Source: a phage
Assembly: GCA_011911785.1 (NCBI GenBank)
Contig: GCA_011911785.1_4084.1
Length of the DNA stretch: 64,000 nucleotides
Direction: 5' to 3' (one strand)
This document shows, piece by piece, positions 1-64,000 of the stretch; positions within the stretch are counted from its first letter, which is position 1; the number at the start of each line of letters is the position of its first letter. The position numbers and the translations under genes are program-made. The notes under the pieces were generated by a model. That model had not been told where the DNA came from. It worked only from the letters and a program-made list of their open reading frames with translations, and searched no databases.

Positions 1-202
1 AATAACAGTACAGAAACGTTGTAAGCCAGTACAACATAGGGGTTTGTTTTGGGTGGAGTTGAGTGCATTAGCATTGAATTCAGAGTTGAGTACTGACTTC
101 TTCTATTCAGATGCGAAGCCAGAAAACTTTGGATATTTGAATGGTAAGTTAGTTAAGCTTGATTATGGAGATTAATATGTACGCATTGTATAATAAAGAA
201 AA

Positions 203-235
203 GGGTTGACTTCAGTCAGCCCTTTTTGCTATAAT
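203..235 (+). promoter_or_regulatory. Type-A terminator/promoter cassette: hairpin GGGTTGACTTCAGTCAGCCC + T-run, -35 TTGACT inside the stem, -10 TATAAT
   Basis: Read directly; near-identical cassette recurs at 931, 2356, 33296, 36728, 40039, 43119 and degenerate at 27554. Confidence 0.6.
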
Positions 236-263
236 TATTTCATCGAAACGAGAGGATGAATAC

Positions 264-701
264 ATGACACGCATTAACTTAGTACACGTTAAAGAACTTG
301 CTGACCAACATCTGATGGCTGAATATCGTGAACTTCCACGTGTGTTTGGTGCTGTACAAAAACATGTTCAAGCACGTAAGCGTGTACGTGATTTCAAAAT
401 TAACAGTACTTATCTGTTAGGTTCAGGTCATGTAACATTCTTCTACGACAAGTTACTGTACTTACAGAAGCGTCATATTGATATTGTTAACGAATGTTTG
501 CGTCGTGGTATGAAGATTCAAAACACTGAAGTAAACGACATTAGCGGCTTCCCTGCTGAGTTTTGTAATGACTACGTACCATCGGAGTCCGAGATTAAAA
601 CATCACGCGAGCGTTTGATTGAGAAGCTTCAGATGAAGCCTAAGTGGTATAAGTTTACTGATGTTGAGCTACCTGTATATTATGTTGATATGATACAATG
701 A
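264..701 (+). CDS. denV: Endonuclease V (pyrimidine dimer DNA glycosylase), phage T4 DenV homolog
   Basis: 145-aa product matches T4 endonuclease V along its length ([37 protein letters not shown]); T4 sequence recalled from memory. Confidence 0.9.
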
Positions 702-925
702 ATGATGAAGAATTCAAAAAATATGCGATTGAGAAGCTTGATTCATACAAGCCACGCGAAACGTATAAATTTAATCCTGATAAAACAAAAGCATCTATAA
801 GATGGTTGATTAATTCACCCAAATATACATTTGATGAAAAATATTCATGGATAGTGCAATGTAGTGATTATGAGGATTTGGTATATAATATTAAACTGTG
901 TTGGTATGAATACAACAATAAATGA
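698..925 (+). CDS. Hypothetical protein (75 aa)
   Basis: ATGA start/stop overlap with denV suggests translational coupling. Confidence 0.45.
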
Positions 926-930
926 TATAA

Positions 931-964
931 GGGGTTGACTTCGGTCAGCCCTTTTTGCTATAAT
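931..964 (+). promoter_or_regulatory. Type-A terminator/promoter cassette (GGGGTTGACTTCGGTCAGCCC + T-run; -10 TATAAT)
   Basis: Hairpin with TTCG loop followed by TTTTT, then TATAAT; read directly. Confidence 0.6.
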
Positions 965-990
965 CATTTCATCAACTCAAGAGGTAACAC

Positions 991-1227
991 ATGAAACTAT
1001 CTTTTATACGTTTAGCAGAATTCTTCGGTACTGATGTAATTACTCTACAACAAATCGCAGATAATACATCATTAACTACGCAAGAAGTACTTGACTTAGA
1101 TGTAATTAAGAGCGATAATACTTCCATTGATTTCAAAGAAGGTCTTGTCGAAAAAGATAAGATTCAAGCTAAGATTCATGGTGCTGGGCGGGTTCAGTAC
1201 TGGAAAGGAGTTTTAAGTAATGTTTGA
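991..1227 (+). CDS. Hypothetical protein (78 aa)
   Basis: ORF after type-A promoter with RBS GAGG. Confidence 0.45.
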   Translation: MKLSFIRLAEFFGTDVITLQQIADNTSLTTQEVLDLDVIKSDNTSIDFKEGLVEKDKIQAKIHGAGRVQYWKGVLSNV

Positions 1228-2347
1228 ACAGTACTATTTTAATGAAGATGGTGAAAAAGTTTATTTTTATGAAGAGCATGGAATGCTTTTTGAGTGGATG
1301 AAAGCCGAAGATATAAATTTTGTAAAAAAATCCAACATTGCTCAAGATCCTATTAGTATTATGGGTGAAATAAATGATCCAAGAGTTCTTGGATTCTATA
1401 TCAATAGATCACAAGATTATATATCTAAATCAAAAACCAAACTTGTAGTGAATAACGATGGTATGTTAGTTATTGGAGCCACCTGCACGAATTTTATTAG
1501 GCAGGGATTTAATGGGAAGATTTTTTACAATATTATTAATATTCCATATTACAGCCTTAATCATATTAGTGTCATCAACAAAAAATATGGTTATGATAAA
1601 TTTACTTATAGTGGAATAACTTCGTTTAACTCTACACTTCCTAGTAGAACTAAAATTGAAGTAGTATGTAATGATTGTGGTGATATAAAAAAACCCACAA
1701 TTACTGACTTAGCTACTGGTAAAATTGGTTGTCAAGAATGCACGAAACAAACTTTAGGTGAATTTATAAAAAAATCACATCTTATACACGGAAATAAGTA
1801 TGATTATTCTTTATATGACTACATTAACAACCAAGTAACCTCTATTATAATATGCAAAGAACATGGTGAATTTCAACAAACACCAAATTCACATCTGTCT
1901 GGTTCTGGTTGTCCCACGTGTGCAGTAAAAGGATTTAAAACTTCCAAGCCTGGAAGATTTTATATTCACAATGATTATGCAAAAAAATCGGATAAAGCTG
2001 GTATTACAAACAAAACTATTAAAGCAAGATTAAGTCCACAAAACTTATCTTATAAAAAAATATATAAAGTAGATAATTTTTGGAGTAATGAAATTTCCAT
2101 TTTATTTCATAAGAATGTGGGTGGGAAACTTGCTAGAGAATTGGAAATAATAATACATACAATTGCGTTATGTGGTAAACTATATAATAAAGGTTATTAT
2201 GAAAAGGGAGATGGTTGCACAGAAACATTCAATAATATCCATCGTCCTAAAGTTAATGAAGCCATTAAAAAATTCTTAGCTGAACATGAAGGAGAATACA
2301 TCATTGAACGTGATATCAATGGTATTTTTGGTGAAGTGATTGTATAA
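1220..2347 (+). CDS. Hypothetical protein with two zinc-ribbon-like Cys/His clusters (375 aa)
   Basis: CNDCG..GCQEC and CKEHG..GCPTC motifs; start overlaps upstream stop. Confidence 0.5.
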   Translation: MFEQYYFNEDGEKVYFYEEHGMLFEWMKAEDINFVKKSNIAQDPISIMGEINDPRVLGFYINRSQDYISKSKTKLVVNNDGMLVIGATCTNFIRQGFNGKIFYNIINIPYYSLNHISVINKKYGYDKFTYSGITSFNSTLPSRTKIEVVCNDCGDIKKPTITDLATGKIGCQECTKQTLGEFIKKSHLIHGNKYDYSLYDYINNQVTSIIICKEHGEFQQTPNSHLSGSGCPTCAVKGFKTSKPGRFYIHNDYAKKSDKAGITNKTIKARLSPQNLSYKKIYKVDNFWSNEISILFHKNVGGKLARELEIIIHTIALCGKLYNKGYYEKGDGCTETFNNIHRPKVNEAIKKFLAEHEGEYIIERDINGIFGEVIV

Positions 2348-2355
2348 AACAAAAA

Positions 2356-2387
2356 GGTTGACTTCGGTCAGCCCTTTTTGCTATAAT
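2356..2387 (+). promoter_or_regulatory. Type-A terminator/promoter cassette
   Basis: GGTTGACTTCGGTCAGCC hairpin + TTTTT + TATAAT upstream of ATPase gene. Confidence 0.6.
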
Positions 2388-2415
2388 CATATCATCAACT
2401 ACAGAGGGTAACGAA

Positions 2416-3189
2416 ATGAACCGTACAGAGAAAGCAATCCAAATCGAAAAGAACTTCAACTCCATGATGGCAGCACTGGAATGTCTTCTTGATACACAAA
2501 CTAACTCTATCAACTCTCTGATCGTTTCTGGCAAGGGTGGTGTTGGTAAAACTTTCAACGTTGACCAACGGTTGCAGAAAGCTGATGACAACTTTGAAAT
2601 CGACTACAAGAAAATCAGTGGCAAAGTAACTACTGTTGGTCTGTACGAAGCACTGTATCGTTCACGTCACGCTGCTTCAGTACTGTTACTTGATGATGTT
2701 GATATCTTCTCTGATGAGACGAATATTGATTTGCTTAAAGCTGTATTGGATACTTCTGAGAAGCGTGTAGTATCTTACGCTACTTCTGCTAAGTACCTGG
2801 AACAGCAGGGTATCCCTAAGCAGTTTGAATTCCGTGGTAAAGTAATCTTCCTGACTAACAAAAACCTGTCACAGATTGCTAAAGGTAAAAGCAGTTTAGC
2901 ACCACACATTGATGCACTGATCACTCGTAGTATCTTTGTTGACCTGCAACTGTTCACCAACGAAGAAGTGATGATTCACATTGAGAACATCATGAACAAA
3001 ACTAACATCCTTGAAAACAATGGTGTTAACAAAAATGGTTGTAAAGCAATCCTGAACTGGATGCTGAGCAATGAAGACCGTCTGCGTAGTCCTTCACTGC
3101 GTATGCCAGTACTGATCGCTGGTCTTTACAATAAATTCCCATACGACTGGGAATCAATGGCTGAAAATATGTTCCTGGAGAAAAATTAA
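2416..3189 (+). CDS. P-loop NTPase, AAA+-like ATPase (257 aa)
   Basis: Walker A GKGGVGKT, Walker B LLLDDVD, sensor-1-like FLTNKN. Confidence 0.6.
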   Translation: MNRTEKAIQIEKNFNSMMAALECLLDTQTNSINSLIVSGKGGVGKTFNVDQRLQKADDNFEIDYKKISGKVTTVGLYEALYRSRHAASVLLLDDVDIFSDETNIDLLKAVLDTSEKRVVSYATSAKYLEQQGIPKQFEFRGKVIFLTNKNLSQIAKGKSSLAPHIDALITRSIFVDLQLFTNEEVMIHIENIMNKTNILENNGVNKNGCKAILNWMLSNEDRLRSPSLRMPVLIAGLYNKFPYDWESMAENMFLEKN

Positions 3190-3216
3190 TTGATAACATA
3201 TAACATCGATAAGGTC

Positions 3217-3408
3217 ATGTTATTATATGCATGTATTAACATGATTGTCGTTTTAGTTAAAGTTTATAGATGGTTTCATACACTTGATATTGATACTGAA
3301 AAGGAGTATAATCCTCAAGAAGCATCTCTTGGATTAAAAATTATTGTTTTAATTAGCGTAGTATCCGTATACATGGTATTACTATCAACTATGATTAAGT
3401 TCACTTAA
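3217..3408 (+). CDS. Small hydrophobic membrane protein (63 aa; track start 3190 is TTG)
   Basis: Hydrophobic ORF; first ATG with AAGG upstream. Confidence 0.3.
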   Translation: MLLYACINMIVVLVKVYRWFHTLDIDTEKEYNPQEASLGLKIIVLISVVSVYMVLLSTMIKFT

Positions 3409-3418
3409 CGAGGAACAT

Positions 3419-3751
3419 ATGATTAATTTATTTTCAACTGAGGTTATGATTAAAATTACATTAGTATACATGTGTCTATTCGTATACTACCACGCTCTCA
3501 TCGGAATCTTGTGGTTCTTTAAGAAAGGTCGTCTTCTTGAGAAATTGTACCCAGACTATATGATATTGTATACAATCGTCCAGGGTGTAGGAATAGTACT
3601 GGGAATTCTAGTGCACTTGATATATTTGTTTGAACCACACCTTCCGTGTATTACACAATACATTGTATTCGGAACTACTATTATGTGGCTTGTAATGATG
3701 GGTGTGTATGGTCTGTATTTGTACAGGAAACGTATAGTGGGAGATTTCTAA
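3419..3751 (+). CDS. Small membrane protein, WFFKxx paralog group (110 aa)
   Basis: RBS GAGGA; hydrophobic; motif LWFFKKGRL. Confidence 0.5.
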   Translation: MINLFSTEVMIKITLVYMCLFVYYHALIGILWFFKKGRLLEKLYPDYMILYTIVQGVGIVLGILVHLIYLFEPHLPCITQYIVFGTTIMWLVMMGVYGLYLYRKRIVGDF

Positions 3752-4104
3752 TGCAAGAGGTTATTAAATGGTTGACAACCAGTGATATTGCTAGTACACT
3801 GAACTATGTACTCATTATCTTATATCCGTTTTTGATGGTTCTAAACTTCATTGGATGGTATTTCAAACGTCCAATTTACTACAAGATTAATAATTCAGAG
3901 TACTATGAAAGTGTTGTAATTGCAACCTCAATCACGTATACTATGGGTGCAGTTCTTACAGTCATAGGATTAGGTCAAGGTGATAATCTTAACTTTATGC
4001 TATGTACCTTTGTTATGATATGTATTCCAACACTAATTGTAATTCTATCGAATATTGTGTGGAAAAAAATGTTATTTGCACGCAACAAAATACCGGAGGC
4101 ATAA
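3751..4104 (+). CDS. Small membrane protein, paralog (117 aa)
   Basis: TAATG overlap with upstream stop; motif GWYFKRPIYY; track start 3646 rejected. Confidence 0.5.
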   Translation: MQEVIKWLTTSDIASTLNYVLIILYPFLMVLNFIGWYFKRPIYYKINNSEYYESVVIATSITYTMGAVLTVIGLGQGDNLNFMLCTFVMICIPTLIVILSNIVWKKMLFARNKIPEA

Positions 4105-4439
4105 TGGAGTACTTTATCAGTTTACTACCGTGGTACTTGAAAGTAAGTACAATTTACTACATCATTTCCGCTGGGTTTTATTTCTTGATGTGGTTCTTTA
4201 AACGTCCAATCAGTGAATTCATCGATAATCATCTGATGAGTTTTAAACTTCACTGCTGGTTTTGGTCATCGTCAGTGATGCCATTCATCCATTACGGAAT
4301 TATCAGTACTGGTAAACGTTCTAATGGTGAAATAATTTCCTTGGGTTTTTACTGGATATCGACTATTGTTTACATTGGTGTGCTTTTGTATCCATTTGTA
4401 GTTAAACTACGAAACTCTATCCCAGATCACAGGAAATAA
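4104..4439 (+). CDS. Small membrane protein, paralog (111 aa)
   Basis: RBS GGAGG; TAATG overlap; motif MWFFKRPISEF. Confidence 0.5.
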   Translation: MEYFISLLPWYLKVSTIYYIISAGFYFLMWFFKRPISEFIDNHLMSFKLHCWFWSSSVMPFIHYGIISTGKRSNGEIISLGFYWISTIVYIGVLLYPFVVKLRNSIPDHRK

Positions 4440-4440
4440 T

Positions 4441-4761
4441 ATGAAGATTGAATTGATTCTTTTCACAGTAAGTGCATTCTACTTTTGGGTTTGCTGGATT
4501 GGTTTTCTCTTTGCACTAAAACCATTTGACTTCTATGCAAAGCAGTGTAAAAATGCTGCTGTTGGTAATGTAGCTTTTACATTGCTTAGTACATTATGGG
4601 TAATACTGCTTATATTCAATCCACCTGATAATGATTTGGAAATGTCATTGTGTACATTATTTGCAGTCCTGTGTGTATTCGCAGCATTCTGTAGTTATAT
4701 TGGAAAGTTATGTTCTTTGGTATCAAATTTCCATCGTAAACAAAAAGATAAGAGGGTATAA
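4441..4761 (+). CDS. Small membrane protein (106 aa)
   Basis: Hydrophobic ORF, coupled in operon. Confidence 0.5.
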   Translation: MKIELILFTVSAFYFWVCWIGFLFALKPFDFYAKQCKNAAVGNVAFTLLSTLWVILLIFNPPDNDLEMSLCTLFAVLCVFAAFCSYIGKLCSLVSNFHRKQKDKRV

Positions 4762-5144
4762 TGTACACAACAATATATGTTATTCTTAATATCCTAAGTG
4801 CATGTCTAACAATAGGTGCATTAATATACATTGGAAAGTTCTTTTGTGTAAAGTTCGTCGAAGATGTGTATGAGGATATTGAATACGACTACGAATCTAA
4901 GTGCTTCTTCCATGTTGGATATATCATTTGCTTAGTAACTACTATCTTCACATGGATTGTATACGTATTCGGGATTGGAATCACTTCAATTGGTGAACCA
5001 GTACTGTGCATTATTGGATTAGTGTTTTCTTCAATATTCGGGTTATTGTTCATGATTATTCTTATGTATAATTTAATCTGTACTGCTATTGTTCCTTTCT
5101 TTTATGAAATTCACAATAACATTAAACGTAAGAAACGAGGTTAA
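4761..5144 (+). CDS. Small membrane protein (127 aa)
   Basis: TAATG overlap; multiple hydrophobic segments. Confidence 0.5.
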   Translation: MYTTIYVILNILSACLTIGALIYIGKFFCVKFVEDVYEDIEYDYESKCFFHVGYIICLVTTIFTWIVYVFGIGITSIGEPVLCIIGLVFSSIFGLLFMIILMYNLICTAIVPFFYEIHNNIKRKKRG

Positions 5145-5146
5145 TT

Positions 5147-5500
5147 ATGTTTTCTCCTGCTGGTCAAGTTATATTCATGTTATGTACACTGGTATTCTTT
5201 ATGTTATCTGTACTACTTGTGATGAAATTCTTTCACATGAAACCATTCAGTACTTGGTATGATAATATTGTGTACTATATTGGTAATGCTATAACACTCT
5301 TTTCAGTTGCATACTATTTCGGTTATTTTGCAATGCTATTTGGGTTATTACTTGAAGCTCGTGCATTGCTTGTAGCTGGTATGGTGGCAGATTTAATGTG
5401 TCTAACACTAGCCTGTATTGGATTTACTGTATGTATGTCGTTAACCATTTTTGACAAATTATGTAAACTACACAAACGTTTAGGTGAGAGGATGAAATAA
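5147..5500 (+). CDS. Small membrane protein (117 aa)
   Basis: Hydrophobic ORF with RBS. Confidence 0.5.
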   Translation: MFSPAGQVIFMLCTLVFFMLSVLLVMKFFHMKPFSTWYDNIVYYIGNAITLFSVAYYFGYFAMLFGLLLEARALLVAGMVADLMCLTLACIGFTVCMSLTIFDKLCKLHKRLGERMK

Positions 5501-5883
5501 TGACTTACCGTGATTACTTTTGTATTTTTGAAATTGCAGTATTCGCTTTAGGTTCAGTCTGGTTACTTCTATACTACTTCTGTATTAATCCAGTATTCAA
5601 TTGGGTTCGTCGTGCTGAACAAAGTAGTGCTGGACAAATAGCAGTTGTTATGGGTATGACATATTATATGTTCGCCGTAGCTTCTGTTGTTATTGAAGTA
5701 ATATTTGGTGGCATGAATGGTGATGATGGGGCAACGTTCTATGGATTCGTAACATTCTTTAGTGTGCTGATTCCGTGTGGTGCTCTTATTATTACTGCGT
5801 TCTATTGGCTATATCGTGGTGTTAAGAAGCTGGAATCAATTCACGTAGATATGCGTTCAAAACGAATGGGGATTGACAAATAA
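5500..5883 (+). CDS. Small membrane protein (127 aa)
   Basis: Start overlaps upstream stop; hydrophobic. Confidence 0.5.
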   Translation: MTYRDYFCIFEIAVFALGSVWLLLYYFCINPVFNWVRRAEQSSAGQIAVVMGMTYYMFAVASVVIEVIFGGMNGDDGATFYGFVTFFSVLIPCGALIITAFYWLYRGVKKLESIHVDMRSKRMGIDK

Positions 5884-6434
5884 TGAAACGAAGTTCTAAT
5901 GTCATTCGTGAACGATTTCGTAAAGTAAAAACTATTAAGTACGGGACTATTGCTCTTGTACTTAGTAGTACTTTTATTATGACAGGATGTGAACGCTCTG
6001 AAGATATTTCTGTATATCAGAATGTGGACCAATGTAAAAGAAGTGGTAGCAATCCGGTACAATGTGAAGATGATTATAAAAAAGCCCTAACTGAATCGGA
6101 AAAGGTAGCACCAAAATATAGTTCACAGAGTGATTGCTCAAGCGATTTTGGTAATCAATGTCAACAACATAGTTCGGGATTCTTTTGGATTCCAATCATG
6201 AGCGGGTTCCATAGTAGTGGTAATGGGTTTGCTAGTCAACCACTATACAACTCTAAAGGGAACTACTATGATGCTGGTGGTAACTCCTACGGTAGCAGTA
6301 CTGCAAAAGGTACAACACGTACTGTATCAAGTTCCGCATTAGCTCCAAAACCTCCTACAACGACCACAATCACCCGCAATGGGTTTGGGTCTTCAATAGC
6401 CAGAAGTGCCGCTCACACGAGTTCTGGTGGATAA
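5883..6434 (+). CDS. Putative lipoprotein (183 aa), possibly YgiB/DUF1190-like
   Basis: Signal peptide + lipobox FIMTGC; Ser/Gly/Thr-rich C-terminus; YgiB resemblance is from memory, unverified. Confidence 0.5.
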   Translation: MKRSSNVIRERFRKVKTIKYGTIALVLSSTFIMTGCERSEDISVYQNVDQCKRSGSNPVQCEDDYKKALTESEKVAPKYSSQSDCSSDFGNQCQQHSSGFFWIPIMSGFHSSGNGFASQPLYNSKGNYYDAGGNSYGSSTAKGTTRTVSSSALAPKPPTTTTITRNGFGSSIARSAAHTSSGG

Positions 6435-6435
6435 T

Positions 6436-6465
6436 AAAAAAGCCCACTTAATGTGGGCTTTTTGT
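6436..6465. terminator. Bidirectional intrinsic terminator between convergent genes
   Basis: AAAAAGCCCAC-ttaat-GTGGGCTTTTT; A-run and T-run flank the hairpin. Confidence 0.75.
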
Positions 6466-9398
6466 TATTTGTGTTTTATGTGTAAAGTATCTAATATTGT
6501 ATTGAACAATGATTTAGCAGAAATCATGATTACTTGATCAAAATCTTTAGTATAAGAAATATTAGCAGTACTGGAAGAATCTTTCACCTCATCCGGTAAT
6601 GCATCAAACTCTTCTTTTTCCATAATCTTTTCAAGTTCTTCACGAGAAATGGCTTTTACGTTTTCAATAGTCCTTAGTTGTATATTATAATCTTTATAAT
6701 ACGAAACTAAGTTCGTTGCGTATGAACCATCTTTAGATGCTGTTCCAGTAAAATCATAACATCCTGTATCAGTACTAACCCAATCGATTTTCCCTGAGCT
6801 ACCACTATATACACCTTTGTTAAATTTAATATTAACAACATCGCCAATAGTTTTCAATATACCACCTTTACATTCATTAAATGCGTTTAATTGATAACTT
6901 GTAGTCATATAGAATTTCGGTTCTAATGTAACAGTATCACCTACAGTTGCTTTCATGTCAGAAACACTTAAGAACAATTCATTAAATCCTTTTGAATAAG
7001 TCTTGGTAATTGTTGTTCCATCCCTGTTAGTTACTGTGTATTCTAAGTCCAATTCACAAATACTATTCAATGATAAGTAAGGGATATCAAATTTATCAGT
7101 ACTAGCATCATAAGGACATCTTGATGATGGTAGTATACCAGTAGGGTTTGGTACGTATTGAACTTTTGTTAACTCATACCCGCTTGCATTCGCTGGTGTA
7201 ACTGTAATAGACGGTGTAGATATTCCTTTCATTCCACAGAAGTATATGTTATCTGGAAAATCATTTATTACGAAGTCAGTGACAGGAATATCATAAGTAT
7301 CTTTATCAGTCCAATTGAGAACAACATTAGAACTGGTTGGATCAACAATATGTTCACTAGAACCACAGAAATATACTGATTTGGTATTAGTAATCATTAG
7401 TAATGTTTTGGATGATGAGTTCAATTCAAGAACATCTTTCACTTCAAGACCAGATGGTAATGTCAATGGTAACTTCGTGAATGATGTTAAATCTTGTTCA
7501 TCTTTAACACCACTAGTCCCCGCCGGAAACTTACCTGAACCATAGAAAACACCTTTATTCGTCATGAAATACATGAACGGGGTTGATGTTCCTTTGTCAA
7601 ATAGTTTAATGTCATCACATGTTAAACCATCAGGTAAACTTACTTTAGATGGAGTTCTATAAACACCAGGCTTAATACCACCTTCACCATTACTTACATC
7701 ACCTAGTACATATAAATCTTTACCTAGTTTCAAGAACATTGATTTATTTTTAGCACACAAGAATGTATCATATGATTTATCATCAATTGGTAGCTTGGTA
7801 TATTCGGTGTATGTAGGTATTGAATCATCAATCCACGAACTATCACCACTAATGTAAATGTGATTGTTTCTGTCAATATAATATGAATACACATCAGTAC
7901 TGTTCATATATAAAGCATTTAGTGCATTTGTTTTCACTAAGTGATTGAACTTAAGAACTTGTTTTCCATCGTACTTATGGGAGTTGACACCAATATCACC
8001 ATTCAGGCTACTACCAAATGAATATATGTGACCACGTGGTAATAGAACTTGAACACCACTTTTGGTTAAATTATATTTGGAGTGCAAGAGATCGTTATAT
8101 ACAACTCTAACTTTCTTAAAGATATCAGTACATTCAATCCACGATTTAGATGGTGTACCATCCATTCCTATTATTGCTGGATCACCATAATAATAAGCTT
8201 TATTTTCATATGATATTTTAAAAGATGATTTACCATCTTTTGTATTAGCACTGAAATACACATCTTTACTATCTTTAATTGGATAAGTACTATTCTCTAC
8301 AAAAGTATTATATGAGATATCGTTGTTAGAACTATTAAGAACAAAAGAAGTAGATGTACTATTGGACTTATAGACTGCTACGGAAGATGTATCACTGAAA
8401 TCAATTTTAGTGAACGTATCTTTGTATGTTTCGTTTAATAATCCTACATAAAAAACATCAGTGCCATCAGTAACGAATATAGCATTTCTATTATTACATA
8501 AAGAAGTAATATTTTTTACTACTTTATTTGAATTATAGTTCGGTAACTTCTTTAATCCACGAACAAAATTATCACAAATAATACCAGTACCATAGAAGTT
8601 ATAATCTTTATCACAGTATATAAATGCTGTATCATATGGTGAAGTACTTAAATTCTTATAGAATGGGAATGGAGTGAATGTGAATTGTAGAACATTACGC
8701 AATTCCCCTACTGTCTCTGTTGGGAATTGTCTGTTTTTATTATTTCCAAGAAAAACAACTCTATCTGTTAGGTATGTGTACATAATTCCATATGGTTTTA
8801 CGTACAAGTCATTATATCCTAATGATAATTTAGTTGGTGATGTTAGTGGACCGGAATTTATTTTATTTTGGTTAAAAGAAAATTCATTTGAATTATAACC
8901 AGCCCCATATGTATTACCATCAGTACTTAAATAATATACAGTAGCTTCCCCTGCTCCAAGAAAAGTCTTTACATCAGTTGCTAACGTTTTTTTGAAAGTT
9001 GGATAAAATTTATTATATGTTCCCGTTCCCATCATCAGTTCACCATTGCGGTTATGACCACGAGCATATAGAATACCTTTGTCTGTATCTAAGAAGAACA
9101 TACCATTATATGTTTTGTAAATCTTACCTTTTGTAATATCGAAATTGGAAAAATCATCACTAATATCAATGAATATCGTCTCAAGGTTATTTTCAAGGGA
9201 GTTTAGAGATTTACCACAATACCATACTGAGTTATCTTTTTTAACAGCAACACAACCACACGGACTGGCATCAAAATATGTTACATCGGAAAGAACCAGA
9301 GATAAGTTCTTTGTACTGCAATAATTATCCATTGCATATAAATCGGAATCTTTAAGTATATATACGGAATTCCCTACCGCTTTAATCGAATTTATCAT
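6465..9398 (-). CDS. Large beta-propeller-like repeat protein, RCC1-like (977 aa), lacks the conserved N-terminus of the downstream paralogs
   Basis: Start moved to ATG with RBS GAGGAT (track start is TTG at 9488); Gly-rich repeats e.g. GHNRNGELMMGTG. Confidence 0.55.
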   Translation of the reverse strand: MINSIKAVGNSVYILKDSDLYAMDNYCSTKNLSLVLSDVTYFDASPCGCVAVKKDNSVWYCGKSLNSLENNLETIFIDISDDFSNFDITKGKIYKTYNGMFFLDTDKGILYARGHNRNGELMMGTGTYNKFYPTFKKTLATDVKTFLGAGEATVYYLSTDGNTYGAGYNSNEFSFNQNKINSGPLTSPTKLSLGYNDLYVKPYGIMYTYLTDRVVFLGNNKNRQFPTETVGELRNVLQFTFTPFPFYKNLSTSPYDTAFIYCDKDYNFYGTGIICDNFVRGLKKLPNYNSNKVVKNITSLCNNRNAIFVTDGTDVFYVGLLNETYKDTFTKIDFSDTSSVAVYKSNSTSTSFVLNSSNNDISYNTFVENSTYPIKDSKDVYFSANTKDGKSSFKISYENKAYYYGDPAIIGMDGTPSKSWIECTDIFKKVRVVYNDLLHSKYNLTKSGVQVLLPRGHIYSFGSSLNGDIGVNSHKYDGKQVLKFNHLVKTNALNALYMNSTDVYSYYIDRNNHIYISGDSSWIDDSIPTYTEYTKLPIDDKSYDTFLCAKNKSMFLKLGKDLYVLGDVSNGEGGIKPGVYRTPSKVSLPDGLTCDDIKLFDKGTSTPFMYFMTNKGVFYGSGKFPAGTSGVKDEQDLTSFTKLPLTLPSGLEVKDVLELNSSSKTLLMITNTKSVYFCGSSEHIVDPTSSNVVLNWTDKDTYDIPVTDFVINDFPDNIYFCGMKGISTPSITVTPANASGYELTKVQYVPNPTGILPSSRCPYDASTDKFDIPYLSLNSICELDLEYTVTNRDGTTITKTYSKGFNELFLSVSDMKATVGDTVTLEPKFYMTTSYQLNAFNECKGGILKTIGDVVNIKFNKGVYSGSSGKIDWVSTDTGCYDFTGTASKDGSYATNLVSYYKDYNIQLRTIENVKAISREELEKIMEKEEFDALPDEVKDSSSTANISYTKDFDQVIMISAKSLFNTILDTLHIKHK

Positions 9399-9618
9399 GT
9401 TTATATCCTCATAAATTGATACCAATTCTAATGTATTTACCCACTTAAAGTACAAAAAATGATCAATTAAATGGGGAATCTTTAACAAATGAATTCATGA
9501 TGTACTTGATGAATTGCCCATACCAACGGATTCCCCAGTCCCAGCATACCACATGGTATTATCGAACTTTTTTATCATTGTAGTATCATAACCACACCAA
9601 ACATCATCAACATTAGTA

Positions 9619-10971
9619 TTACAACAATTGTATTTCTGTGAGTGTTTGATATGTTGTACCGTTGTACACACCTCTCCAATATACCCTACCTTCAGTACTA
9701 ACCACTAATAGTCCATATGTTGTAAACCCAAGAGTACCACCAACATACATAGCATCTTTAATTCGAATACCAATGTCTTCATATGTAAATGAAGCGACTG
9801 CTCCCGCTTGCCACGAAGGACTAGCGTAGTAATCACTATAAACACCATGTGCTTTATATATTGATGTTGTTCCTGGTTCAAAAATTACAGTTCCACAGTA
9901 GTTCATTCGTATTTTAGTACTGGATGAAGTCGGTACATTTATACCTATGCCATCTTTTATCCCTGTAGTTAGGACGTTAAAACCACCCGCCACACGGTTG
10001 ACGTCATTCTCACCGATTAAAAACATACCAACGTTGTAGCCCATATAATATACACTGCTACTGCCATTCCAGAAAGAAAAACCACCACCATTACCACAGC
10101 GATATAGTTGTGAATTTGAGCAGTACATCATACCTTCGTTTGTCGCATCAAATTCATCTGCTGTTCCTATTGTAGCTACAGTAGTCCACGTTTTAATCAC
10201 TTGGTTTGTACTAGCTGGTGTTTGTATACCATATCGTATATTATATCCCTTACCAACGATTGTACCATCTTCTAATTTAGCATAAAGTACAGGTCTATTA
10301 CCAACAAAATACATATTATTGTGTGACATGTCTATTGTGCATCTTAATGAAACTACTTTTTGTGTCAATTGATTATCTTTAGTAAAAGAAGTAAAGTAGT
10401 AATCCGATGTTGAGTTGTTTATTAAACCTTGTATTGACAATCCCATATACCAGATTTCACCATTGCTGTTTAATGCTGCCAAAATACAACTATATTTTGA
10501 AGTGTATGCTGGTGATGTTGTTGAAGTTGCTGGTCCTTTATCATATCCACCACAGAATACCATCTCCACAACTTCACCTACGTTCGCAAAATAAGAAGAT
10601 ACATTGATAAAACCATTTGTTATAAAAGGTGCTGTATTCATACTTGAATGTGTGAATATCCCATTTGCATATACACCACAAAAATGATATGAACCATCAT
10701 TATCTTGGACTATTATTCCATTTGATAGTAACCAAAAATTGTTTACATTTTTTCTTACTAATTCAACTCCTGCACCATTGGTTGGTGTTATACCAAAAGA
10801 AACATATTTTGTTTGACCAATACCATATAAATTTCCATTAGTTGCTAGTATTGCACCAAACCAGTTCCCACCACCATTCCTATCATGACCCATACCAATG
10901 GAGTCGAATTTCTTTACAGTAGGAACTTCAACTTTATTCCCATACTCTAGCATTCTAACAAAAGGTAACAT
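9619..10971 (-). CDS. Beta-propeller-like repeat protein, paralog with N-terminus MLPFVRMLEYGN (450 aa)
   Basis: RBS AAGGAGG 5 nt upstream of ATG; track N-terminal extension rejected. Confidence 0.65.
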   Translation of the reverse strand: MLPFVRMLEYGNKVEVPTVKKFDSIGMGHDRNGGGNWFGAILATNGNLYGIGQTKYVSFGITPTNGAGVELVRKNVNNFWLLSNGIIVQDNDGSYHFCGVYANGIFTHSSMNTAPFITNGFINVSSYFANVGEVVEMVFCGGYDKGPATSTTSPAYTSKYSCILAALNSNGEIWYMGLSIQGLINNSTSDYYFTSFTKDNQLTQKVVSLRCTIDMSHNNMYFVGNRPVLYAKLEDGTIVGKGYNIRYGIQTPASTNQVIKTWTTVATIGTADEFDATNEGMMYCSNSQLYRCGNGGGFSFWNGSSSVYYMGYNVGMFLIGENDVNRVAGGFNVLTTGIKDGIGINVPTSSSTKIRMNYCGTVIFEPGTTSIYKAHGVYSDYYASPSWQAGAVASFTYEDIGIRIKDAMYVGGTLGFTTYGLLVVSTEGRVYWRGVYNGTTYQTLTEIQLL

Positions 10972-11002
10972 ATATCCTCCTTTATTCATTATATTATATT
11001 TA
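10972..11002 (-). promoter_or_regulatory. Conserved leader ATTAAATATAATATAATGAATAAAGGAGG (AT-rich box + RBS)
   Basis: Near-identical leader precedes all nine MLPFVRM paralogs; promoter identity not resolved. Confidence 0.5.
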
Positions 11003-11035
11003 ATCAAAAAAGAAAAGCCAGTACAGAGTACTGGC
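11003..11035 (-). terminator. Intrinsic terminator GCCAGTAC-tct-GTACTGGC + T-run
   Basis: 8-bp stem followed by TTTTCTTTTTT on minus strand. Confidence 0.7.
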
Positions 11036-11046
11036 ATTTAAAATAA

Positions 11047-12222
11047 TCAAAATGTAGGAAGTTTGAATTCTCTCATAACAGATGAACTGCTTGCAGATAC
11101 ATTATCTGGTGATTTCCCTGCGTAGTATAATTTATTATCAATGAACATATACAATGTTGCATCATTTCCTGCTACAAGCGATTCACTTTTCTTAAATTTA
11201 ACACCACTAGGTAAAATTGCTTCAACAAATGAACCTGATTCTCGTGTAGTATTATTTGCCAATTGACCATTGTTATTATAACCAGTACTATAAATTTTAC
11301 CTGAACTATAATATACGAGTCCACGAGTACTAGTGTTTTCTATTCGAATGAATTCACTATCATCTGGAACTGTCGTTGATAGTACTGGGTTTAACTTATA
11401 AGCAGATGATACATTATTATTACCCAATTGACCATAACCTTGAAAGCCTAGTGTATACATAGGACATGATTCTGGTGTACCTTTTGTTATAATACCAATA
11501 TAATTCGTACTACAAAAAATGTCTATTACTTCTGTAATAGGTGTACCCTTATATTGAACCCAAGGGAATACATACGATTGTTGCTTACCATTTCCCAAAG
11601 TACCGGAAGTTGTTGTCCCAGTACGCCACATTGTATCATCAAGTTTAATAATCCAGTTAGCTGTCGTTATCGATGAACAGAATTTTTTAACATTATCCAC
11701 TAAAAATGTAAATTGATTATAATATGATGCAGTGTTTATACCAAACTTAGCACCAGTATTATCACCTAACAAATATAAACTATTATCTGTACCTAAAATC
11801 AAAGCATAATCATAACCCACGTATATATCTTTAATTCTTGAAATTCCAAATTGTGTAAAATAGCTTGTACATTCTGTGAATGTTGTTATATTATTGGTTG
11901 TATTATTACCCAGCCATTTATCTAAACCACTATAAAAGAATCTATCATCATTTGTGCGTATTAGACAAAAAGCGTTCATTGTACTGCACCAAAAATCTTT
12001 AACATTGCTATATATTTTTGTCCATTCAGTTAGTGGATTAGTATGACCTAAACCAAAAATTCCACCATTCTGAAGACCAATAGCCCATATTGAACCATTT
12101 TTATCAAGCATCATTGTACATGTATGTGAATAACCACCCGATGGTGTAACTAATTTAACAAAATTGGGAATATATGGTAAAACTTTATTTCCATAATCCA
12201 ACATTCTAACAAAAGGTAACAT
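11047..12222 (-). CDS. RCC1-like repeat protein, MLPFVRMLDYGN paralog (391 aa)
   Basis: YGQLGNN RCC1-type motif; RBS AAGGAGG. Confidence 0.65.
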   Translation of the reverse strand: MLPFVRMLDYGNKVLPYIPNFVKLVTPSGGYSHTCTMMLDKNGSIWAIGLQNGGIFGLGHTNPLTEWTKIYSNVKDFWCSTMNAFCLIRTNDDRFFYSGLDKWLGNNTTNNITTFTECTSYFTQFGISRIKDIYVGYDYALILGTDNSLYLLGDNTGAKFGINTASYYNQFTFLVDNVKKFCSSITTANWIIKLDDTMWRTGTTTSGTLGNGKQQSYVFPWVQYKGTPITEVIDIFCSTNYIGIITKGTPESCPMYTLGFQGYGQLGNNNVSSAYKLNPVLSTTVPDDSEFIRIENTSTRGLVYYSSGKIYSTGYNNNGQLANNTTRESGSFVEAILPSGVKFKKSESLVAGNDATLYMFIDNKLYYAGKSPDNVSASSSSVMREFKLPTF

Positions 12223-12292
12223 ATTCCCTCCTTTATTCATTATACTATATTTAATCAAAAAGAAATGCCAGCATCAAGTACTGGCGAAATTA

Positions 12293-13483
12293 TTACAATT
12301 GTCTAGGTGTATCCAGAACATATCTATTTGTACTAGGACCACCATCATCATACGTTCCGGTTGAATATATATTTTTCATATCAGCAGTTAAAAATGTACG
12401 ATACGAACCTCTATATATTTTTATTTTATCATACATAGAATATGTTATTTGTGCTGGCAGTGGACATGCAGTAAATCTACCAATAGTAACATTAGAACCA
12501 ACACCCAATGTACCAGCATAACTACTCTCATTTAAACCAGTTGCATATACACCAGTACTCGTAACTAGTATACTAGATTGTGTTGGATATCCAGTATGGA
12601 TTGAATACAACGTGCCAGTTGGTAGAGTAGTACTATTATTTCCTAATACTGCTAGTGCTGTACTAGTCGTAGTGTTATTACCCCATGCACCATTCCTAGC
12701 TAAACCACCCACAAGGAACTGGCGTGCTCCTGTACTTGGATTTTCAACTAAAGCACTGACCGCACCACTTGAACAACCAGTGTATTGTAACGTTTTTGTA
12801 TATGTTGTACTTGGCTGATATAAAGTATATTCATTATAGGGAGTCCATGTGGTACTGGTACTTATACCTGACGTACCACCACCAATATATAAATTATTTT
12901 GTGTATCAAAAAACATTACACAGTTATTTGTTGACTGTATTTGTGCAATATCAACATTAGGCGTGACAGCTTTTACAAATGATCCATCTGTTATTTGTTG
13001 AGTACTACCAGTACCATCAGCGAATTGTCTAGCCCCACTCCAACCAGTACTCCATATTGTATTATTATCCATTAATACCGTAAACCACGTAGTACCTCCA
13101 TACATCTGTTTAATTGAAGTACTTGAACTTTGCGTGTACAAATTTTCAATATATTGGTTATAACTTAAAAACGTAGTAGTACTAGTTGGTAAACCAATAT
13201 GATCACCATATCCACAATAAAAATAATTTGAGTCATTATCTTTTACTAATAAAGTTCCTTGTGTAACCCAGCAATCATTAACGTTTTCTCTAATTAATGT
13301 CCATGATTTTAATGCAGTGTTGTTTCCCCTCCCAAATTTCCCAAAACTATTATCCCCACGTGCATATAGTTGACCATCCGTATACAGAACAACAACATCT
13401 AAATCAGTTGGGATTATTTTCTTAATTTGAAGTGGTACTGGGGTAATATTCCCATAATCAAATAATCTAACAAAAGGTAACAT
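12293..13483 (-). CDS. RCC1-like repeat protein, MLPFVRLFDYGN paralog (396 aa)
   Basis: GDNSFGKFGRGNN motif; conserved leader. Confidence 0.65.
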   Translation of the reverse strand: MLPFVRLFDYGNITPVPLQIKKIIPTDLDVVVLYTDGQLYARGDNSFGKFGRGNNTALKSWTLIRENVNDCWVTQGTLLVKDNDSNYFYCGYGDHIGLPTSTTTFLSYNQYIENLYTQSSSTSIKQMYGGTTWFTVLMDNNTIWSTGWSGARQFADGTGSTQQITDGSFVKAVTPNVDIAQIQSTNNCVMFFDTQNNLYIGGGTSGISTSTTWTPYNEYTLYQPSTTYTKTLQYTGCSSGAVSALVENPSTGARQFLVGGLARNGAWGNNTTTSTALAVLGNNSTTLPTGTLYSIHTGYPTQSSILVTSTGVYATGLNESSYAGTLGVGSNVTIGRFTACPLPAQITYSMYDKIKIYRGSYRTFLTADMKNIYSTGTYDDGGPSTNRYVLDTPRQL

Positions 13484-13516
13484 ATATTCCTCCTTTATTC
13501 ATTATACTATATTTAC

Positions 13517-13548
13517 CCCAAAAAGAAATGCCAGTATCAAGTACTGGC
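13517..13548 (-). terminator. Intrinsic terminator GCCAGTA-cttga-TACTGGC + U-rich tract
   Basis: Read directly on minus strand. Confidence 0.6.
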
Positions 13549-13554
13549 CTATAT

Positions 13555-14724
13555 TTAAACTGGTGAATCTAATACAAATTCTAAACTACTAATGCCACCA
13601 TATGTGACATTTGTCCCTGTGCTATATACAAAATTACCATCAGTTATATAAGTTCGGTTATACCCACCTGCCATCTGCGACTTACTATAATCAAACCCAT
13701 CAGGAACGATTGCTTTGGTATATACTAATGCATTATTAGATGTACCAATACCTAACATACCAGCTTCTGAAGATTTATTGTAGCCGCAACAATATATACC
13801 ATCTGTTGTAGCAATAACTTGGTTATAATATGAAGTAATGTTAGCAATGCTTACTACATCACCGGGTGGCATTAGTGAAGCAGTTTGAACCTCAAATGCT
13901 CTATAATCACTGAGAGAACCATTTATCCCATCTGCTTGTGCACCAAATATTCTCGAACCGCCATTTGCGATGATGGTTTTACCAGTGGGATCAGTACCAA
14001 TTGCCATTGCCATTGAAGTACTATTCTCCATATAGTACTTGATATTAATTGTATTTCTTAAGCTGGTAGGAGCACCATAATATATAGTATATAACTTACC
14101 TCCTGAACTTGTAACTGCATTTACTCTTCCTGTATAAAATAGCCATCCTTGGTTTGTAACATAACCGTGCATTAAATTACTTGCAAACAATTTAACAGGT
14201 AATTGATCTGCTGCGGTCGGAACAGTACTTTTGACGAATTTTCTAGCAACATTGTTAGTTGTTGTCCCATCACCCAACTGACCATCACCCCCTGCTCCAG
14301 TACTCCATATTGTTTGGTCTGTTAGTAATACACTTGTAGTCTGATAACTAACTGCTATATCTAATATTGGTAATGTTAACGTATCGAATGTTGGCATAGC
14401 AGAAGTCCATATTGATACTGCTGCCCCTGGCATACCAACAGTTGTTGAACTTCCACTGTACCATATTTCATCATTGCTTTTCTTAATAACTATCGACGTG
14501 GCTCCCATCCAAAAATCTTGAACATCAGAAGTGCTAAAAGTCCATGTAGTAACAATATTTTTGTGACCTAAACCCAAAAGACCATTTGCATTCTCACCAC
14601 GCACATATAAATCACCACTGTTTGTTAAAACAGCAACATTATAGTTGTTAGCTAGTATTTTTTTAATATTTGGTTTAGCAGGTGCAATATTCCCATACTC
14701 TAACATTCTTACAAAAGGTAACAT
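13555..14724 (-). CDS. RCC1-like repeat protein, MLPFVRMLEYGN paralog (389 aa)
   Basis: GDGQLGDG and GLLGLGH motifs; track start 14856 rejected. Confidence 0.65.
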   Translation of the reverse strand: MLPFVRMLEYGNIAPAKPNIKKILANNYNVAVLTNSGDLYVRGENANGLLGLGHKNIVTTWTFSTSDVQDFWMGATSIVIKKSNDEIWYSGSSTTVGMPGAAVSIWTSAMPTFDTLTLPILDIAVSYQTTSVLLTDQTIWSTGAGGDGQLGDGTTTNNVARKFVKSTVPTAADQLPVKLFASNLMHGYVTNQGWLFYTGRVNAVTSSGGKLYTIYYGAPTSLRNTINIKYYMENSTSMAMAIGTDPTGKTIIANGGSRIFGAQADGINGSLSDYRAFEVQTASLMPPGDVVSIANITSYYNQVIATTDGIYCCGYNKSSEAGMLGIGTSNNALVYTKAIVPDGFDYSKSQMAGGYNRTYITDGNFVYSTGTNVTYGGISSLEFVLDSPV

Positions 14725-14757
14725 AATTCCTCCTTTATTCATTATATTATATTTAAT

Positions 14758-14789
14758 CCAAATAAGAAAGCCAGTATCAAGTACTGGCT
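14758..14789 (-). terminator. Intrinsic terminator AGCCAGTA-cttga-TACTGGCT + U-rich tract
   Basis: Read directly on minus strand. Confidence 0.6.
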
Positions 14790-14794
14790 TTAAT

Positions 14795-15943
14795 TCATTG
14801 TATAAATGACATATCAACTTCGGTATATCTTGTAGTGTACTGCCCAGAACTTCCACCCATTACTAGATTGGAAAAACCAGTATAAAATAACTTACCTTCA
14901 TCTGTGAGAATCAAACTACCGATGTTATTCAGTACTAAACTGTAAGAACTATTAAAATTAGCATAGGACTGGGTATAATAGAACTGATTTGTAAGATTAC
15001 CAACACCCAATTGTCCACCAGTGTTAACCCCAGTTGCAAATATCGTAGTACCAAATCTGCGAATATGCGAGGCCATATTGCCGACGCAACAATGTACATT
15101 CTGAACATCCGAATTCAATAAAGTTGGTGTTGTGTATTGCTTAAGTGTTGTGCCTGTACCGAATTCATTACCATATGATACCCCATACTGTGTACCACAA
15201 GCGTACAATTTATTATCATCTTTAATAAAAAATGTACTCTGATAACTTACATCGACATCTATAACATTAGTCTGTATTCTAACAACTCCAGTACTAGCAG
15301 TTTGATTGCCTGTCCCTAACTGATAGTAAGTGTTAATACCACAACCCCATAATGTATTATCTTCTTTTAGGTATATGTTACCAACAGCTTTTTTTACCGA
15401 TGATATGGCTTCAATCTTAACAAAGGCGTTAAATGAATTTGTATTTGTGCCATTACCAAAAGATGATCTGGTTGATGTGCTGTTTGTTCCGCAGCAATAT
15501 AAAGTACCATCAGTTGTTATCAAATTCACTTTAAGATCACTGTAACTACTCATGTATTTTATATCAGAAACATTAATACCACTGGATGTTATCCATGAAG
15601 TACAATCTGTCCACGTGTTATAATATGCACCTGAACCAGAAAACGCACTCGGACTTCCTGTTATAAACACTTTTCCAGTACCGTCTTCTTCATATAATTG
15701 ACAACCACTACTGTTATTTTCCAAAAGAACTCTTTTAACATTAGTTGCACTAAGAATAAATTTACTTGACGATACACCAGTCCCCGTACCCTGACTGACT
15801 GCTGCTGAAGCATACAAATTTTTAGTGTATGTATCATGAAAATACATAGCACTACCACCGGAATATATTTTAAAACGTGTACTAGGATCTGGTGGAATTG
15901 GTGCAATATTCCCATAATCTAACATTCTTACAAAAGGTAACAT
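14795..15943 (-). CDS. RCC1-like repeat protein, MLPFVRMLDYGN paralog (382 aa)
   Basis: YYQLGTGNQ and GGQLGVGN motifs; track start 16105 rejected. Confidence 0.65.
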   Translation of the reverse strand: MLPFVRMLDYGNIAPIPPDPSTRFKIYSGGSAMYFHDTYTKNLYASAAVSQGTGTGVSSSKFILSATNVKRVLLENNSSGCQLYEEDGTGKVFITGSPSAFSGSGAYYNTWTDCTSWITSSGINVSDIKYMSSYSDLKVNLITTDGTLYCCGTNSTSTRSSFGNGTNTNSFNAFVKIEAISSVKKAVGNIYLKEDNTLWGCGINTYYQLGTGNQTASTGVVRIQTNVIDVDVSYQSTFFIKDDNKLYACGTQYGVSYGNEFGTGTTLKQYTTPTLLNSDVQNVHCCVGNMASHIRRFGTTIFATGVNTGGQLGVGNLTNQFYYTQSYANFNSSYSLVLNNIGSLILTDEGKLFYTGFSNLVMGGSSGQYTTRYTEVDMSFIQ

Positions 15944-16013
15944 AATTCCTCCTTTATTCATTATATTATATTTAATCCAAATAAGAAAGCCAGTATCAAG
16001 TACTGGCATTATG

Positions 16014-17123
16014 TTATTTTGGTAAATCAATTTTAGTAAAGACTGCAACATCCTCGCTTGCACCGGGAATGGCGTAATACGTTCCAGTACTATATACATC
16101 TCCATTTTTGGTTAATATTGAAGTCAAACCATCACTAAAAAGAACATCCCTAATCTCACTAACTTCAACGGGTAATTGTAAATTTGTAGCACTATATATA
16201 GCACCAGTTTGAGAATTGTTTAATCCCAAACCACGGTTCGCCCCAACACCCTTCTGATATGTACTGGTAATTACCATTTGTGTAGCAGTATTTAATGCAG
16301 GTGAATTCGTCATAAACAACGGAGAACTATTAGGAAAAGTACTTGCAGGAACTGCACGGAATGTAGTCGTGCCTGAACTAAGAAAGTTTGGAGTTTGACC
16401 ACATACGAAATATGATGTACCATTATAGTAATTAAATGCATTACCACCAATGGCTGCATCGATTACACCAGAACTACGTAATCCCCAAGTGTTAATTTGT
16501 GTTTGGTCCCCTGTACCATGCTGCCCACTGCTATTCCATCCAGAACTATATAGCTTATTATCTAATGTAATATACATACTATCATTTGCATTAGTCATTA
16601 CTTTACGCACGTTAGTAGCACATTGAGTTAATGTGTAAATCGATGATGAGCCAATACCTAAAGAACCACGATATCCATTATCTCCTGCACCATAGAGTAC
16701 TGAACTAGTGCTAAGTACAAATATTAAACCATTTGTACATACAATATTAGCAATTTCACTCACTGGTATAGCATTGGTAAACCAATTAGTCCTTTCAACT
16801 AATATAGTACTGTAAGAAGTAGTTGTAGAAGATGAGAACCAGTACGTTTCACCCGATGTCCATATCGTATTATCATTTTTAATAATAACAAGTGTACGAC
16901 CACCCACGAAAAAATTAGAAACATCTGAACTTACTAATATCCATGAAGATACCGTGTTGTTATTACCATTTCCAGATTCACCACCTTGATTTCTACCTAT
17001 GTAATATAAATCATGTGAATCAGTCAATAAGAATTGACCTTGTGTAGAAGCACCAACTTTAATTATATTTTTAGGACCAGGTACAATATTCCCATACTCT
17101 AACATTCTAACAAAAGGTAACAT
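16014..17123 (-). CDS. RCC1-like repeat protein, MLPFVRMLEYGN paralog (369 aa)
   Basis: SGQHGTGD motif; conserved leader. Confidence 0.65.
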   Translation of the reverse strand: MLPFVRMLEYGNIVPGPKNIIKVGASTQGQFLLTDSHDLYYIGRNQGGESGNGNNNTVSSWILVSSDVSNFFVGGRTLVIIKNDNTIWTSGETYWFSSSTTTSYSTILVERTNWFTNAIPVSEIANIVCTNGLIFVLSTSSVLYGAGDNGYRGSLGIGSSSIYTLTQCATNVRKVMTNANDSMYITLDNKLYSSGWNSSGQHGTGDQTQINTWGLRSSGVIDAAIGGNAFNYYNGTSYFVCGQTPNFLSSGTTTFRAVPASTFPNSSPLFMTNSPALNTATQMVITSTYQKGVGANRGLGLNNSQTGAIYSATNLQLPVEVSEIRDVLFSDGLTSILTKNGDVYSTGTYYAIPGASEDVAVFTKIDLPK

Positions 17124-17195
17124 AATTCCTCCTTTATTCATTATACTATATTTAATACAAATAAGAAAAGCCAGTACAGAGTACTGGCTATTATA

Positions 17196-18338
17196 TTATT
17201 TCCACGGTAGAAGTGAATCAGGAACTCTGGTTGGTACTCTAACGGCTGGAACATTTCCAAGTTCAGGTAAACCACTCATATACAAATTGTTATTTTCATC
17301 AATTATCATTGAATAGAAATTATCAATTACGAAGCCTGAAATTCGTCTTCCTTCTAATGCATCAAGAACCATTTCGGTGAAAGTTAGTATATTTTCGGAT
17401 GTTTGATTAACACCACATGCACCATAGGTATTTCGACCACAAGTATATAACTTATTATTATTTTTAACAACACATCCATTCCCTTCGTTGTTGGATAAAC
17501 CACCCACCAACTCTATTTCACCTTGGAATGATAAATTGGGAATTAATGTACTCATTGGTACTGCTGATACTCTACCTACACCAGCTTGACCATATGCATT
17601 TGGTGAAGCAACCTTCACTGAACCATCATTAAGAAATATATATGAAGTACGGTATGTATTTACAGCTTGTATAGCATTGGTGATCGTATTGTCTTTTGTA
17701 AAACTTAATATATTTGATGTTGTTGTACTACCAGGAGCAACAGTATTTCCTGCATACCAATAGGAGCCATCATCAAGTACTAACCCAGTACTGAGCAAAG
17801 AACAGCCATAACTTTTAACATTTTCTATAGTGCTGTATCTGAACGATGTGACATTAGCTGTTGACGCGTTACCAAATACACCACCTTCGCCAGCACCACA
17901 GTAGAACCATTTTCCATTTTTTAAAAATACACGCAAATTCTGCCCAACAGCAATACCATCAATATCATCAGCACTGACACCAAAATCAGTGAAGTACTGG
18001 GTTACATCAATCCAAACCCCATTTGTATTTGTTCCGATTTGTGGCATTACTATACTAGCACCTGTGAACCAAATAGTTCCATCATTCTTAATGGCAATGG
18101 AACCAAGAACACCACCCCAGTAACGTTCAATATTATTATTCACACGGGTCCATACGGTGGATGATTGTAATGAACCATTACCACCTTGTCCAAATGAAGA
18201 TGAACCATACCAGTACAAGTCACCATTAACATGCAAATAAAAACGAGTATTATAATTTGCTTGTAATCTATTTTTAAATAGAGGTTTTGGTTCTGGTGCT
18301 TCATTTCCATACTCTAACATTCTAGCAAAAGGTAACAT
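17196..18338 (-). CDS. RCC1-like repeat protein, MLPFARMLEYGN paralog (380 aa)
   Basis: YGQAGVGR motif; close paralog of 18412-19554. Confidence 0.65.
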   Translation of the reverse strand: MLPFARMLEYGNEAPEPKPLFKNRLQANYNTRFYLHVNGDLYWYGSSSFGQGGNGSLQSSTVWTRVNNNIERYWGGVLGSIAIKNDGTIWFTGASIVMPQIGTNTNGVWIDVTQYFTDFGVSADDIDGIAVGQNLRVFLKNGKWFYCGAGEGGVFGNASTANVTSFRYSTIENVKSYGCSLLSTGLVLDDGSYWYAGNTVAPGSTTTSNILSFTKDNTITNAIQAVNTYRTSYIFLNDGSVKVASPNAYGQAGVGRVSAVPMSTLIPNLSFQGEIELVGGLSNNEGNGCVVKNNNKLYTCGRNTYGACGVNQTSENILTFTEMVLDALEGRRISGFVIDNFYSMIIDENNNLYMSGLPELGNVPAVRVPTRVPDSLLPWK

Positions 18339-18411
18339 AATTTCCTCCTTTATTCATTATACTATATTTAATACAAATAAGAAAAGCCAGTACAGAGTAC
18401 TGGCTATTATA

Positions 18412-19554
18412 TTATTTCCACGGTAGAAGTGAATCAGGAACCCTTGTCGGTACATTTGTAGTAGACACCCCATCAAGATTTGGTACACCGCATGTATATA
18501 AATTATCAGCATCGTCAACTAACATCGTATAGTTATATCCCCTACAAAAACTACTAACATTACGACCTTCTAATGCAGTAAGAATCATTTCAGTGAATGT
18601 TGTTATATTTGTCGAGGTTGAACCAACACCACATTGTCCATTTGAATTAAGACCACATAAAAATAACTTATTATCATTTTTAATTATACAGGATGGTCCA
18701 GTAAGGTTTGTACCAAGCTCACCCACTAACTCTATTTCACCTTGGAATGCTAAATTTGGAATTAATGTACTCATAGGGGCTGGTGTTGTATTCCCAGTAC
18801 CTGCTTGACCACGTTCGTTGGAAGATGCAACTTTAACTGTTCCATCACTAAGAAATATATAGGAAGTTTCAATTGTATTGACTGCTTTAATTGCAGTGCT
18901 GATAGAAGTTTCTTGTGTAAATCTTAGCACGTTTTGTGCTGACGTTCCCGATATAAACGTATTACCTGCATACCAATATGTACCATCATTGAGTACTAAT
19001 GCAGTACTTCGAATTGCACAACCAGCACTTCGAACATTTTCTATAGTACTGTACGTGAATTGTGAAACGCTTGCCGATGAACCATTTCCGAATACACCAC
19101 CACTCCCAGCACCACAGAAGAACCACTTTCCATTTTTCAAAAATACACGCATACACGCAGATATAACAATACTATCAATATCATCAGCACTGACACCGAA
19201 ATCAGCAAAGTGCGATGTCACATCAACCCAAACACCGTTAGTGTTTGATGCAATTACTGGAATAACAGAACTTGTACCAGTGTACCAAATAGTACCATCT
19301 TTCTTTATCGCTATTGTTCCTTGAACACCACCCCAATATCGTACAACATTTGTATTGACGAGAGTCCATGCGGTTGAAGAGTTCAATGAACCATTACCAC
19401 CTTGACCATATGATGAAGAACCAAACCAATATAGATTACCATTGGTGTGTAAATAAAATTTGGCATCTGCCGAGCATTGTAACCTATTTTTTAATCGTGG
19501 TGCGGGTTCCGGTGCAATATTCCCGTACTCTAACATTCTTGCAAAAGGTAACAT
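18412..19554 (-). CDS. RCC1-like repeat protein, MLPFARMLEYGN paralog (380 aa)
   Basis: RGQAGTGN motif; RBS directly follows upstream stop, no terminator. Confidence 0.65.
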   Translation of the reverse strand: MLPFARMLEYGNIAPEPAPRLKNRLQCSADAKFYLHTNGNLYWFGSSSYGQGGNGSLNSSTAWTLVNTNVVRYWGGVQGTIAIKKDGTIWYTGTSSVIPVIASNTNGVWVDVTSHFADFGVSADDIDSIVISACMRVFLKNGKWFFCGAGSGGVFGNGSSASVSQFTYSTIENVRSAGCAIRSTALVLNDGTYWYAGNTFISGTSAQNVLRFTQETSISTAIKAVNTIETSYIFLSDGTVKVASSNERGQAGTGNTTPAPMSTLIPNLAFQGEIELVGELGTNLTGPSCIIKNDNKLFLCGLNSNGQCGVGSTSTNITTFTEMILTALEGRNVSSFCRGYNYTMLVDDADNLYTCGVPNLDGVSTTNVPTRVPDSLLPWK

Positions 19555-19566
19555 AATTCCTCCATA

Positions 19567-20463
19567 TTATTTAAAAACATACTGCGTATTAACACGAGTG
19601 CCATTGTCAAAACCAAGTACATAAAATATCTCAGCACTATTCTTAGAACCAAATAACGCACCAGTACTACTACTCAAAGTAGTATTAACCGCTAAGGGAA
19701 TCCATATGTCTTCTTCTGCATCGTATCTCAATAAATTTAATGCACCATACGACACTGCATATATATTTTTATCATATGTACTGTAACATATTTTACTAGG
19801 GTTATTACCACCAACTGGTGCTATGTTAGACCACACCGCACTTTGTATATGATATTTTTGTGCAGTACTAGTACCTTGACCAGTAATATATATGTAAGTA
19901 CCATCCGTACACATATCACCACCTCCATTGTTATTTGTTCCATCACTTGTACCTAATGATGACCATGTATTAGTACTTGGAGTATAACTGTATAACGAAT
20001 TATTAGTAGGCGAACCCCACAAATATATCTTATCCCCAGCAGTAATCATCTTACTATACGCCAGTTGACTAGGCTTCCCAATACTGTTAGTGTTCAGAAT
20101 CCATGTATTTGTACTTATATTATATACATAAAAATTATTACTACTATTACCTGAACCACCAAACAAATATATTTTTCCCTGATAAGCACATAACGCACTA
20201 CCAAATGTAGATACAGGTGCATTGGCTAATTGTGACCACGTTCTTGTAGTTAAATTAAAACTCCATAACTGATTATCCGTCTGCACCGCATTCTGTATAC
20301 CACCAAATATATAAGCAATATTACTTTCCGCATCATACGTATAACCAAAGTTATTTCGTGCTGAAGGTACTGGTGTTGTAGTAAATTGTGTTCGTACTCC
20401 ACCATTTGGGCCAGGTAATGGACCTACATTCCCGAACTCAAACATTCTAACAAAAGGTAACAT
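19567..20463 (-). CDS. Kelch/beta-propeller-like repeat protein with N-terminus MLPFVRMFEFGN (298 aa); first gene of the array
   Basis: Repeated YIFGG / IYLFGG / IYLWG motifs; conserved leader. Confidence 0.6.
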   Translation of the reverse strand: MLPFVRMFEFGNVGPLPGPNGGVRTQFTTTPVPSARNNFGYTYDAESNIAYIFGGIQNAVQTDNQLWSFNLTTRTWSQLANAPVSTFGSALCAYQGKIYLFGGSGNSSNNFYVYNISTNTWILNTNSIGKPSQLAYSKMITAGDKIYLWGSPTNNSLYSYTPSTNTWSSLGTSDGTNNNGGGDMCTDGTYIYITGQGTSTAQKYHIQSAVWSNIAPVGGNNPSKICYSTYDKNIYAVSYGALNLLRYDAEEDIWIPLAVNTTLSSSTGALFGSKNSAEIFYVLGFDNGTRVNTQYVFK

Positions 20464-20511
20464 AATTCCTCCTTTATTCATTATACTATATTTAATCAAA
20501 AAAGAAAACCC

Positions 20512-20540
20512 TTGACACCCTTTCAGTACTGATGTACTAT
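20512..20540 (+). promoter_or_regulatory. Sigma70-type promoter TTGACA-17-TACTAT for the F3 array, in a divergent region
   Basis: Read directly; RBS TAAGGAG follows. Confidence 0.55.
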
Positions 20541-20565
20541 ATGAGAAATCTAAGGAGAATCGTAC

Positions 20566-20793
20566 ATGCCATATGCTCTAAAGTACTACATCAATGAACT
20601 AAATGAACTAGAGTACGCAAAGGTTCTCTCTGACCAATCGTGGCTAATTGAACTAAAAAATCATAAGAGCACAGGGTGTAACCTTATGCTTGGTAGTGCA
20701 CTGAATACCCTTACTGTGAGCATTGTACACAATACACTATTAGGGGATACCCGTAAACAATTTTTAAACATCTTAGTACTAGTGGCTATATGA
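20566..20793 (+). CDS. F3 family small protein (75 aa)
   Basis: First gene after promoter. Confidence 0.5.
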   Translation: MPYALKYYINELNELEYAKVLSDQSWLIELKNHKSTGCNLMLGSALNTLTVSIVHNTLLGDTRKQFLNILVLVAI

Positions 20794-20990
20794 ACATTAA
20801 CCCGTACTACATCAATGCATTGCACCCTGGGCTACAAGATGCAATGAAGAACCAAAAAACAGTACTGAAAAATGCTAAACGCATACCAGGACTCCTGAAC
20901 TCAAACAGGAATAACCTCATATGGAATGCAATAGAAGGTAACGAAAGTATGCAGTACTATTTCATCTTAACACTACTATTGGAGTACTAA
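20790..20990 (+). CDS. F3 family small protein (66 aa)
   Basis: N-term PYYINAL, C-term YYFILTLLLEY; start/stop overlap. Confidence 0.5.
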   Translation: MNINPYYINALHPGLQDAMKNQKTVLKNAKRIPGLLNSNRNNLIWNAIEGNESMQYYFILTLLLEY

Positions 20991-20991
20991 T

Positions 20992-21201
20992 ATGAATACT
21001 GAACATAAAGAATTCTACACCAAATACCTCAGCAACGAAGAACAAATGTTTCTAAGGAGTGTACCACCTGTAAGTATAGACACACCCAACACAAGGAATT
21101 GCTTTAATAATTGTATACGTAGTACTCTAGAAGCTATTGAATGCAATAACAAAAATATGCAGTACTCAAGTTTAATCGGACTAATATACTTCTATGAATA
21201 A
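20992..21201 (+). CDS. F3 family small protein (69 aa)
   Basis: N-term HKEFYTKYL, C-term LIYFYE. Confidence 0.5.
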   Translation: MNTEHKEFYTKYLSNEEQMFLRSVPPVSIDTPNTRNCFNNCIRSTLEAIECNNKNMQYSSLIGLIYFYE

Positions 21202-21385
21202 TCATAAAGATTTCTACTGTAGTAAACTACACGAACAATACAGGGACTCATTCCCTCAAGAACCTATGAGAAAGAATAGTCCCTTTTATAATTACGATTT
21301 CAGGTTGGAGACACGTTATGCAATAGAACAACCATTTACTTCAACTAAGTACCGCTCTATCCTGAACCTCATCTTTAAGTTCTAA
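21194..21385 (+). CDS. F3 family small protein (63 aa)
   Basis: N-term HKDFY, C-term LNLIFKF. Confidence 0.5.
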   Translation: MNNHKDFYCSKLHEQYRDSFPQEPMRKNSPFYNYDFRLETRYAIEQPFTSTKYRSILNLIFKF

Positions 21386-21396
21386 AAAGGTACTAT

Positions 21397-21609
21397 ATGA
21401 AAACTACAAACATTCATCAGTACTACATAGATATTCTCCCTAAAGATATACAGTTCATACTTAAACAAGAATTCAGTACTTTTTAAAAACTTAAAAGAAC
21501 CGCACCGAATGTACTCATCCAGCACCAAAAAAATGTCGTGCGTAATATTCTACAAGGTGCAACAGGGACCGAGTACTTTAATATAGTAAGGCTAATTACA
21601 TTACAATGA
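21397..21609 (+). pseudogene. F3 family member interrupted by in-frame TAA at 21484-21486
   Basis: Reading frame continues in the same frame after the stop and ends ..EYFNIVRLITLQ with family-like C-terminus. Confidence 0.45.
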
Positions 21610-21791
21610 ATCATATAAGCTACTATTACCAAAAACTATCCGACAGAGACAAGTACAGCCACAACTCCCATGTGTGGTACTACAAACGCGGCAGTATAAG
21701 AGACAAACAACATTACTTCTGTACTGCTATAAAAGAAACACTAACAACTAAGTACACGTACAGAGCAGTACTTAAACTTATTGAAATGTAG
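21606..21791 (+). CDS. F3 family small protein (61 aa)
   Basis: ATGA overlap; C-term LKLIEM. Confidence 0.5.
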   Translation: MNHISYYYQKLSDRDKYSHNSHVWYYKRGSIRDKQHYFCTAIKETLTTKYTYRAVLKLIEM

Positions 21792-21799
21792 AGAATACA

Positions 21800-21979
21800 A
21801 TGCTAGAATACTACCTAAGCGTAATTTACCCAGAAGATAGATACGGCTTCAATTACTTCTCAATGAGCTATCATTGTAGTTCGCAAAGAAAACAAAGAAA
21901 ATTACTCCTGAATTGTACTAAATTGGCACAGGACGAAATGTTCACATATAATGAAGTACTGAAACTAATCTCTATATAA
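21800..21979 (+). CDS. F3 family small protein (59 aa), not in ORF track
   Basis: Hand-translated MLEYYLSVIY..LKLISI. Confidence 0.4.
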   Translation: MLEYYLSVIYPEDRYGFNYFSMSYHCSSQRKQRKLLLNCTKLAQDEMFTYNEVLKLISI

Positions 21980-21989
21980 GGAATAAACT

Positions 21990-22169
21990 ATGCTAGAGTA
22001 CTACACCGATAATCTCAGTACTAAGGATCGTTTCATGTACGACACCTTCGTGAAGTACTACAACATAGGAACAAAAAGTACTAAAACTATTAATCTCAAT
22101 AGCTGCATTCATCACGTCCTGACAAAAAATAACCCATACAGAGAAATAATCTCGCTTGTAACAGTATAA
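21990..22169 (+). CDS. F3 family small protein (59 aa), not in ORF track
   Basis: Hand-translated MLEYYTDNL..ISLVTV. Confidence 0.4.
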   Translation: MLEYYTDNLSTKDRFMYDTFVKYYNIGTKSTKTINLNSCIHHVLTKNNPYREIISLVTV

Positions 22170-22197
22170 GCAGTATAAGCAATTTAAGGAGACTAAA

Positions 22198-22869
22198 ATG
22201 AAACTCAATCCACAAAGCAAACGATACCTACAGCACTTTAAGTACCTACAATCAATCCAGGCTGAATCTACCACTAATGCATATACTTATCATCCTAATG
22301 TACTAAAGAACCTAAAGAAAAGTAAAAAAACCAGTACAAATGGAGTTAACGTATCAAAGAACCTTGAATTGTACATGAAGAAAAATAATATAGCTGTTCA
22401 TTATATGAATATCTATAATACTGATTTAAAAGTATTGAGTACTAATACGAGCATGAAGGTACTAAAGAACGCATCCTTCATCATCCATATGCAGTTGGAT
22501 AATACCCCGTGCACTTTAATGCTATACTTCGGGAATACATACTTCTTCGGGAATTGTAACACCTCCCACGATGTCAATACAGCACAATTCCAAATGGGTG
22601 GCATATACAGTATGGGTTCAGAAGAAATACACGATAACATGCATTTCTTCCAACAGCAACGTACAGAAGAAACTAAATCAATTGTAGAATTCCTCAAAGA
22701 ACTACAAGGCAAAGAATTATCAGAAGAAGAACTATTCATGTACAGTACTGTAATCGATAATCCTGTACTGTACAAAAACGCGTACAATCTTACAAAACAT
22801 GTACAGGAACTTATCAGTACTAATAAGAAAATTCATCACCTCATTACATATATTACAAACTATGCATAA
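22198..22869 (+). CDS. F2-like protein (223 aa) sitting inside the F3 array
   Basis: Motif SEEELFMYSTVID matches F2 signature; RBS AAGGAG. Confidence 0.5.
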   Translation: MKLNPQSKRYLQHFKYLQSIQAESTTNAYTYHPNVLKNLKKSKKTSTNGVNVSKNLELYMKKNNIAVHYMNIYNTDLKVLSTNTSMKVLKNASFIIHMQLDNTPCTLMLYFGNTYFFGNCNTSHDVNTAQFQMGGIYSMGSEEIHDNMHFFQQQRTEETKSIVEFLKELQGKELSEEELFMYSTVIDNPVLYKNAYNLTKHVQELISTNKKIHHLITYITNYA

Positions 22870-23044
22870 AGAATACTACGTAAGTAAACTTACAATAGAT
22901 CTCCAAAAACTTATTCCCCAAAAACCTGTAGATTTCAAAGATAAAAGCCAAACTATATTCTACCGATATCAAACAGAATCTGCAATAAATGAAGATGATA
23001 TCTATAACCTGTACAATGTACTAACACTTATATACAGGTACTAA
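22862..23044 (+). CDS. F3 family small protein (60 aa)
   Basis: MHKEYYVSKL; track start 22799 rejected. Confidence 0.5.
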   Translation: MHKEYYVSKLTIDLQKLIPQKPVDFKDKSQTIFYRYQTESAINEDDIYNLYNVLTLIYRY

Positions 23045-23045
23045 T

Positions 23046-23234
23046 ATGCACAAAGAATACTACACAAAATATTTCCCAATGTACCTCAGAACTAATCTAT
23101 TAGATAAACCTCGCGGTATCAATGCACAAAACGATAAAAAGTACTTTACTATGTGCACTAAAGCATGTATACAAGATTATGATAGCTATCATCGAGTACT
23201 GTACCACACCCTGTACCTCGCATTCGTGTACTAA
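23046..23234 (+). CDS. F3 family small protein (62 aa)
   Basis: MHKEYYTKYF..LYLAFVY. Confidence 0.5.
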   Translation: MHKEYYTKYFPMYLRTNLLDKPRGINAQNDKKYFTMCTKACIQDYDSYHRVLYHTLYLAFVY

Positions 23235-23243
23235 GGAAATCAT

Positions 23244-23444
23244 ATGCATAAAGAACACTACATAAAAGAACTACCAAAGTTTCTACAAGGCAATCTATTA
23301 GATGATGAACCTCGCGACATTAACTGTATATACGAAGCTGATTACTTCCGTACATGTACTGAACAAGTACTTAATGAAGAAGTTAATGAAAACAATTCTC
23401 AAGTGCAACTGTACCACACTCTGTATCTCGCGTTCCAGTACTAA
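23244..23444 (+). CDS. F3 family small protein (66 aa)
   Basis: MHKEHYIKEL..LYLAFQY. Confidence 0.5.
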   Translation: MHKEHYIKELPKFLQGNLLDDEPRDINCIYEADYFRTCTEQVLNEEVNENNSQVQLYHTLYLAFQY

Positions 23445-23452
23445 GGACTAAT

Positions 23453-23635
23453 ATGTATAAAGAATTTTATAAAGATCATCTCCCAATGCATCTCCAACAC
23501 CATGTGCCAACAAAACCATTGGGCATAAAAGATCATGCAAAAATAATGTTCCAACAATGTACTAAGTACACCCTAATATACGATGACAATCCATATATGC
23601 TGTACTACATAACAATGCTAATATTCAGGTACTAA
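23453..23635 (+). CDS. F3 family small protein (60 aa)
   Basis: MYKEFYKDHL..MLIFRY. Confidence 0.5.
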   Translation: MYKEFYKDHLPMHLQHHVPTKPLGIKDHAKIMFQQCTKYTLIYDDNPYMLYYITMLIFRY

Positions 23636-23637
23636 TC

Positions 23638-23838
23638 ATGTATAAAGAATACTATATGAGTAAACTATCAAGCACCGAAAGAATCTGGTGCGGAGCCGCC
23701 GCCCCCGTTAATCCAAAAAGTGCATACGCAAAAATGTGCTTTAGGAAAGCTACAACGAACTCAATTGAAGCTCTAGAACAAGATGACACTAAAGCACTAT
23801 ACTCTAACCTAATGTTGCTAGTATATATCTATGGATAA
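23638..23838 (+). CDS. F3 family small protein (66 aa)
   Basis: MYKEYYMSKL..LLVYIYG. Confidence 0.5.
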   Translation: MYKEYYMSKLSSTERIWCGAAAPVNPKSAYAKMCFRKATTNSIEALEQDDTKALYSNLMLLVYIYG

Positions 23839-24022
23839 TTATAAAGAATACTATAAACAATTTGTTAAAGAGAACTACAAAGATGCCGTCCCCGTAATCC
23901 CTTTAAATTCCCATGACCCAAGTTCTATATTCTTGTTTAAGGACGCAATACGTACAGTACTCAATACTAAAGATGAACAGGTGCAGTACGTATTCTTACT
24001 ATTACTTATATACAGACACTAA
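23831..24022 (+). CDS. F3 family small protein (63 aa)
   Basis: MDNYKEYYKQF..LLLIYRH. Confidence 0.5.
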   Translation: MDNYKEYYKQFVKENYKDAVPVIPLNSHDPSSIFLFKDAIRTVLNTKDEQVQYVFLLLLIYRH

Positions 24023-24023
24023 T

Positions 24024-24221
24024 ATGAATGACCATAAAGAATTCTATATAAGTAAACTCAAAGAGAATGAACAAGTATGGATTAACGCTCTAATCCCTCT
24101 ACCAATGACTCGATATGAATTTAATAAATGTACTAATATAGCAATAGACCCTTCTCCTGTTCTAGAGAATGTACAGTACAATCAGTACTACTATATCTTA
24201 ATGCTTATATATAGGAAGTAA
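24024..24221 (+). CDS. F3 family small protein (65 aa)
   Basis: MNDHKEFYISKL..MLIYRK; track start 23913 rejected. Confidence 0.5.
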   Translation: MNDHKEFYISKLKENEQVWINALIPLPMTRYEFNKCTNIAIDPSPVLENVQYNQYYYILMLIYRK

Positions 24222-24339
24222 TTAAACACATATAGCTAGGGGAAGCTCCGTAGTGCAAGCATTATACAGGCTTTAACATATGTTGCATATGTTAAAATTC
24301 AGCCTGGACAAATGCGATCACTAGGATTCTCCCCAGGCT

Positions 24340-24400
24340 AAACCCCGTAATCATAGGTAGTCATAAGTAATCATATATAAACATTTAAGTAATCATTTAT
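24340..24400. repeat. Cluster of direct 8-mer repeats GTAATCAT (4-5 copies)
   Basis: Read directly in non-coding region. Confidence 0.6.
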
Positions 24401-24613
24401 AATCATTGCAGTGAAGAGTATTGAGTACTGTTTCCCCTATATGATTCAGTACTGATATCCCACTAAGTAGGCAAATGAAGTCGCCCAAAATTTACATAAT
24501 TTTACAGTACTGAACAATTGCAAAACAAATCATTTCCAATCAAAAGTAATCACGGAATGACCAGTACTGAAAACTCCCAATCACCTATTCAAAAAAGTTC
24601 AATTTACCCTTTG

Positions 24614-24656
24614 TCAAAAATCCCGAATACCCATTGGGGAAAATTCCGAATACCCC
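24614..24656. repeat. Direct repeat AAAAT(C/T)CCGAATACCC, 2 copies
   Basis: Read directly. Confidence 0.6.
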
Positions 24657-24851
24657 TTGAGGCTCCAGCAAAAAGTTGGTTAGTACTCCATTGTAAATCT
24701 GGATCGTAAAAATTTTGGAGTACCTATGAAATAAAAGTTGGATCTTCGAAAGTTGAAATTTACATTGGGACATATAGGATTAGTGGGATATAATGAGTTT
24801 TGAAGAGATACAGAAGATATGTTTTCAGTACTGAATAATGAAAGAAATCTA

Positions 24852-24879
24852 TTGACATTATGATTCAGTACTGTATAAT
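24852..24879 (+). promoter_or_regulatory. Orphan sigma70 promoter TTGACA-16-TGTATAAT (extended -10)
   Basis: No CDS within 1.2 kb downstream. Confidence 0.5.
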
Positions 24880-25280
24880 GTTCTACATAGAGTGATGGAT
24901 TGCCGCAAACAATTCAGAGCCTTAACCCTCCTGTCGTGAGACAGTACAGAAGAGATTGAATCCTCCTATGCAGTGGTTCATCTTTGACAACCTCTTTTTT
25001 CGTAATATAAACAGTACTGTTATTAACAGAATGGTAGCAGTACTGATATTAATCTAATATAATGTTACCATGCAATGTGGTGAATTTCCCTTAACAGTAT
25101 TCAGTACTACATGATAGTCTTCATCCTCCTAGGGTAACATAGTGAGGGCTATTGTGGCAGTACTGAATACTCCTTTCACAAGATAGATCTATGGTATAGT
25201 ACTGACGGATTTTGGGCGTAGTAACCCTGGGTGGATTTTGGACGTAGAGATGCCTAGCCCTCCAGAAGTCTGGAAGTAAA

Positions 25281-25409
25281 GATGGCTATCCCTCTAGACG
25301 GCTGGATGGCTAGATTTCTAGATGGCTGTACTGCTAGACGTTTGGACGGCTAAACGGCTAAACGGCTAAACGGCTAGATGGTTAAACGTCTGGATGTATA
25401 GACGGCTAA
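25281..25409. repeat. Iteron-like array of 8-bp direct repeats (AAACGGCT x3 tandem plus about 8 degenerate copies), followed by an AT-rich tract
   Basis: GGCTAAACGGCTAAACGGCTAAACGGCTAGATGG and flanking variants read directly. Confidence 0.7.
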
Positions 25410-25566
25410 ATCAAAATTTTTATTTTGTTTTTTCCAATAGTTCCCCTACCGCGTGGGGATGGTTTCCCCGCAGTATCTGGAGTTAGATTTTTCTGAATCT
25501 GGAATCATTATCTAATAAACTGGGGGCAATGTCAACCGCCTGGATGAATATTTTTAAAAATAATCT

Positions 25567-25646
25567 AGTACTGAATTTTGGGCGTAACTATGCACCCGGT
25601 GGGCTAGAGTCTTTCTCGACTTGATGAAATAATTATAGCAGTACTG
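25567..25646. repeat. ~80-bp repeat element (copy 1) containing GCACCCGGTGGGC and TAATTATA, flanked by AGTACTG
   Basis: Related copies at 25786-25868 and 29147-29230. Confidence 0.55.
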
Positions 25647-25785
25647 AATGATAAAAGCAATAGCCTAAGTGTAAAAAGTTTTAATTAATTTGCTTGCCAT
25701 CCTGGGGCGTACTATGGTACTATGATTCAGTACTGAGAAAGTGCTTTTACCTGCTAGGGTGCGGGAGTGTATCCTTTTTAAATTT

Positions 25786-25868
25786 ACTGAATTTTGGGCG
25801 TAGTTCCGCACCCCCTGGGGTATCCGCTTTCTCGCGTCTATGTAGTAATTATACGCTTTTTTAGTACT
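25786..25868. repeat. ~80-bp repeat element (copy 2)
   Basis: Aligns with 25567-25646. Confidence 0.5.
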
Positions 25869-26077
25869 GAGTCAATAGCTAAAAACAAAATAATTGAAAA
25901 TAATTTAACGCGTTTAAATGGCCCGTAAAGCCCTGGATTGTTGGGAGTGGTGCAAATGTATAGCTTAGGTGTATTAATGCGTTAGAATGCGTATGAGGCC
26001 GTTTTAAGGGTATAGTACTGAATAATAGTACTCCTATATAGAAAGAAAACTATTTTAAAAAGTATTTGTAGAAAGTA

Positions 26078-26106
26078 CTTGCAAAGTATTGGGAAAGGTG
26101 TAGAAT
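26078..26106 (+). promoter_or_regulatory. Type-B early promoter CTTGCA-17-TAGAAT; 5' stem-loop at 26120-26138
   Basis: A-rich upstream tract; hairpin AGCGGGAA-cac-TTCCCGCT in the leader. Confidence 0.55.
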
Positions 26107-26161
26107 GTTTTACATCGAGAGCGGGAACACTTCCCGCTACACTTTAAGAGAGATTAAAACG

Positions 26162-26524
26162 ATGGCTACTCAAATCAATAAAATTATTGCTAACCTGGTT
26201 AACTTCCGCGAAGAGATGAAAGGTCTTCCGGCTGAAACTGTAAAGATTCACATTTCAGCTTATCGGGAATTGATTGCGATGTTACCGCTTAAGCGTGAAC
26301 AATACGCCGCTACCGTGATGCTTGATGCGATGATCCACAAGATGATTGCCAGTGATTTAACGATGGCTTATCAGTACATGGGCGAAATGTTTGCGGTGTA
26401 TAGTAAACCAGTACCAGGGATGGAAAGTACCGAAGTATTGCACGGTTTAAACTTAAAACAAGATGCATGGGATAATATGCCTCGTTTCCTGGTATGGGCT
26501 GACAGTGGCAAGATTTACGAATAA
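26162..26524 (+). CDS. Hypothetical small early protein (120 aa)
   Basis: Start moved downstream of leader hairpin; RBS AAGAGAG. Confidence 0.5.
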   Translation: MATQINKIIANLVNFREEMKGLPAETVKIHISAYRELIAMLPLKREQYAATVMLDAMIHKMIASDLTMAYQYMGEMFAVYSKPVPGMESTEVLHGLNLKQDAWDNMPRFLVWADSGKIYE

Positions 26525-26537
26525 GTTTTAAAAAGTA

Positions 26538-26566
26538 CTTGCAAACTAAGTTTAAAAGCGTATAAT
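26538..26566 (+). promoter_or_regulatory. Type-B early promoter AAAAAGTACTTGCA-17-TATAAT; 5' stem-loop at 26579-26597
   Basis: Read directly; hairpin GTGGGGA-atagt-TCCCCAC. Confidence 0.6.
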
Positions 26567-26618
26567 ACTTTCTATCAGGTGGGGAATAGTTCCCCACTAC
26601 AAATAAGAGAATTTAAAA

Positions 26619-26858
26619 ATGGCTACTACTAAAACTTTCAACGGTCACAAAAACAAAACTCAATGGAATGTAAGCCTTTGGATTAATAACGATGAGTCAT
26701 TGTATCGTCTGGCGAAAGAATTTATCGACGCTAATACTAATCGTAATGATGCGGCCCGTCATATGATGCTATTTTTAGAACAAATTGGACAAGATAAAAC
26801 ACCGGACGGATTCAAGTATAGCACTACTGCGATCCGTGCTGCAATGGTTGGCATGTAA
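26619..26858 (+). CDS. Hypothetical small early protein (79 aa)
   Basis: Own promoter cassette; start ATGGCT. Confidence 0.55.
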   Translation: MATTKTFNGHKNKTQWNVSLWINNDESLYRLAKEFIDANTNRNDAARHMMLFLEQIGQDKTPDGFKYSTTAIRAAMVGM

Positions 26859-26939
26859 GAGAATAGATTAAAAGTACTATTGCACGGTGATAGTACTTTA
26901 TAATAGATTTCTTTTATACATCAACGATGGGGTAACAGC

Positions 26940-27206
26940 ATGAATATTATATACTTTGCAACGCGTGAACTAGCTCGGATTGCAGCACGCCAGGACGGGG
27001 CGACGTTTAAAGATATGGGTGTACAATCGGAACGTGGTAAACGTTGGGCCGTAGTAAAGCAAAGTACAGCCCGATCAATTCAGTACTGGTTAGCGGCGTT
27101 AAAAAGTCCTGATAGTGTATCGCGTCGAGTAGTAGAAATAAAGCACGACCGCAAGGGCAACCGTGTTACTGTGTACAGTACTAAAAAGATTGCAGTACTT
27201 GAATAA
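26940..27206 (+). CDS. Hypothetical small early protein (88 aa); paralog of 38093-38488
   Basis: Shared FYATRE..FKDMG..HDRKGNRVTVYS. Confidence 0.55.
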   Translation: MNIIYFATRELARIAARQDGATFKDMGVQSERGKRWAVVKQSTARSIQYWLAALKSPDSVSRRVVEIKHDRKGNRVTVYSTKKIAVLE

Positions 27207-27211
27207 AAGTA

Positions 27212-27240
27212 CTTGCATACTAAGTTTAAAAGCGTATAAT
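27212..27240 (+). promoter_or_regulatory. Type-B early promoter CTTGCA-17-TATAAT; 5' stem-loop at 27253-27271
   Basis: Read directly. Confidence 0.6.
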
Positions 27241-27292
27241 ACTTTATATCAGGTGGGGAATACTTCCCCACTACAATGAAGAGGATTTTAAA

Positions 27293-27523
27293 ATGGCTAT
27301 CATGTATATGACCGAAGTTAAAACCGTAAAAGATACTACCACTAATAAAACTACTTACTTACAGCGGGTATGCGGTGTATGGCAACGTATTAGTAAAGCA
27401 AAGTACTTTAAATTAACATCATATGCTAATCGTTCGGATTCATTCAGTACTGAAATAAAAGGTAATAAATTACACCAATACGGCACTTATTATTATTATA
27501 GCCTGGACGCGATTGCAGTCTAA
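27293..27523 (+). CDS. Hypothetical small early protein (76 aa)
   Basis: RBS GAGGA; promoter cassette. Confidence 0.55.
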   Translation: MAIMYMTEVKTVKDTTTNKTTYLQRVCGVWQRISKAKYFKLTSYANRSDSFSTEIKGNKLHQYGTYYYYSLDAIAV

Positions 27524-27807
27524 GCAGTTTACAAATCTTTACAATTGCCGGTATTGACTTATTTTGTCAGTACTGGCATAATGTATCTATTGAAACGAAC
27601 AATTTGGCCCACGGGGTGCGGGAGTGTATCTATAGAAAAAGTAGTTTAGTACAGTTACAATTGTGCACCCGGTGGGTTAGCTGTTGTCATGGGGTATATT
27701 ATACCAGTACTTGATAATGCTGTCAATACTTTTTTTTACTATTCAGTACTGAAAACTATTTTTAAAAAGTACTTGCAAACTATGTTTAAAGGCGTATAAT
27801 GTTTTAC

Positions 27808-27883
27808 ATCAGGACGGGGAACGAAATAAGTAACTCCCCGTTAAGTAGCCCAGGAGTAAGGCATACGAAAAACTCCCCTGATA
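27808..27883 (+). other. Conserved ~76-nt structured leader element between tandem promoters (candidate small RNA or 5' leader)
   Basis: Second copy at 36895-36970; internal hairpin ACGGGGA..TCCCCGT; outer ATCAGG/CCTGAT; no start codon inside. Confidence 0.35.
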
Positions 27884-27889
27884 AAATAG

Positions 27890-27917
27890 TTTGACAATTG
27901 TTTTTAAAAGCGTATAA
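27890..27917 (+). promoter_or_regulatory. Early promoter TTGACA-16-TATAAT; 5' stem-loop at 27930-27953
   Basis: Read directly. Confidence 0.6.
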
Positions 27918-27973
27918 TACTTTACATCGAGGCGGGGGAATGATTCTCCCGCCTATAACCAGGAGTAAGCATC

Positions 27974-28207
27974 ATGATCGAACAAATCAAAACTACTACA
28001 AGCCGGACTGGAACGAAAGTACATTGCATCGCTGATAACGAAAAAGGCGTACCCTATTGTGCTGTACACGTAAACACAGATGGCGACTATTGGTTAACTG
28101 TATATGGGAGTTATTCGTTTGCTCGACCTGCTCATAGTAAGATCCTGGACGTAGTGAAGCCTACCGGAAAGGATATCACGGTAGAAAAATATTTTACTAA
28201 GCACTAA
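27974..28207 (+). CDS. Hypothetical small early protein (77 aa)
   Basis: RBS AGGAG. Confidence 0.55.
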   Translation: MIEQIKTTTSRTGTKVHCIADNEKGVPYCAVHVNTDGDYWLTVYGSYSFARPAHSKILDVVKPTGKDITVEKYFTKH

Positions 28208-28295
28208 AAAGTACTTGCATACTAAGTTTAAACGAGTATAATACTTTATATCGAGGCGGGGGAATGGTTCCCCTGCATTTACAGAGGATTATCTA

Positions 28296-28583
28296 ATGAG
28301 CAAAGTAATTGACTATAAAGTGTTAACCAAATCATTTTCTATCAGCCAGTGCACCGATGGTTATTGGCTTTATGATGAAACACGCGGCATGAATTTAGCT
28401 ATGCGGGAGAAAACTGCTGAGGCGGCGTATGTGCAAGCCCTGGAATACTACCAGAAACGTTTAAAGGAAGTAGAAGAGGATTATAAAAGCCTCAAAGAGA
28501 AAGTAGATAATTTCGTCGGTCAATTCGTTGACGATGACGAGGAAGACGGGTACTACTGCAACCGCTGCGGATCTTACAATTAA
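28296..28583 (+). CDS. Hypothetical small early protein (95 aa)
   Basis: RBS GAGGA; C-terminal CNRCG. Confidence 0.55.
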   Translation: MSKVIDYKVLTKSFSISQCTDGYWLYDETRGMNLAMREKTAEAAYVQALEYYQKRLKEVEEDYKSLKEKVDNFVGQFVDDDEEDGYYCNRCGSYN

Positions 28584-28600
28584 GTACTGAGGATTATCTA

Positions 28601-28804
28601 ATGAGTGATTTAATCGACCGTATCAAAGAGCTTGAAGAAAAAGAATTGCAGTTAATCGGCTTACAAAATAAAATCTTTCATGATTTGGGGAGTTTTATCA
28701 ATGCCTGGGATAGTGGCGATCCTGCTGCGTTACCTGCTAACCGCGAGGCGATGATCAATGATGTGCGTGGTGTCTTTGAGTATGTTTTAAAGCAATTAAA
28801 TTAA
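28601..28804 (+). CDS. Hypothetical small early protein (67 aa)
   Basis: Same RBS context GAGGATTATCTAATGAG as upstream gene. Confidence 0.55.
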   Translation: MSDLIDRIKELEEKELQLIGLQNKIFHDLGSFINAWDSGDPAALPANREAMINDVRGVFEYVLKQLN

Positions 28805-28811
28805 AAAAGTA

Positions 28812-28840
28812 CTTGCAATTAGTTTTCAGTACTGTATAAT
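28812..28840 (+). promoter_or_regulatory. Type-B early promoter CTTGCA-17-TGTATAAT; 5' stem-loop at 28854-28871
   Basis: Read directly. Confidence 0.6.
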
Positions 28841-28890
28841 AGTTTACATCAAGGGGAGAAATGGTTCTCCCTGGTAATGAGGAAAATAAA

Positions 28891-29112
28891 ATGGCTAATA
28901 TCACTACTCTTTCCCAACTTGAAGCACTGGTTAAATCTATGCGGGAACATGCCGACAATATCGGCGTAAAAGATCCAGCCGTTTGCTTCTGCGACGAATT
29001 GAATGATGATACATTGGTAATAGCAGAAGTCCAGGACGTTTCTAACTATTCATCGCGTTACACTGGCGGCGTAGCAAATAAAGGTGACTTCTGTTTATAC
29101 CTTACAAAATAA
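28891..29112 (+). CDS. Hypothetical small early protein (73 aa)
   Basis: Track start 28861 lies inside the leader hairpin; RBS GAGGA. Confidence 0.55.
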   Translation: MANITTLSQLEALVKSMREHADNIGVKDPAVCFCDELNDDTLVIAEVQDVSNYSSRYTGGVANKGDFCLYLTK

Positions 29113-29116
29113 CAAC

Positions 29117-29146
29117 GAGGGGATCAATTGATCCCCTTTCTTTTTT
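29117..29146 (+). terminator. Intrinsic terminator GGGGATC-aatt-GATCCCC + T-run
   Basis: Read directly. Confidence 0.75.
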
Positions 29147-29230
29147 CAGTACTGAATCATTTAATAGACGGATCTATGCACCCGGTGGGTTAGAGACTGT
29201 TTCGTCTTTATGTAGTAATTATACAGTACT
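29147..29230. repeat. ~80-bp repeat element (copy 3)
   Basis: Aligns with 25567-25646 and 25786-25868. Confidence 0.5.
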
Positions 29231-29357
29231 GGATGCAGTTGTCAAGAACTATTTTTCAAATACTTTTATATTAATGTACTATACAATAGTTTTTAAACGC
29301 GTATAATGTTTTACATCTAGTCGGGAATACTCCCTAGTACTAACAAAGGATATACAA

Positions 29358-29657
29358 ATGAAAACTGCAATCATCGCCCTGGCTTTATCTGTTTCCTCTT
29401 TCGCTGTTAATGCGTCGTTAGATGTACCTGGTGATAAATTCATTCAGTGCACCGTAGCAATGACCGATGAAAGTACTGGCGAGATTGTTTTAAAGGATCT
29501 GGAATTACAGCCAGAAGCATTTAAAAACGGGCCGTTCCATGAAGAAGACGAAAACGGTAGCACAACAATTTATTATGATGCAAAGAAAAAACGCGGTTCG
29601 GTCACTGTTATGGATACTGAGAAAGTAACGCATACAGGCGTTATTAACTGCCTATAA
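29358..29657 (+). CDS. Small secreted protein with signal peptide (99 aa)
   Basis: N-terminus MKTAIIALALSVSSFAVNA. Confidence 0.55.
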   Translation: MKTAIIALALSVSSFAVNASLDVPGDKFIQCTVAMTDESTGEIVLKDLELQPEAFKNGPFHEEDENGSTTIYYDAKKKRGSVTVMDTEKVTHTGVINCL

Positions 29658-29677
29658 TACATCAGTACTGAATCACT

Positions 29678-29705
29678 AGCCCACTATAAGCAGTGGGCTT
29701 TTTTG
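29678..29705 (+). terminator. Intrinsic terminator AGCCCACT-ataagc-AGTGGGCT + T-run
   Basis: Read directly; same module at 30408. Confidence 0.75.
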
Positions 29706-29752
29706 TAGTATCGTAGTACTGGAATACTTTGAAAATAGTTTTAAAAAAGTAG

Positions 29753-29780
29753 TTGACATTACCGCAAAAAGGCGTAGAAT
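29753..29780 (+). promoter_or_regulatory. Early promoter TTGACA-16-TAGAAT with ~120-nt leader
   Basis: Leader is a diverged copy of the 27808-type element. Confidence 0.5.
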
Positions 29781-29903
29781 GTATTACATCAAGACGGGGA
29801 ACACTAAGTAGACCGCCAGTAAGTCGAACGAAAAACTGGACACGTCGAGAAAACTTTGATACACTAACTAACGTAAACTAAACTTTAATTGAGGAATTAC
29901 ATA

Positions 29904-30386
29904 ATGGCTAACGTAAAATCATTCATCAAAGCACTGGTAGCAAATGAAACTAACGTAGCGGCAGAGATCCTGGCCGAACTGGATAGCGATACCATGAAAG
30001 CAGTACGCAACAATTTTAACATTGCGTACAGCGAAGCGAAAGAACTGCAAGCTAATAAAGCGGCAGCACTTGAAGCTGAGAAGGCAGCACGCGAAGCTGA
30101 ATTGCAGAAAACGATTGAAGATATTAACGCCGCCGTCGCTGGGCTTGATCTGGAAGTAGTTACCGAAATGGCACGTAAAGCCCTGGCAGCGAAATACGGG
30201 GAAGACAAGCCAGAAGTAAAAGCTAAAAAATGGATTCAGGAACGCGTGACGGTAGTACTGGATAACGGCGAGGAATACACTGTACCAGTACGCGGTAACT
30301 GCATTGCGGTAGTACTGGATGCTATCAAAGAAAGCGGATTGACTCGCGAGGAATGGATCGAAGCTCATCGCAAAGTTGAAGCATAA
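29904..30386 (+). CDS. Hypothetical Ala/Lys/Glu-rich protein (160 aa)
   Basis: RBS GAGGA; track start 29889 rejected. Confidence 0.55.
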   Translation: MANVKSFIKALVANETNVAAEILAELDSDTMKAVRNNFNIAYSEAKELQANKAAALEAEKAAREAELQKTIEDINAAVAGLDLEVVTEMARKALAAKYGEDKPEVKAKKWIQERVTVVLDNGEEYTVPVRGNCIAVVLDAIKESGLTREEWIEAHRKVEA

Positions 30387-30407
30387 CAATTAAAGTACTG
30401 AATCACT

Positions 30408-30435
30408 AGCCCACCTTAAACAGTGGGCTTTTTTG
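30408..30435 (+). terminator. Intrinsic terminator AGCCCAC..GTGGGCT + T-run
   Basis: Read directly. Confidence 0.7.
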
Positions 30436-30661
30436 TGTCTATCGTTTACCAGGCCAGCAGCACCGCCTAGAATCGATTCTAACGCATTAAACTGATTATC
30501 TGATGCATCGCCCTAGCTGGTGGCGTTAAGGTCGTTAGAATGCGATTGAGGACGTTTAAAGTATTTTGCAAAAAGTAATAAAAAGTACTTGCACGATTAA
30601 GAGATTAGCGTATAATTAATTTCATCAAGGCGAGACACCTTAACTAACTGAGGATATAAAG

Positions 30662-30814
30662 ATGAATACTTATGAACTGGATTGTTTCACTTTACAAGTA
30701 ATGTCAGTATGCAGCAAGAAAGATTGGTCATCAAAGGAATTTAAAGCAGTTATCGCGTGTGCAAAACACGGCAAGACTATCAATGAAACGGCATCAATCA
30801 TTGATAAACTTTAA
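30662..30814 (+). CDS. Hypothetical small protein (50 aa), not in ORF track
   Basis: Promoter CTTGCA-17-TATAAT upstream; RBS GAGGA; hand-translated. Confidence 0.4.
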   Translation: MNTYELDCFTLQVMSVCSKKDWSSKEFKAVIACAKHGKTINETASIIDKL

Positions 30815-30885
30815 AAAATAGTTTGACAATAGTTTTAAGTACTGACATAATACATACATCAACTACTGAATAGGAATTAAAAAAA

Positions 30886-31113
30886 ATGGCTATCGTAATC
30901 ACTCGCGTAACTGGTACTACTGGCAATTCTTCTACTGTTGCTGTAATTACTAACAAGAAAGGTGCGGAACTACATTTTGCAATGTATAACTGGTCAGTTG
31001 ATGAGTTTGGTCAGTACGCTAGTGTAGAATACATTGAAACCTATCAAGTGCCGTCGATTAGTTTAACTGATTTGGGCGTTGAGCGTATCCTTTGCCTGGA
31101 TGAATTAAATTAA
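30886..31113 (+). CDS. Hypothetical small early protein (75 aa)
   Basis: Promoter TTGACA-17-CATAAT upstream. Confidence 0.55.
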   Translation: MAIVITRVTGTTGNSSTVAVITNKKGAELHFAMYNWSVDEFGQYASVEYIETYQVPSISLTDLGVERILCLDELN

Positions 31114-31198
31114 AAAAGTACTTGCAAAGTAAAACGAATAAAGTATAATACATTACATCAAGGGGAGAAATGGTTCTCCCCACTAAGAGGAAACGAAA

Positions 31199-31342
31199 AT
31201 GAAAACTTGTCAATGTGGTAAAAAATCTATTACTGGTTTAAAGCGGGGCGTTGCTCTTTGTCAGTATCACTATAATGCTCAAGTATGGGGTAAAGAGTGG
31301 GCCGACCAGGTTGAAGCAGTAAAGAAAGCAAAAAGTAAGTAA
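31199..31342 (+). CDS. Small Cys-rich protein (47 aa), not in ORF track
   Basis: Promoter + GGGGAGAA hairpin + RBS GAGGAAA; CQCG..CQYH. Confidence 0.4.
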   Translation: MKTCQCGKKSITGLKRGVALCQYHYNAQVWGKEWADQVEAVKKAKSK

Positions 31343-31433
31343 AATTATTATCACAGTACTATTGACATAGATTGATAGTACTGGCATAATAGATTTTATC
31401 AAGACAACACATATTAATTTAAGGAATACTAAA

Positions 31434-31646
31434 ATGGCTATCATTATTAAAAACAAAGTTAACAAGACTATCGTTAAACTGGCAGAAGTGAAAGAAGGTT
31501 ATAAAGTATCTTGGGAGGGTTTTTATAGGATGTTCACAGATATAGACGATGCAATCAAGTACTACACTGATACGGTTGCTGACTTTGTTCGTTCTGATGT
31601 AGTAATGGCAGTTGCACAACATAAAGCATCGAAAGAAAGTAAGTAA
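31434..31646 (+). CDS. Hypothetical small early protein (70 aa)
   Basis: Upstream cassette 31345-31433 duplicated at 31647-31737. Confidence 0.55.
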   Translation: MAIIIKNKVNKTIVKLAEVKEGYKVSWEGFYRMFTDIDDAIKYYTDTVADFVRSDVVMAVAQHKASKESK

Positions 31647-31737
31647 AAATATTATCACAGTACTATTGACATAGTTTGATAGTACTGGCATAATAGATTT
31701 TATCAAGACAACACATATTAATTTAAGGAATACTAAA

Positions 31738-32061
31738 ATGGCTAAAACTATCATTAACACCGTATCCCTGGCTGCAATCCGTGCAATCAATGTTGACGGT
31801 AAACGTTGGACTGATTCATATGGCAATACTTATCATTCTTGTCATGTAAGCGTTGAACTGGATAACGGTGTGAATGATCTGGCGGTTGAATCATTTACTT
31901 ATGGCTATGAAGATGCATATCAACAAACGGCGTTATCTCTCTTAAAGGAATCAGTAGATGGGCTTGATACTGTTGAAACCTCCCTTAATCGTTTGTGCAA
32001 TGATTTGTCTATCCCGTTGCATTGTACTGTACAGAATGTTAAACGCAAAAAAGATCTTTAA
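31738..32061 (+). CDS. Hypothetical small early protein (107 aa); paralog of 37670-37993
   Basis: Shared RWTDSxGNTYHSC..FTYGY. Confidence 0.55.
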   Translation: MAKTIINTVSLAAIRAINVDGKRWTDSYGNTYHSCHVSVELDNGVNDLAVESFTYGYEDAYQQTALSLLKESVDGLDTVETSLNRLCNDLSIPLHCTVQNVKRKKDL

Positions 32062-32141
32062 TTAGCTTTACTTTATGCAGATACTTTGATATAGTGTCTG
32101 CATAGGGGAAAGAAATTAAATTAACTTAAGAGGATAGTATA

Positions 32142-32411
32142 ATGAAAAATATCAGTACTTTAATCGATGCAGGTACGCATGTTCGTCGGTCTATGGTTGC
32201 AACCAGTACTACAAAACAAGTACCAAGCGGTTATCTTGTATTTGTACACGATGGAAAACTCCTGGAACGTTCAATCAATTTTGATGTTAAGAACAATTGT
32301 CGTTTTATTATCTTTAAGCGTGAACAATATAAAATTGATTTGCCAGCGAAGCCCATTAGCGGGGCGTACAACGTGCAATCATTGTTTGAGCGTCAACCAT
32401 ACACCTATTAA
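32142..32411 (+). CDS. Hypothetical small early protein (89 aa)
   Basis: RBS AAGAGGA; inverted repeat TGCAGATACT/AGTGTCTGCA upstream. Confidence 0.5.
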   Translation: MKNISTLIDAGTHVRRSMVATSTTKQVPSGYLVFVHDGKLLERSINFDVKNNCRFIIFKREQYKIDLPAKPISGAYNVQSLFERQPYTY

Positions 32412-32462
32412 TCAAAACATCGTTAGCGGTCGATTTAGGCCGCTAATATTGAGGATAATACC

Positions 32463-32633
32463 ATGAACGTTAATCAAGTACTGAATGAAGTTGAAAGCAT
32501 CATTAAACCTATGCAGCGTAGCGATGCTATTCCTACACCGGAAGAATGCAGACTATACGAACAATACAGCGTAGAACAAGCCCAGGCGATGGCCCGTATT
32601 CGTCCGGTTGCTAGTACTGATAAGGCGGTGTAA
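32463..32633 (+). CDS. Hypothetical small protein (56 aa), not in ORF track
   Basis: RBS GAGGA; coupled to next gene (TAATATG). Confidence 0.4.
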   Translation: MNVNQVLNEVESIIKPMQRSDAIPTPEECRLYEQYSVEQAQAMARIRPVASTDKAV

Positions 32634-32634
32634 T

Positions 32635-32844
32635 ATGCTTACTGTACAGGATAAGATCGACATCTTAAAGGTTAATATGTATGTGATTGATGCCGTACCT
32701 GGTAAAGTATTTGCATACGATGATTCTAATCGTAGTCCTTTCTATTGTAGTCATGTAGTTGGATACGTGCCGTTGGCGTATGTTATCGAAAGAGTGGTTG
32801 ATGCAGCATACAATCATTTTTTAGAAAATAATACTTGCAATTAG
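32635..32844 (+). CDS. Hypothetical small early protein (69 aa)
   Basis: Track start 32608 rejected. Confidence 0.5.
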   Translation: MLTVQDKIDILKVNMYVIDAVPGKVFAYDDSNRSPFYCSHVVGYVPLAYVIERVVDAAYNHFLENNTCN

Positions 32845-32913
32845 TTTTCAGTACTGTATAATTGTTTACATAGAGGGGGGAAATGGTTCTCCCCTGATAC
32901 TAGGAGAATCAAA

Positions 32914-33066
32914 ATGAAACAATACAACGCTCGGTTTGATGTTACTATCGGCAACGGCAAAGGTCAATTTTCTTTCAGTACTCGTCGCAGTTATACAGAA
33001 AACTTCCTGCGTAATTGTGCATTGACCGCCGCACAAATTAAACATTACTTCCAGGCTAAAAAATGA
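32914..33066 (+). CDS. Hypothetical small protein (50 aa), not in ORF track
   Basis: Promoter + hairpin + RBS AGGAG. Confidence 0.4.
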   Translation: MKQYNARFDVTIGNGKGQFSFSTRRSYTENFLRNCALTAAQIKHYFQAKK

Positions 33067-33152
33067 AATCATTGGCTTATTACAGTTCGGCGGTGATCGG
33101 TGCATTGATCGCGGCATTGTTAGTAACCTATCTATTCTTTGTGGTGATTTAA
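33063..33152 (+). CDS. Tiny hydrophobic peptide (29 aa)
   Basis: ATGA overlap with upstream stop; single TM-like segment. Confidence 0.25.
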   Translation: MKSLAYYSSAVIGALIAALLVTYLFFVVI

Positions 33153-33290
33153 ATGAATCCTAACGGTTTAATTTACAGTGCTCCTAAAACGAAAGCAGAT
33201 AAAGCGAAAGCACGTAAAGCGAAAGTAAAGGAGTACATCAAGCAAGGCATGACGCGAAAAGCAGCAGTACTAAAAGCTAAAAATAAATGA
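33153..33290 (+). CDS. Small Lys-rich basic protein (45 aa)
   Basis: TAAATG overlap; hand-translated. Confidence 0.3.
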   Translation: MNPNGLIYSAPKTKADKAKARKAKVKEYIKQGMTRKAAVLKAKNK

Positions 33291-33295
33291 AAAAA

Positions 33296-33329
33296 GTGGT
33301 TGACTTCGGTCAGCCATTTTGCTATTATA
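33296..33329 (+). promoter_or_regulatory. Type-A terminator/promoter cassette
   Basis: GTGGTTGACTTCGGTCAGCCA hairpin; -10 TATTAT; 13-nt motif follows at 33353. Confidence 0.55.
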
Positions 33330-33409
33330 TATTCATTGAGAGATAGCTCACTAGCCCACCGGGTGCGGAAGTGTAAATAAAATATATCAATCTAATAAGG
33401 AGTACTACA

Positions 33410-33592
33410 ATGTTTAAACCAATCGAACTAGCGGCATCACATATCATCGGTAAACCTGCCGTTATCATACGCCAGGAAGACGTAAACCTATGGATCATCT
33501 ATGTAGACATGAAAGAGATTGAGCGTCACGATGATTTCAAATCAGCGTCAATTGCGTATGATATGGCGTTATGTGAGTATCAAAGAGATTAA
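33410..33592 (+). CDS. Hypothetical small early protein (60 aa)
   Basis: RBS AAGGAG. Confidence 0.5.
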   Translation: MFKPIELAASHIIGKPAVIIRQEDVNLWIIYVDMKEIERHDDFKSASIAYDMALCEYQRD

Positions 33593-33691
33593 AAGTATTT
33601 TGCAAAAAGTACTTGCATTGTACTTAGAATCAAGTATAATGTTTTACATAGCAAGGGGAAACGGTTTCCCCTGGTAATAAGGAAACGAATC

Positions 33692-34033
33692 ATGACTATC
33701 TCAATTGCTCAATCTAACTTTGAAAACGAAATCATCGCCCAGGCACTGCGTTTAAATGATGGTCGGGCCGAAATTAATTACGGTTTCAATTCAGGCGGTT
33801 GTGAAAACTATCAGTACTTTGTAACGGCTGATGGCGGTGTCCTGGGAATCAATACAGTTATTGTAAACATTCAGAAAATTAATTTCAATGATCCAGACGA
33901 TAGCCAGTTTTACATTGTCGGCGTAGACGTGAACTATGAGGATGACTCACTAACTGATGATTGCACTGGTGAGAAGTTAGAAAGTGCATACGGTGAAGAT
34001 GATTATCAGTCCGGTCCAGAAGATTTCGAATAA
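33692..34033 (+). CDS. Hypothetical acidic protein (113 aa)
   Basis: Promoter cassette; RBS AAGGAAA. Confidence 0.55.
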   Translation: MTISIAQSNFENEIIAQALRLNDGRAEINYGFNSGGCENYQYFVTADGGVLGINTVIVNIQKINFNDPDDSQFYIVGVDVNYEDDSLTDDCTGEKLESAYGEDDYQSGPEDFE

Positions 34034-34128
34034 TATTAAAAAATAGTTTGACAATAGATTATAGTACTGTATAATAGTTTACATCAAGGGGAGAATAGTT
34101 CTCCCCACTAACAGAGAGAGAAAACAAA

Positions 34129-34341
34129 ATGGCTAATATCCGGTCGAAATTGAAAAATGCAAAACAAGTTTTATTTTCAGACCATGAATACTTTAATAAA
34201 GATATTACAGGAGTTACAAGTATCAAGGAAGTAAAAGAAAAAACTGGCGTTTTGTGTGATGTGCGATTGGTTGGAACATTTGGGAATAACGTGCTATATC
34301 GATGCGGTGATTATAACTTTACATTAACCATTATCGATTAA
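34129..34341 (+). CDS. Hypothetical small early protein (70 aa)
   Basis: Promoter TTGACA..TGTATAAT + hairpin upstream. Confidence 0.55.
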   Translation: MANIRSKLKNAKQVLFSDHEYFNKDITGVTSIKEVKEKTGVLCDVRLVGTFGNNVLYRCGDYNFTLTIID

Positions 34342-34423
34342 AAATATTATCACAGTACTATTGACAAAGATTGATAGTACTGGCATAATAGATTTTATCA
34401 ACTACACTACTAAGGAATTAAAA

Positions 34424-34603
34424 ATGGCTATCATCGCAAAAACTGAAATCGTTGGTCTGGATTCTATCATCATGACGTTTGAAGATCAAAAAGGGATGTA
34501 TGTAGTTTCCTATGGTGATTATGTTCGGGAGTATGAAACGGTAGACGAAGCCTTTGAAAGTTACATTCGCCAGGTGAATAAAGCATACGACGACTACCGC
34601 TAA
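34424..34603 (+). CDS. Hypothetical small early protein (59 aa)
   Basis: Upstream cassette shared with 31434 and 31738; track start 34361 rejected. Confidence 0.5.
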   Translation: MAIIAKTEIVGLDSIIMTFEDQKGMYVVSYGDYVREYETVDEAFESYIRQVNKAYDDYR

Positions 34604-34702
34604 AATATATTACCAGTACTATTAAAGATATTGACATAGTTTGATAGTACTGTATAATAAGTTTTATCAACAGTAGTTAACTTAACCTAAGAGAGAAAGA
34701 AA

Positions 34703-34846
34703 ATGATCGCACTGGATTCATTCATCGAAGCAGTACTGGCAAAAACTGGCGAAGATCTGACCGCAGAACAATACGCAATGATCGAACAATGCCAGCAAGA
34801 CGGTAAATCGGTGAAAGATACTGTTAAGATTATCCGCAAGATGTAA
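34703..34846 (+). CDS. Hypothetical small protein (47 aa), not in ORF track
   Basis: Promoter + RBS AGAGAGAAAG; terminator follows. Confidence 0.4.
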   Translation: MIALDSFIEAVLAKTGEDLTAEQYAMIEQCQQDGKSVKDTVKIIRKM

Positions 34847-34852
34847 GATTAT

Positions 34853-34882
34853 AGCCCACTGGTTAACGCTGGTGGGCTTTTT
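34853..34882 (+). terminator. Intrinsic terminator AGCCCAC..GTGGGCT + TTTT
   Basis: Read directly. Confidence 0.65.
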
Positions 34883-35024
34883 AGTATATACCTATCCGAT
34901 AGTACTACAAAATAGATTAGCTCGTTAGAATGCGTTTGAGAGCGTTTAAATAAGTACTAAAAAGTAATTGACAGTACTGAAAGATAGTATATAATATTTT
35001 ATATCTTAACTGAGGATAGAAATC

Positions 35025-35381
35025 ATGGGAATACAACACATCACGCGTACTACTGACAATGGTGAGATCACTGGTTATCAAGTACAGGGAAAAGCGTCAC
35101 AATTGCAGTACTGGTTTGAAAAACGTGGATTGATTGCACCGGATCTTGATTATGACCGTGTAGCGTTTATTGATTCTCTTTATGTTGATTCTGCTAGTCG
35201 GGGTAATGGTGAAGGCACGGAATTGATGAACGCCTTTATTGATGCCGCCGATGATTCAGATTGTATCATTTTAGAATGCGATACGGGAGAAGATAACGCC
35301 TTTAATCTTAAAGAATGGTACGAAGGTTTCGGATTCGAAGTACTGATCGATAGTGAATATCCTATCATGATTTTATCGTAG
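35025..35381 (+). CDS. Putative GNAT-family N-acetyltransferase (118 aa)
   Basis: Motif A-like VDSASRGNGEGTELM and motif B-like NAFNLKEWYEGFGF. Confidence 0.5.
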   Translation: MGIQHITRTTDNGEITGYQVQGKASQLQYWFEKRGLIAPDLDYDRVAFIDSLYVDSASRGNGEGTELMNAFIDAADDSDCIILECDTGEDNAFNLKEWYEGFGFEVLIDSEYPIMILS

Positions 35382-35469
35382 TACTAAAAAGTAATTGACA
35401 GTACTGATAGATAGTGTATAATGTTTTACATGAAGGGGAAACATCTTCCCCTACTAAGAGGAAATGAAA

Positions 35470-35658
35470 ATGGAAAACTTATCAAGTATTTTAGTACAAG
35501 ATGAATACGGCAATCCAGGAAGTGCTATCATTGTTCGGGGTAATAAGGCAACGTTTGTTATTGCTGGTGGACCTGTACAGCGTAGCATTAAAAACAATGC
35601 CGTTACTATTAATAATGTACGCTATCGCTTAGATAAAGAATTGATTCACAAACTGTAA
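35470..35658 (+). CDS. Hypothetical small early protein (62 aa)
   Basis: RBS AAGAGGA 7 nt upstream; promoter + hairpin. Confidence 0.5.
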   Translation: MENLSSILVQDEYGNPGSAIIVRGNKATFVIAGGPVQRSIKNNAVTINNVRYRLDKELIHKL

Positions 35659-35685
35659 TATTAATTTAATAGAGGATAACAATAA

Positions 35686-36009
35686 ATGTACATTCATACT
35701 ACTATCACAAAGGAAGTCCGTTGCCAGTTCGAAAGTATTCCGGGCGTATGTTTCATCACTGGTACGTTTTCCCCTGGTGATCGTGATAATCCAGTACTGT
35801 TACAATTACGCCATCCATCATGGGATAAAGCATTTGATCTACCGTTGAATGAATTCGCAACTACTGCTGAAAAGTACATTAAAAATATTCGCGAGAATGA
35901 TCGACTATTCATTAATGCTTTTAGTGATTCCGCGTTAAGCGAGATCCACGGCGTATTGGTTGCAATCATGGAATCTATGCAGAAAACTAAATTCAAACAA
36001 GGTGAATAA
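35686..36009 (+). CDS. Hypothetical small early protein (107 aa)
   Basis: RBS AGAGGA. Confidence 0.55.
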   Translation: MYIHTTITKEVRCQFESIPGVCFITGTFSPGDRDNPVLLQLRHPSWDKAFDLPLNEFATTAEKYIKNIRENDRLFINAFSDSALSEIHGVLVAIMESMQKTKFKQGE

Positions 36010-36093
36010 AAACTATTGACAATGCAATCCAGTACTGTATAATAAGTTACATGAAGGGGAGAAATGATTCTCCCCAGTACTGAGGAAAGAAAA

Positions 36094-36306
36094 ATGCAAG
36101 GTCAACTAATCGTTCGTAAATGGTCTGATACTAACGAAAAACCGTGGGATGTACAATACATCGCCCCCAATGGTGAATCCAGATATCAACCAGGTGTAAC
36201 GCATAGTACTGAGCAATTCGCCGCCGCACACCGTGAACGCCTGTTACAATCCATGCAGCAAGGCTTCGGTGAAAAATTCATCCAAGATCATTGGCTGAAA
36301 GATTAA
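36094..36306 (+). CDS. Hypothetical small early protein (70 aa)
   Basis: Track start 36064 lies in the leader hairpin; RBS GAGGAAAG. Confidence 0.55.
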   Translation: MQGQLIVRKWSDTNEKPWDVQYIAPNGESRYQPGVTHSTEQFAAAHRERLLQSMQQGFGEKFIQDHWLKD

Positions 36307-36393
36307 AAAAGTACTTGTGAAGTACTTAGAATCAAGTATAATGTTTTACATAGAGAGGGGAATAGTTCCCCTCCTAACAAAAAGGAAAGTAAC

Positions 36394-36567
36394 ATGATCC
36401 AAGTAGAATTGACAGTACTGAAAGATCTGTTTTATCGGATGGGTACTACTGGCGAATATCCGAAAGGTGATACCGCAAAACTTTACGTATCGCTGGATGT
36501 ATGGCAACGCGAACAATTAGCAACGGCCTGGCGTAAAGGCAAAGCAGATCGCGAGGTGCAAGCATGA
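36394..36567 (+). CDS. Hypothetical small protein (57 aa), not in ORF track
   Basis: Promoter + hairpin + RBS AAAGGAAAG. Confidence 0.4.
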   Translation: MIQVELTVLKDLFYRMGTTGEYPKGDTAKLYVSLDVWQREQLATAWRKGKADREVQA

Positions 36568-36713
36568 AAGAATACTTATTCGAAGTTACATTTTTGGGGC
36601 AAGGTATGCACCAACTAGTAAGATCCAGCGGTTATAGTCTTAACCAGGCATGGAATAACTTAAAGAAAATGTACCCTAACGCTATCACATATCGCAACCC
36701 AAAAGAAGTTTAA
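36564..36713 (+). CDS. Hypothetical small protein (49 aa), not in ORF track
   Basis: ATGA overlap with upstream gene. Confidence 0.35.
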   Translation: MKEYLFEVTFLGQGMHQLVRSSGYSLNQAWNNLKKMYPNAITYRNPKEV

Positions 36714-36727
36714 AAATAATTGAAAAA

Positions 36728-36760
36728 GGGATTGACTCCGGTCAGTCCCTTTGCTATTAT
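36728..36760 (+). promoter_or_regulatory. Type-A terminator/promoter cassette
   Basis: GGGATTGACTCCGGTCAGTCCC hairpin; -10 TATTAT; motif GCCCACAGGGTGC at 36781. Confidence 0.6.
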
Positions 36761-36894
36761 ATACGCATAGAAACAAATCAGCCCACAGGGTGCATAAATG
36801 TATCTATTATATGCTGGTGGACGTATTATCTAGTACTGAAAACTATTATAAAAAAGTACTTGCATTGTACTTAGAATCAAGTATAATGTTTTAC

Positions 36895-36970
36895 ATCAGG
36901 ACGGGGAATGAAACAAGTAACCCCGTTAAGTAGTCCAGGAGTAAGACATAAGAAAACCTCCCCTGATAAA
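36895..36970 (+). other. Conserved ~76-nt structured leader element (copy 2)
   Basis: About 85% identical to 27808-27883; lies between promoter at 36858-36887 and promoter at 36976. Confidence 0.35.
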
Positions 36971-36975
36971 ATAGT

Positions 36976-37003
36976 TTGACAATAGAAAGTAAACGAGTAT
37001 AAT
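36976..37003 (+). promoter_or_regulatory. Early promoter TTGACA-16-TATAAT
   Basis: Read directly. Confidence 0.6.
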
Positions 37004-37035
37004 ACTTACATCAACCACTGATAAGGAAACATAAA

Positions 37036-37311
37036 ATGCGGATTCTACTGACAGCTAACGAAATCGAACAAGTACTGACTACTAACCTGCAAGACTGGAA
37101 ACGTGAAGCAGATATCCAGGCGGTTCAATGGCTTAACGATAAGTTAACGCCGGATGACTTAAGCAAGATTGTAGATCCTCAATTCTATGAAGATATTCAC
37201 GACACCGCGTTAAGCGTCGAGGATGTACTTGATAAGCACTACATTGATATTGATTTGCAGGTTTACGGTCGTAAAAACTTTATCACTATTCACGACATTT
37301 ACAATAATTAA
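37036..37311 (+). CDS. Hypothetical small early protein (91 aa)
   Basis: RBS AAGGAAA. Confidence 0.55.
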   Translation: MRILLTANEIEQVLTTNLQDWKREADIQAVQWLNDKLTPDDLSKIVDPQFYEDIHDTALSVEDVLDKHYIDIDLQVYGRKNFITIHDIYNN

Positions 37312-37314
37312 GTA

Positions 37315-37342
37315 TTGACAAAGTATCTTAGTACTGTATAAT
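37315..37342 (+). promoter_or_regulatory. Early promoter TTGACA-16-TGTATAAT; 5' stem-loop at 37357-37375; cassette duplicated at 37573-37640
   Basis: Read directly. Confidence 0.6.
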
Positions 37343-37398
37343 AGTTTACATCAAGTGAGGGGAATGGTTCCCCTCCTAACTAAAAGAGAGAAATAAAA

Positions 37399-37581
37399 AT
37401 GGCTAAGTGCACTATCTGTAAGAAAGAAATCGTATTAGTTCCAAGTGCCCGTGAACGTGCCGCTCGGTTCGGTGGCAAAGCGTCAGACTATACAAAAATG
37501 TTTACTACCCATGCAGATTGCCAGGTAGCAAAACGTTCACAAGAAAGCGTAGAATTAATGCGTAAACTTTCCAGAAAATAA
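37399..37581 (+). CDS. Small Cys-containing protein (60 aa)
   Basis: CTICKK..HADC; start ATGGCT. Confidence 0.5.
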   Translation: MAKCTICKKEIVLVPSARERAARFGGKASDYTKMFTTHADCQVAKRSQESVELMRKLSRK

Positions 37582-37669
37582 GTATTGACAAAGTATCTTA
37601 GTACTGTATAATAGTTTACATCGAGTGAGGGGAAACGGTTCCCCTCCTAACAAAGAGAGAGAAATAAAA

Positions 37670-37993
37670 ATGGCTATGATCCTCACCCAGAAAGTAGAAC
37701 TGAAAATTGTAACCTCCTTTGACATTAAAGTTAATCGGTGGACTGATTCACACGGCAATACTTACCACTCTTGCTACGTGTCTGCTTTGATTGGTGATCG
37801 CTGGGAGGATTTAGGACATGAAACCTTTACTTACGGTTACGGCACACAAGGCGAATACACAGGCTTGGAGATCATTAAAGAAACCGTTATAGGTTTCAAC
37901 CCGAAAGAAAAAGTTATTCATCAAATAGAAAAAGAGATCAACAAAGAAATAACAGTTCGATACTACGATGTAAAACGTAAGAAAGACATGTAA
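37670..37993 (+). CDS. Hypothetical small early protein (107 aa); paralog of 31738-32061
   Basis: Track start 37625 rejected. Confidence 0.55.
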   Translation: MAMILTQKVELKIVTSFDIKVNRWTDSHGNTYHSCYVSALIGDRWEDLGHETFTYGYGTQGEYTGLEIIKETVIGFNPKEKVIHQIEKEINKEITVRYYDVKRKKDM

Positions 37994-38015
37994 TAGAATC
38001 CATTTAAAGTACTAT

Positions 38016-38044
38016 TTGACATTGCCCAGATAGTACTTTATAAT
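38016..38044 (+). promoter_or_regulatory. Early promoter TTGACA-17-TATAAT
   Basis: Degenerate copy precedes paralog gene at 26940. Confidence 0.55.
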
Positions 38045-38092
38045 AGACTCTAGCTTGTAGTACTAATTAACTTAACTAATAGGATGTATACC

Positions 38093-38488
38093 ATGATTAC
38101 TAAATTCTACGCTACCCGTGAAGCTGCCCGTATTGTTGCACGCGAGGAAGGAGCAGCATTTAAAGACATGGGCACGACCGCACCGAAAGGCCAACGCTGG
38201 GCCGTACAGTTCAAAGAAATCTCTGATATTGTGCATTCACCTGAGCCAGTACTAACAGCAGCAGAACTAAAACGAGCGGATATGCTGGCGGCAGTACTTA
38301 ACGCACAAGATGAGTTTATCGCTGGTTCTGATATCAAAGTACAGGTAAATGCTAATGCATGGACTCACGCGGATCACCTGGCTAACCTGAAGCGTCCAAG
38401 TGAACTGGTTCGCAACCAAAAAGAGATCCGTCATGATCGTAAGGGTAATCGTGTAACAGTATACAGTAAACGCCGCCAGGTTATCTAA
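38093..38488 (+). CDS. Hypothetical early protein (131 aa); paralog of 26940-27206
   Basis: RBS AGGA 8 nt upstream. Confidence 0.55.
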   Translation: MITKFYATREAARIVAREEGAAFKDMGTTAPKGQRWAVQFKEISDIVHSPEPVLTAAELKRADMLAAVLNAQDEFIAGSDIKVQVNANAWTHADHLANLKRPSELVRNQKEIRHDRKGNRVTVYSKRRQVI

Positions 38489-38510
38489 TAACTTGCAGTA
38501 CTAACAACAC

Positions 38511-38535
38511 GGCGGGATCAGTTCCCGCCTTTTTT
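38511..38535 (+). terminator. Intrinsic terminator GGCGGGA-tcagt-TCCCGCC + TTTTTT
   Basis: Read directly. Confidence 0.8.
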
Positions 38536-38550
38536 ATAGGATAAACTAAA

Positions 38551-38805
38551 ATGATTAAGGTTCAACTATCAAAAGATAATATCTTGCGGGTACACTATAA
38601 AGCACCACAGAGAATCATCACAAAGGCCGTACAGCTTGCTAATGAGTTTATTAATGGTAATCTATTGCCCAGGAAGTTAAGCAACGGCAAACTGCGTGTA
38701 ATCGATGTAGACACTAACAACAGAATAGTAATCGAGAATACAGGAAAGATAAACCTATATGAACACCAACAATATAATAAGAAAATAAAACTAATATCAC
38801 GTTGA
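38551..38805 (+). CDS. Hypothetical small early protein (84 aa)
   Basis: RBS AGGA. Confidence 0.5.
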   Translation: MIKVQLSKDNILRVHYKAPQRIITKAVQLANEFINGNLLPRKLSNGKLRVIDVDTNNRIVIENTGKINLYEHQQYNKKIKLISR

Positions 38806-38858
38806 CAGTACTCAATTGTTTTAGTACTATGTATCTATACCAACACGGGAGAAACAAA

Positions 38859-39077
38859 ATGAAATTATCTAAAATCGAAAAGAAAACTATTGATGAAGCA
38901 GTTAAGCACGGTTATACCTTTCGTAATGATTCACATTTTACCAATTTTCAACAAGGGTATCGTACTATTAAAAAACTTATTGACAAAGGTTTATTAGTTG
39001 AAGTCAATAACGGTAACGGTATCGAGTATCAACCAACACAAGACGCATTATCTTTAAAGAAATATGCAATTATCTAA
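38859..39077 (+). CDS. Hypothetical small early protein (72 aa)
   Basis: Promoter TTGACA-17-TACTAT duplicated at 39080; track start 38802 rejected. Confidence 0.5.
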   Translation: MKLSKIEKKTIDEAVKHGYTFRNDSHFTNFQQGYRTIKKLIDKGLLVEVNNGNGIEYQPTQDALSLKKYAII

Positions 39078-39142
39078 TTGACAGTACTCAATTGTTTTAG
39101 TACTATATGTACATACCAACACGGAATAACTGGAGAAACAAA

Positions 39143-39370
39143 ATGATTAATATCTTAGAACGCATCAAAGAAACTACTACGCTGGTGGATCTACTCAATG
39201 TACTGACTTTTAAAGTAACTCGGTTTAGTACTCCTGAATTTATCAACCTCATTGATAGTAAAGGTGAATACCGCATCACTATTGAAAATGGTCGTGCTAA
39301 TGTATTCAGTACTAAATCAGGTAAAACCGCAATTCATTCAGTAATTGCAAATAAAACTGTTGCAATCTAA
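39143..39370 (+). CDS. Hypothetical small early protein (75 aa)
   Basis: RBS GGAG; track start 39107 rejected. Confidence 0.5.
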   Translation: MINILERIKETTTLVDLLNVLTFKVTRFSTPEFINLIDSKGEYRITIENGRANVFSTKSGKTAIHSVIANKTVAI

Positions 39371-39439
39371 TTAGTACTAACATATAATAGTCACATCAAG
39401 GCAGGGAATACCTCCCTGCTATCTTAAAGAGTAAATGCA

Positions 39440-40024
39440 ATGCGTAATTATACTAAATTCATCCGTACACTGGCAGAAATGGAAACTAATAAAGAGATCC
39501 TTACAGCTTGTCGGTTGGCTGGTCTGGAGATCATCGGGGCCGGATCATCCCGTATCGTATTCGCTTTAAATGATCGGTTAGTGATTAAGGTCGCTAATTG
39601 TGACGCTGGCGTAGAACAAAATGAAACAGAATGTAAGGTATGGAATTTTTTAGATTATGACCGCCCTCACCTTAAACAGTACTTTGCTAAGGTGCATATG
39701 CATTTAAGCGATCCTGATAATATGTTTATTGTTATGGATCGTTTGAGTACTGCAAGCAAAGGCAGTGTAAAGCACGTTAACGCTTGCAATGAATTAAAGT
39801 ACAATGTCAAACGTAACACTATTGAACGCCAACACCATTTCGCTGATGCACTACAACACGTTGATGATACCTTATCAACACTAACGATAAGAGATATCAG
39901 AAAGCAGAACATAGGCCAAGATCGCAATGGCCTGATTAAAGTACTTGATTACGGTTTAACCCGCAATATCTGGAATCAGTACTATAAACAACGCGACGTA
40001 AAAGCCGTAACTATAACACGATAA
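39440..40024 (+). CDS. Putative protein kinase-like protein (194 aa)
   Basis: Gly-loop IGAGSSRIV, Lys in VIKV, catalytic-loop-like RDIRKQN, DYG in place of DFG. Confidence 0.5.
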   Translation: MRNYTKFIRTLAEMETNKEILTACRLAGLEIIGAGSSRIVFALNDRLVIKVANCDAGVEQNETECKVWNFLDYDRPHLKQYFAKVHMHLSDPDNMFIVMDRLSTASKGSVKHVNACNELKYNVKRNTIERQHHFADALQHVDDTLSTLTIRDIRKQNIGQDRNGLIKVLDYGLTRNIWNQYYKQRDVKAVTITR

Positions 40025-40038
40025 AAAAGATTAAAAAA

Positions 40039-40071
40039 GGGATTGACTCCAGTCAGTCCCTTTGCTATTAT
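40039..40071 (+). promoter_or_regulatory. Type-A terminator/promoter cassette
   Basis: GGGATTGACTCCAGTCAGTCCC hairpin; -10 TATTAT; motif variant at 40097. Confidence 0.6.
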
Positions 40072-40248
40072 ATAGTCATTGAGAGATAACTCACTGACCC
40101 ATAGGGTGCATAAGTGTATCTATAATATAAGTATTGTCAGTACTGAAAACTATTTTTAAAAAGTACTTGCATTGTACTTAGATTCAAGTATAATGTTTTA
40201 CATAGAGAGGGGGAAATAGTTCTCCCTCAAAGAATAAGGAATAAAATC

Positions 40249-40470
40249 ATGACTACAATGACTTGCATTTACGCTTCCAATCTTCTGAATGATGCGGCCT
40301 TTAATGTTGATTCAGAATATCAATGTTATCGGGATGAAAATAAAAAAGTTTTTGTAGTTGATAATAATGGTTTCCATATTGAATTACAATCCGGCTTCAC
40401 TGGTGTTGATGGTAAATCAGTATGGGGCGTTCAGGATGATAAAGGCACATATCATTTTAAACGTAATTAA
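40249..40470 (+). CDS. Hypothetical small early protein (73 aa)
   Basis: Promoter + hairpin + RBS AAGGAAT. Confidence 0.55.
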   Translation: MTTMTCIYASNLLNDAAFNVDSEYQCYRDENKKVFVVDNNGFHIELQSGFTGVDGKSVWGVQDDKGTYHFKRN

Positions 40471-40553
40471 GTATTGACAAAGTATATCAGTACTGTATAA
40501 TAGTTTACATCAAGGGGAGAATAGTTCTCCCCGATACTAAAAGGAATAAAATC

Positions 40554-40961
40554 ATGACTACTACTAATCAAGCTCGGTCCATCACCAACGATAAAAATCA
40601 TGCTGCAATGGTCGCTGGTTACATTGAAGCTATGCAATTCAGTACTGTACACAATGAGAACGGCGACTACCTGGAAGATTATGAATTATCAGAGCAAGCC
40701 CATCAAGCGGCAGTGATTGCATGTTCTCGTTTCCTTGAGAAGTTTAGTAATGAAATGGAAGCAGTACAAAAACACCATAATCCTGATTATACTTATAGTC
40801 ATGCAGGTCATGATCTCTTTCTTACCCGCGAAGGTCACGGTACTGGCTTTTGGGATCGTGATATCGGTCACTATGACGATGTATTCACTAAGTACTGCGA
40901 AGAAATCAACGTTTGCGATCCCTATGTAGGCGATGATAATCTAATCTATATGGGCGAATAA
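40554..40961 (+). CDS. Hypothetical His-rich early protein (135 aa)
   Basis: HAGHDLFLTREGHGTGFWDRDIGH; promoter cassette. Confidence 0.55.
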   Translation: MTTTNQARSITNDKNHAAMVAGYIEAMQFSTVHNENGDYLEDYELSEQAHQAAVIACSRFLEKFSNEMEAVQKHHNPDYTYSHAGHDLFLTREGHGTGFWDRDIGHYDDVFTKYCEEINVCDPYVGDDNLIYMGE

Positions 40962-41048
40962 AAGTATTTGACAAAGCATATCAGTACTGTATAATAGTTT
41001 ACATCAAGGGGAGAATAGTTCTCCCCACTACTAAAAGGAAACAAAATT

Positions 41049-41321
41049 ATGTCTAGCTACTCCGCTACTATGATCATCAAAGATATGAACGGTAATCCTA
41101 CTTCCGCTGGTGGATCATTTGGAAACATTAACTTAGATGGTCGGTTATCAATGGAATCAGCCATCAATGCAGCGAAAGAAGTTTTTAAGAATGAATGTAC
41201 TGTAAGCAAGCTGGATTATATGGGCTTCGCTATCGAGAAAACTAAACGTTTTGTGGACTACAAAAATCCACTGATGATTGATACTAACCTGAAAGCTAAC
41301 GAAGTGGAATACTTATTATGA
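41049..41321 (+). CDS. Hypothetical small early protein (90 aa)
   Basis: Promoter cassette; RBS AAGGAAA. Confidence 0.55.
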   Translation: MSSYSATMIIKDMNGNPTSAGGSFGNINLDGRLSMESAINAAKEVFKNECTVSKLDYMGFAIEKTKRFVDYKNPLMIDTNLKANEVEYLL

Positions 41322-41509
41322 CAGTTGATGAAGTTAAAAAAGTACTGGCAGTACTACGCTATCATAATCATTGTAAGGTTAAGAATGATCCTGATTATGT
41401 TGATTCATCCCTGGAGGAAGACACCTTAAACGCGATAAGCCATATGCAAACATTAGCAAAGCGTATGACCGAAAAGAATAGGCCGGACTATATCGGAAAT
41501 AAAATTTAA
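41318..41509 (+). CDS. Hypothetical small early protein (63 aa)
   Basis: ATGA overlap. Confidence 0.5.
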   Translation: MTVDEVKKVLAVLRYHNHCKVKNDPDYVDSSLEEDTLNAISHMQTLAKRMTEKNRPDYIGNKI

Positions 41510-41596
41510 AAAGTACTTGCATTGTAGTTAGATTAACGTATAATGTTTTATATCGAGAGGGGGAAATGGTTTCCCCTCAAGTCCAGGAGATACACC

Positions 41597-41863
41597 ATGA
41601 ACACTATCGAAATCACTATCAATGCTCACGTATACGACAACGTAGTACTGCAAACTACTATGACCGCTAACGATACCAGTACTTTGCGGAATACTGTTAT
41701 AAGTGCTGTATGTGCCGCTATCGGTGATGTATCCCTGGAAAACGCAGAACACATCAATAACGGTTTCACTATGTGCAAACGTGATAACGCAAAACATATC
41801 ATCGTAGAAGGTTACGGCGGTGTAGAATATAATCTTTATATGAAAAAAGTACTTGCATCGTAA
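41597..41863 (+). CDS. Hypothetical small early protein (88 aa)
   Basis: Track start 41543 lies in promoter/leader; RBS AGGAG. Confidence 0.55.
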   Translation: MNTIEITINAHVYDNVVLQTTMTANDTSTLRNTVISAVCAAIGDVSLENAEHINNGFTMCKRDNAKHIIVEGYGGVEYNLYMKKVLAS

Positions 41864-41928
41864 GTAAAACAAAGTATAATGTTTTGCATAGGGGGAGATA
41901 TCCTCCCCCACTAATAAGGAGTACTACG

Positions 41929-42153
41929 ATGGCTAATCATGATGAACTGATTCGGGAAGTAGCTAACCTGGCGGCAGAAAAGAAATCATTTGATTCTATC
42001 TATAACACCGCTCACCGTGATTCAGTACTGGCATGTAATCAGGATCAAAAAGATGAACTGATCGCAACCTATCATGAAGCGTGGAAGTATTACCGTCAAT
42101 GGGAGAAAGAAGAAAAAGCATCAACCATAAGAGGATTAAATAATCTAGTATAA
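41929..42153 (+). CDS. Hypothetical small early protein (74 aa)
   Basis: Track start 41884 rejected; RBS AAGGAG. Confidence 0.55.
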   Translation: MANHDELIREVANLAAEKKSFDSIYNTAHRDSVLACNQDQKDELIATYHEAWKYYRQWEKEEKASTIRGLNNLV

Positions 42154-42205
42154 CAATAAAAGGGGATGATAATATCCCCTTAATAATTTCTATAATAGGT
42201 TAACA

Positions 42206-42472
42206 ATGAAAAAGAAAACAACATATCGCTATAATAAAAATTATCAATCCGTTGTATTAGATCACTCTATGCTCCCGCTCGTTGTCCCTGCCGTTGGTGT
42301 AGTCTATCAATCCATATACTGGTCAAGGAAACAACAAAAGTACTTAAAAGGCCCAATAGCACGCTATGAGGGTAATGGTGTATGGTCCGATCCGTTACAT
42401 CCAATCACTACGCGTTATATTGAATATTTTCCTTATTGTGACTACATTGAAATACATCCTAAATTTAATTGA
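42206..42472 (+). CDS. Hypothetical small protein (88 aa); paralog of 42553-42810
   Basis: Shared ..GNG(V/E)W(S/F)DP.. Confidence 0.5.
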   Translation: MKKKTTYRYNKNYQSVVLDHSMLPLVVPAVGVVYQSIYWSRKQQKYLKGPIARYEGNGVWSDPLHPITTRYIEYFPYCDYIEIHPKFN

Positions 42473-42552
42473 TAGTATTGACAGTACTAACTGATAGTGT
42501 ATAATGTTTTGCATAGGGGGAATACTCCCCCAATATTAAAAGGGGAAACATC

Positions 42553-42810
42553 ATGGAACAATTCACACAATATCGGGTAAATCCTCAAGCTATGGCCTAC
42601 GTAGAAGACCATAAAACGTTACCAGTACTGCAACCAGTTAAAGGCCGTATCTATCGTGGCCTTGCATGGAATACGGCCCAGGATGGATATAAAACCGTTG
42701 CCGTGGGGATGTATTGCGGTAATGGTGAATGGTTTGATCCAAATAATCCGGTAGCTATTGACAGTACTGAAAAAATGAAATGGGCCGACTATATCGAGGA
42801 TATCTCATAA
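42553..42810 (+). CDS. Hypothetical small protein (85 aa); paralog of 42206-42472
   Basis: Promoter + hairpin; RBS AAGGGGAAA. Confidence 0.55.
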   Translation: MEQFTQYRVNPQAMAYVEDHKTLPVLQPVKGRIYRGLAWNTAQDGYKTVAVGMYCGNGEWFDPNNPVAIDSTEKMKWADYIEDIS

Positions 42811-42899
42811 AACTATTTGACAGTACTATCATATAGTGTATAATGTTTTACATAGAGCGGGGGAATAGTTCTCCCGCCAATAGTTTGGAGTAAAACATT

Positions 42900-43100
42900 A
42901 TGTCAATCGCTAACGAAATGATCGCAGTACTGAAAGAAGCTAAAGCCAACCTGATCGACGTAAAGATCCAGGAACTACAATCCGGCTTAATCGGCTGTAC
43001 TTGTACCGCTGGTGGGGCGACAGATTATCGTGAATTCGAATCACTCGAATCGATGGTTCGGTATCTTACAATGATCGTGGAAGATTGGAAGATCATCTAA
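42900..43100 (+). CDS. Hypothetical small early protein (66 aa)
   Basis: Promoter + hairpin. Confidence 0.5.
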   Translation: MSIANEMIAVLKEAKANLIDVKIQELQSGLIGCTCTAGGATDYREFESLESMVRYLTMIVEDWKII

Positions 43101-43118
43101 CAAAAAAGAATAAAAAAA

Positions 43119-43151
43119 GGGATTGACTCCGGTCAGTCCCTTTGCTATTAT
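43119..43151 (+). promoter_or_regulatory. Type-A terminator/promoter cassette
   Basis: GGGATTGACTCCGGTCAGTCCC; -10 TATTAT; motif GCCCACAGGGTGC at 43172. Confidence 0.6.
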
Positions 43152-43347
43152 ATACGCATAGACAAAAACTAGCCCACAGGGTGCATAAGTGTATCCAAAA
43201 TATATAGTTAATAACGGTGAGTAACTATCTGCTGGTGGAGTGAAAACTATTAATAAAAAAAGTATTGACAAAGTATATCAGTACTGCAATAATGTATCTC
43301 GTAGGGCGGCAATGGTGCGACGGCCCACAAAGTTAGGAGATTCACAA

Positions 43348-43680
43348 ATGAGTACTTCAATCGCCATCGTTAATGCTTTCATCCGTACCAATGTTTCTTC
43401 TGTATTCATCGACGGACTGGATCGGGAAGTAGAATACTCAATCATTATCGCACAGACTGCAAACGGTGCTCGGTATATCCTCAATGATAGCGAAGCAAAT
43501 CACTACTACTACACTAAAGCTACTGGCTTTAAACGCATCGATGCGGACGTAGTATACGCTAAGATGAATAAGCTGGTAGACAAGATTAACGCTAAAGGTA
43601 CTATCGATTTACAGTACTGGACCGAAACCGATCCAGAATATGGATCTCACCGCTACCTGAATCCAGGTATTAAAATGTAA
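43348..43680 (+). CDS. Hypothetical early protein (110 aa)
   Basis: RBS AGGAGA; track start 43240 rejected. Confidence 0.55.
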   Translation: MSTSIAIVNAFIRTNVSSVFIDGLDREVEYSIIIAQTANGARYILNDSEANHYYYTKATGFKRIDADVVYAKMNKLVDKINAKGTIDLQYWTETDPEYGSHRYLNPGIKM

Positions 43681-43769
43681 AAAGTACTTGCATAGTACTT
43701 AGTAAAGTGTATAATGTTTTACATAGAGAGGGGGAAATGGTTCTCCCTCCTAAATTAAGGAGTACTACC

Positions 43770-44171
43770 ATGACTTTCTCAATCACTTCCTACGCTGACG
43801 TTTTAGTACTGGCTCGGACTTTTGGTAAAGCTGGCATGGAGTATGCTGTAAACAATGGTCACATGCACCCTGAATATTGCCGCATCATTGGAAGCTGTAA
43901 ACGTTGGGCAACTAACAATACGATTGAACTGGAAAACTTCAATGATGGTAACAATGAATATACTGTTGATGCAGTATTTGAAGCCGTTGATCTCGGCGGT
44001 ATCTATAACACTAACCTGAATGATGTGCGTATCGTTCGCACGGGGTTCGGTGCTTATGATGTATCCATCCGTGAAGCTATGGACACGGGATACATTAGTA
44101 AGGACTTGCTCGCTTACATCATGCAGCAGACTAAGGAGCGTAACGAAGCACGCACTATCTTAGGACTGTAA
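43770..44171 (+). CDS. Hypothetical early protein (133 aa)
   Basis: Track start 43707 rejected; RBS AAGGAG. Confidence 0.55.
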   Translation: MTFSITSYADVLVLARTFGKAGMEYAVNNGHMHPEYCRIIGSCKRWATNNTIELENFNDGNNEYTVDAVFEAVDLGGIYNTNLNDVRIVRTGFGAYDVSIREAMDTGYISKDLLAYIMQQTKERNEARTILGL

Positions 44172-44239
44172 GCATTACACATCACCAAACATCATAGGCC
44201 GCTCTCTAGCGGCCTTAACTATATCAGGAGTACACACAC

Positions 44240-44449
44240 ATGATCTATACAGTATACAGCGTTCTAGGTACTATTGCAGGCGTACATGATAACGTCGATG
44301 ATGCTATGCGTACAGTACTGCAACAGGTTCCACTAAAGCCTAAGACTATTAAGCAGATGACAGCACGACTAACCAGGGCAAAGGCTGGCGGTGAAGTCTG
44401 GCAGGACTACGCGGATACGCAGATTATCATTGCAGTAAGTAATGATTAA
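44240..44449 (+). CDS. Hypothetical small protein (69 aa)
   Basis: RBS CAGGAG. Confidence 0.5.
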   Translation: MIYTVYSVLGTIAGVHDNVDDAMRTVLQQVPLKPKTIKQMTARLTRAKAGGEVWQDYADTQIIIAVSND

Positions 44450-44493
44450 TGAATTAAATGATTCAGTACTAAAACTATTAGTCAGAAAATAAT

Positions 44494-44527
44494 CGGTGCA
44501 TTTTAAAAATGCATCGTTTTTTATTTT
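44494..44527 (+). terminator. Intrinsic terminator TGCATTTT-a-AAAATGCA + T-run
   Basis: Read directly; closes the early small-gene region. Confidence 0.65.
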
Positions 44528-44684
44528 AACCAGTACACTATAACGTATGAAATAGTTTCGACCTGTGATTATATTCTTAGGCAACTAGGGGCAGGTAATG
44601 CTTAGCTGCGTGTATAGGGGTTCATAGGTGGGACAAAATTGTTTCGTATGCTACAATCATAACAAATAACATAAGGAGAAACCA

Positions 44685-45107
44685 ATGATTAAATTTAAAG
44701 TTGATTATAATTCTAATATACAAATGGATGCAAATGTTCAATTTCCAAAAAACTTACTAAAAATGTCATTCAGTTATCATATACCATCGAATTCTATGTT
44801 GATTGATTGTGTTAATAAGAATGAAGATGTTATGCGTTCAAGTGTTTATTTCATAAGTGATGATTCTGAAATATTTAACATTGAATATTCAGATTATAAA
44901 GGTCAATTTGTTTTAGATACACCCAGTAACCAATATAAATTCAACATTCTTGATGTATCAAATACAGTAATTAGTTCGTTTGATGTGGGTAATTTATCTG
45001 TTCCACATGACAACGGTGTATCTGGGGATTTATATGAAAACACCATGCCATATACTAAACAAGAAAATATGAGTATTAACGATATATGTAATTATTTGAA
45101 AAAATAA
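44685..45107 (+). CDS. Hypothetical protein (140 aa)
   Basis: RBS AAGGAGA. Confidence 0.55.
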   Translation: MIKFKVDYNSNIQMDANVQFPKNLLKMSFSYHIPSNSMLIDCVNKNEDVMRSSVYFISDDSEIFNIEYSDYKGQFVLDTPSNQYKFNILDVSNTVISSFDVGNLSVPHDNGVSGDLYENTMPYTKQENMSINDICNYLKK

Positions 45108-45114
45108 GTTCTAC

Positions 45115-45143
45115 TTGACATCATGCCTCGTATGGGGTATGAT
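45115..45143 (+). promoter_or_regulatory. Sigma70-type promoter TTGACA-17-TATGAT at head of F1 array
   Basis: Read directly. Confidence 0.55.
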
Positions 45144-45177
45144 GTTTTTTCATATATGAACCTATGGAATTTGCCCT

Positions 45178-45375
45178 ATGCGTATTTTAACCCAAGAAGA
45201 GCATCACGAAAGACTTATCAATAACATGGCTATGATAATGTATAAGTCACATAAACGTGGTAATGCCTATAAACGTGAATTAGTTATGGAACTATTCTTA
45301 GGAACTAACTTACAAAATGAATATGTTAAACTATATGTAAAAGAGTTATGTTTAGAGATAAATGGTAAACTATGA
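45178..45375 (+). CDS. F1 family small protein (65 aa)
   Basis: Motif FLGTNLQNEY. Confidence 0.5.
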   Translation: MRILTQEEHHERLINNMAMIMYKSHKRGNAYKRELVMELFLGTNLQNEYVKLYVKELCLEINGKL

Positions 45376-45572
45376 AAATGCGTACATTAACTCAAGATGA
45401 ATATCATCATATACTACGTAAAAACACGGCAAGGATTTACCAAAGCAATGTGCACTTAGAAAGAGTTGAGTTGTACCTTTTGATTACGATGGGAACAAAC
45501 TATCAGGAAGTGTGGATAACTCACTATTTGGAATCTTTGAAAGCTGACATACGAGCGAGGTGCAAACATTGA
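45372..45572 (+). CDS. F1 family small protein (66 aa)
   Basis: Motif MGTNYQEVW; ATGA overlap. Confidence 0.5.
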   Translation: MKMRTLTQDEYHHILRKNTARIYQSNVHLERVELYLLITMGTNYQEVWITHYLESLKADIRARCKH

Positions 45573-45778
45573 AAATCATAACACAGACACAAGCATTTGG
45601 TCGTATATTGAAATACCTTGATGACATGATAGATATACATAGTGACCTCCCTAAAACTGTAATCGACGCCAAAAGAGCAGAATATCGCATGATGGCTGTA
45701 CTGGACACAAACTTTCAGGAAGAGTATGTCAATGATTGGATTGGATTTTTAATTGAAGATATAAAGAGTAAACTATGA
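45560..45778 (+). CDS. F1 family small protein (72 aa; non-ATG start, alternative TTG at 45569)
   Basis: Motif LDTNFQEEY. Confidence 0.45.
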   Translation: MQTLKIITQTQAFGRILKYLDDMIDIHSDLPKTVIDAKRAEYRMMAVLDTNFQEEYVNDWIGFLIEDIKSKL

Positions 45779-45987
45779 TTATATTAACACCAGAGCAATA
45801 TAGGAAACGTTACAATTCTAAGCAGATTGAAATCTTGCTGATATATGCAGACAGGGATGATGTATACTTATCAAAAGTTATGGAAAAAGAATTACTTATG
45901 GGTGTCTTCTTAGGAACTGACCACCAGAAATCTTATGTCCAAGAGTATCTAATAGCTCTTGAGAAATACATCAGGAGTAAACTATGA
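45775..45987 (+). CDS. F1 family small protein (70 aa)
   Basis: Motif FLGTDHQKSY; ATGA overlap. Confidence 0.5.
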   Translation: MIILTPEQYRKRYNSKQIEILLIYADRDDVYLSKVMEKELLMGVFLGTDHQKSYVQEYLIALEKYIRSKL

Positions 45988-46208
45988 ACTGCATTAATAA
46001 CTTTGAATACGAGGCTCGCTCAAGGTGTGCATCTCAAAAAGAGAACCACATTTACTTCACTATGATGTACTTATCTTGGAATGAAATTGAAGAAATGGTT
46101 GCTGAAGTATGGCTGTTTGAATTCATGGGGACGCAGTATCAGAATAGGTTTGTGGGTGAGTATCTTAATGTTCTTATGAAACATATAGAAAGAAAGGGAA
46201 TGAACTAA
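45984..46208 (+). CDS. F1 family small protein (74 aa)
   Basis: Motif FMGTQYQNRF. Confidence 0.5.
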   Translation: MNCINNFEYEARSRCASQKENHIYFTMMYLSWNEIEEMVAEVWLFEFMGTQYQNRFVGEYLNVLMKHIERKGMN

Positions 46209-46459
46209 TGAAAGTATTATCAAGCACTGAGTATCAATCTGCCCTATTCTCTCTTATCAATACCCTTCGCAAGAACAATGAACTTTATCCTTCCCCTGAG
46301 AATGATGTAGTTAATGGTGACGTGTTTCTACTTAAATTCGTTGGGACTAATAAACAAGTTATCTTCACTGATCGTTATATCAATGCACTAAGAAACCTTG
46401 TAGCGTATAAAACCCGCCAGGCCAAAAGAGAATGGAAGAGACAATGCGATCCAGAATAA
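46208..46459 (+). CDS. F1 family small protein (83 aa)
   Basis: Motif FVGTNKQVIF. Confidence 0.5.
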   Translation: MKVLSSTEYQSALFSLINTLRKNNELYPSPENDVVNGDVFLLKFVGTNKQVIFTDRYINALRNLVAYKTRQAKREWKRQCDPE

Positions 46460-46692
46460 ATCACATCATGTACGTTAAACTATTTCAGAAACTAATCCAC
46501 AAACACTATGATACAGTATCTGATAAACTCACTAATGATATCAGCAGACTTATTCACTGTGAAGCAGAGATGCTTGTACTGATGACGGGAGACGATACAC
46601 AAACAATCGCTAAGGCAATAGAGAACTATCTGGAAGCATATCAACAACATATAAGAACGGAAGTCTGGAGACGAGAGAATGAAAATCCTTAG
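46432..46692 (+). CDS. F1-like small protein, degenerate motif (86 aa; start uncertain)
   Basis: LMTGDDTQTIAKAIENYLEAY in the motif position. Confidence 0.4.
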   Translation: MEETMRSRINHIMYVKLFQKLIHKHYDTVSDKLTNDISRLIHCEAEMLVLMTGDDTQTIAKAIENYLEAYQQHIRTEVWRRENENP

Positions 46693-46894
46693 TGGGTATG
46701 AATATTACAGGCTGTTGCGAACTATACAAGCAAAAGTTTCTAGTATTTCTTTAAACAAATCTATTGCACAAGTGGACAAATGTGTTATAATAACTGAAAT
46801 GAAGCTATCTATCTTCATTGGGACAAACTATCAAAGCATCTACACTGACGCATGGTTAGCAAGTCTACGTAACAAGGTGATATCCAGAGAATGA
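46679..46894 (+). CDS. F1 family small protein (71 aa)
   Basis: Motif FIGTNYQSIY. Confidence 0.5.
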   Translation: MKILSGYEYYRLLRTIQAKVSSISLNKSIAQVDKCVIITEMKLSIFIGTNYQSIYTDAWLASLRNKVISRE

Positions 46895-47109
46895 AAAATT
46901 TACAAGGTTTTGAATATATTAAGCTTCTGCAAACCTGTGAAATCCAAAGAAGAAAGATTCAAAAGGCTAAAAGAATTACCGCAGAACGAAAGTTTACACT
47001 GATAACTGAAGTCTATGTAGAGGCACTCTTAGGCACAAACTATCAACAAACGTATATAGACCTATGGATCGATGCACTCCAGAAAGAGGTTAAAAGTAAA
47101 TGCAAATGA
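46891..47109 (+). CDS. F1 family small protein (72 aa)
   Basis: Motif LLGTNYQQTY. Confidence 0.5.
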   Translation: MKNLQGFEYIKLLQTCEIQRRKIQKAKRITAERKFTLITEVYVEALLGTNYQQTYIDLWIDALQKEVKSKCK

Positions 47110-47324
47110 TTAATTTAAGTAAAGATGAATATTATGTACGTCTTGCAAAAACTTATTCATTACGCAAGGCCATTTATGAAAGTCACATTATTGAACAATC
47201 AAATAAGTGGATTGTAGTAAATGAGATCAAGATGCTTTCAGTCTTAGGAACAAACTATCAAGCGAGTGCTGTACTGAAGGTCATTAATGCACTTCAAAAT
47301 GAGGTCCAAAGTAAATGCAAATGA
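47100..47324 (+). CDS. F1 family small protein (74 aa)
   Basis: Motif VLGTNYQASA. Confidence 0.5.
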   Translation: MQMINLSKDEYYVRLAKTYSLRKAIYESHIIEQSNKWIVVNEIKMLSVLGTNYQASAVLKVINALQNEVQSKCK

Positions 47325-47578
47325 TTAATTTAAGTCAAGATGAATATAACGAGCGACTTGCAAAAATCTCACCTAAACGTAATGCAATCTATCACAGCCA
47401 AGAAATTCAACACAGTAAGAAGATGATTATGTTTCGTGAGTTAAAGATGGGTGTCTTCTTAGGAACAAACTATCAAGAGACAGAAGTAAATCGCGTCATA
47501 ACCGAGTTACTCATGGAAATCAGAGGTAAGCTGTACTTTCATCAAATGACCCAACCACTGAGGTGTAATGAGAAATGA
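47315..47578 (+). CDS. F1 family small protein (87 aa)
   Basis: Motif FLGTNYQETE. Confidence 0.5.
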   Translation: MQMINLSQDEYNERLAKISPKRNAIYHSQEIQHSKKMIMFRELKMGVFLGTNYQETEVNRVITELLMEIRGKLYFHQMTQPLRCNEK

Positions 47579-47811
47579 ATAAAATTAATAACATCAACTT
47601 AGCAGAAAGATTTGATAGAATTGGGGAAGCTCTGAGAAGATACGATAAAGCATATGGTCATTTAAGCTTTACCATAGAAACGAGATATGCCCTTGAAGAA
47701 GAGTTTAAAATGCATAGTCTCTTAGGCACACAGTATCAAAATCAATATGTTCAAAATTGGATTGAACTTTTAATCCAAACAATTCATGTGAGGAACATAA
47801 AATGCAAATGA
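47575..47811 (+). CDS. F1 family small protein (78 aa)
   Basis: Motif LLGTQYQNQY. Confidence 0.5.
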   Translation: MNKINNINLAERFDRIGEALRRYDKAYGHLSFTIETRYALEEEFKMHSLLGTQYQNQYVQNWIELLIQTIHVRNIKCK

Positions 47812-48056
47812 TATACTTAACAGACGATGAAATAAAAGAAAGAATAATTAAATCCAGAAAACATACAAATCAACTTCCAAAAGACCCAAATCAAACCCCT
47901 GCTGAAAGGAGTGCAGAAGTATTATATCAACAACTCCTGTACTTTCTTGGGACTGATAGACAGGATTATTATGTTCGATCGATTCTTAGATATCTTAAAA
48001 TGACTATTCAGGAAAAGATACATGACCAAATATATAAAAATCTTAACAGTCAATGA
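47802..48056 (+). CDS. F1 family small protein (84 aa)
   Basis: Motif FLGTDRQDYY. Confidence 0.5.
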   Translation: MQMIYLTDDEIKERIIKSRKHTNQLPKDPNQTPAERSAEVLYQQLLYFLGTDRQDYYVRSILRYLKMTIQEKIHDQIYKNLNSQ

Positions 48057-48279
48057 ATATCATAAGATTATCATGAAGACTAATATTGAGAATTCTAAAA
48101 AATCAAATACCAAGTACATTCTGGAACACACATTTGAAGAACGACAATTAGCTTTAGTTGAAGCAAAACTTCTTGCACTATTAGGGACTAACTATCAAGA
48201 CGAGTACGTAAGAAAACTAATATACCTTTTAACTAAACATATAAGAAAAAGAAAAGCACATGAAACACTTGACAGATGA
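48022..48279 (+). CDS. F1 family small protein (85 aa)
   Basis: Motif LLGTNYQDEY; overlaps upstream gene by 35 nt. Confidence 0.45.
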   Translation: MTKYIKILTVNEYHKIIMKTNIENSKKSNTKYILEHTFEERQLALVEAKLLALLGTNYQDEYVRKLIYLLTKHIRKRKAHETLDR

Positions 48280-48490
48280 CGAATACGGTGTTATCATCCT
48301 TGATGTTATCAATAAAGAATACCATAGGAAACAACGATACGCTTGTTATGAAGATAAACAGCTTTCTATAGCTGAACAACAATTAGTTCATTTATTAGGA
48401 ACAAACTATCAAGAACAATGCACTGAACGTTACCTGTATCTACTGTCGAGGAAAGCAAAAAGAGATTATGAAAATTTTAAACGAAGGTGA
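48260..48490 (+). CDS. F1 family small protein (76 aa)
   Basis: Motif LLGTNYQEQC. Confidence 0.5.
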   Translation: MKHLTDDEYGVIILDVINKEYHRKQRYACYEDKQLSIAEQQLVHLLGTNYQEQCTERYLYLLSRKAKRDYENFKRR

Positions 48491-48683
48491 TGAAGTAATA
48501 TTACTTATAGAGAATTCAAGTAAATTCTTAAACATATCACTGTCTGATATAGATGAAGATGACAAAGAAGTACTGAGAGCAGATTTAAGAGTACTGTTAC
48601 ATCTCGGAACAAACCTACAAGAGCAATTCGTTGAGGACTACATCGATGAACTTAAAGAATCAGTACTGAGAAGATGCAAATGA
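48468..48683 (+). CDS. F1 family small protein (71 aa)
   Basis: Motif HLGTNLQEQF. Confidence 0.5.
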   Translation: MKILNEGDEVILLIENSSKFLNISLSDIDEDDKEVLRADLRVLLHLGTNLQEQFVEDYIDELKESVLRRCK

Positions 48684-48925
48684 AAATCCTTTCACCAAGT
48701 GAATACCACGAACTATTAAGTAGTTTAATTCCAAAGTTACATCGTAGCTGGTCAGCAGAATTATCACAGGATGAAAAAAATATTCTAATAAGTGAAATCT
48801 ATGTTCTAGCTACTATAGGAACTAACTATCAAGAACACATCATCGTGGATTATATTAATACACTTCAAAGGTCTATCCAATGCAAATGCGAATCATTACC
48901 GGAGAAGAATACCGAACAATCATAA
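48674..48925 (+). CDS. F1 family small protein (83 aa)
   Basis: Motif TIGTNYQEHI. Confidence 0.5.
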   Translation: MQMKILSPSEYHELLSSLIPKLHRSWSAELSQDEKNILISEIYVLATIGTNYQEHIIVDYINTLQRSIQCKCESLPEKNTEQS

Positions 48926-49122
48926 ATGGACTGTTTTTGAAGTTATTTGCCATTAACACATCAAAACTACCAGACACGGATAAAATTATTAAGTTAAATG
49001 AAATCTACGTTCAAGCAACTCTAGGAACTAACTATCAAGAAGCCAATGTTTATAATTACATTAATACACTTAAAAGGGTAATACAATTAAAATGCACAGA
49101 CAGCACATACACAAACCCCTAG
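48880..49122 (+). CDS. F1 family small protein (80 aa)
   Basis: Motif TLGTNYQEAN. Confidence 0.5.
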   Translation: MQMRIITGEEYRTIINGLFLKLFAINTSKLPDTDKIIKLNEIYVQATLGTNYQEANVYNYINTLKRVIQLKCTDSTYTNP

Positions 49123-49322
49123 GAACAGCAGAATACCTTGAACTAATGGCAGCAAACTTCTCATCCTTTCAGAAACTGATGCAAGAATCAAATAATGATT
49201 TAGAATATCATATCAAAAGTTCAGATTTAAGATTGTTACTCACTCTAGGAACAGACAGTCAGTACCAATTCGTACAGGAGCATATTAGAGCACTTTTAAA
49301 TGGCATCAGGAATAAACTATGA
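49092..49322 (+). CDS. F1 family small protein (76 aa)
   Basis: Motif TLGTDSQYQF. Confidence 0.5.
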   Translation: MHRQHIHKPLGTAEYLELMAANFSSFQKLMQESNNDLEYHIKSSDLRLLLTLGTDSQYQFVQEHIRALLNGIRNKL

Positions 49323-49534
49323 AGACAATATCTAATCAAGAGTACTTAGAACTATTCAGAAAGAATAATCACAAATTTTTAGTACTTGATACAAGAACTG
49401 ATATAGGGGAACTTGAAAAAAATCTTTTGCGTTCAGAGATGATAGTACTGACACTCTTAGGAACACAGCACCAAGAGAGAACTGTTAATTCACACATAGG
49501 GATTCTTATACAGATAGTACAGGAAAAGATATGA
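49319..49534 (+). CDS. F1 family small protein (71 aa)
   Basis: Motif LLGTQHQERT. Confidence 0.5.
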   Translation: MKTISNQEYLELFRKNNHKFLVLDTRTDIGELEKNLLRSEMIVLTLLGTQHQERTVNSHIGILIQIVQEKI

Positions 49535-49752
49535 GAATCATAACACAACAAGATATTCTTAAGTTCACAAGGGTTCATGCATCTGAATTTGATGCTATAT
49601 TATCAAAAAGTTACAACAACCCTTATACAGAAGATGTACACTACAGTGAATTATGGGTGTATATACTTTTAGATACAAATTATCAAGAGCAAGCAGTACA
49701 GAAGTATTTGACAGCTTTAAGTACTGCTATTGCTAATGGAATAGGTGTTTAA
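49531..49752 (+). CDS. F1 family small protein (73 aa)
   Basis: Motif LLDTNYQEQA. Confidence 0.5.
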   Translation: MRIITQQDILKFTRVHASEFDAILSKSYNNPYTEDVHYSELWVYILLDTNYQEQAVQKYLTALSTAIANGIGV

Positions 49753-49754
49753 AA

Positions 49755-50096
49755 ATGAAAACTAATATTCAACTTAAGGTTTATAAATCATTTGCAAGTA
49801 CATATATCAAATGCAGTCTATGTAAAGATGTAATGGACTACAAAGGTAAGCCATTCACGATTACTTACGATTCTACAAGAGGTTTTTATATATCTTTTGC
49901 TGATTACAAATATAACATGTACGAACACATTGACATTAAAGATTTAAGTACTTTATCTGAAGAAGAATACTTTCAAGAATCATTAGTATGGGATTTAGAG
50001 TTTCCTATGCCATTGGTACATAAGATGATAGTACTAATAAAAGAAACTAAACAGGAGCCTAATAGTGCTTATGAAGAACACATTATTGAGTACTGA
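49755..50096 (+). CDS. F2 family protein (113 aa)
   Basis: Motif SEEEYFQESLVWD. Confidence 0.5.
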   Translation: MKTNIQLKVYKSFASTYIKCSLCKDVMDYKGKPFTITYDSTRGFYISFADYKYNMYEHIDIKDLSTLSEEEYFQESLVWDLEFPMPLVHKMIVLIKETKQEPNSAYEEHIIEY

Positions 50097-50099
50097 ACC

Positions 50100-50330
50100 A
50101 TGAAAAGATTATCATTCGAAGAGTACTGCAAGCTTATTAATACTTTACAACCACAAATAAAACAAATAAATTCTCTTCCTATATCCCAAGAAGAACGTGC
50201 AGTACTGAAAGATGAGTTAATTTTAAAATGCACAGTAGGTACTAACTATCAAGCTGATAGTGTTCGTTATCTAATTTGGGGTTTAATGTGCATAATAGAG
50301 AACAAAGCAGTTGACAGTACTCTAATGTAG
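50100..50330 (+). CDS. F1 family small protein (76 aa)
   Basis: Motif TVGTNYQADS. Confidence 0.5.
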   Translation: MKRLSFEEYCKLINTLQPQIKQINSLPISQEERAVLKDELILKCTVGTNYQADSVRYLIWGLMCIIENKAVDSTLM

Positions 50331-50378
50331 TGCTATAGTACTTGTACTTTTCGAGCGTTCTAATAGAGGGTACAGATT

Positions 50379-50624
50379 ATGTTAAAATTTTTAAATTTTC
50401 TTATCGTCTTGTGTATTGTTCTTGGGATTGCACCGTTTGTATTAGCGTATCTGGATTCAGATGAAATGCACAAGATGAATTGCACAAAGACAGGACAGAG
50501 TAGAAAAGAGACGGTTATGATGCCCGTAACGGTTATTGTGAATAACATGCCGATTACAAACATGGTCCCTACCCTAACGACAACGTACCAGTACTCTTGC
50601 GATGACGGAGAGAGATGGAGATGA
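50379..50624 (+). CDS. Small protein with N-terminal hydrophobic segment (81 aa)
   Basis: MLKFLNFLIVLCIVLGIAPFVLA. Confidence 0.45.
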   Translation: MLKFLNFLIVLCIVLGIAPFVLAYLDSDEMHKMNCTKTGQSRKETVMMPVTVIVNNMPITNMVPTLTTTYQYSCDDGERWR

Positions 50625-50958
50625 TGCGATAATGCGTAAGATCAATTGTATAAAAAGAGCGAATACATGTTTCATTGCGTTGACCAATGTACCGGGTGGG
50701 TCTGGTGTTAAGATATTTGAGTACAATAAAGTTGATAATTGTTTCTATTGGGTAGAAGGTATCAAATCATATGAAAATACGATAGCAGTACCGAATCTAG
50801 TTGATATCTCTGAAGAAGAAGAGTTTCAGTACATGTTAGTACACGATGATTCTTTTGGGTTGACATACAAAGAGATGAAGGAAGTACAAAGGCAGATGAT
50901 ATCATGTATGAATATTTCTAAGCATTTCCTTCAAAATATTCATCCAATTTACGTATAA
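50602..50958 (+). CDS. F2 family protein (118 aa; start may be 50632)
   Basis: Motif SEEEEFQYMLVHD. Confidence 0.45.
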   Translation: MTERDGDDAIMRKINCIKRANTCFIALTNVPGGSGVKIFEYNKVDNCFYWVEGIKSYENTIAVPNLVDISEEEEFQYMLVHDDSFGLTYKEMKEVQRQMISCMNISKHFLQNIHPIYV

Positions 50959-50967
50959 GAGATTAAT

Positions 50968-51303
50968 ATGAAATTCAACATTCATAGAATTAATTCCGGT
51001 TGTATATTTGCTTATACGCATGAGAATTACAAGAAGTACATGAATCATGAAGTACATTATGTTTTTGAGGACGGTAAAGAATATTTTGCTTATTTGAGTC
51101 CCAGGAGTTTAGGTAAGTACGAGTTGCTTCAGGATCTTTCTCTTATGCAGGAAGATGAATTATTTCAGTACAGTCTAATTCATGACCCTTATATGTTTGA
51201 TATAGATATTATGTGCAGTTTACAGAAGAGGATGAAAGAAGTTTGGGATTCGATTAAAAGAGGTGATTGTATAGAATATGATAGTATACAAGAAGATGCC
51301 TAA
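50968..51303 (+). CDS. F2 family protein (111 aa)
   Basis: Motif QEDELFQYSLIHD. Confidence 0.5.
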   Translation: MKFNIHRINSGCIFAYTHENYKKYMNHEVHYVFEDGKEYFAYLSPRSLGKYELLQDLSLMQEDELFQYSLIHDPYMFDIDIMCSLQKRMKEVWDSIKRGDCIEYDSIQEDA

Positions 51304-51496
51304 CGGATATGAATTGAAGTACAGACAGTTTATTCGAAATGTAGATTCAGATCCTTTTAATGTTAAAATGGCAGAGTTTGATTTATTATTTTATCTAGGA
51401 ACGAGAGCACAGCCACAATTCGTTGATGCATACATAAGGGCTTTACGAACAGAGATAGTATGCACACCAAAGGAGTCTAAATGTACAAAAATGTAA
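51278..51496 (+). CDS. F1 family small protein (72 aa)
   Basis: Motif YLGTRAQPQF. Confidence 0.5.
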   Translation: MIVYKKMPNGYELKYRQFIRNVDSDPFNVKMAEFDLLFYLGTRAQPQFVDAYIRALRTEIVCTPKESKCTKM

Positions 51497-51738
51497 ACCA
51501 TCATTTGTACGCATCGAAGTACAGGGATTTTTGTTTACAAGGGGGCGATGAAGATTTTGCTCTGCGATTATCGGAATTTAATATGTTATTTTATCTTGGT
51601 ACATCAGTACAAGAAGAAATGGTACAGAAATTTATCAAGCACCTTGAGCGAAAAATTCATACGCAAATTTTGGTTGTTAAGTTACAGAATGAGATAAATG
51701 AATACAATGCAGAATCTAACAATAGTACAGGATCTTAG
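51481..51738 (+). CDS. F1 family small protein (85 aa)
   Basis: Motif YLGTSVQEEM. Confidence 0.5.
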   Translation: MYKNVNHHLYASKYRDFCLQGGDEDFALRLSEFNMLFYLGTSVQEEMVQKFIKHLERKIHTQILVVKLQNEINEYNAESNNSTGS

Positions 51739-52099
51739 ACCAGTAATAATGATGTTAAATGCAAGACGAGATTTATGGCACGAAATGCATAACAAGAAGG
51801 ATTCATTTGCACAAATCAATTTAGTCTTTCAGGAGTTAATCCAGAGTGCATTGGGTGTTATCGAACCAAAATACAAAGATGGTATATTCTGTGTAAAGAA
51901 TGCAGTTCGTCCTCATGCAATTCCAAGGAAAATTAAGTTAGCCAGATTAACATTTGACGAGAGGGATTTCTTCAGTTATAATCCCAGTACAGCTTTATAT
52001 TTTATTCCTGATTCAGACAAATATCATCCTATCCATTACGGATGGATTATGTCTTATATAGTAAATGAAACGGAATACCCTATTAAATGGGAAAGATGA
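51698..52099 (+). CDS. Hypothetical protein (133 aa)
   Basis: ORF track; overlaps neighbours. Confidence 0.4.
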   Translation: MNTMQNLTIVQDLRPVIMMLNARRDLWHEMHNKKDSFAQINLVFQELIQSALGVIEPKYKDGIFCVKNAVRPHAIPRKIKLARLTFDERDFFSYNPSTALYFIPDSDKYHPIHYGWIMSYIVNETEYPIKWER

Positions 52100-52275
52100 T
52101 GATAGATACAAAGACATTAAATGCATTACAGGATTCATTATTAGATAGTATTAAGCTGTATTACAATATGCATTTGAGGGGTGGTATCAATGATTACAAT
52201 TATTATTTGAGTGTAATTATATTTGAGCATCTTTCAGTACAGGATAGAATTTTACACAAGTACAAACATTATTGA
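52087..52275 (+). CDS. Hypothetical small protein (62 aa)
   Basis: ORF track; ATG start. Confidence 0.35.
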   Translation: MGKMMIDTKTLNALQDSLLDSIKLYYNMHLRGGINDYNYYLSVIIFEHLSVQDRILHKYKHY

Positions 52276-52286
52276 GGAAACAAAAT

Positions 52287-52646
52287 ATGTTCAATAAAAT
52301 CATGTTCATTTTAACATTTGTGTTTTTATCATTCACAAACACCGCTCATGCAGCACAGGCAGTACAGGCATCATCGGATGTACCGTTATATGAAACATAC
52401 AAATTTGATTGCAGATTACAGAATAATGAAATAATCAATATCTTTTTACACAATACAGAAGTACCTTATTTGCAGATTGAAGCAACGAAGTACATGTATT
52501 ATGGTACGAATTCGGTACAGGAATTTTTATTTAAACACACAGAACAGGATGTAATTATATCATTGCAGTACGTTGATAGTTCATTGTCTTTAATGCATTT
52601 CAAGAATGCAGAGGGATTAGTTACAGTGCTCAAATGCTATAGGTAA
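52287..52646 (+). CDS. Small secreted protein with signal peptide (119 aa)
   Basis: MFNKIMFILTFVFLSFTNTAHA; RBS GAGGA; track TTG start 52272 rejected. Confidence 0.5.
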   Translation: MFNKIMFILTFVFLSFTNTAHAAQAVQASSDVPLYETYKFDCRLQNNEIINIFLHNTEVPYLQIEATKYMYYGTNSVQEFLFKHTEQDVIISLQYVDSSLSLMHFKNAEGLVTVLKCYR

Positions 52647-52652
52647 TAATAT

Positions 52653-53168
52653 ATGAATGAAATTGAATTATTAACGCACAAGATTAGTACAATAATGCTT
52701 ATGCTCAAAAATAATCATCCTATACATAAGTACATTGATATAGATGAATTACGCATAGAAGATAGGCATGGTAAATTATCGTTTATGTTTCACAATGCAA
52801 ATAATGCAGGGAATGTTAACGTTTGTTTTGCAGCATTTACCCAAGCCAATCCAGTACAAACATCTCCTGTTGTATACGAAAATAAAGAAGGGTATTTGTG
52901 GGTAAACACAAACGATTATTTCTTTTATGATTTGAAACAAGATGATGAAGTAGAAGAACGAATTGATTTAATTGATATTAGTACAGATTGTAGTGCTGAA
53001 TTATTTCAGAAATCGTTATTATATAGTCCTCGTCAAATGCATTATCTAAAGTTATTCAGTTCATTGTACGCGAATCCTTTAATTAAGGGTTTTAAATTTT
53101 ATATAAAAGTTCCTGACATTCAAGCAGTTTATGATATTTTGATGCAAGGATATAGTTATGAAGTATAG
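52653..53168 (+). CDS. F2 family protein (171 aa)
   Basis: Motif SAELFQKSLLYS. Confidence 0.5.
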   Translation: MNEIELLTHKISTIMLMLKNNHPIHKYIDIDELRIEDRHGKLSFMFHNANNAGNVNVCFAAFTQANPVQTSPVVYENKEGYLWVNTNDYFFYDLKQDDEVEERIDLIDISTDCSAELFQKSLLYSPRQMHYLKLFSSLYANPLIKGFKFYIKVPDIQAVYDILMQGYSYEV

Positions 53169-53466
53169 AATGCTCTATACCAAAGATATGATTTATGTTG
53201 AATTAGAAGGCGATGAAGACGGTTGGAATTTGATTTATTCATGTAGTTCAGGTTGGTACATGGCACATTTAAATGATAACGAAGTCACAGATTATTTTGT
53301 AGATTTCAATACATTATCCGACGAAGAATTGTTTCAACAGCAATTAGTGATTGACACAGGTGGATATGATGTGTTATTATTAAAAAAGATACAGAAAGCT
53401 GTTATGAATTTTAATGCACATGTATCCGAATGGGAAAGGAAATATTATGACCTCGAAGTACAATAA
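53158..53466 (+). CDS. F2 family protein (102 aa)
   Basis: Motif SDEELFQQQLVID. Confidence 0.5.
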   Translation: MKYRMLYTKDMIYVELEGDEDGWNLIYSCSSGWYMAHLNDNEVTDYFVDFNTLSDEELFQQQLVIDTGGYDVLLLKKIQKAVMNFNAHVSEWERKYYDLEVQ

Positions 53467-53815
53467 TACATTTGATATTAATAAGTTAACAGAATGGTTT
53501 TATAATATTGAAATTGAAGCTATTCCGTATCACAAGTACGAACAACGTGATTTACGTAGTATAGATATTCGTGAGTTGTACGAGTATTATCAGAGTGCAT
53601 TAGAGATGCATAAGATATTTTTGAGTACAGAATACATGACACGTTGTAAGGATGCGTTTGATGAATTCAAGAAGAATGATAATTTAGTACAGAAATATGT
53701 AATAGCAAAGTACATGTACCTTCAGGGAATTACAAGTACAGTGCAATTCAATACAGTTCTTGCTTTAGTTGAGATTATTTTATTATGCAAAAATGTAAAG
53801 TGGAATTTAGTTTAG
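53447..53815 (+). CDS. Hypothetical protein (122 aa)
   Basis: No family motif; track start 53414 rejected. Confidence 0.4.
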   Translation: MTSKYNNTFDINKLTEWFYNIEIEAIPYHKYEQRDLRSIDIRELYEYYQSALEMHKIFLSTEYMTRCKDAFDEFKKNDNLVQKYVIAKYMYLQGITSTVQFNTVLALVEIILLCKNVKWNLV

Positions 53816-54282
53816 AGAGTGCTGTGCAGTACGTTAAGTACATTGAAGGTGTATACAATATAATGAAAGCATATGAAGGAAAAGGATATGCTTCAATAAA
53901 TCACAAATATGATTATATTAACAATCAGTTAGAAGAATCAAATTCAGGTAAAGTGCTTTTTAGTTTTTTATATTTTGCTCCTGACAATGTATATCCTGAT
54001 GAAAATGATCTTCGTCTGGAAAGAGATGACCTTTGGTATATGTATCCAGGACGTGATAAGCCAATGGATGATGCTTTGTTGGAAATCAAATACAGTCCAG
54101 AACCCTTGACACCGGAGTTGTGGTTCCAGTACAGTACAATACATGAAGAAATTGATATCTTTTTCTACGCAATATACAAGATGCTTTATGAGAATGGTGT
54201 GCTTAAGAATCATGTATATTTTTATTTCCAGCAAATGAAAAATGTATATGAGTCCTTTTACCCAACCGAGCCTGTATCGTAA
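53785..54282 (+). CDS. F2 family protein (165 aa)
   Basis: Motif TPELWFQYSTIHEE. Confidence 0.5.
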   Translation: MQKCKVEFSLESAVQYVKYIEGVYNIMKAYEGKGYASINHKYDYINNQLEESNSGKVLFSFLYFAPDNVYPDENDLRLERDDLWYMYPGRDKPMDDALLEIKYSPEPLTPELWFQYSTIHEEIDIFFYAIYKMLYENGVLKNHVYFYFQQMKNVYESFYPTEPVS

Positions 54283-54308
54283 GATATGGGCTTTTTTTCG
54301 TTTTGGTA

Positions 54309-54337
54309 TTGACACAGTACAGAATCGGTGCTAATAT
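54309..54337 (+). promoter_or_regulatory. Sigma70-type promoter TTGACA-17-TAATAT inside the F2 array
   Basis: Preceded by a weak hairpin + T7 run. Confidence 0.5.
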
Positions 54338-54363
54338 ACCTGAACATTTTTAAGGAGAACCCC

Positions 54364-54897
54364 ATGCAAACATCGCAAAAATCGCAAGTACAGAAAGCAA
54401 TGTCATTCAATGAAATTGGTGCATTTAAAGATAAGATTATTGATTGTATTGAATACGCGATTTGTAGTAATATCAAAAGTATAGAGGTATTTAACAAGTC
54501 AAATCGCTCTTACCATATGATGTACATTGCAAACAATAATGGTATCATTCCATTTGTTTCGGATAGTACAATATGGTTCGCTTGCGATGTGAAAAAATAC
54601 ACAATAGGTTCATATGTCTTCGGTAAACATGGTGATCTAATTATTCCTGAGCATTGTATGCAAGAAGAAGAATATTTTCAAAAGCAATGTGTACATGAAC
54701 CATTAGAGATGGTTGCTTTATATATGATACCTTATATCTCTAAATGTGTTCATGAGAATAAAGCTCCGTGGAATCATGAATTTGTATCGTTGAAGTTATT
54801 GTATAATGTTTTAGTACAATATTATGATTACAGACACGAGGGTACAATCAGCGATGTATGGGATTTCGAAAATTTAAGGGTAAAAACATATGAATAA
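54364..54897 (+). CDS. F2 family protein (177 aa)
   Basis: Motif QEEEYFQKQCVHE; RBS AAGGAG; track start 54328 rejected. Confidence 0.5.
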   Translation: MQTSQKSQVQKAMSFNEIGAFKDKIIDCIEYAICSNIKSIEVFNKSNRSYHMMYIANNNGIIPFVSDSTIWFACDVKKYTIGSYVFGKHGDLIIPEHCMQEEEYFQKQCVHEPLEMVALYMIPYISKCVHENKAPWNHEFVSLKLLYNVLVQYYDYRHEGTISDVWDFENLRVKTYE

Positions 54898-55528
54898 TTT
54901 TCCAAGAAATGCTTCACCGTATGAGGTGATGAAGTTCATGGAGCCTCATGTTCCTTATATGTTTGAAATGCTAAAGAAGTTCAATGCTATTTTCCCTGAG
55001 AATTCAAAATTGGAGATTCCATTTGATTCCGCATCCAGATACAGTGCATCCTGTGGTAAATTAGTTTTAGTTATCGGTAGTGACAGAATAGGTTTCAGGG
55101 AAGTATTTGACACGTCATTAGCATTTGGTATATTCGATAACAACAATAACATCACATACATTGACAAGTACATTTGCGACATAGCAGGTTCCTCTAAGCC
55201 GGATTCCTTTGTGGATTCAGTTGCAGATTATGGTGTTTCAAAAGATGGTAATGTAATAAGTACAAAGACGTTCATATCATTATCGTTAGAAGATGACATA
55301 TGTTACATTGCAGGGCAAGAGTACGAGGGTGTAGAGGAAGTGCTTTTTCAAATGTCCTTAGTACAGAAGGATATGGTGGACCCTACCGAAATCCTGAAGT
55401 TGTGCAAATATGCGAATGAGTACAAGAAATTGATTGAACCTGGGTTTAGTTTCAGTGCACAGAGTCCGCATTTTCAGATAAAAGTATATGAAGATTTCAT
55501 TTTGAAGTTAAAAGAGATTGTGTTATAA
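54890..55528 (+). CDS. F2 family protein (212 aa)
   Basis: Motif VEEVLFQMSLVQKD. Confidence 0.5.
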   Translation: MNNFPRNASPYEVMKFMEPHVPYMFEMLKKFNAIFPENSKLEIPFDSASRYSASCGKLVLVIGSDRIGFREVFDTSLAFGIFDNNNNITYIDKYICDIAGSSKPDSFVDSVADYGVSKDGNVISTKTFISLSLEDDICYIAGQEYEGVEEVLFQMSLVQKDMVDPTEILKLCKYANEYKKLIEPGFSFSAQSPHFQIKVYEDFILKLKEIVL

Positions 55529-55580
55529 TACGCAATAACATGCAATAACACACAATACAACAAAGACGGGAGTGATTTAG

Positions 55581-56117
55581 ATGATCCAGCACAAACATTT
55601 TGAGTACGAGTTCGCTGACAATTTAGTAAAAATCGTACAGGCGTTTGAGGCTGGGGATTTTGACCACATCTATCCTAAGCACAAGGAAGGATGGCTTGAG
55701 CCTAAGAGCGATATTGAAAAGTATCCATCTATTGTGTATTACAGGAGAGATACGGTAATGCACGCTGTAGGTGAGAAGATGCAGTTAGAGTATTGTCTTT
55801 TGTTCAATGCTATTACATCGGCTACATCAGCATCTGAAGAGTTCGCTCCAGTGAATTGGATTCGTTATTTGGATATGAGCAAGAGAGAGGAAGAAACCTT
55901 TTTTGGTTTAACAAAGCACGTTGATATTGCAACCTTGAATCCTAACATCCTGAGTCCTGAAGAATATTTTCAGGAGTCCTTAGTACAAGATCCTTATATT
56001 TTACAGGTGCAGCAAGTATATAATGTATTACGTGCTAATGTGAAAACGAATTTCTTTTTAGCTTTAACGTGGTACGATAGGTTAGTAAAAGATCTCAAAG
56101 AGATTAAGGGGGAGTAA
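55581..56117 (+). CDS. F2 family protein (178 aa)
   Basis: Motif SPEEYFQESLVQD. Confidence 0.5.
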   Translation: MIQHKHFEYEFADNLVKIVQAFEAGDFDHIYPKHKEGWLEPKSDIEKYPSIVYYRRDTVMHAVGEKMQLEYCLLFNAITSATSASEEFAPVNWIRYLDMSKREEETFFGLTKHVDIATLNPNILSPEEYFQESLVQDPYILQVQQVYNVLRANVKTNFFLALTWYDRLVKDLKEIKGE

Positions 56118-56683
56118 TGCTGGACCTTCAGGACATAGAAAGTACATGCAAAGCGATAGAAGATGATTTAGAATACATCAAGGGGTTGTATTTAATTGTA
56201 GATAGGATTTACAAAAATCCGAATGCGTTTCAGGAAACGTACCAGCATGATAAATTTCGACACGAACCAATCATTACGCTTATGTCGGATTTATCGATTT
56301 ACGAAAGAAAATCCAACAAATCACATAGTGTATTATTTGTGAGTACAGATAGATTTTACAGTACAACATCAATTTGTTCAGATGTATCATGTGCATGGTT
56401 CAGTTCAAATGAATATATAACAGTTAAAAATAATGGCGAAAATGAGAAATTAAAAGTAAGTGAGCTTATTGATTTGATGCCATATAGTCCTGATGTAGTG
56501 TTTCAGTACAGTACATTGCACGATTATAATTCAATACGATATCGTTATTTTGTTAAGCATTATTATGATACCTTCGGGGAGTTAACGGAGAAGTTAACGT
56601 TGAGATTTGACCGTGATATTGATCTCGTTGCAATGCTTCAGTACATACAGTACGTGTTTGATAAGGACGCGGAAAAGGGGTAA
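56117..56683 (+). CDS. F2 family protein (188 aa)
   Basis: Motif SPDVVFQYSTLHD. Confidence 0.5.
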   Translation: MLDLQDIESTCKAIEDDLEYIKGLYLIVDRIYKNPNAFQETYQHDKFRHEPIITLMSDLSIYERKSNKSHSVLFVSTDRFYSTTSICSDVSCAWFSSNEYITVKNNGENEKLKVSELIDLMPYSPDVVFQYSTLHDYNSIRYRYFVKHYYDTFGELTEKLTLRFDRDIDLVAMLQYIQYVFDKDAEKG

Positions 56684-56895
56684 TTTTAAAATGATAAATA
56701 TAGGCTTGTTTTTGGGGGCGTTTTGGGGGGTCAAAAAAATTTTCGCTGAAAAACATGTTAAGGTATATGTTTAATATAAAATTTTATATTGTGTTTTTCA
56801 GAGTACAGTTCATGTTTCCTTAAACAAAAAATACCCCGCCGCCGAACGTGCTCCTTATATTGTAGTTTACCTTATTAATTATAGTAGAGGTTATT

Positions 56896-57252
56896 ATGAG
56901 CAATGATTTTGCTATTCACAGTTTTTTCTACAAAAAGGTTGAGTTCTATTGTAATCTCGTTAAGGGTGATACCAATCATTCGTTGGACCAATATATTAAG
57001 TACACCTCAAATGGATTTTCTTTTATTGATTACGGTCGAGTGGGTGGTGGTGTTAATGAACCTATGCTGGACTATACAGAAATGGATGAGGCTACACTAT
57101 TTCAGGAATCATTAGTGTTCGATAAGAAATATATTTGTACACTAGATGAAGTTATTGGTATTCAGAATATCATGAAAGAACACTCTGCGAAGTGCATGAT
57201 AGAATTAACTCAAGATAAGCACAAGACTGTTCAGTACCATTTCAATCTTTAG
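56896..57252 (+). CDS. F2 family protein (118 aa)
   Basis: Motif DEATLFQESLVFD. Confidence 0.5.
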   Translation: MSNDFAIHSFFYKKVEFYCNLVKGDTNHSLDQYIKYTSNGFSFIDYGRVGGGVNEPMLDYTEMDEATLFQESLVFDKKYICTLDEVIGIQNIMKEHSAKCMIELTQDKHKTVQYHFNL

Positions 57253-57263
57253 GGGTCTTAACT

Positions 57264-57608
57264 ATGACATACAATGAATACCGTGAAATAGATCTTCTCC
57301 AGAATACATTATATGAAATTGAAGATTTAATGCACGGATGGACAAGTCTTTCTTTCTTTAATGAAATGTTCGAAGAAATAAAAGTAGTACTACAGAAAAA
57401 ACATAATGGTACTAAAATTAAAATAAAGACTTTCACTGGAGAAGTCTGGTGCGGAGAAATTGTGAAATACATTATAACTCGCAATAACGCATCATTCTGT
57501 TTGAATACTGGTCATTACAGAAATCATTTCAACAATAGCAGTACTCAAGTTATTTCCGAGGAAGAATACAATGAGCACTGTAATAAACTTCTTAAGAGTA
57601 GATTCTAA
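57264..57608 (+). CDS. F2-like protein, degenerate motif (114 aa)
   Basis: ISEEEYNEHCNKL in the motif position. Confidence 0.4.
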   Translation: MTYNEYREIDLLQNTLYEIEDLMHGWTSLSFFNEMFEEIKVVLQKKHNGTKIKIKTFTGEVWCGEIVKYIITRNNASFCLNTGHYRNHFNNSSTQVISEEEYNEHCNKLLKSRF

Positions 57609-57934
57609 TGAATACTAAAATATATGTTTCTTCAAGTACAATGGGAAGTGGTTTTACTTATACGTGCTTTTTTACTACATTGAATAAAACACCTATATTG
57701 ATTATTCGTGATTTCAATGAATGTAATATAGAGTACGTATCCAAAACAGATAAGCTTCCTAATTACATCGAATGCGAATACATGGAGAACTATGAAAGTT
57801 TTATATTTCAGGAATCATTAGTATGGGATAAAGAAATCGATTTCTTTATGTACCTTGCATTACAAAAGTACTACAGAGATAACAAGGACCAAATAGTTCG
57901 TTCTTGCATTTATTCTATTAATCTGGAGTACTGA
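57608..57934 (+). CDS. F2 family protein (108 aa)
   Basis: Motif ESFIFQESLVWD. Confidence 0.5.
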   Translation: MNTKIYVSSSTMGSGFTYTCFFTTLNKTPILIIRDFNECNIEYVSKTDKLPNYIECEYMENYESFIFQESLVWDKEIDFFMYLALQKYYRDNKDQIVRSCIYSINLEY

Positions 57935-58104
57935 TGCTTAAAAAAGAACAAATGGAATCATTAATGAATGCAGTTATTCGTCGTTTTGTTAAAGACATTA
58001 GTCATAAAAACTGTATTACAAATGACAGGTACGGTATAGAATTGTATATAGCTAATATTCACATGGCGTACAGAGAATATATTAAGACACGTCACAGGGG
58101 TTGA
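57934..58104 (+). CDS. Small ORF (56 aa), likely 3' remnant of an F2 copy
   Basis: Ends ..KTRHRG + GGTTGAAATGAG junction identical to the end of 58106-58588. Confidence 0.3.
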   Translation: MLKKEQMESLMNAVIRRFVKDISHKNCITNDRYGIELYIANIHMAYREYIKTRHRG

Positions 58105-58105
58105 A

Positions 58106-58588
58106 ATGAGTTTAGAAAGTGCATTGAAAGAAGCAAAGAAGATTCATGAGTACATGAATATGGCAAAAGAAGGTTCAGTTTACGGTATTTTCAAAGACAC
58201 AAGTACTCAATATTATGTCTCTGATAACCTCATTGATAATGACTTCCCAGATACAGAAACGTGCGTACTAGATACCGACCCTAATGATTATGAATGTTTC
58301 ATTGATATGCATAATGAGTACATGGTCTATGTTAATGATGGAGATATTACCATCTACAGTACTGTCCACGATACCGATGACATTATAATTCCGTGTGCAG
58401 TACTGGAAGGTCCGTGGGATAGTGAAGAGTATTACTTCCAACAAAGTACTGTATACAATGAAGAAGAACTTGATTGTATTGTAATTATGTGGTACTTTAA
58501 AAGTATTGGTTCTGAGAACTTCTATTTCGATTACAGATACGTAAAGAAAACTGTAGATAACGGTATTAATAAACTTCACAGGGGTTGA
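58106..58588 (+). CDS. F2 family protein (160 aa), one of a recently duplicated triplet
   Basis: Motif SEEYYFQQSTVYN; N-term MSLESALKEAKKIHEYM. Confidence 0.55.
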   Translation: MSLESALKEAKKIHEYMNMAKEGSVYGIFKDTSTQYYVSDNLIDNDFPDTETCVLDTDPNDYECFIDMHNEYMVYVNDGDITIYSTVHDTDDIIIPCAVLEGPWDSEEYYFQQSTVYNEEELDCIVIMWYFKSIGSENFYFDYRYVKKTVDNGINKLHRG

Positions 58589-58589
58589 A

Positions 58590-59033
58590 ATGAGTTTAGA
58601 AAGAGCACTAGAACTAGCCAACAAAATACATCACTTCCACGATAACATAAAAAGTGGGTTCTATGGTGATAAAGTAAGTGCATTTGGTAATGAGTATTAT
58701 CTATCAGGTATAAAGACATACTCTGCTGATATTTTACTTATGGGTCATGATAAAGACAATACTATACAGTACTCTTCATGTAGTCAATATACTAGTTTTA
58801 TGGTATATATTCCAGGTACTAAGATTACTTTTGACACATCAAATTCACCTGTTGACTTCGGGGTACTTGATGGCCCGTGGGGTACTGAAGAGTATTACTT
58901 CCAACAGAGTCTCATTTTTAACCAAGAAATGCTTGATTCCTTGGTTGTGTTGTGGTACTTTAAGGAATTGAATTTTGAACCATTCTTTCTTGACTGGGGA
59001 GCATGTGAATATTTAAGTACAGGGGATTTGTAA
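58590..59033 (+). CDS. F2 family protein (147 aa), triplet member
   Basis: Motif TEEYYFQQSLIFN. Confidence 0.55.
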   Translation: MSLERALELANKIHHFHDNIKSGFYGDKVSAFGNEYYLSGIKTYSADILLMGHDKDNTIQYSSCSQYTSFMVYIPGTKITFDTSNSPVDFGVLDGPWGTEEYYFQQSLIFNQEMLDSLVVLWYFKELNFEPFFLDWGACEYLSTGDL

Positions 59034-59488
59034 TGTCGTTACAAAGTGCATTGAAAGAAGCAAAGAAGATTCATGAGTACATGATTAAGGTCAAAGGTGG
59101 AGAAATTCCAGGTATCTTCAAAATGTCAGAGACTGAATATTGCACGAAGAATATTGAGGATTTTGATGGTTCTGATACATTAGTACTGCAATGTGATGAT
59201 TATGATCATGATAATTGTGGTTATAACCCTTTGTACTACTTTATCAATTACTACCCAGGGTCAGATATAACCGTATACAACCCTGATTATTATGCTAAAG
59301 ATTTGACAATTCCGTTTTCAGTACTGGATGGTCCGTGGGATAGTGAAGAGTATTACTTTCAGCAAAGTACTGTATATACTGAACATGAACTCGATACTCT
59401 GGTCATTATGTGGTACTTTAAAAGTATAGATTCAACATGTTTCTATATGGATTATGAATACATAGAGACACAGAAATATAAGAGGTAA
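59033..59488 (+). CDS. F2 family protein (151 aa), triplet member
   Basis: Motif SEEYYFQQSTVYT; 5' ~40 nt identical to 58106 gene. Confidence 0.55.
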   Translation: MSLQSALKEAKKIHEYMIKVKGGEIPGIFKMSETEYCTKNIEDFDGSDTLVLQCDDYDHDNCGYNPLYYFINYYPGSDITVYNPDYYAKDLTIPFSVLDGPWDSEEYYFQQSTVYTEHELDTLVIMWYFKSIDSTCFYMDYEYIETQKYKR

Positions 59489-59493
59489 TTGTA

Positions 59494-59940
59494 ATGTTTT
59501 TTTATTATTATGAAGTAAATGATAAGTTGGTTCAGGATATTGTACAAATAATCAAGTACTTCAATGATAATCCTAAAGTATTGGGTAGTGAACTTGAATA
59601 CGAGAAAGGTGGGTGTGTATATTTTACTTTCTGCGGTGGGTGCTCTGATGAGCAATCATTTTTCAATTCTTATTCAAATTACATCTCCTATAATGCACTT
59701 GCAGACGAGTTGATTGTGGTACGTGACAGTAGTGATGACCGTACAGTGTATACCAGAGAGACAATACAAAGTGTAGGTAATGAAGAAGGATACTTTCAAT
59801 TGAGTACAGTACTTAATCATGAAGAACTACATGTATTACGTTTGTTTTATCTTATTAGTACTATGAACTTGAAGCACGATCAGGTATACATTGATTTAGA
59901 TTACTTTGAGTACTTACGTAAGATTAGTTCTAAAAAATAA
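59494..59940 (+). CDS. F2 family protein (148 aa)
   Basis: Motif NEEGYFQLSTVLN. Confidence 0.5.
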   Translation: MFFYYYEVNDKLVQDIVQIIKYFNDNPKVLGSELEYEKGGCVYFTFCGGCSDEQSFFNSYSNYISYNALADELIVVRDSSDDRTVYTRETIQSVGNEEGYFQLSTVLNHEELHVLRLFYLISTMNLKHDQVYIDLDYFEYLRKISSKK

Positions 59941-59950
59941 GTTCATGCTA

Positions 59951-59978
59951 TTGACAAGAGCCTGTACTGTGTTACAAT
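59951..59978 (+). promoter_or_regulatory. Sigma70-type promoter TTGACA-16-TACAAT
   Basis: Read directly. Confidence 0.5.
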
Positions 59979-60012
59979 GCACAGTAATATTAATTCAAAA
60001 GGTGCACATTAA

Positions 60013-60546
60013 ATGATTATTGATGCTTACAATGCTGAGGAAATGCAGGAATTATCTCGTAAAATCAACATTATAGTTCCTTTGCTTAAGGATTGCAGTA
60101 CTGGTTTGATTCCATCACGAGACATTATTAAAGAAGGATACTACCTACAGGCAGTCTATAAGGGTGGTACATTTCATCGTTGTCGTGTATTACGTGATGG
60201 CCTTCCTGCACTTACACTTATTGGTATTGGTATTGCCGTATGCGGCACGAACCGTTTGTACTTGAATGAAAAAAATCAAATCATGAATTTGTTTTATACA
60301 GGAAAAAGTACTGAATTATATTTTGGTATTCAGAACTGGTGGGATACAGTAAAGAGTAGTACTATTGAAATCCCAAAATACAATTACAACACATTTGAAG
60401 AGCAGATGTTTCAATTGTCATGTACAGATGACATGTACATGATTCTACGTCTCTATATGGAGATGCAAATGAACTTCAGAAGTAATTTATACATTGATAC
60501 TTCAACATTTGAATTCGAAGATGTATTCGTTGATGGTATATTATGA
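60013..60546 (+). CDS. F2 family protein (177 aa)
   Basis: Motif FEEQMFQLSCTDD. Confidence 0.5.
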   Translation: MIIDAYNAEEMQELSRKINIIVPLLKDCSTGLIPSRDIIKEGYYLQAVYKGGTFHRCRVLRDGLPALTLIGIGIAVCGTNRLYLNEKNQIMNLFYTGKSTELYFGIQNWWDTVKSSTIEIPKYNYNTFEEQMFQLSCTDDMYMILRLYMEMQMNFRSNLYIDTSTFEFEDVFVDGIL

Positions 60547-60770
60547 AGTATATTCCAAAACACCAGTACTACAGGATGTGTTCTGACATTTACACAAAAT
60601 GGAATACATTTCATCCCCTTTTGAAGAAGAGGCGTCCATATCATGATTACAAGTTGAATCATTTTCTTGGAACTAATTATCAAGAGGTTGTGATGAAAGA
60701 TTACATTTTTAACCTTCAGAAATTAATTCAGAATAAAGTTCAAGGAAAGGGGGAGTCACCGTGGGTATAA
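60543..60770 (+). CDS. F1 family small protein (75 aa)
   Basis: Motif FLGTNYQEVV. Confidence 0.5.
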   Translation: MKYIPKHQYYRMCSDIYTKWNTFHPLLKKRRPYHDYKLNHFLGTNYQEVVMKDYIFNLQKLIQNKVQGKGESPWV

Positions 60771-60967
60771 GACACAGAGACATGCAAGATATTCTTAACC
60801 AATACAGTGCTCAAATGTTCACTGCAATCAGGTCTTCCAATCAAAATGACGTGTCGGAATTACAGTTACTGATGTACATAGGGACACAATACCAGGAGGC
60901 TTCAGTTGAGACGTATATTAAGTACCTATTGGGTATTATAAGGATGAAAAATGGACAATACTTTTGA
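60761..60967 (+). CDS. F1 family small protein (68 aa)
   Basis: Motif YIGTQYQEAS. Confidence 0.5.
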   Translation: MGIRHRDMQDILNQYSAQMFTAIRSSNQNDVSELQLLMYIGTQYQEASVETYIKYLLGIIRMKNGQYF

Positions 60968-61187
60968 ACAAGCACCAGCATCGGATTTTAGTTATGGGTT
61001 TATTATAGATATATTTTCTGGTACTGAAGAATCGGATATACCTCTTTATATCTTTGCTAATATGCGTTATATTTTTCGTATTGCAGAGGACAGTGACAAA
61101 TCTGATATGTCTTTTATGATTAAAAAAATCATATACTTATCGTGCTATGAATATATGAATGAAATGAGCGAACACTATGACCTATGA
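60951..61187 (+). CDS. Hypothetical small protein (78 aa)
   Basis: No family motif. Confidence 0.4.
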   Translation: MDNTFEQAPASDFSYGFIIDIFSGTEESDIPLYIFANMRYIFRIAEDSDKSDMSFMIKKIIYLSCYEYMNEMSEHYDL

Positions 61188-61725
61188 TGAGATAATTTCT
61201 TTTGCAAATAAGTTAAGTACACTAACCAAATTGACGGAAGTAGTACTGCAAGATGAGCGTATACTTTCTAGGAGTGAGCTAATTGTTTCACAACACGATT
61301 ACATGACGTATATGTCTTTCAGATCGTCAGGCCGAACAATTATTAAGTTCGGTTCTGTTCCTGAAACAAATGGAAAATTATCTATGTGCACCCATAACAA
61401 TGGGGAATTGTATGGATTAGTGTACAGAAAAGATTCGACAGTACTGAATACTTTTAATGCAGGTGCGAGTGCAGTTGATGTTACATCATTAAGCGATGTT
61501 GACAAACACATAGATTTACCACACATTGAAATTAATGAAGAAAGTGTTTTTCAGTTAAGTACTTTGTACAATGATATTGAAGTGTTTGGTATTTCTTTAT
61601 GGAATATCCTTCGTTTAAGGGATGATGCTCCTGTATTTGTATATGCAAATTATGAAGACATTGATACTTGTATTGATGAAATGGAGAAATACATTGATCA
61701 ATTTAAACAAAACTTCCACATTTGA
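61177..61725 (+). CDS. F2 family protein (182 aa)
   Basis: Motif NEESVFQLSTLYND. Confidence 0.5.
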   Translation: MTYDEIISFANKLSTLTKLTEVVLQDERILSRSELIVSQHDYMTYMSFRSSGRTIIKFGSVPETNGKLSMCTHNNGELYGLVYRKDSTVLNTFNAGASAVDVTSLSDVDKHIDLPHIEINEESVFQLSTLYNDIEVFGISLWNILRLRDDAPVFVYANYEDIDTCIDEMEKYIDQFKQNFHI

Positions 61726-62284
61726 TATTCACGAGAAAGCTAAGCTACTCATCAGTACTGCTGAATATTATTACGATACAGTACTGAGTCAATCACCTTC
61801 TACATTTCGTGATTTAGTTAAATCATTTAATAAAACACAAAAAGACTGTGAGCTTTCATATAATGGTGTGAACTTTATGTATATTAAACCATATATGTCA
61901 AAGCGTGATTTGATTAAATGCAATGATGATTTCAAGATTGATCGTGATTTAAATCGTTTCTTCTACGATGTAAGAAGCAATCTGTATCAACTTACATTAA
62001 ATTCCAGTACTTCTTTCATTATTGGATTGGGTAAGAATTTAGGCACAGGTACTTCATTTTATAATAAAGGTGCAGTACAAGATGTGGATCTCAATCCAAG
62101 TACTGATGTTGCATTCCAACAGGATTTGATTATGAATGTGGATTCAGCATCAGTATACAGTTCTAATGTTCTGTGTAAGGAATTTCAGAATTCCAAAATT
62201 CTTGAGTTATTGTACATTGCGGATTGCAATATACTGTACAAATTTTGTACTCATCTGAAGGAGATTTATGAAAAAAGAAATTAG
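61676..62284 (+). CDS. F2-like protein (~202 aa; start uncertain, overlaps upstream gene)
   Basis: VAFQQDLIMN in the motif position; first in-frame ATG after track start region. Confidence 0.35.
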   Translation: MKWRNTLINLNKTSTFDIHEKAKLLISTAEYYYDTVLSQSPSTFRDLVKSFNKTQKDCELSYNGVNFMYIKPYMSKRDLIKCNDDFKIDRDLNRFFYDVRSNLYQLTLNSSTSFIIGLGKNLGTGTSFYNKGAVQDVDLNPSTDVAFQQDLIMNVDSASVYSSNVLCKEFQNSKILELLYIADCNILYKFCTHLKEIYEKRN

Positions 62285-62636
62285 AATCCAATTCGGTATG
62301 AGGAAAAAAGAGGTCATTTGTACACTGAATCATGCGGTCGTGGAAAGGTTTGATGCATTACAAAAATTCTCCCATTTTGTTCTTGTACTATATGAAAATG
62401 GGTCTTTTAAAATCTTCACATATGATGATTCAAAAAATTATCGTAATGATTTTGTAAATCTTACAGTACTGTCAGAAGAGGAATTCTTTCAGGAAAGTAC
62501 AGTCTGGGATTTACCAGGAGCACCAATTGAATACGTCCGTGCTACACAGGCAGAAATGATCAAAGCAATGCAGAACTATCCAGAAGATCATATGACTAAG
62601 TTTCCTGAATCTATTCATGTAGAGGTTGAGTACTGA
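62268..62636 (+). CDS. F2 family protein (122 aa)
   Basis: Motif SEEEFFQESTVWD. Confidence 0.5.
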   Translation: MKKEIRIQFGMRKKEVICTLNHAVVERFDALQKFSHFVLVLYENGSFKIFTYDDSKNYRNDFVNLTVLSEEEFFQESTVWDLPGAPIEYVRATQAEMIKAMQNYPEDHMTKFPESIHVEVEY

Positions 62637-62974
62637 TGGATTTAGTAAAAGTTACTATAGCCAAACATCAGTACTATGTAATGATTGAGTTAGGTTATAA
62701 CCACAAGAAAGAACATTTTTATTATCTTACATATGAAAAGAATATGTTCAAGATAATCACTAATAATTTAGCACGAGATGTATTTCATATTTTTGATTAC
62801 AGTGATTATAGTGAAGAAGAGTTATTTCAGGAATCATTAGTATGGGAGTACAATAGAATTGTAGATATTGAAAAGTTATTTAAGTATCAACAACTAATGA
62901 AAGATATAATGAATAACTATCCATGTGAACTACAAAGAGAACTGGAATTTATTGTCCAATACAAAGAGGTTTAA
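62636..62974 (+). CDS. F2 family protein (112 aa)
   Basis: Motif SEEELFQESLVWE. Confidence 0.5.
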   Translation: MDLVKVTIAKHQYYVMIELGYNHKKEHFYYLTYEKNMFKIITNNLARDVFHIFDYSDYSEEELFQESLVWEYNRIVDIEKLFKYQQLMKDIMNNYPCELQRELEFIVQYKEV

Positions 62975-62976
62975 TT

Positions 62977-63513
62977 ATGTTAGATTATGACAGAATAGAG
63001 AAAGATGATTGGGACGGTACTCACCATTTAAAGGTTGACACTTTTGAACACGCTCGCAGTACTGCTCAAGATCTTATGCAAATCCATGAGTTCATTTGTA
63101 ATAACAGAGAGACTTCTATTTGGACAAAATCTGACAGATTTATTGATTCAAGTTATGATTACTTCAGTATTCGTTCAAATCATCTAGATGATGACGGGTA
63201 CAGTGTTGATATGTTCAATATCAACAAATTTAATGACCCTGAATATGATCCAAAATACAGCGGTGGATTTTTAAGTTATTCCCCTAACTATGACAGAATA
63301 AAGTTCTTTTACGTAGATACTGACATTGTTCTTCCATTTATCGAAGAAGAACTTACCGAAGAACTGTTCTTTCAGATGAGTACTGTTGACGACCCGTACA
63401 TAGTTGGTGTACAATTCATGTTCTCTTGGCTTAAACAGAATAACTTCCCTCCTTTTTATGTTGACCTTACTTTTTACGATTTGATTTGGAATTTTGTTCG
63501 TAATCCATCTTGA
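62977..63513 (+). CDS. F2 family protein (178 aa)
   Basis: Motif TEELFFQMSTVDD. Confidence 0.5.
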   Translation: MLDYDRIEKDDWDGTHHLKVDTFEHARSTAQDLMQIHEFICNNRETSIWTKSDRFIDSSYDYFSIRSNHLDDDGYSVDMFNINKFNDPEYDPKYSGGFLSYSPNYDRIKFFYVDTDIVLPFIEEELTEELFFQMSTVDDPYIVGVQFMFSWLKQNNFPPFYVDLTFYDLIWNFVRNPS

Positions 63514-63538
63514 CACCTCCTTCTGTGCATGATATAAT
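63510..63538 (+). promoter_or_regulatory. Sigma70-type promoter TTGACA-17-TATAAT
   Basis: Read directly. Confidence 0.55.
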
Positions 63539-63569
63539 CTTTTTCATCTAATACGAAAAGGATCATATC

Positions 63570-64000
63570 ATGCAATTCAATCCTGAACTCTCATACAGTA
63601 ATGCTATAACTTTTGCAGACAATTTAATTCGCATTCATAACTTTTTAAGAGATGTTGAAACTAATTTTGACGTTACATATGTGGACCCCAAAAGTGGAGA
63701 GATGTTTACCGATACAGTACAGGTATCCAGTATTCTGTCATTTCGTATGCATATGTTATACAGCAAAGTTGAAGCACATAATAATGTAAGAATTCTTGGT
63801 TCGTCATTCTTTGGATTCAATGCGAAAGCGAAAGGTACTCTTCGTTTTTATAAAGAATTTTTGGAGTACGAAGATATAGAATATATAGATCTCATTGATA
63901 TCAATGATGAGTGTGAATACTTTCAGTACTGCACAATCTATTCAGAAGATGTGGTTTTTGCATTAACTGCAATATCTGAATTGCATAAAAAATTACCACC
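63570..64000 (+). CDS. F2 family protein, 3'-truncated by window end
   Basis: Not in ORF track (no stop); hand-translated MQFNPELSY..; motif ECEYFQYCTIYSED; RBS AAAAGGA. Confidence 0.45.
   Translation, partial: MQFNPELSYSNAITFADNLIRIHNFLRDVETNFDVTYVDPKSGEMFTDTVQVSSILSFRMHMLYSKVEAHNNVRILGSSFFGFNAKAKGTLRFYKEFLEYEDIEYIDLIDINDECEYFQYCTIYSEDVVFALTAISELHKKLP

What the first reader, a model, noticed from the sequence alone, without database searches (positions are those of the whole stretch)
26940..42810. Dispersed paralog pairs among the early small genes
26940/38093 share FYATRE..FKDMG..HDRKGNRVTVYS, 31738/37670 share RWTDSxGNTYHSC..FTYGY, and 42206/42553 share GNG(V/E)W(S/F)DP. This shows gene duplication also operates outside the large arrays.
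Basis: seen in the sequence. Interest (0 to 1): 0.35.

Follow-up and report, generated by a model that had tools for sequence, protein, structure and literature searches.

The report
Old paralog pairs among phage early genes
Three pairs of small early genes in the terminal-repeat region of an E. coli jumbo phage are truly related. All three are old, they arose in different ways, and one family always sits beside a ParE-like toxin gene, which hints at its function.

Summary
All three pairs are significant homologs (33-36% identity, BLASTP E 2e-20 to 7e-27, Smith-Waterman z 27-35 against shuffles), and each pair falls in a single PHROG of unknown function. The window is an Asteriusvirus (G17/121Q-like) jumbo coliphage. 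The six genes lie in the stretch syntenic with the ~21 kb direct terminal repeat, a run of small gene cassettes, most preceded by a sigma-70 consensus promoter.

The interpretation, that gene duplication operates here, is only partly supported. No pair is recent: third-codon identity is 32-37%, which is saturated.

- **Pair 1 (26940/38093):** fits a genus-level dispersed duplication, and the short copy later lost a ~45-aa linker.
- **Pair 2 (31738/37670):** a core copy plus an accessory copy found in about 27 of 37 genomes. The two are not sister sequences.
- **Pair 3 (42206/42553):** a core copy plus a cassette absent from all 50,697 deposited phage records. The cassette is 99-100% identical in a relative whose flanking DNA is only 80-93% identical, so it is exchanged horizontally.

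New lead: family 1 sits immediately upstream of a ParE-like toxin-domain gene in all 14 RaK2-like jumbo-phage lineages examined. This suggests a toxin-antitoxin-like module, with the short copy as a solo extra partner.

Overall this is ordinary phage mosaicism plus one testable functional hypothesis.

The parts
24100..44600 (+). Approximate extent of the region syntenic with the ~21 kb direct terminal repeat of Asteriusvirus genomes. It is a run of small + strand genes, most with their own sigma-70 consensus promoter. All six paralogs lie inside it.
   Evidence: Boundaries are extrapolated from the synteny, not measured. The region is syntenic with vB_Ec-M-J, whose annotated DTR is 1-21,525 and holds all five orthologs. 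fEgEco12 has a 20,993-bp DTR confirmed by restriction digests (PMC13070987). Records that include both DTR copies show 4 places per family instead of 2.
26940..27206 (+). Family 1 (phrog_8127), short copy, 88 aa. It keeps the conserved N-terminal ~40 aa and the C-terminal ~30 aa but lacks the ~45-aa linker. It has no ParE-like neighbour, so it is a solo copy.
   Evidence: The positional ortholog in EJP2 (EJP02_516) is 125 aa, has the linker, and has a near-identical C-terminus (SPDSVSRRVVEIKHDRKGNRVTVYS). dN/dS is 0.12-0.23.
38016..38044 (+). Perfect TTGACA-17-TATAAT promoter upstream of the long family 1 copy.
38093..38488 (+). Family 1 (phrog_8127), long copy, 131 aa. It lies immediately upstream of the ParE-like gene and is the putative antitoxin-like partner (inferred).
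   Evidence: dN/dS is 0.14-0.26. The adjacency to a ParE-like gene holds in 14 of 14 lineages.
38511..38529 (+). Intrinsic terminator-like hairpin (GGCGGGA-TCAGT-TCCCGCC followed by TTTTTT) between the long family 1 copy and the ParE-like gene. No consensus promoter follows it.
   Evidence: Terminators are annotated at the same position in G17 and GAP32.
38551..38805 (+). ParE-like toxin-domain protein, 84 aa (PF24732). It is the only copy in the window.
   Evidence: Pfam 42.6 bits against a cut-off of 24.4. The local HMM finds one copy in the window. It is 93-100% identical across Asteriusvirus and occurs in 71 phage records, all but one weak hit (27.5% identity, E 5e-3, in a 54-kb phage) being RaK2-like jumbo phages; one is annotated as a YafQ-like toxin.
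31738..32061 (+). Family 2 (phrog_6246), copy A, 107 aa. It is accessory: present in about 27 of 37 Asteriusvirus records.
   Evidence: Promoter at 31666-31694. dN/dS is 0.27 against L010.
37670..37993 (+). Family 2 (phrog_6246), copy B, 107 aa. It is core: 36 of 37 Asteriusvirus records carry an ortholog at 93-99% identity (EJP2's one copy is only 39% identical), and it is strongly constrained.
   Evidence: dN/dS is 0.03-0.06. Perfect promoter at 37585-37612.
42154..42536 (+). Cassette replacing a 60-nt spacer of G17. It consists of a hairpin (42160-42181), gene 42206-42472, and a new consensus promoter (42478-42505) with a 5' UTR hairpin that serves 42553.
   Evidence: The stretch 42121-42520 is 99-100% identical in L002 while the flanks are 80-93% identical.
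42206..42472 (+). Family 3 (phrog_34861), upstream copy, 88 aa. It is accessory: absent from all deposited phage records and present in 8 metagenome or sequencing-run contigs, always in the same position.
42553..42810 (+). Family 3 (phrog_34861), core copy, 85 aa. It is present in all 37 Asteriusvirus records.
   Evidence: dN/dS is 0.08-0.23.
31336..31744 (+). A 109-bp direct repeat, 98% identical (31336-31444 and 31640-31744). It carries a promoter and brackets the gene 31434-31646, which G17 lacks. This is an example of cassette insertion between duplicated spacers, directly upstream of copy A.
   Evidence: The gene is present in vB_Ec-M-J as EcMJ_016.

Best explanation
The six genes are small early-type gene cassettes in the terminal-repeat region of an Asteriusvirus jumbo coliphage; five of the six have a consensus sigma-70 promoter in the upstream spacer (only 42206 has none detected). 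The three homolog pairs are real, old, and of different origin.

**Family 1**
- Family 1 is the invariable upstream neighbour of a ParE-like toxin-domain gene in RaK2-like jumbo phages. That is its ancestral, single-copy location.
- In the ancestor of Asteriusvirus it was duplicated to a second site about 11 kb away. In the main clade that extra copy then lost its ~45-aa linker.
- Inferred function: the long copy is an antitoxin-like partner of the ParE-like protein. Both are transcribed from the promoter at 38016, and an internal terminator keeps the toxin transcript in the minority. The short solo copy supplies extra or altered neutralising capacity.

**Family 2**
- Family 2 is a very widespread phage-only protein of unknown function.
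- Copy B is a strongly constrained core gene. Copy A is a divergent accessory homolog that is not B's sister.

**Family 3**
- Family 3 is a core gene plus a divergent accessory copy carried on a cassette that moves between co-circulating Asteriusviruses.

**General mechanism.** Gain, loss and exchange of single-gene cassettes occur by recombination in the highly similar promoter and terminator spacers.

**Shown versus inferred.** Shown: the homology, age, distribution, synteny and cassette mosaicism. Inferred: early expression, the toxin-antitoxin-like function, and the recombination mechanism.
For: **Homology and age**

**Identity of the phage and the terminal repeat**
- There are 14 perfect 12/12 sigma-70 consensus promoters on the + strand in 18 kb. 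The scan found 99 promoter-like sites against 62 expected.

**Family 1**
- The tree gives 69% bootstrap for a clade of Asteriusvirus site 1 plus site 2, 78% for EJP2 site 1 with the short copies, and 89% for RaK2, Hallingskeid and their relatives as a separate group.
- EJP2's site-1 protein is a long form whose C-terminus matches the short copy.
- Family 1 followed by a ParE-like gene, with a spacer of 40-108 nt, was found in 14 of 14 lineages. These are Asteriusvirus, Alcyoneusvirus, Mimasvirus, Eneladusvirus, Hallingskeid and Salmonella phage 7t3.
- A terminator lies between the two genes in the window, G17 and GAP32.
- The ParE-like gene is 93-100% conserved within the genus.

**Family 2**
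- The family comprises 1,236 clusters at 50% identity and has no plasmid hits.
- Copy B has an ortholog at 93-99% identity in 36 of 37 records (the divergent EJP2 has one copy only 39% identical), with dN/dS 0.03-0.06. Copy A is in about 27 of 37.
- An exclusive A+B clade gets 0.5% bootstrap.

**Family 3**

**Cassette turnover**
- A 98%-identical 109-bp repeat brackets gene 31434.
- Upstream spacers of unrelated genes are up to 96/100 alike, while the spacers of paralogs are not specially alike.
- Whole genes are present or absent between the window and L002 or G17.
Against: - The family 1 clade support is moderate (69%) and rests on about 100 alignment columns and neighbour-joining only.
- A 40-108 nt spacer containing a terminator is unusual for a type II toxin-antitoxin operon.
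- The adjacency could be inherited synteny within one related phage group. A 194-aa kinase-like gene is also found a few genes downstream in several of these phages (gene sizes).
- EJP2 has a family 1-like gene at site 2 with no ParE-like gene after it.
- For families 2 and 3, an ancient duplication with many losses cannot be told apart from acquisition of a xenolog.
- Early timing of expression is not measured.
Confidence: 0.6

Rival explanations
1. One reading: all three pairs are products of gene duplication acting within this genome, by the same process that built the large tandem arrays but in dispersed form.
For: All pairs are significant homologs. Pair 3 is tandem, with the copies 81 nt apart. 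Pair 1 is phylogenetically consistent with a genus-level duplication. The window does hold large tandem arrays of paralogs at 9.6-20.5 kb on the minus strand and at 45-51 kb.
Against: Synonymous sites are saturated. Pairs 1 and 2 predate the diversification of the genus. A and B are not sister sequences, with 0.5% bootstrap. 42206 is an indel relative to all deposited relatives, carries foreign flanks consisting of a hairpin and a different promoter, and is 99-100% identical across diverged backgrounds. No co-duplicated flanking DNA is detectable beyond the generic promoter family.
Confidence: 0.2
2. For pairs 2 and 3, the accessory copies (31738 and 42206) are xenologs. They diverged in other phage lineages and were imported by recombination at the conserved spacers, so the pairs are not duplications in this lineage at all.
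For: Copy A is closer to metagenomic homologs P0004 and P0005 (52% and 48%) and to EJP2's single copy (46%) than to B (36-38%). Copy A has a patchy distribution. 42206 is an outgroup to 42553 plus the EJP2 copy, and its cassette is exchanged between backgrounds. Family 2 is shared with Phapecoctavirus, Certrevirus and other coliphage groups that could act as donors.
Against: No donor lineage with a close 42206-type or A-type gene outside Asteriusvirus-like contigs was found. 42206 is only ever seen next to its homolog, which favours a local origin. The NJ tree still puts A, B, EJP2 and two metagenomic sequences in one larger group.
Confidence: 0.35
3. The adjacency of family 1 to the ParE-like gene is inherited gene order in one phage group and has no functional meaning. 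Family 1 is an unrelated early protein, and its duplication has nothing to do with the toxin-domain gene.
For: All 14 lineages belong to the RaK2-like jumbo group, which shares other local synteny. Family 1 shows no fold or sequence similarity to antitoxins. A terminator separates the genes. EJP2 breaks the pairing.
Against: Everything else around the pair turns over. The upstream neighbour differs in nearly every genus, and 1-6 genes are inserted downstream. Yet the pair stays contiguous down to about 30% identity. The order, partner first and RelE/ParE-fold protein second, is the common antitoxin-toxin order (Table in PMC11980606).
Confidence: 0.4
4. The similarities are chance or compositional artefacts of AT-rich short ORFs.
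For: The proteins are short (85-131 aa) and the genome has 35-39% GC.
Against: z is 27-35 against shuffles, and no shuffle exceeded score 60 against the observed 150-199. Independent PHROG profile hits reach 1e-12 to 1e-57. The conserved motifs are shared with hundreds of homologs.
Confidence: 0.01

Closest known systems
Paralogous ORF sets described in RaK2-like jumbo phages (for example Pectobacterium phage CBB: 22 ORFs sharing homology, RpoD-like promoters in front of short presumed early ORFs, a 22.5-kb terminal repeat; PMC5259590)
   Same: Same phage group and same genome compartment (terminal repeat and early region). The genes are likewise small hypothetical genes behind sigma-70-type promoters, and paralogy is attributed to duplication.
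   Different: These three specific families were not described there. Here the pairs are shown to differ in age and origin. One pair includes the partner of a ParE-like gene, and CBB_36/CBB_37 are the same module.
Type II toxin-antitoxin modules of the RelE/ParE superfamily (ParD-ParE, DinJ-YafQ, RelB-RelE)
   Same: A small RelE/ParE-superfamily-type protein (PF24732, 84 aa) is preceded by a small conserved partner gene in antitoxin-then-toxin order. The pairing is strictly conserved across genera. One ortholog is annotated as a YafQ-like toxin.
   Different: The partner (phrog_8127) resembles no known antitoxin family. The genes are separated by 40-108 nt and a terminator instead of overlapping. 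The module sits in a strictly lytic jumbo phage's terminal repeat, not on a plasmid or chromosome (no plasmid hits). Toxicity and neutralisation are untested.
Pre-early genes in the direct terminal repeat of phage T5 (own knowledge, not tested here)
   Same: A long direct terminal repeat is filled with small genes behind strong host-type promoters, so every gene in it is present twice per virion DNA.
   Different: No sequence relationship was found. The repeat is twice as long (~21 kb against ~10 kb). Two-step DNA transfer is not known for Asteriusvirus.
Moron or cassette mosaicism of phage genomes, and solo ('orphan') antitoxins or anti-toxin proteins such as T4 Dmd (own knowledge)
   Same: Single genes with their own promoter and terminator are gained, lost and swapped between relatives at conserved boundary sequences. 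An extra partner-type gene exists without a toxin neighbour.
   Different: These are a virulent phage's early genes, not prophage morons. No evidence yet shows that the solo copy acts on any toxin.
RNase H-like / ASKHA half-domain fold (for family 2 only)

Membership tests
Paralogs from duplication within the lineage | Statistically significant full-length sequence similarity between the two genes | tested here: met
   E 2e-20, 7e-27 and 3e-19, with z 27-35. This holds for all three pairs.
Paralogs from duplication within the lineage | The two copies are each other's closest relatives compared with homologs in other genomes (monophyly) | tested here: inconclusive
   Pair 1 is met with moderate support, 69% for the clade of both Asteriusvirus sites. 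Pair 2 is not met: 0.5% support, and A and B are each nearer to other sequences. Pair 3 is not met on identities: 42553 vs EJP2 is 54%, while 42206 is 35-36% to both. No tree was possible for pair 3 with so few members.
Paralogs from duplication within the lineage | Traces of co-duplicated flanking DNA or recent divergence | tested here: not met
   Third-codon identity is 32-37%. The upstream spacers of the pairs are not more alike than those of unrelated genes: score 30 for pair 1 against a median best score of 38.
PHROG families phrog_8127, phrog_6246 and phrog_34861 | Significant match of both members of each pair to the same profile | tested here: met
   E-values are 2e-27 and 2.5e-34 (phrog_8127), 3e-39 and 2e-36 (phrog_6246), and 2e-12 and 5e-57 (phrog_34861). 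All three families are of unknown function.
Type II toxin-antitoxin module (RelE/ParE type), for 38093 plus 38551 | Toxin gene belongs to the RelE/ParE superfamily | tested here: met
   PF24732 ParE_like scores 42.6 bits against a cut-off of 24.4. Orthologs in eleven other phages score 30.6-47.8 bits. This is profile membership only. PDB sequence search found nothing.
Type II toxin-antitoxin module (RelE/ParE type), for 38093 plus 38551 | Conserved bicistronic pairing with a small partner gene | tested here: met
   Family 1 lies immediately upstream in 14 of 14 jumbo-phage lineages, with spacers of 40-108 nt. No promoter was found in the window's spacer. A terminator lies between the genes, so co-transcription needs read-through.
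Type II toxin-antitoxin module (RelE/ParE type), for 38093 plus 38551 | Partner has a recognisable antitoxin or DNA-binding domain (RHH, Phd/YefM, HTH, AbrB) | tested here: not met
Type II toxin-antitoxin module (RelE/ParE type), for 38093 plus 38551 | Toxin inhibits growth and the partner neutralises it by direct binding | not testable with these tools
   This needs expression and binding experiments.
Terminal-repeat early genes (T5-type pre-early region) | Location inside the direct terminal repeat | tested here: met
   This rests on synteny only. All orthologs lie inside the annotated 21,525-bp DTR of vB_Ec-M-J. The copy number doubles in records that carry both repeats. The window itself gives no read-depth or end information.
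Terminal-repeat early genes (T5-type pre-early region) | Host sigma-70 promoters and early transcription | tested here: inconclusive
   Consensus promoters are strongly enriched, and four perfect or near-perfect ones lie directly upstream of four of the six genes. Timing of expression is not measurable here.
RNase H-like / ASKHA fold enzymes (family 2) | Fold match together with conserved catalytic acidic residues or phosphate-binding motifs | tested here: not met

The most novel reading that the evidence does not exclude
phrog_8127 (family 1) is a previously unrecognised antitoxin-type partner of a ParE-like toxin-domain protein. Together they form a core module, attenuated by an internal terminator, in the terminal repeat of all RaK2-like jumbo phages. 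The phage would use the toxin-domain protein as an early host-shutoff or anti-competitor effector. Asteriusviruses would keep a second, linker-less solo copy of the partner as an extra neutraliser or decoy. Separately, phrog_6246 (family 2) has at least 1,236 clusters, occurs only in phages, and has an invariant aromatic and basic surface on an RNase H/ASKHA-like half-domain. It could be a nucleic-acid- or nucleotide-binding early protein of unknown role, kept here in two diverged versions.
Probability: 0.3. Interest if true: 0.55.

Novelty: new member of a known kind. Interest (0 to 1): 0.27.

Why it matters
Paralogous small genes and cassette mosaicism are well known in jumbo phages (PMC5259590, PMC5348500).

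Two results add some value.
- **Different histories.** 'Paralog pair' here covers three different histories: a genus-level dispersed duplication followed by domain loss, a core copy plus a non-sister accessory copy, and a horizontally exchanged cassette. Paralog counts alone therefore overstate in-genome duplication.
- **A functional handle.** One of the many 'hypothetical' early families now has a testable function. It is locked to a ParE-like toxin-domain gene across at least four named genera (Asteriusvirus, Alcyoneusvirus, Mimasvirus, Eneladusvirus) plus two unclassified jumbo phages. That gives a simple experiment to learn what a conserved terminal-repeat gene pair does in therapeutic-candidate coliphages.

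Tried and rejected
**Searches that gave nothing useful**
- Pfam and NCBIfam scans of the six proteins gave only sub-threshold noise.
- PDB sequence searches with single proteins and with a 61-sequence family 2 profile gave nothing significant. The best hit was a non-significant match (E 0.66) to a phosphomevalonate kinase segment.
- The family 2 model searched against BFVD returned only uncharacterised phage proteins. The afdb50 library was not available.

**Tests of functional context**
- Ten longer proteins carry a family 2 domain fused to other sequence. Pfam and PHROGs recognised nothing in the extra parts, so they give no context clue.
- Plasmid searches found no hits for family 2 or for the ParE-like protein. 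A conjugative-plasmid anti-defence context was therefore dropped.
- I tested whether family 2 followed by family 1 (adjacent here, 37670 then 38093) is a conserved module. It is adjacent only in Asteriusvirus, including EJP2, and not in RaK2, Hallingskeid or 7t3, so I rejected it as a general module.
- An ASKHA phosphate-1-motif reading of 'DSYGNTYHS' was considered and dropped, because the Asp is not conserved across the family.

**Tests of duplication history**
- I tested whether the pair 1 promoters were co-duplicated. They are reciprocal best matches, but only marginally (score 30 against 29, 28 and 27) and below the typical best score between spacers. This is not usable evidence.

**Technical notes**
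- A first bootstrap run with Biopython's own routine timed out and was replaced by a faster script.
- The search for homologous proteins was insensitive for families 2 and 3, returning 6 hits and 1 hit.

Full report
**What the window is.** Megablast of 26-44 kb against deposited phages hits Asteriusvirus jumbo coliphages (BAU.Micro_ELP-22, CRJP21, fEgEco12, G17, 121Q and others) at about 89-94% identity in patches covering 32-78% of the query. Synteny with G17 and with vB_Ec-M-J places the finding in the direct terminal repeat. The vB_Ec-M-J record annotates a 21,525-bp repeat. I extrapolate the repeat to roughly 24.1-44.6 kb of the window. For fEgEco12 a 20,993-bp terminal repeat was confirmed by restriction digests (PMC13070987). 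Records that contain both repeat copies show each family at four places instead of two. The region is a string of small + strand genes. It holds 14 perfect TTGACA-N16/17-TATAAT promoters on the + strand in 18 kb, and 99 promoter-like sites against 62 expected. 'Early' is therefore a reasonable but unmeasured label. It matches what was proposed for the related phage CBB (PMC5259590).

**Checking the observation.** An all-versus-all BLASTP of all 348 ORFs of at least 40 aa and pairwise BLASTP confirm the three pairs.
- 26940 vs 38093: 34% identity, E 2e-20, with one 45-residue gap.
- 31738 vs 37670: 36% identity, no gaps, E 7e-27.
- 42206 vs 42553: 35% identity, E 3e-19.

Smith-Waterman scores lie 27-35 standard deviations above 2000 shuffles. 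Each pair hits a single PHROG of unknown function. No further + strand gene pair exists between 26 and 44 kb. The other local matches are ORFs read across repeated promoter spacers. HMMs built from each family find exactly two copies of each in all six frames of the 64-kb window. Orthologs show purifying selection (dN/dS 0.03-0.27), so these are real genes.

**Age.** Between paralogs the coding DNA is 47-50% identical and third-codon positions are 32-37% identical, which is saturated. None of the pairs is recent.

**Pair 1 (phrog_8127).**
- *Architecture.* The family has a conserved N-terminal ~40 residues (MITKFYATRExARxVAREEGxxFKDMG...RWAV), a variable helical linker, and a conserved C-terminal ~30 residues (P..V.R...DRKGNxVTVYSKRK).
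- *Distribution.* Both copies are present throughout Asteriusvirus. RaK2/K64-1, Hallingskeid, 7t3, GAP32 and fHe-Yen9-04 have one.
- *Tree.* A neighbour-joining tree on 103 columns puts the Asteriusvirus site-1 and site-2 genes in one clade (69%). RaK2-like and Hallingskeid sequences form a separate group (89%).
- *The EJP2 intermediate.* In the divergent Asteriusvirus EJP2, the positional ortholog of the short copy is a 125-aa protein. It has the linker, and its C-terminus is nearly identical to the short copy's. So the 88-aa form arose by an internal deletion of about 45 residues.

**Why pair 1 is the most informative pair.**
- *The neighbour.* The gene after the long copy (38551-38805) is a ParE-like toxin-domain protein (PF24732, 42.6 bits against a cut-off of 24.4).
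- *Conserved adjacency.* A family 1 gene lies immediately upstream of a ParE-like gene in all 14 lineages I examined.
  - Asteriusvirus: the window, G17, vB_Ec-M-J and a metagenomic relative.
  - Alcyoneusvirus: RaK2, KP13-7 and phiKp_21.
  - Mimasvirus: GAP32, CBB and XbC2.
  - Eneladusvirus: fHe-Yen9-04 and pEa_SNUABM_19.
  - Unclassified: Erwinia phage Hallingskeid and Salmonella phage 7t3.
- *Neighbourhood turnover.* The genes on either side vary between these lineages.
- *Terminator.* A terminator lies between the two genes in the window (38511-38529) and is annotated at the same spot in G17 and GAP32. No promoter follows it in the window.
- *ParE-like distribution.* The ParE-like gene occurs in 71 phage records, all but one weak hit (27.5% identity, E 5e-3, in the 54-kb phage MagusPhagus) being RaK2-like jumbo phages. 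It is 93-100% identical within Asteriusvirus and is annotated 'YafQ-like ribonuclease toxin' in phage Muenster. It is absent from plasmids.
- *The short copy.* It has no such neighbour, and the window has only one ParE-like gene.

My inference is that the long copy is an antitoxin-like partner of the ParE-like protein. The partner-first order is the usual one for this superfamily (PMC11980606). The internal terminator would keep the toxin message in the minority. The short copy would be a solo extra partner.

Several points weigh against this. Family 1 resembles no known antitoxin. Its model is mediocre (pLDDT 71, pTM 0.33) and has no structural neighbours. The spacing is atypical for a toxin-antitoxin operon. 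EJP2 has a family 1-like gene followed by an unrelated gene. All the lineages belong to one related phage group, so inherited synteny is a live alternative.

**Pair 2 (phrog_6246).**
- *Breadth.* The family is very large. A profile search finds 1,236 clusters at 50% identity. tblastn finds it in 207 phage records, including Phapecoctavirus (phi92 gp231), Certrevirus CR3 and Pectobacterium and Pseudomonas phages. There are no plasmid hits.
- *Core versus accessory.* Copy B has an ortholog at 93-99% identity in 36 of the 37 Asteriusvirus records, with dN/dS 0.03-0.06; EJP2's single copy is only 39% identical to B. Copy A is in about 27 of 37.
- *Relationship.* A and B are not each other's nearest relatives. 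A is 52% and 48% identical to two metagenomic proteins and 46% to EJP2's single copy, but 36-38% to B. An exclusive A+B clade appears in 0.5% of bootstraps.
- *Fusions.* Longer fused members gave no domain clue.

**Pair 3 (phrog_34861).**
- *Distribution.* The downstream copy is in all 37 Asteriusvirus records. The upstream copy has no ortholog in 50,697 phage records: every hit is to the downstream gene at 35-38% identity. It does occur in eight metagenome or sequencing-run contigs, always in the same position.
- *Structure of the insertion.* Relative to G17, a 383-nt segment replaces a 60-nt spacer. The segment consists of a hairpin, the gene, and a new consensus promoter with a 5' UTR hairpin.
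- *Horizontal exchange.* In contig L002 the cassette (42121-42520) is 99-100% identical to the window, while the flanking genes are 80-93% identical. So it moves between co-circulating relatives.
- *Branching order.* By identity, 42206 branches outside 42553 plus the EJP2 copy.

Either it is an old tandem duplicate lost almost everywhere, or it is an import. I cannot separate these.

**How the region evolves.**
- Spacers upstream of unrelated genes are far more alike than the spacers of the paralogs, up to 96/100.
- A 109-bp promoter-bearing repeat at 98% identity brackets the gene 31434-31646. G17 lacks this gene and vB_Ec-M-J has it.
- Whole genes come and go between close relatives.

This is the signature of single-gene cassettes exchanged by recombination at repeated spacers. 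That process can also place divergent homologs in one genome without any local duplication.

**Verdict.** The phenomenon is a familiar kind: paralogous ORFs and mosaic early regions are already reported for RaK2-like jumbo phages. The one new and testable lead is the invariant pairing of family 1 with a ParE-like gene.

Noticed in passing
window 38551-38805 (+), with the terminator at 38511-38529: An 84-aa ParE-like toxin-domain protein (PF24732) lies directly after the long family 1 copy. The same two-gene arrangement is present in 14 of 14 RaK2-like jumbo-phage lineages examined. This looks like an undescribed toxin-antitoxin-like module in the terminal repeat of a lytic phage.
   Followed up: yes
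window 33293-33330, 36725-36762, 40036-40073, 43116-43153 (+): There are four near-identical copies of a composite element, AAAGGGATTGACTCCGGTCAGTCCCTTT followed by GCTATTATAT. It is a 12-bp-stem hairpin whose stem contains a TTGACT -35 hexamer, with a TATTAT -10 hexamer 17 nt downstream. It appears to be an overlapping terminator and promoter unit.
   Followed up: no
window 31336-31444 and 31640-31744 (+): A 109-bp direct repeat at 98% identity carries a promoter and brackets the 70-aa gene 31434-31646. That gene is absent from G17 and present in vB_Ec-M-J. It looks like a fresh cassette insertion, or a substrate for cassette deletion.
   Followed up: partly
window 26-44 kb, most spacers, for example 42478-42552 and 42817-42880: Many spacers share the layout TTGACA-N16-TATAAT, then GTTTTGCATA, then a G5/C5 hairpin in the 5' UTR, then the ribosome-binding site. 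Read on either strand, these repeats create spurious 'paralogous' ORFs in an all-versus-all search, such as MFYIE(S/R)GN... or ...GKYSPPDIKYYTLLNLVCKYF.
   Followed up: partly
window 41543-41863 and 42900-43100 (+); also 27929-28204 and 34950-35384: Whole single-gene cassettes are present in the window but missing or replaced in close relatives (L002, G17). One example is a GNAT acetyltransferase (35025-35381) where G17 has two other genes.
   Followed up: partly
window 26619-26858 (+); L010 3654-3893 and 5693-5932: The window has one DUF7249 gene (PF23907). A related metagenomic Asteriusvirus contig has two, about 2 kb apart. This is another dispersed pair, present in relatives but not here.
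   Followed up: no
window 39440-40024 (+): A 194-aa protein has weak, sub-threshold protein-kinase-like Pfam hits (E 1e-3). A gene of the same length (585-591 nt) lies a few genes downstream of the ParE-like gene in G17, RaK2, KP13-7, Hallingskeid and 7t3.
   Followed up: no
window 9619-20499 (-), 20992-24221 (+), 45178-51738 (+), 58106-59488 (+): Large tandem paralog arrays flank the terminal-repeat region. They comprise nine 310-472-aa proteins on the minus strand (orthologs annotated BNR-repeat or 'GTPase regulator' in EJP2), two arrays of 60-90-aa proteins, and a triplet of ~150-aa proteins.
   Followed up: no
PDB chain 7xnd_B versus the family 2 profile: A non-significant match (E 0.66) to a phosphomevalonate kinase shows '...VSDIRRKTDI|RWFKETYG...'. 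Family 2's C-terminal motif is followed directly by its N-terminal motif, as if circularly permuted. This is probably chance.
   Followed up: no

What the first reader, a model, noticed from the sequence alone, without database searches (positions are those of the whole stretch)
27808..36970. Conserved ~76-nt structured element between tandem promoters: candidate small RNA or regulatory leader
27808-27883 and 36895-36970 are about 85% identical, start right after a promoter -10, contain an internal hairpin ACGGGGA..TCCCCGT and complementary ends ATCAGG/CCTGAT, and are followed immediately by a second promoter that drives the downstream gene. A diverged, longer version forms the ~120-nt leader of 29904-30386. 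The elements contain AGGAG but no start codon. Conservation of sequence and pairing without coding capacity suggests an RNA function.
Basis: inference. Interest (0 to 1): 0.55.

Follow-up and report, generated by a model that had tools for sequence, protein, structure and literature searches.

The report
Pseudoknotted early-leader RNA shared with T7
The two ~76-base repeats are real and carry a folded, non-coding RNA module, transcribed from strong early promoters, that also lies between the A1 and A2 promoters of phage T7 and in over 500 other enterobacterial phage genomes; I found no description of it, and its function is unknown.

Summary
Copies at 27808-27882 and 36895-36967 are about 91% identical. 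Each starts at the +1 of a sigma-70-type promoter and ends just before a perfect second promoter. The window is an Asteriusvirus (121Q/G17-like) jumbo coliphage.

The conserved core is TAAGTAGNC-N6-TAAGNCNNANGAAAA. It forms a 4-5 bp hairpin (P3) whose stem differs between lineages: GGAG/CTCC, CCAG/CTGG, CCTG/CAGG, CTTG/CAAG. A 3-bp pseudoknot (G-N-C with G-N'-C) has a covarying middle pair: A-U 20, C-G 5, U-A 5, one mismatch. The complementary ends ATCAGG/CCTGAT match a closing helix found, with other sequences, in relatives.

The window holds a third, shorter copy at 29793-29846. The same core lies in the T7 A1 leader directly upstream of A2, and in 507 phage records. It was not found in E. 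coli genomes, Rfam or the searched literature.

That this is a structured early-leader RNA family is well supported (about 0.85). What it does is inferred. My best guess is a nascent or 5'-leader RNA that binds a conserved host machine, possibly RNA polymerase as the HK022 put RNA does. A released decoy RNA is the main rival.

The parts
27773..27800 (+). Promoter P1 of copy A (TTGCAA-16-TATAAT). The inferred transcript start is at ACAT 27806-27809.
   Evidence: Consensus scan, 10/12. It belongs to a family of 19 near-identical cassette promoters in the window (D1). Activity is inferred, not shown.
27808..27882 (+). Copy A, long form. Closing helix ATCAGG 27808-13 / CCTGAT 27877-82. Hairpin P2 27814-20 / 27835-41. 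Linker TAAGTAGCCCA 27842-52. Pseudoknot GCC 27848-50 / GGC 27860-62. Hairpin P3 GGAG 27853-56 / CTCC 27873-76, with loop TAAGGCATACGAAAAA 27857-72.
   Evidence: Sequence; fold; covariation of P3 and the pseudoknot across 31 distinct homologues; found by a model built from T7/T3-like phages only, E 2.5e-5.
27891..27918 (+). Promoter P2 of copy A (TTGACA-16-TATAAT), followed by a standard 5' hairpin, an SD and the ORF 27974-28207.
   Evidence: 12/12 consensus match. The ORF matches phrog_9227, function unknown.
29753..29780 (+). Promoter of copy C (TTGACA-16-TAGAAT), directly after the terminator-like hairpin 29678-29699.
29793..29846 (+). Copy C, short form, with no P2 hairpin. Closing helix GACG 29793-96 / CGTC 29843-46. 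TAAGTAG 29805-11. Pseudoknot GAC 29811-13 / GTC 29823-25. P3 CCAG 29816-19 / CTGG 29836-39. It forms the 5' part of the leader of ORF 29904-30386.
   Evidence: E 5e-6 with the T7-only model. The orthologous copy in phage EJP2 has CCTG/CAGG instead, a compensatory change.
36860..36887 (+). Promoter P1 of copy B (TTGCAT-16-TATAAT). The inferred start is at ACAT 36893-36896.
   Evidence: Read; same cassette-promoter family (D1). The -35 is below the scanner's threshold.
36895..36967 (+). Copy B, long form. Closing helix 36895-900 / 36962-67. P2 ACGGGG 36901-06 / CCCCGT 36921-26. Pseudoknot GTC 36933-35 / GAC 36945-47. P3 GGAG 36938-41 / CTCC 36958-61.
   Evidence: E 7e-4 with the T7-only model. 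The pseudoknot middle pair is U-A here and C-G in copy A.
36976..37003 (+). Promoter P2 of copy B (TTGACA-16-TATAAT), with a short unstructured leader, then ORF 37036-37311.
   Evidence: 12/12 match. The ORF matches phrog_14947, function unknown.

Best explanation
The element is a compact, pseudoknotted, non-coding RNA domain at the 5' end of transcripts made by the host sigma-70 RNA polymerase from strong early promoters.

Its conserved core has three parts: a single-stranded UAAGUAG(N)C; a 4-5 bp hairpin (P3) with a 16-17 nt loop UAAG(N')C..A.GAAAA; and a 3-bp pseudoknot between G-N-C of the linker and G-N'-C of the loop. The sequence just 3' of P3 pairs back to an upstream segment and closes the domain. 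In the window's long form this is ATCAGG/CCUGAU, which also encloses an extra hairpin, P2.

The window has three copies: two long and one short. The same domain is the A1-to-A2 leader of T7-group phages. There the closing strand is the -35 hexamer of A2.

Shown: the sequence family, the helices and their covariation, and the position behind early promoters.

Inferred: its invariant unpaired bases are shared by unrelated phage families that have only their enterobacterial hosts in common. The RNA therefore most likely binds a conserved host machine, either as it emerges from the polymerase or as a 5' leader. My preferred guess is the transcribing RNA polymerase itself, giving anti-pausing or read-through like the HK022 put RNA. 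An RNA-decay or termination factor is the next choice. The immediately following second promoter supplies element-free transcripts of the same gene.

Roughly: identity as a structured RNA family 0.85; action in cis on transcription or RNA fate 0.35.
For: 1. P3: the four inner pairs are paired in 31/31 distinct sequences. Three pairs change on both sides (CG/GC; CG/GC/UA; UA/AU). 0/500 shuffles reach the observed covariation score, and pairing collapses when partners are slid.

2. Pseudoknot: the middle pair is A-U 20, C-G 5, U-A 5, with one C.A intermediate. Both N positions and the P3 3' arm were left unconstrained in the search pattern.

3. T7-like set: four helices, 11 pairs changed on both sides against 2.5 +/- 1.3 in shuffles, 0/500. 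The hairpin-loop:tail helix is fully rewritten in three lineages: GTCAA/TTGAC, GATTAG/CTAATC, GTCGGT/ACCGAC, GTCATC/GATGAC.

4. Closure helix: it starts within 4 nt after P3 in 15 of 17 family members.

5. Controls: 14 chance pattern hits outside phage leaders have a >=4 bp stem in only 2/14, against 31/31 in phage leaders.

6. Independent detection: a model built from T7/T3-like phages alone finds exactly the three window copies (E 5e-6 to 7e-4; next best hit E 4) and all jumbo and V5-like copies.

7. G.U pairs appear only when the + strand is read.

8. Flanks vary while the element is constant. There are at least 4 upstream promoter types and at least 7 different downstream genes across Asteriusvirus, Justusliebigvirus and Vequintavirinae.

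9. Position: T7 A1 (498) and A2 (626) are annotated promoters and the core lies at 551-594. Each window copy's promoter region is preceded by another transcription signal: terminator-like hairpins upstream of copies C and B, and a further + strand promoter-like site (27554-27582) upstream of copy A, where no terminator was found.

10. Distribution: 507 phage records, one place each.
Against: No experiment bears on function.

Within the long form alone there is no compensatory change.

In T7, the A2 and A3 transcripts express the same genes without the element, so a cis requirement cannot be absolute.

Copy C's unit ends at a terminator-like hairpin right after one gene (30408-30429). That is odd for a read-through device.

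There is no sequence similarity to HK022 put, and no boxA in the window.

In T7-group phages, part of the loop and the 3' arm coincide with the UP-element/-35 region of A2. Some of the conservation there may therefore act at the DNA level.

The pseudoknot rests on one covarying pair flanked by two invariant pairs.

The homologous loci were gathered with a sequence pattern, so family members that lack the pattern were not sampled.
Confidence: 0.6

Rival explanations
1. A trans-acting small RNA or decoy. P1 (A1 in T7) exists to produce large amounts of the folded ~60-80 nt domain within seconds of DNA entry. The domain is freed from the longer transcript by processing: RNase III at R0.3 in T7, or RNase E in the A/U-rich tail elsewhere. 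It then titrates or mimics the ligand of a host RNA-binding protein or an antiviral sensor.
For: No ORF lies between P1 and P2, so P1 looks dedicated to the element.

The domain is closed by a terminal helix, which would make a stable free RNA.

It sits behind the strongest, first-entering promoter in T7 and within a direct-terminal-repeat feature annotated in a related jumbo phage, a few kb from the start of several related records.

The window phage carries three copies.

From my own knowledge, T7 leader fragments are released by RNase III.
Against: No intrinsic terminator follows any copy. 3'-end formation is therefore hypothetical.

No complementary or similar sequence was found in 5,426 E. 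coli genomes. This argues against an antisense target of any length, but says nothing about a protein target.

Universal presence in Studiervirinae looks more like a core function than an accessory counter-defence.
Confidence: 0.2
2. A DNA-level promoter accessory. The conserved bases would be an UP element or factor-binding site that boosts or regulates the downstream promoter (P2, or A2 in T7). The apparent RNA structure would be incidental.
For: In T7-group phages GAAAAACAGG lies at about -47 to -38 of A2. From my own knowledge, this is where the proximal UP subsite AAAAAARNR lies. The closing strand is the -35 hexamer itself. The T7.1 record annotates a 'conserved -45 base of A2' here (H265).
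Against: The distance from P3 to the next -35 varies from 2 to 46 nt, and some members have no adjacent promoter (copy C, L035, L039, L025).

Stem sequences change while pairing is kept, which duplex DNA recognition does not require.

Where the tail is not a -35 (L025, L031, L057), it still complements the hairpin loop.

G.U pairs are strand-specific.
Confidence: 0.07
3. A decayed expression cassette or recombination scar. It would be a former promoter / 5' hairpin / SD / ATG unit whose ORF was deleted by recombination between the repeated promoters, as happens with PeSL-type shuffling. It would be carried along passively.
For: The window has more than 30 stereotyped promoter-hairpin-SD-ATG cassettes.

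The element has the same geometry: a hairpin, then about 10 nt, AGGAG, 8 nt, and ACG or AAG where an ATG would be.

Phage EJP2 carries a truncated copy with a junction inside the element (L007:17-64).

Flanks are shuffled between phages.
Against: AGGAG is replaced by CCAG, CCTG or CTTG, with matching changes in the opposite arm, so it is a helix strand and not an SD.

The core is shared with T7-group phages, which do not have this cassette architecture.

The boundaries are identical in at least three different right-hand contexts.

Variation is concentrated in loops.
Confidence: 0.05
4. A small ligand-sensing aptamer, riboswitch-like: an H-type pseudoknot with an A-rich third loop, as in the preQ1 or SAM-II classes, tuning early transcription to the host's metabolic state.
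For: It is a compact pseudoknot of aptamer size, with many invariant unpaired nucleotides and an A-rich loop crossing the short helix.
Against: No Rfam family matches, even at a permissive threshold.

There is no expression platform. No terminator or RBS-sequestering alternative follows.

The downstream context is not conserved.
Confidence: 0.05

Closest known systems
The A1-to-A2 interpromoter leader of phage T7 and other Studiervirinae (NC_001604 positions ~541-594)
   Same: It has the same conserved core (TAAGTAGAC..CCTG ATAAGTCGCACGAAAAA CAGG), the same P3 hairpin and pseudoknot, and the same placement: behind a strong sigma-70 early promoter and ahead of the next one. A covariance model from these phages alone retrieves the window's three copies.
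   Different: T7-group members have an additional 5' hairpin. They close the domain by pairing the loop of the preceding hairpin with the tail, which is the A2 -35. The window's long form instead closes it with a 5'-terminal strand (ATCAGG/CCUGAU) around a larger hairpin P2. In the records fetched, only promoter features (-35 signal, '-45 base') are annotated under this sequence. I found no Rfam family or paper treating it as an RNA element.
HK022 putL/putR antiterminator RNAs
   Same: These are also ~70-nt non-coding RNAs with two stem-loops, encoded just downstream of phage early promoters and transcribed by host RNA polymerase. They act without phage proteins by binding the elongation complex (PMC9378689). 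Size, position and two-arm architecture resemble the long form.
   Different: There is no detectable sequence or structure similarity: model R1 finds nothing in the HK022 early region. No -10-like pause element was recognised. Antitermination activity is untested. The element is often followed by a promoter rather than by a long operon leader.
PeSL promoter/stem-loop cassettes of T4-like phages
   Same: They lie in hyperplastic arrays of small early genes with repeated strong sigma-70 promoters and stem-loops. These serve as recombination points and shuffle flanking genes (PMC4122927). The window's array and the element's variable flanks fit that setting.
   Different: PeSLs are composite terminator/promoter motifs. 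The element has no terminator, is not simply a promoter plus a GC hairpin, and has a conserved pseudoknotted core shared with phages that lack such arrays.
Lambda nut / rrn leader boxB-boxA antitermination sites
   Same: These are leader RNA signals downstream of early or tandem promoters. Many T7-like leaders carry a boxA-like GCTCTTTAACAA 54-412 nt downstream of the core.
   Different: No boxA occurs near the window copies (one search is at chance level). The P3 loop is 16-17 nt, not a GNRA-like pentaloop.

Membership tests
   Three exact matches in the window (27842, 29805, 36927) against 0.01 expected for the related 19-mer.
   GGAG/CTCC in A and B, CCAG/CTGG in C. 31/31 sequences are paired at the 4 inner pairs.
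   A: GCC/GGC. B: GTC/GAC. C: GAC/GTC. 30 of 31 sequences pair at the middle position.
   ATCAGG/CCTGAT in A and B (about 4% of shuffled tails do as well). GACG/CGTC in C (2.6%).
   Model R2, built from Autographiviridae only: E 5e-6, 2.5e-5 and 7e-4; next hit E 4.1.
   Promoter consensus matches sit directly upstream. T7 A1 is an annotated promoter. Transcription in this phage is not measured.
HK022 put RNA | ~70 nt, two stem-loops, just downstream of an early promoter | tested here: met
   The 75-nt long form has P2 and P3 arms and starts at about +3 of P1. The put description comes from PMC9378689.
HK022 put RNA | Sequence/structure similarity to putL or putR | tested here: not met
   Model R1 finds nothing better than E 0.7 in HK022 24000-34000. 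I assumed, but did not confirm, that this stretch contains the put sites.
HK022 put RNA | Suppresses pausing and termination by binding the RNA polymerase beta' zinc-binding domain | not testable with these tools
   Needs in vitro transcription or genetics.
PeSL (T4-like promoter-early stem-loop) | Composite terminator plus early promoter | tested here: not met
   No terminator-like site lies in or after the element. Separate composite terminator/promoter hairpins do exist elsewhere in the array, e.g. 36725-36760.
PeSL (T4-like promoter-early stem-loop) | Marks junctions between shuffled genes in closely related phages | tested here: met
   At least 7 different downstream genes and at least 4 upstream promoter types flank the element. 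One truncated copy exists.
Any Rfam 15 family | Match to a curated covariance model | tested here: not met
   No hit at gathering score in the window. Only noise at E up to 10 around copies A and B. Nothing at E <= 1 in T7 1-1100.
Terminator-defined phage sRNA (e.g. lambda OOP type) | Own promoter plus intrinsic terminator giving a discrete short RNA | tested here: not met
   A promoter is present, but there is no G+C hairpin plus T-run after the element.
nut / rrn-type Nus-factor antitermination leader | boxA (GCTCTTTAACAA) near the hairpin | tested here: not met
   The window has only chance-level near-matches, none near the copies. boxA is present in many T7-like leaders.

The most novel reading that the evidence does not exclude
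This is a previously unrecognised class of phage early-leader RNA: a ~60-80 nt double-pseudoknotted domain conserved from T7 to 350-kb jumbo phages. It would act as a protein-independent effector on a host machine, for example by reprogramming E. coli RNA polymerase (anti-pausing or read-through during transcription-coupled genome entry), or by neutralising a host RNA-decay, termination or antiviral factor in the first seconds of infection.
Probability: 0.3. Interest if true: 0.85.

Novelty: new variant of a known kind. Interest (0 to 1): 0.68.

Why it matters
T7 is among the best-studied viruses, and its A1 promoter region is a standard tool in transcription research. Yet the most conserved non-coding stretch of its early leader seems never to have been treated as an RNA structure.

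Unrelated phage families share one pseudoknotted domain, and the only thing they have in common is an enterobacterial host. That points to a host target important enough to be addressed by the very first RNA these phages make.

Identifying the target could reveal a new way phages control host transcription or RNA metabolism. It could explain the tandem early promoters, and it could provide a portable 5' leader part for synthetic biology.

The claim is directly testable in T7 with existing genetics and in vitro transcription systems.

Tried and rejected
1. tRNA or tmRNA: ARAGORN finds none in the window.

2. Known RNA family: Rfam at gathering score and at permissive thresholds gave nothing.

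3. Tiny ORF. An ATA-initiated 8-codon frame fits copies A and B. However, the ATA is ACA in muut, outra, EmilieFrey and G17 copy A, so I rejected it.

4. Vestigial SD/ATG cassette. The geometry is attractive, but the AGGAG covaries as a stem arm, so I rejected it.

5. More distant members through IMG/VR, metagenome and genome scans:
- The strict long-form patterns returned only 121Q and two near-identical metagenome contigs, plus one chance human-like hit.
- The genome-contig scan with the core pattern gave 13 hits in unrelated taxa. One of them (L062) is a T3-like contig carrying the real motif. The other 12 lack the phage-leader context and mostly lack the P3 stem, so I used them as a chance control.
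- A scan anchored on the 3' arm plus -35 added only one real member, L098, among random hits.

6. Host origin or antisense target: no blastn match in 5,426 E. coli genomes.

7. boxA linkage: present in many T7-likes but absent from the jumbo-phage copies.

8. put homology: none.

9. Literature searches for Asteriusvirus promoters, T7 early-leader elements and the exact T7 sequence found no functional description.

10. Covariation within the 13 long-form sequences alone has no power, because the helices are invariant or change only to G.U.

11. The downstream genes gave no clue; all are PHROGs of unknown function.

Full report
**Setting.** The window comes from an Asteriusvirus-type jumbo coliphage. 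The stretch 27000-38000 matches phages 121Q, G17, CRJP21 and others at about 90%. From about 24.8 to 44 kb it is an array of small + strand ORFs. Each ORF sits behind a stereotyped cassette: AAAAAGTACTTGCA or TTGACA, then GTATAAT, then TTTACAT, a G+C hairpin, an SD and an ATG. There are 19 or more copies. One related record (vB_Ec-M-J) annotates its copies of the element as lying within a direct-terminal-repeat feature, and in several related records copy A lies about 3.4-3.8 kb and copy B about 13-15 kb from the start of the record. This region is therefore probably early-expressed DNA near a genome end; that is an inference.

**The observation.** They are 90.6% identical over 85 nt. Each begins at the ACAT of a cassette-type promoter and ends about 8 nt before a perfect TTGACA-16-TATAAT. 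The complementary ends are present in both copies. The inner hairpin has 7 bp in A and 6 bp in B. MFE folds give a Y-shaped structure with z = -3.3 and -2.1. No tRNA or Rfam family matches. No start codon opens a frame, and stop codons close all three frames.

**Close relatives.**
- The ~80-nt element occurs in 45 phage records and 103 places, all at 84% identity or more.
- Asteriusvirus has two long-form copies per genome, or four where the record holds both terminal repeats.
- Justusliebigvirus (muut, outra, EmilieFrey) and Vequintavirinae (A73, W70, A7_1, A5-4) have one copy each.
- In every case the order is promoter, element, second promoter, gene.
- The first promoter comes in at least four types. 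The second promoter and the gene differ: at least seven unrelated genes follow the element. Its boundaries stay the same.
- Phage EJP2 holds a copy that lacks the 5' half.
- Within these 13 distinct long-form sequences, variation sits mainly in the P2 loop and the P3 loop.

**The short form and the key helix.** At the locus where A7_1 and A73 carry the long form, their relatives UPEC06 and LTH01 carry a shorter variant. It resembles the window's third copy at 29786. The short form lacks the inner hairpin but keeps ACATCARGACGGGG, TAAGTAGAC and a hairpin whose loop, TAAGTCGNANGAAAA, is conserved. Its stem, however, is different:
- ACTTG/CAAGT in UPEC06 and LTH01
- CCAG/CTGG in the window's copy C
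- CCTG/CAGG in the orthologous EJP2 copy
- GGAG/CTCC in the long form

**T7.** blastn with copy C also hit the left ends of T7-group phages. In T7 itself the A1 transcript, which starts at 498, reads ...CCGGGGTCAACCGGA TAAGTAGACAG CCTG ATAAGTCGCACGAAAAA CAGG TA TTGACA. The final hexamer is the -35 of A2.

I searched IMG/VR with the pattern TAAGTAGNC-N5-9-TAAGNCNNANGAAAA. It constrains neither the stem nor the two N positions. It returned 40 loci: mostly T7/T3-like contigs, plus 121Q and an Erwinia-type jumbo phage. The same pattern in 596 Gb of bacterial and archaeal genomes gave 13 hits. One (L062) is a T3-like contig; the other 12 are scattered across unrelated taxa, which is about the chance expectation by my own rough estimate. 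Of 14 chance hits (those 12 plus IMG/VR loci L041 and L045), only 2 have a stem of 4 bp or more, against 31 of 31 in phage leaders.

A 47-nt T3-type consensus matches 507 phage records, one place each. They are Studiervirinae of Escherichia, Klebsiella, Salmonella, Yersinia, Enterobacter, Citrobacter, Serratia, Pantoea and Aeromonas. It matches nothing in 5,426 complete E. coli genomes. Jumbo phages Munch and Hallingskeid carry it too, again between two promoters.

**Structure.** On 31 distinct cores (alignment A3):
- P3 is paired in every sequence at its four inner positions. Three pairs change on both sides. 0 of 500 shuffles reach the observed covariation score, and pairing drops to 23-48% when partners are slid.
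- The N of TAAGTAG-N-C and the N of TAAG-N-C are complementary in 30 of 31 sequences: A-U 20, C-G 5, U-A 5. The exception, EmilieFrey (C.A), is one step from its neighbour outra (C-G). With the invariant flanking G-C and C-G pairs this makes a 3-bp H-type pseudoknot.

On 19 distinct T7-like sequences (alignment A7), four helices are supported together: 11 pairs with double changes against 2.5 +/- 1.3 in shuffles, 0/500. These include a helix between the loop of the preceding hairpin and the bases just after P3. That helix is rewritten completely in three lineages: GTCAA/TTGAC, GATTAG/CTAATC, GTCGGT/ACCGAC, GTCATC/GATGAC.

In other members the same tail pairs instead with a 5' segment:
- CAACGAA/TTCGTTG in L035
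- GCGGC/GTCGC in L056
- GACGG/CCGTC in UPEC06
- GACG/CGTC in window copy C
- ATCAGG/CCTGAT in window copies A and B

In all, 15 of 17 members have such a helix starting within 4 nt of P3.

**Independence of the homology call.** A covariance model built only from Autographiviridae sequences finds exactly three places in the 64-kb window, copies C, A and B (E 5e-6, 2.5e-5, 7e-4; next best 4.1). It also finds all jumbo, V5-like and Justusliebigvirus copies. One caveat applies. The training loci were collected with a pattern partly derived from the window, so the E-values overstate independence. The unconstrained stem, pseudoknot and tail pairings are the independent evidence.

**What it is not.**
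- It is not a decayed SD/ATG cassette, because the AGGAG covaries as a stem arm.
- It is not simply an UP element. The distance to the next -35 ranges from 2 to 46 nt and some members have no adjacent promoter, yet the core is unchanged. In T7-group phages the loop and 3' arm do coincide with the -47 to -38 region of A2, so dual use there is possible.
- It is not a terminator-defined sRNA.
- It is not a PeSL, which is a composite terminator/promoter (PMC4122927), although the surrounding array is PeSL-like.
- It is not related in sequence to HK022 put.
- It is not associated with boxA in this phage.

**How it probably works (inference).** The invariant unpaired bases are UAAGUAG and UAAG..A.GAAAA. 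They are shared by phage families that otherwise share little beyond an enterobacterial host. That points to a conserved host ligand rather than a phage protein.

The domain is made by host polymerase behind early promoters. In T7 this is the first major host-polymerase promoter downstream of the left end of the genome (annotated positions). In this phage, terminator-like hairpins lie upstream of the promoters of copies C and B, and a further + strand promoter-like site lies upstream of copy A.

The closest functional analogue is the HK022 put RNA. It is about 70 nt, has two arms, lies just downstream of an early promoter, and binds the elongation complex to suppress pausing and termination (PMC9378689). 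A put-like action would suit both transcription-driven genome entry in T7 (from my own knowledge) and read-through of the ten + strand terminator-like sites in this 20-kb array.

Against this, T7 A2 and A3 transcripts lack the element, and copy C's unit ends at a terminator after a single gene.

The main alternative is an abundant free RNA that titrates a host factor. No terminator defines its 3' end. In T7, however, RNase III releases the leader (from my own knowledge). I rate the cis model at about 0.35, the trans model at about 0.2, and other options as small.

**Novelty.** The sequence has been public since T7 was sequenced. In the records fetched it is annotated only as promoter context, as in the T7.1 record. 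I found no Rfam family. No paper in the searchable library treats it as an RNA element; the three papers that contain the T7 sequence string have titles and abstracts on unrelated topics, and I did not read them. Older subscription literature could not be searched, so prior description cannot be excluded.

Noticed in passing
window 24800-44000 (e.g. 26066-26135, 28800-28891, 31109-31200, 40154-40254): More than 30 stereotyped early cassettes: an A-tract, GTACTTGCA or TTGACA, GTATAAT, TTTACAT, then a 5' G+C hairpin whose stem covaries (GGTGGGGAA..TTCCCCAC, GAGCGGGAA..TTCCCGCT, GGCAGGGAA..CTCCCTGC), then SD and ATG. The initial transcribed sequence CATCGAGAG(C)GGGA of several cassettes is nearly the same as that of T7 A1 (CATCGAGAGGGA).
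   Followed up: partly
window 33293-33328, 36725-36760, 40036-40071, 43116-43151; similar at 189-235: A repeated composite signal, AAAGGGATTGACTCCGGTCAGTCCCTTTGCTATTATAT. It is a terminator-like hairpin whose loop and stem contain the -35 (TTGACT) of a following promoter-like site, which makes it a PeSL-like terminator/promoter unit. One lies about 130 nt upstream of copy B's promoter.
   Followed up: no
window 27608-27619 and 27665-27676; 27726->27698 (minus strand): Upstream of copy A lies an inverted repeat, CCCACGGGGTGC .. GCACCCGGTGGG, and a perfect leftward TTGACA-17-TATAAT with an extended TG. It would transcribe the repeat on the minus strand of an otherwise + strand array. The arrangement (a leftward promoter upstream of the A1-like promoter) recalls A0/A1 in T7. 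A related sequence is present in EJP2 and, in part, upstream of copy B (36775-36815).
   Followed up: no
window 24880-26100: About 1.2 kb with no convincing ORF, directly behind a perfect promoter at 24852-24879. It lies near the point where related records begin (their copy A lies about 3.4 kb from the record start). G17 annotates no CDS and only one terminator in the ~1.9 kb gap between its CDSs at L014 8403 and 10297, which appears to correspond by position. It is possibly another non-coding early transcript or a terminal/packaging region.
   Followed up: no
window 10900-20550, minus strand: Nine tandem units of about 1.2 kb, each ending in the same ~80-130 nt upstream region (AACATTCTAACAAAAGGTAACATA..CCTCCTTTATTCATTATA). 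This is an array of paralogous genes; annotations of the CDSs upstream of the early-gene array in UE-S1 and G17 call them RCC1-like or 'DNA condensation' proteins, though I did not check that these correspond to the window's repeat units.
   Followed up: no
L007:17-64 (phage EJP2, OQ411014 ~344086-344133): A truncated copy of the element that starts inside the P2 3' arm (..CCGTTAAGTAG..) behind unrelated sequence. It keeps the core, the CCTGAT tail and a following promoter. This is a recombination junction inside the element.
   Followed up: partly
L018 (T7) 589-594; alignment A7 columns 58-63: In T7-group phages the -35 hexamer of promoter A2 (TTGACA) is also the 3' strand of the covarying loop-tail helix of the leader RNA. 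In lineages where that strand is not TTGACA (L025, L031, L057), the next promoter lies 19-37 nt further downstream.
   Followed up: yes
T7-like loci L018-L058: A boxA-like sequence ([GT]CTCTTTAA[CA]AA) follows the core by 54-412 nt in about half of the T7-like leaders examined. It is only 54-60 nt downstream in L035 and L039, which have no intervening promoter. None occurs near the window copies.
   Followed up: partly
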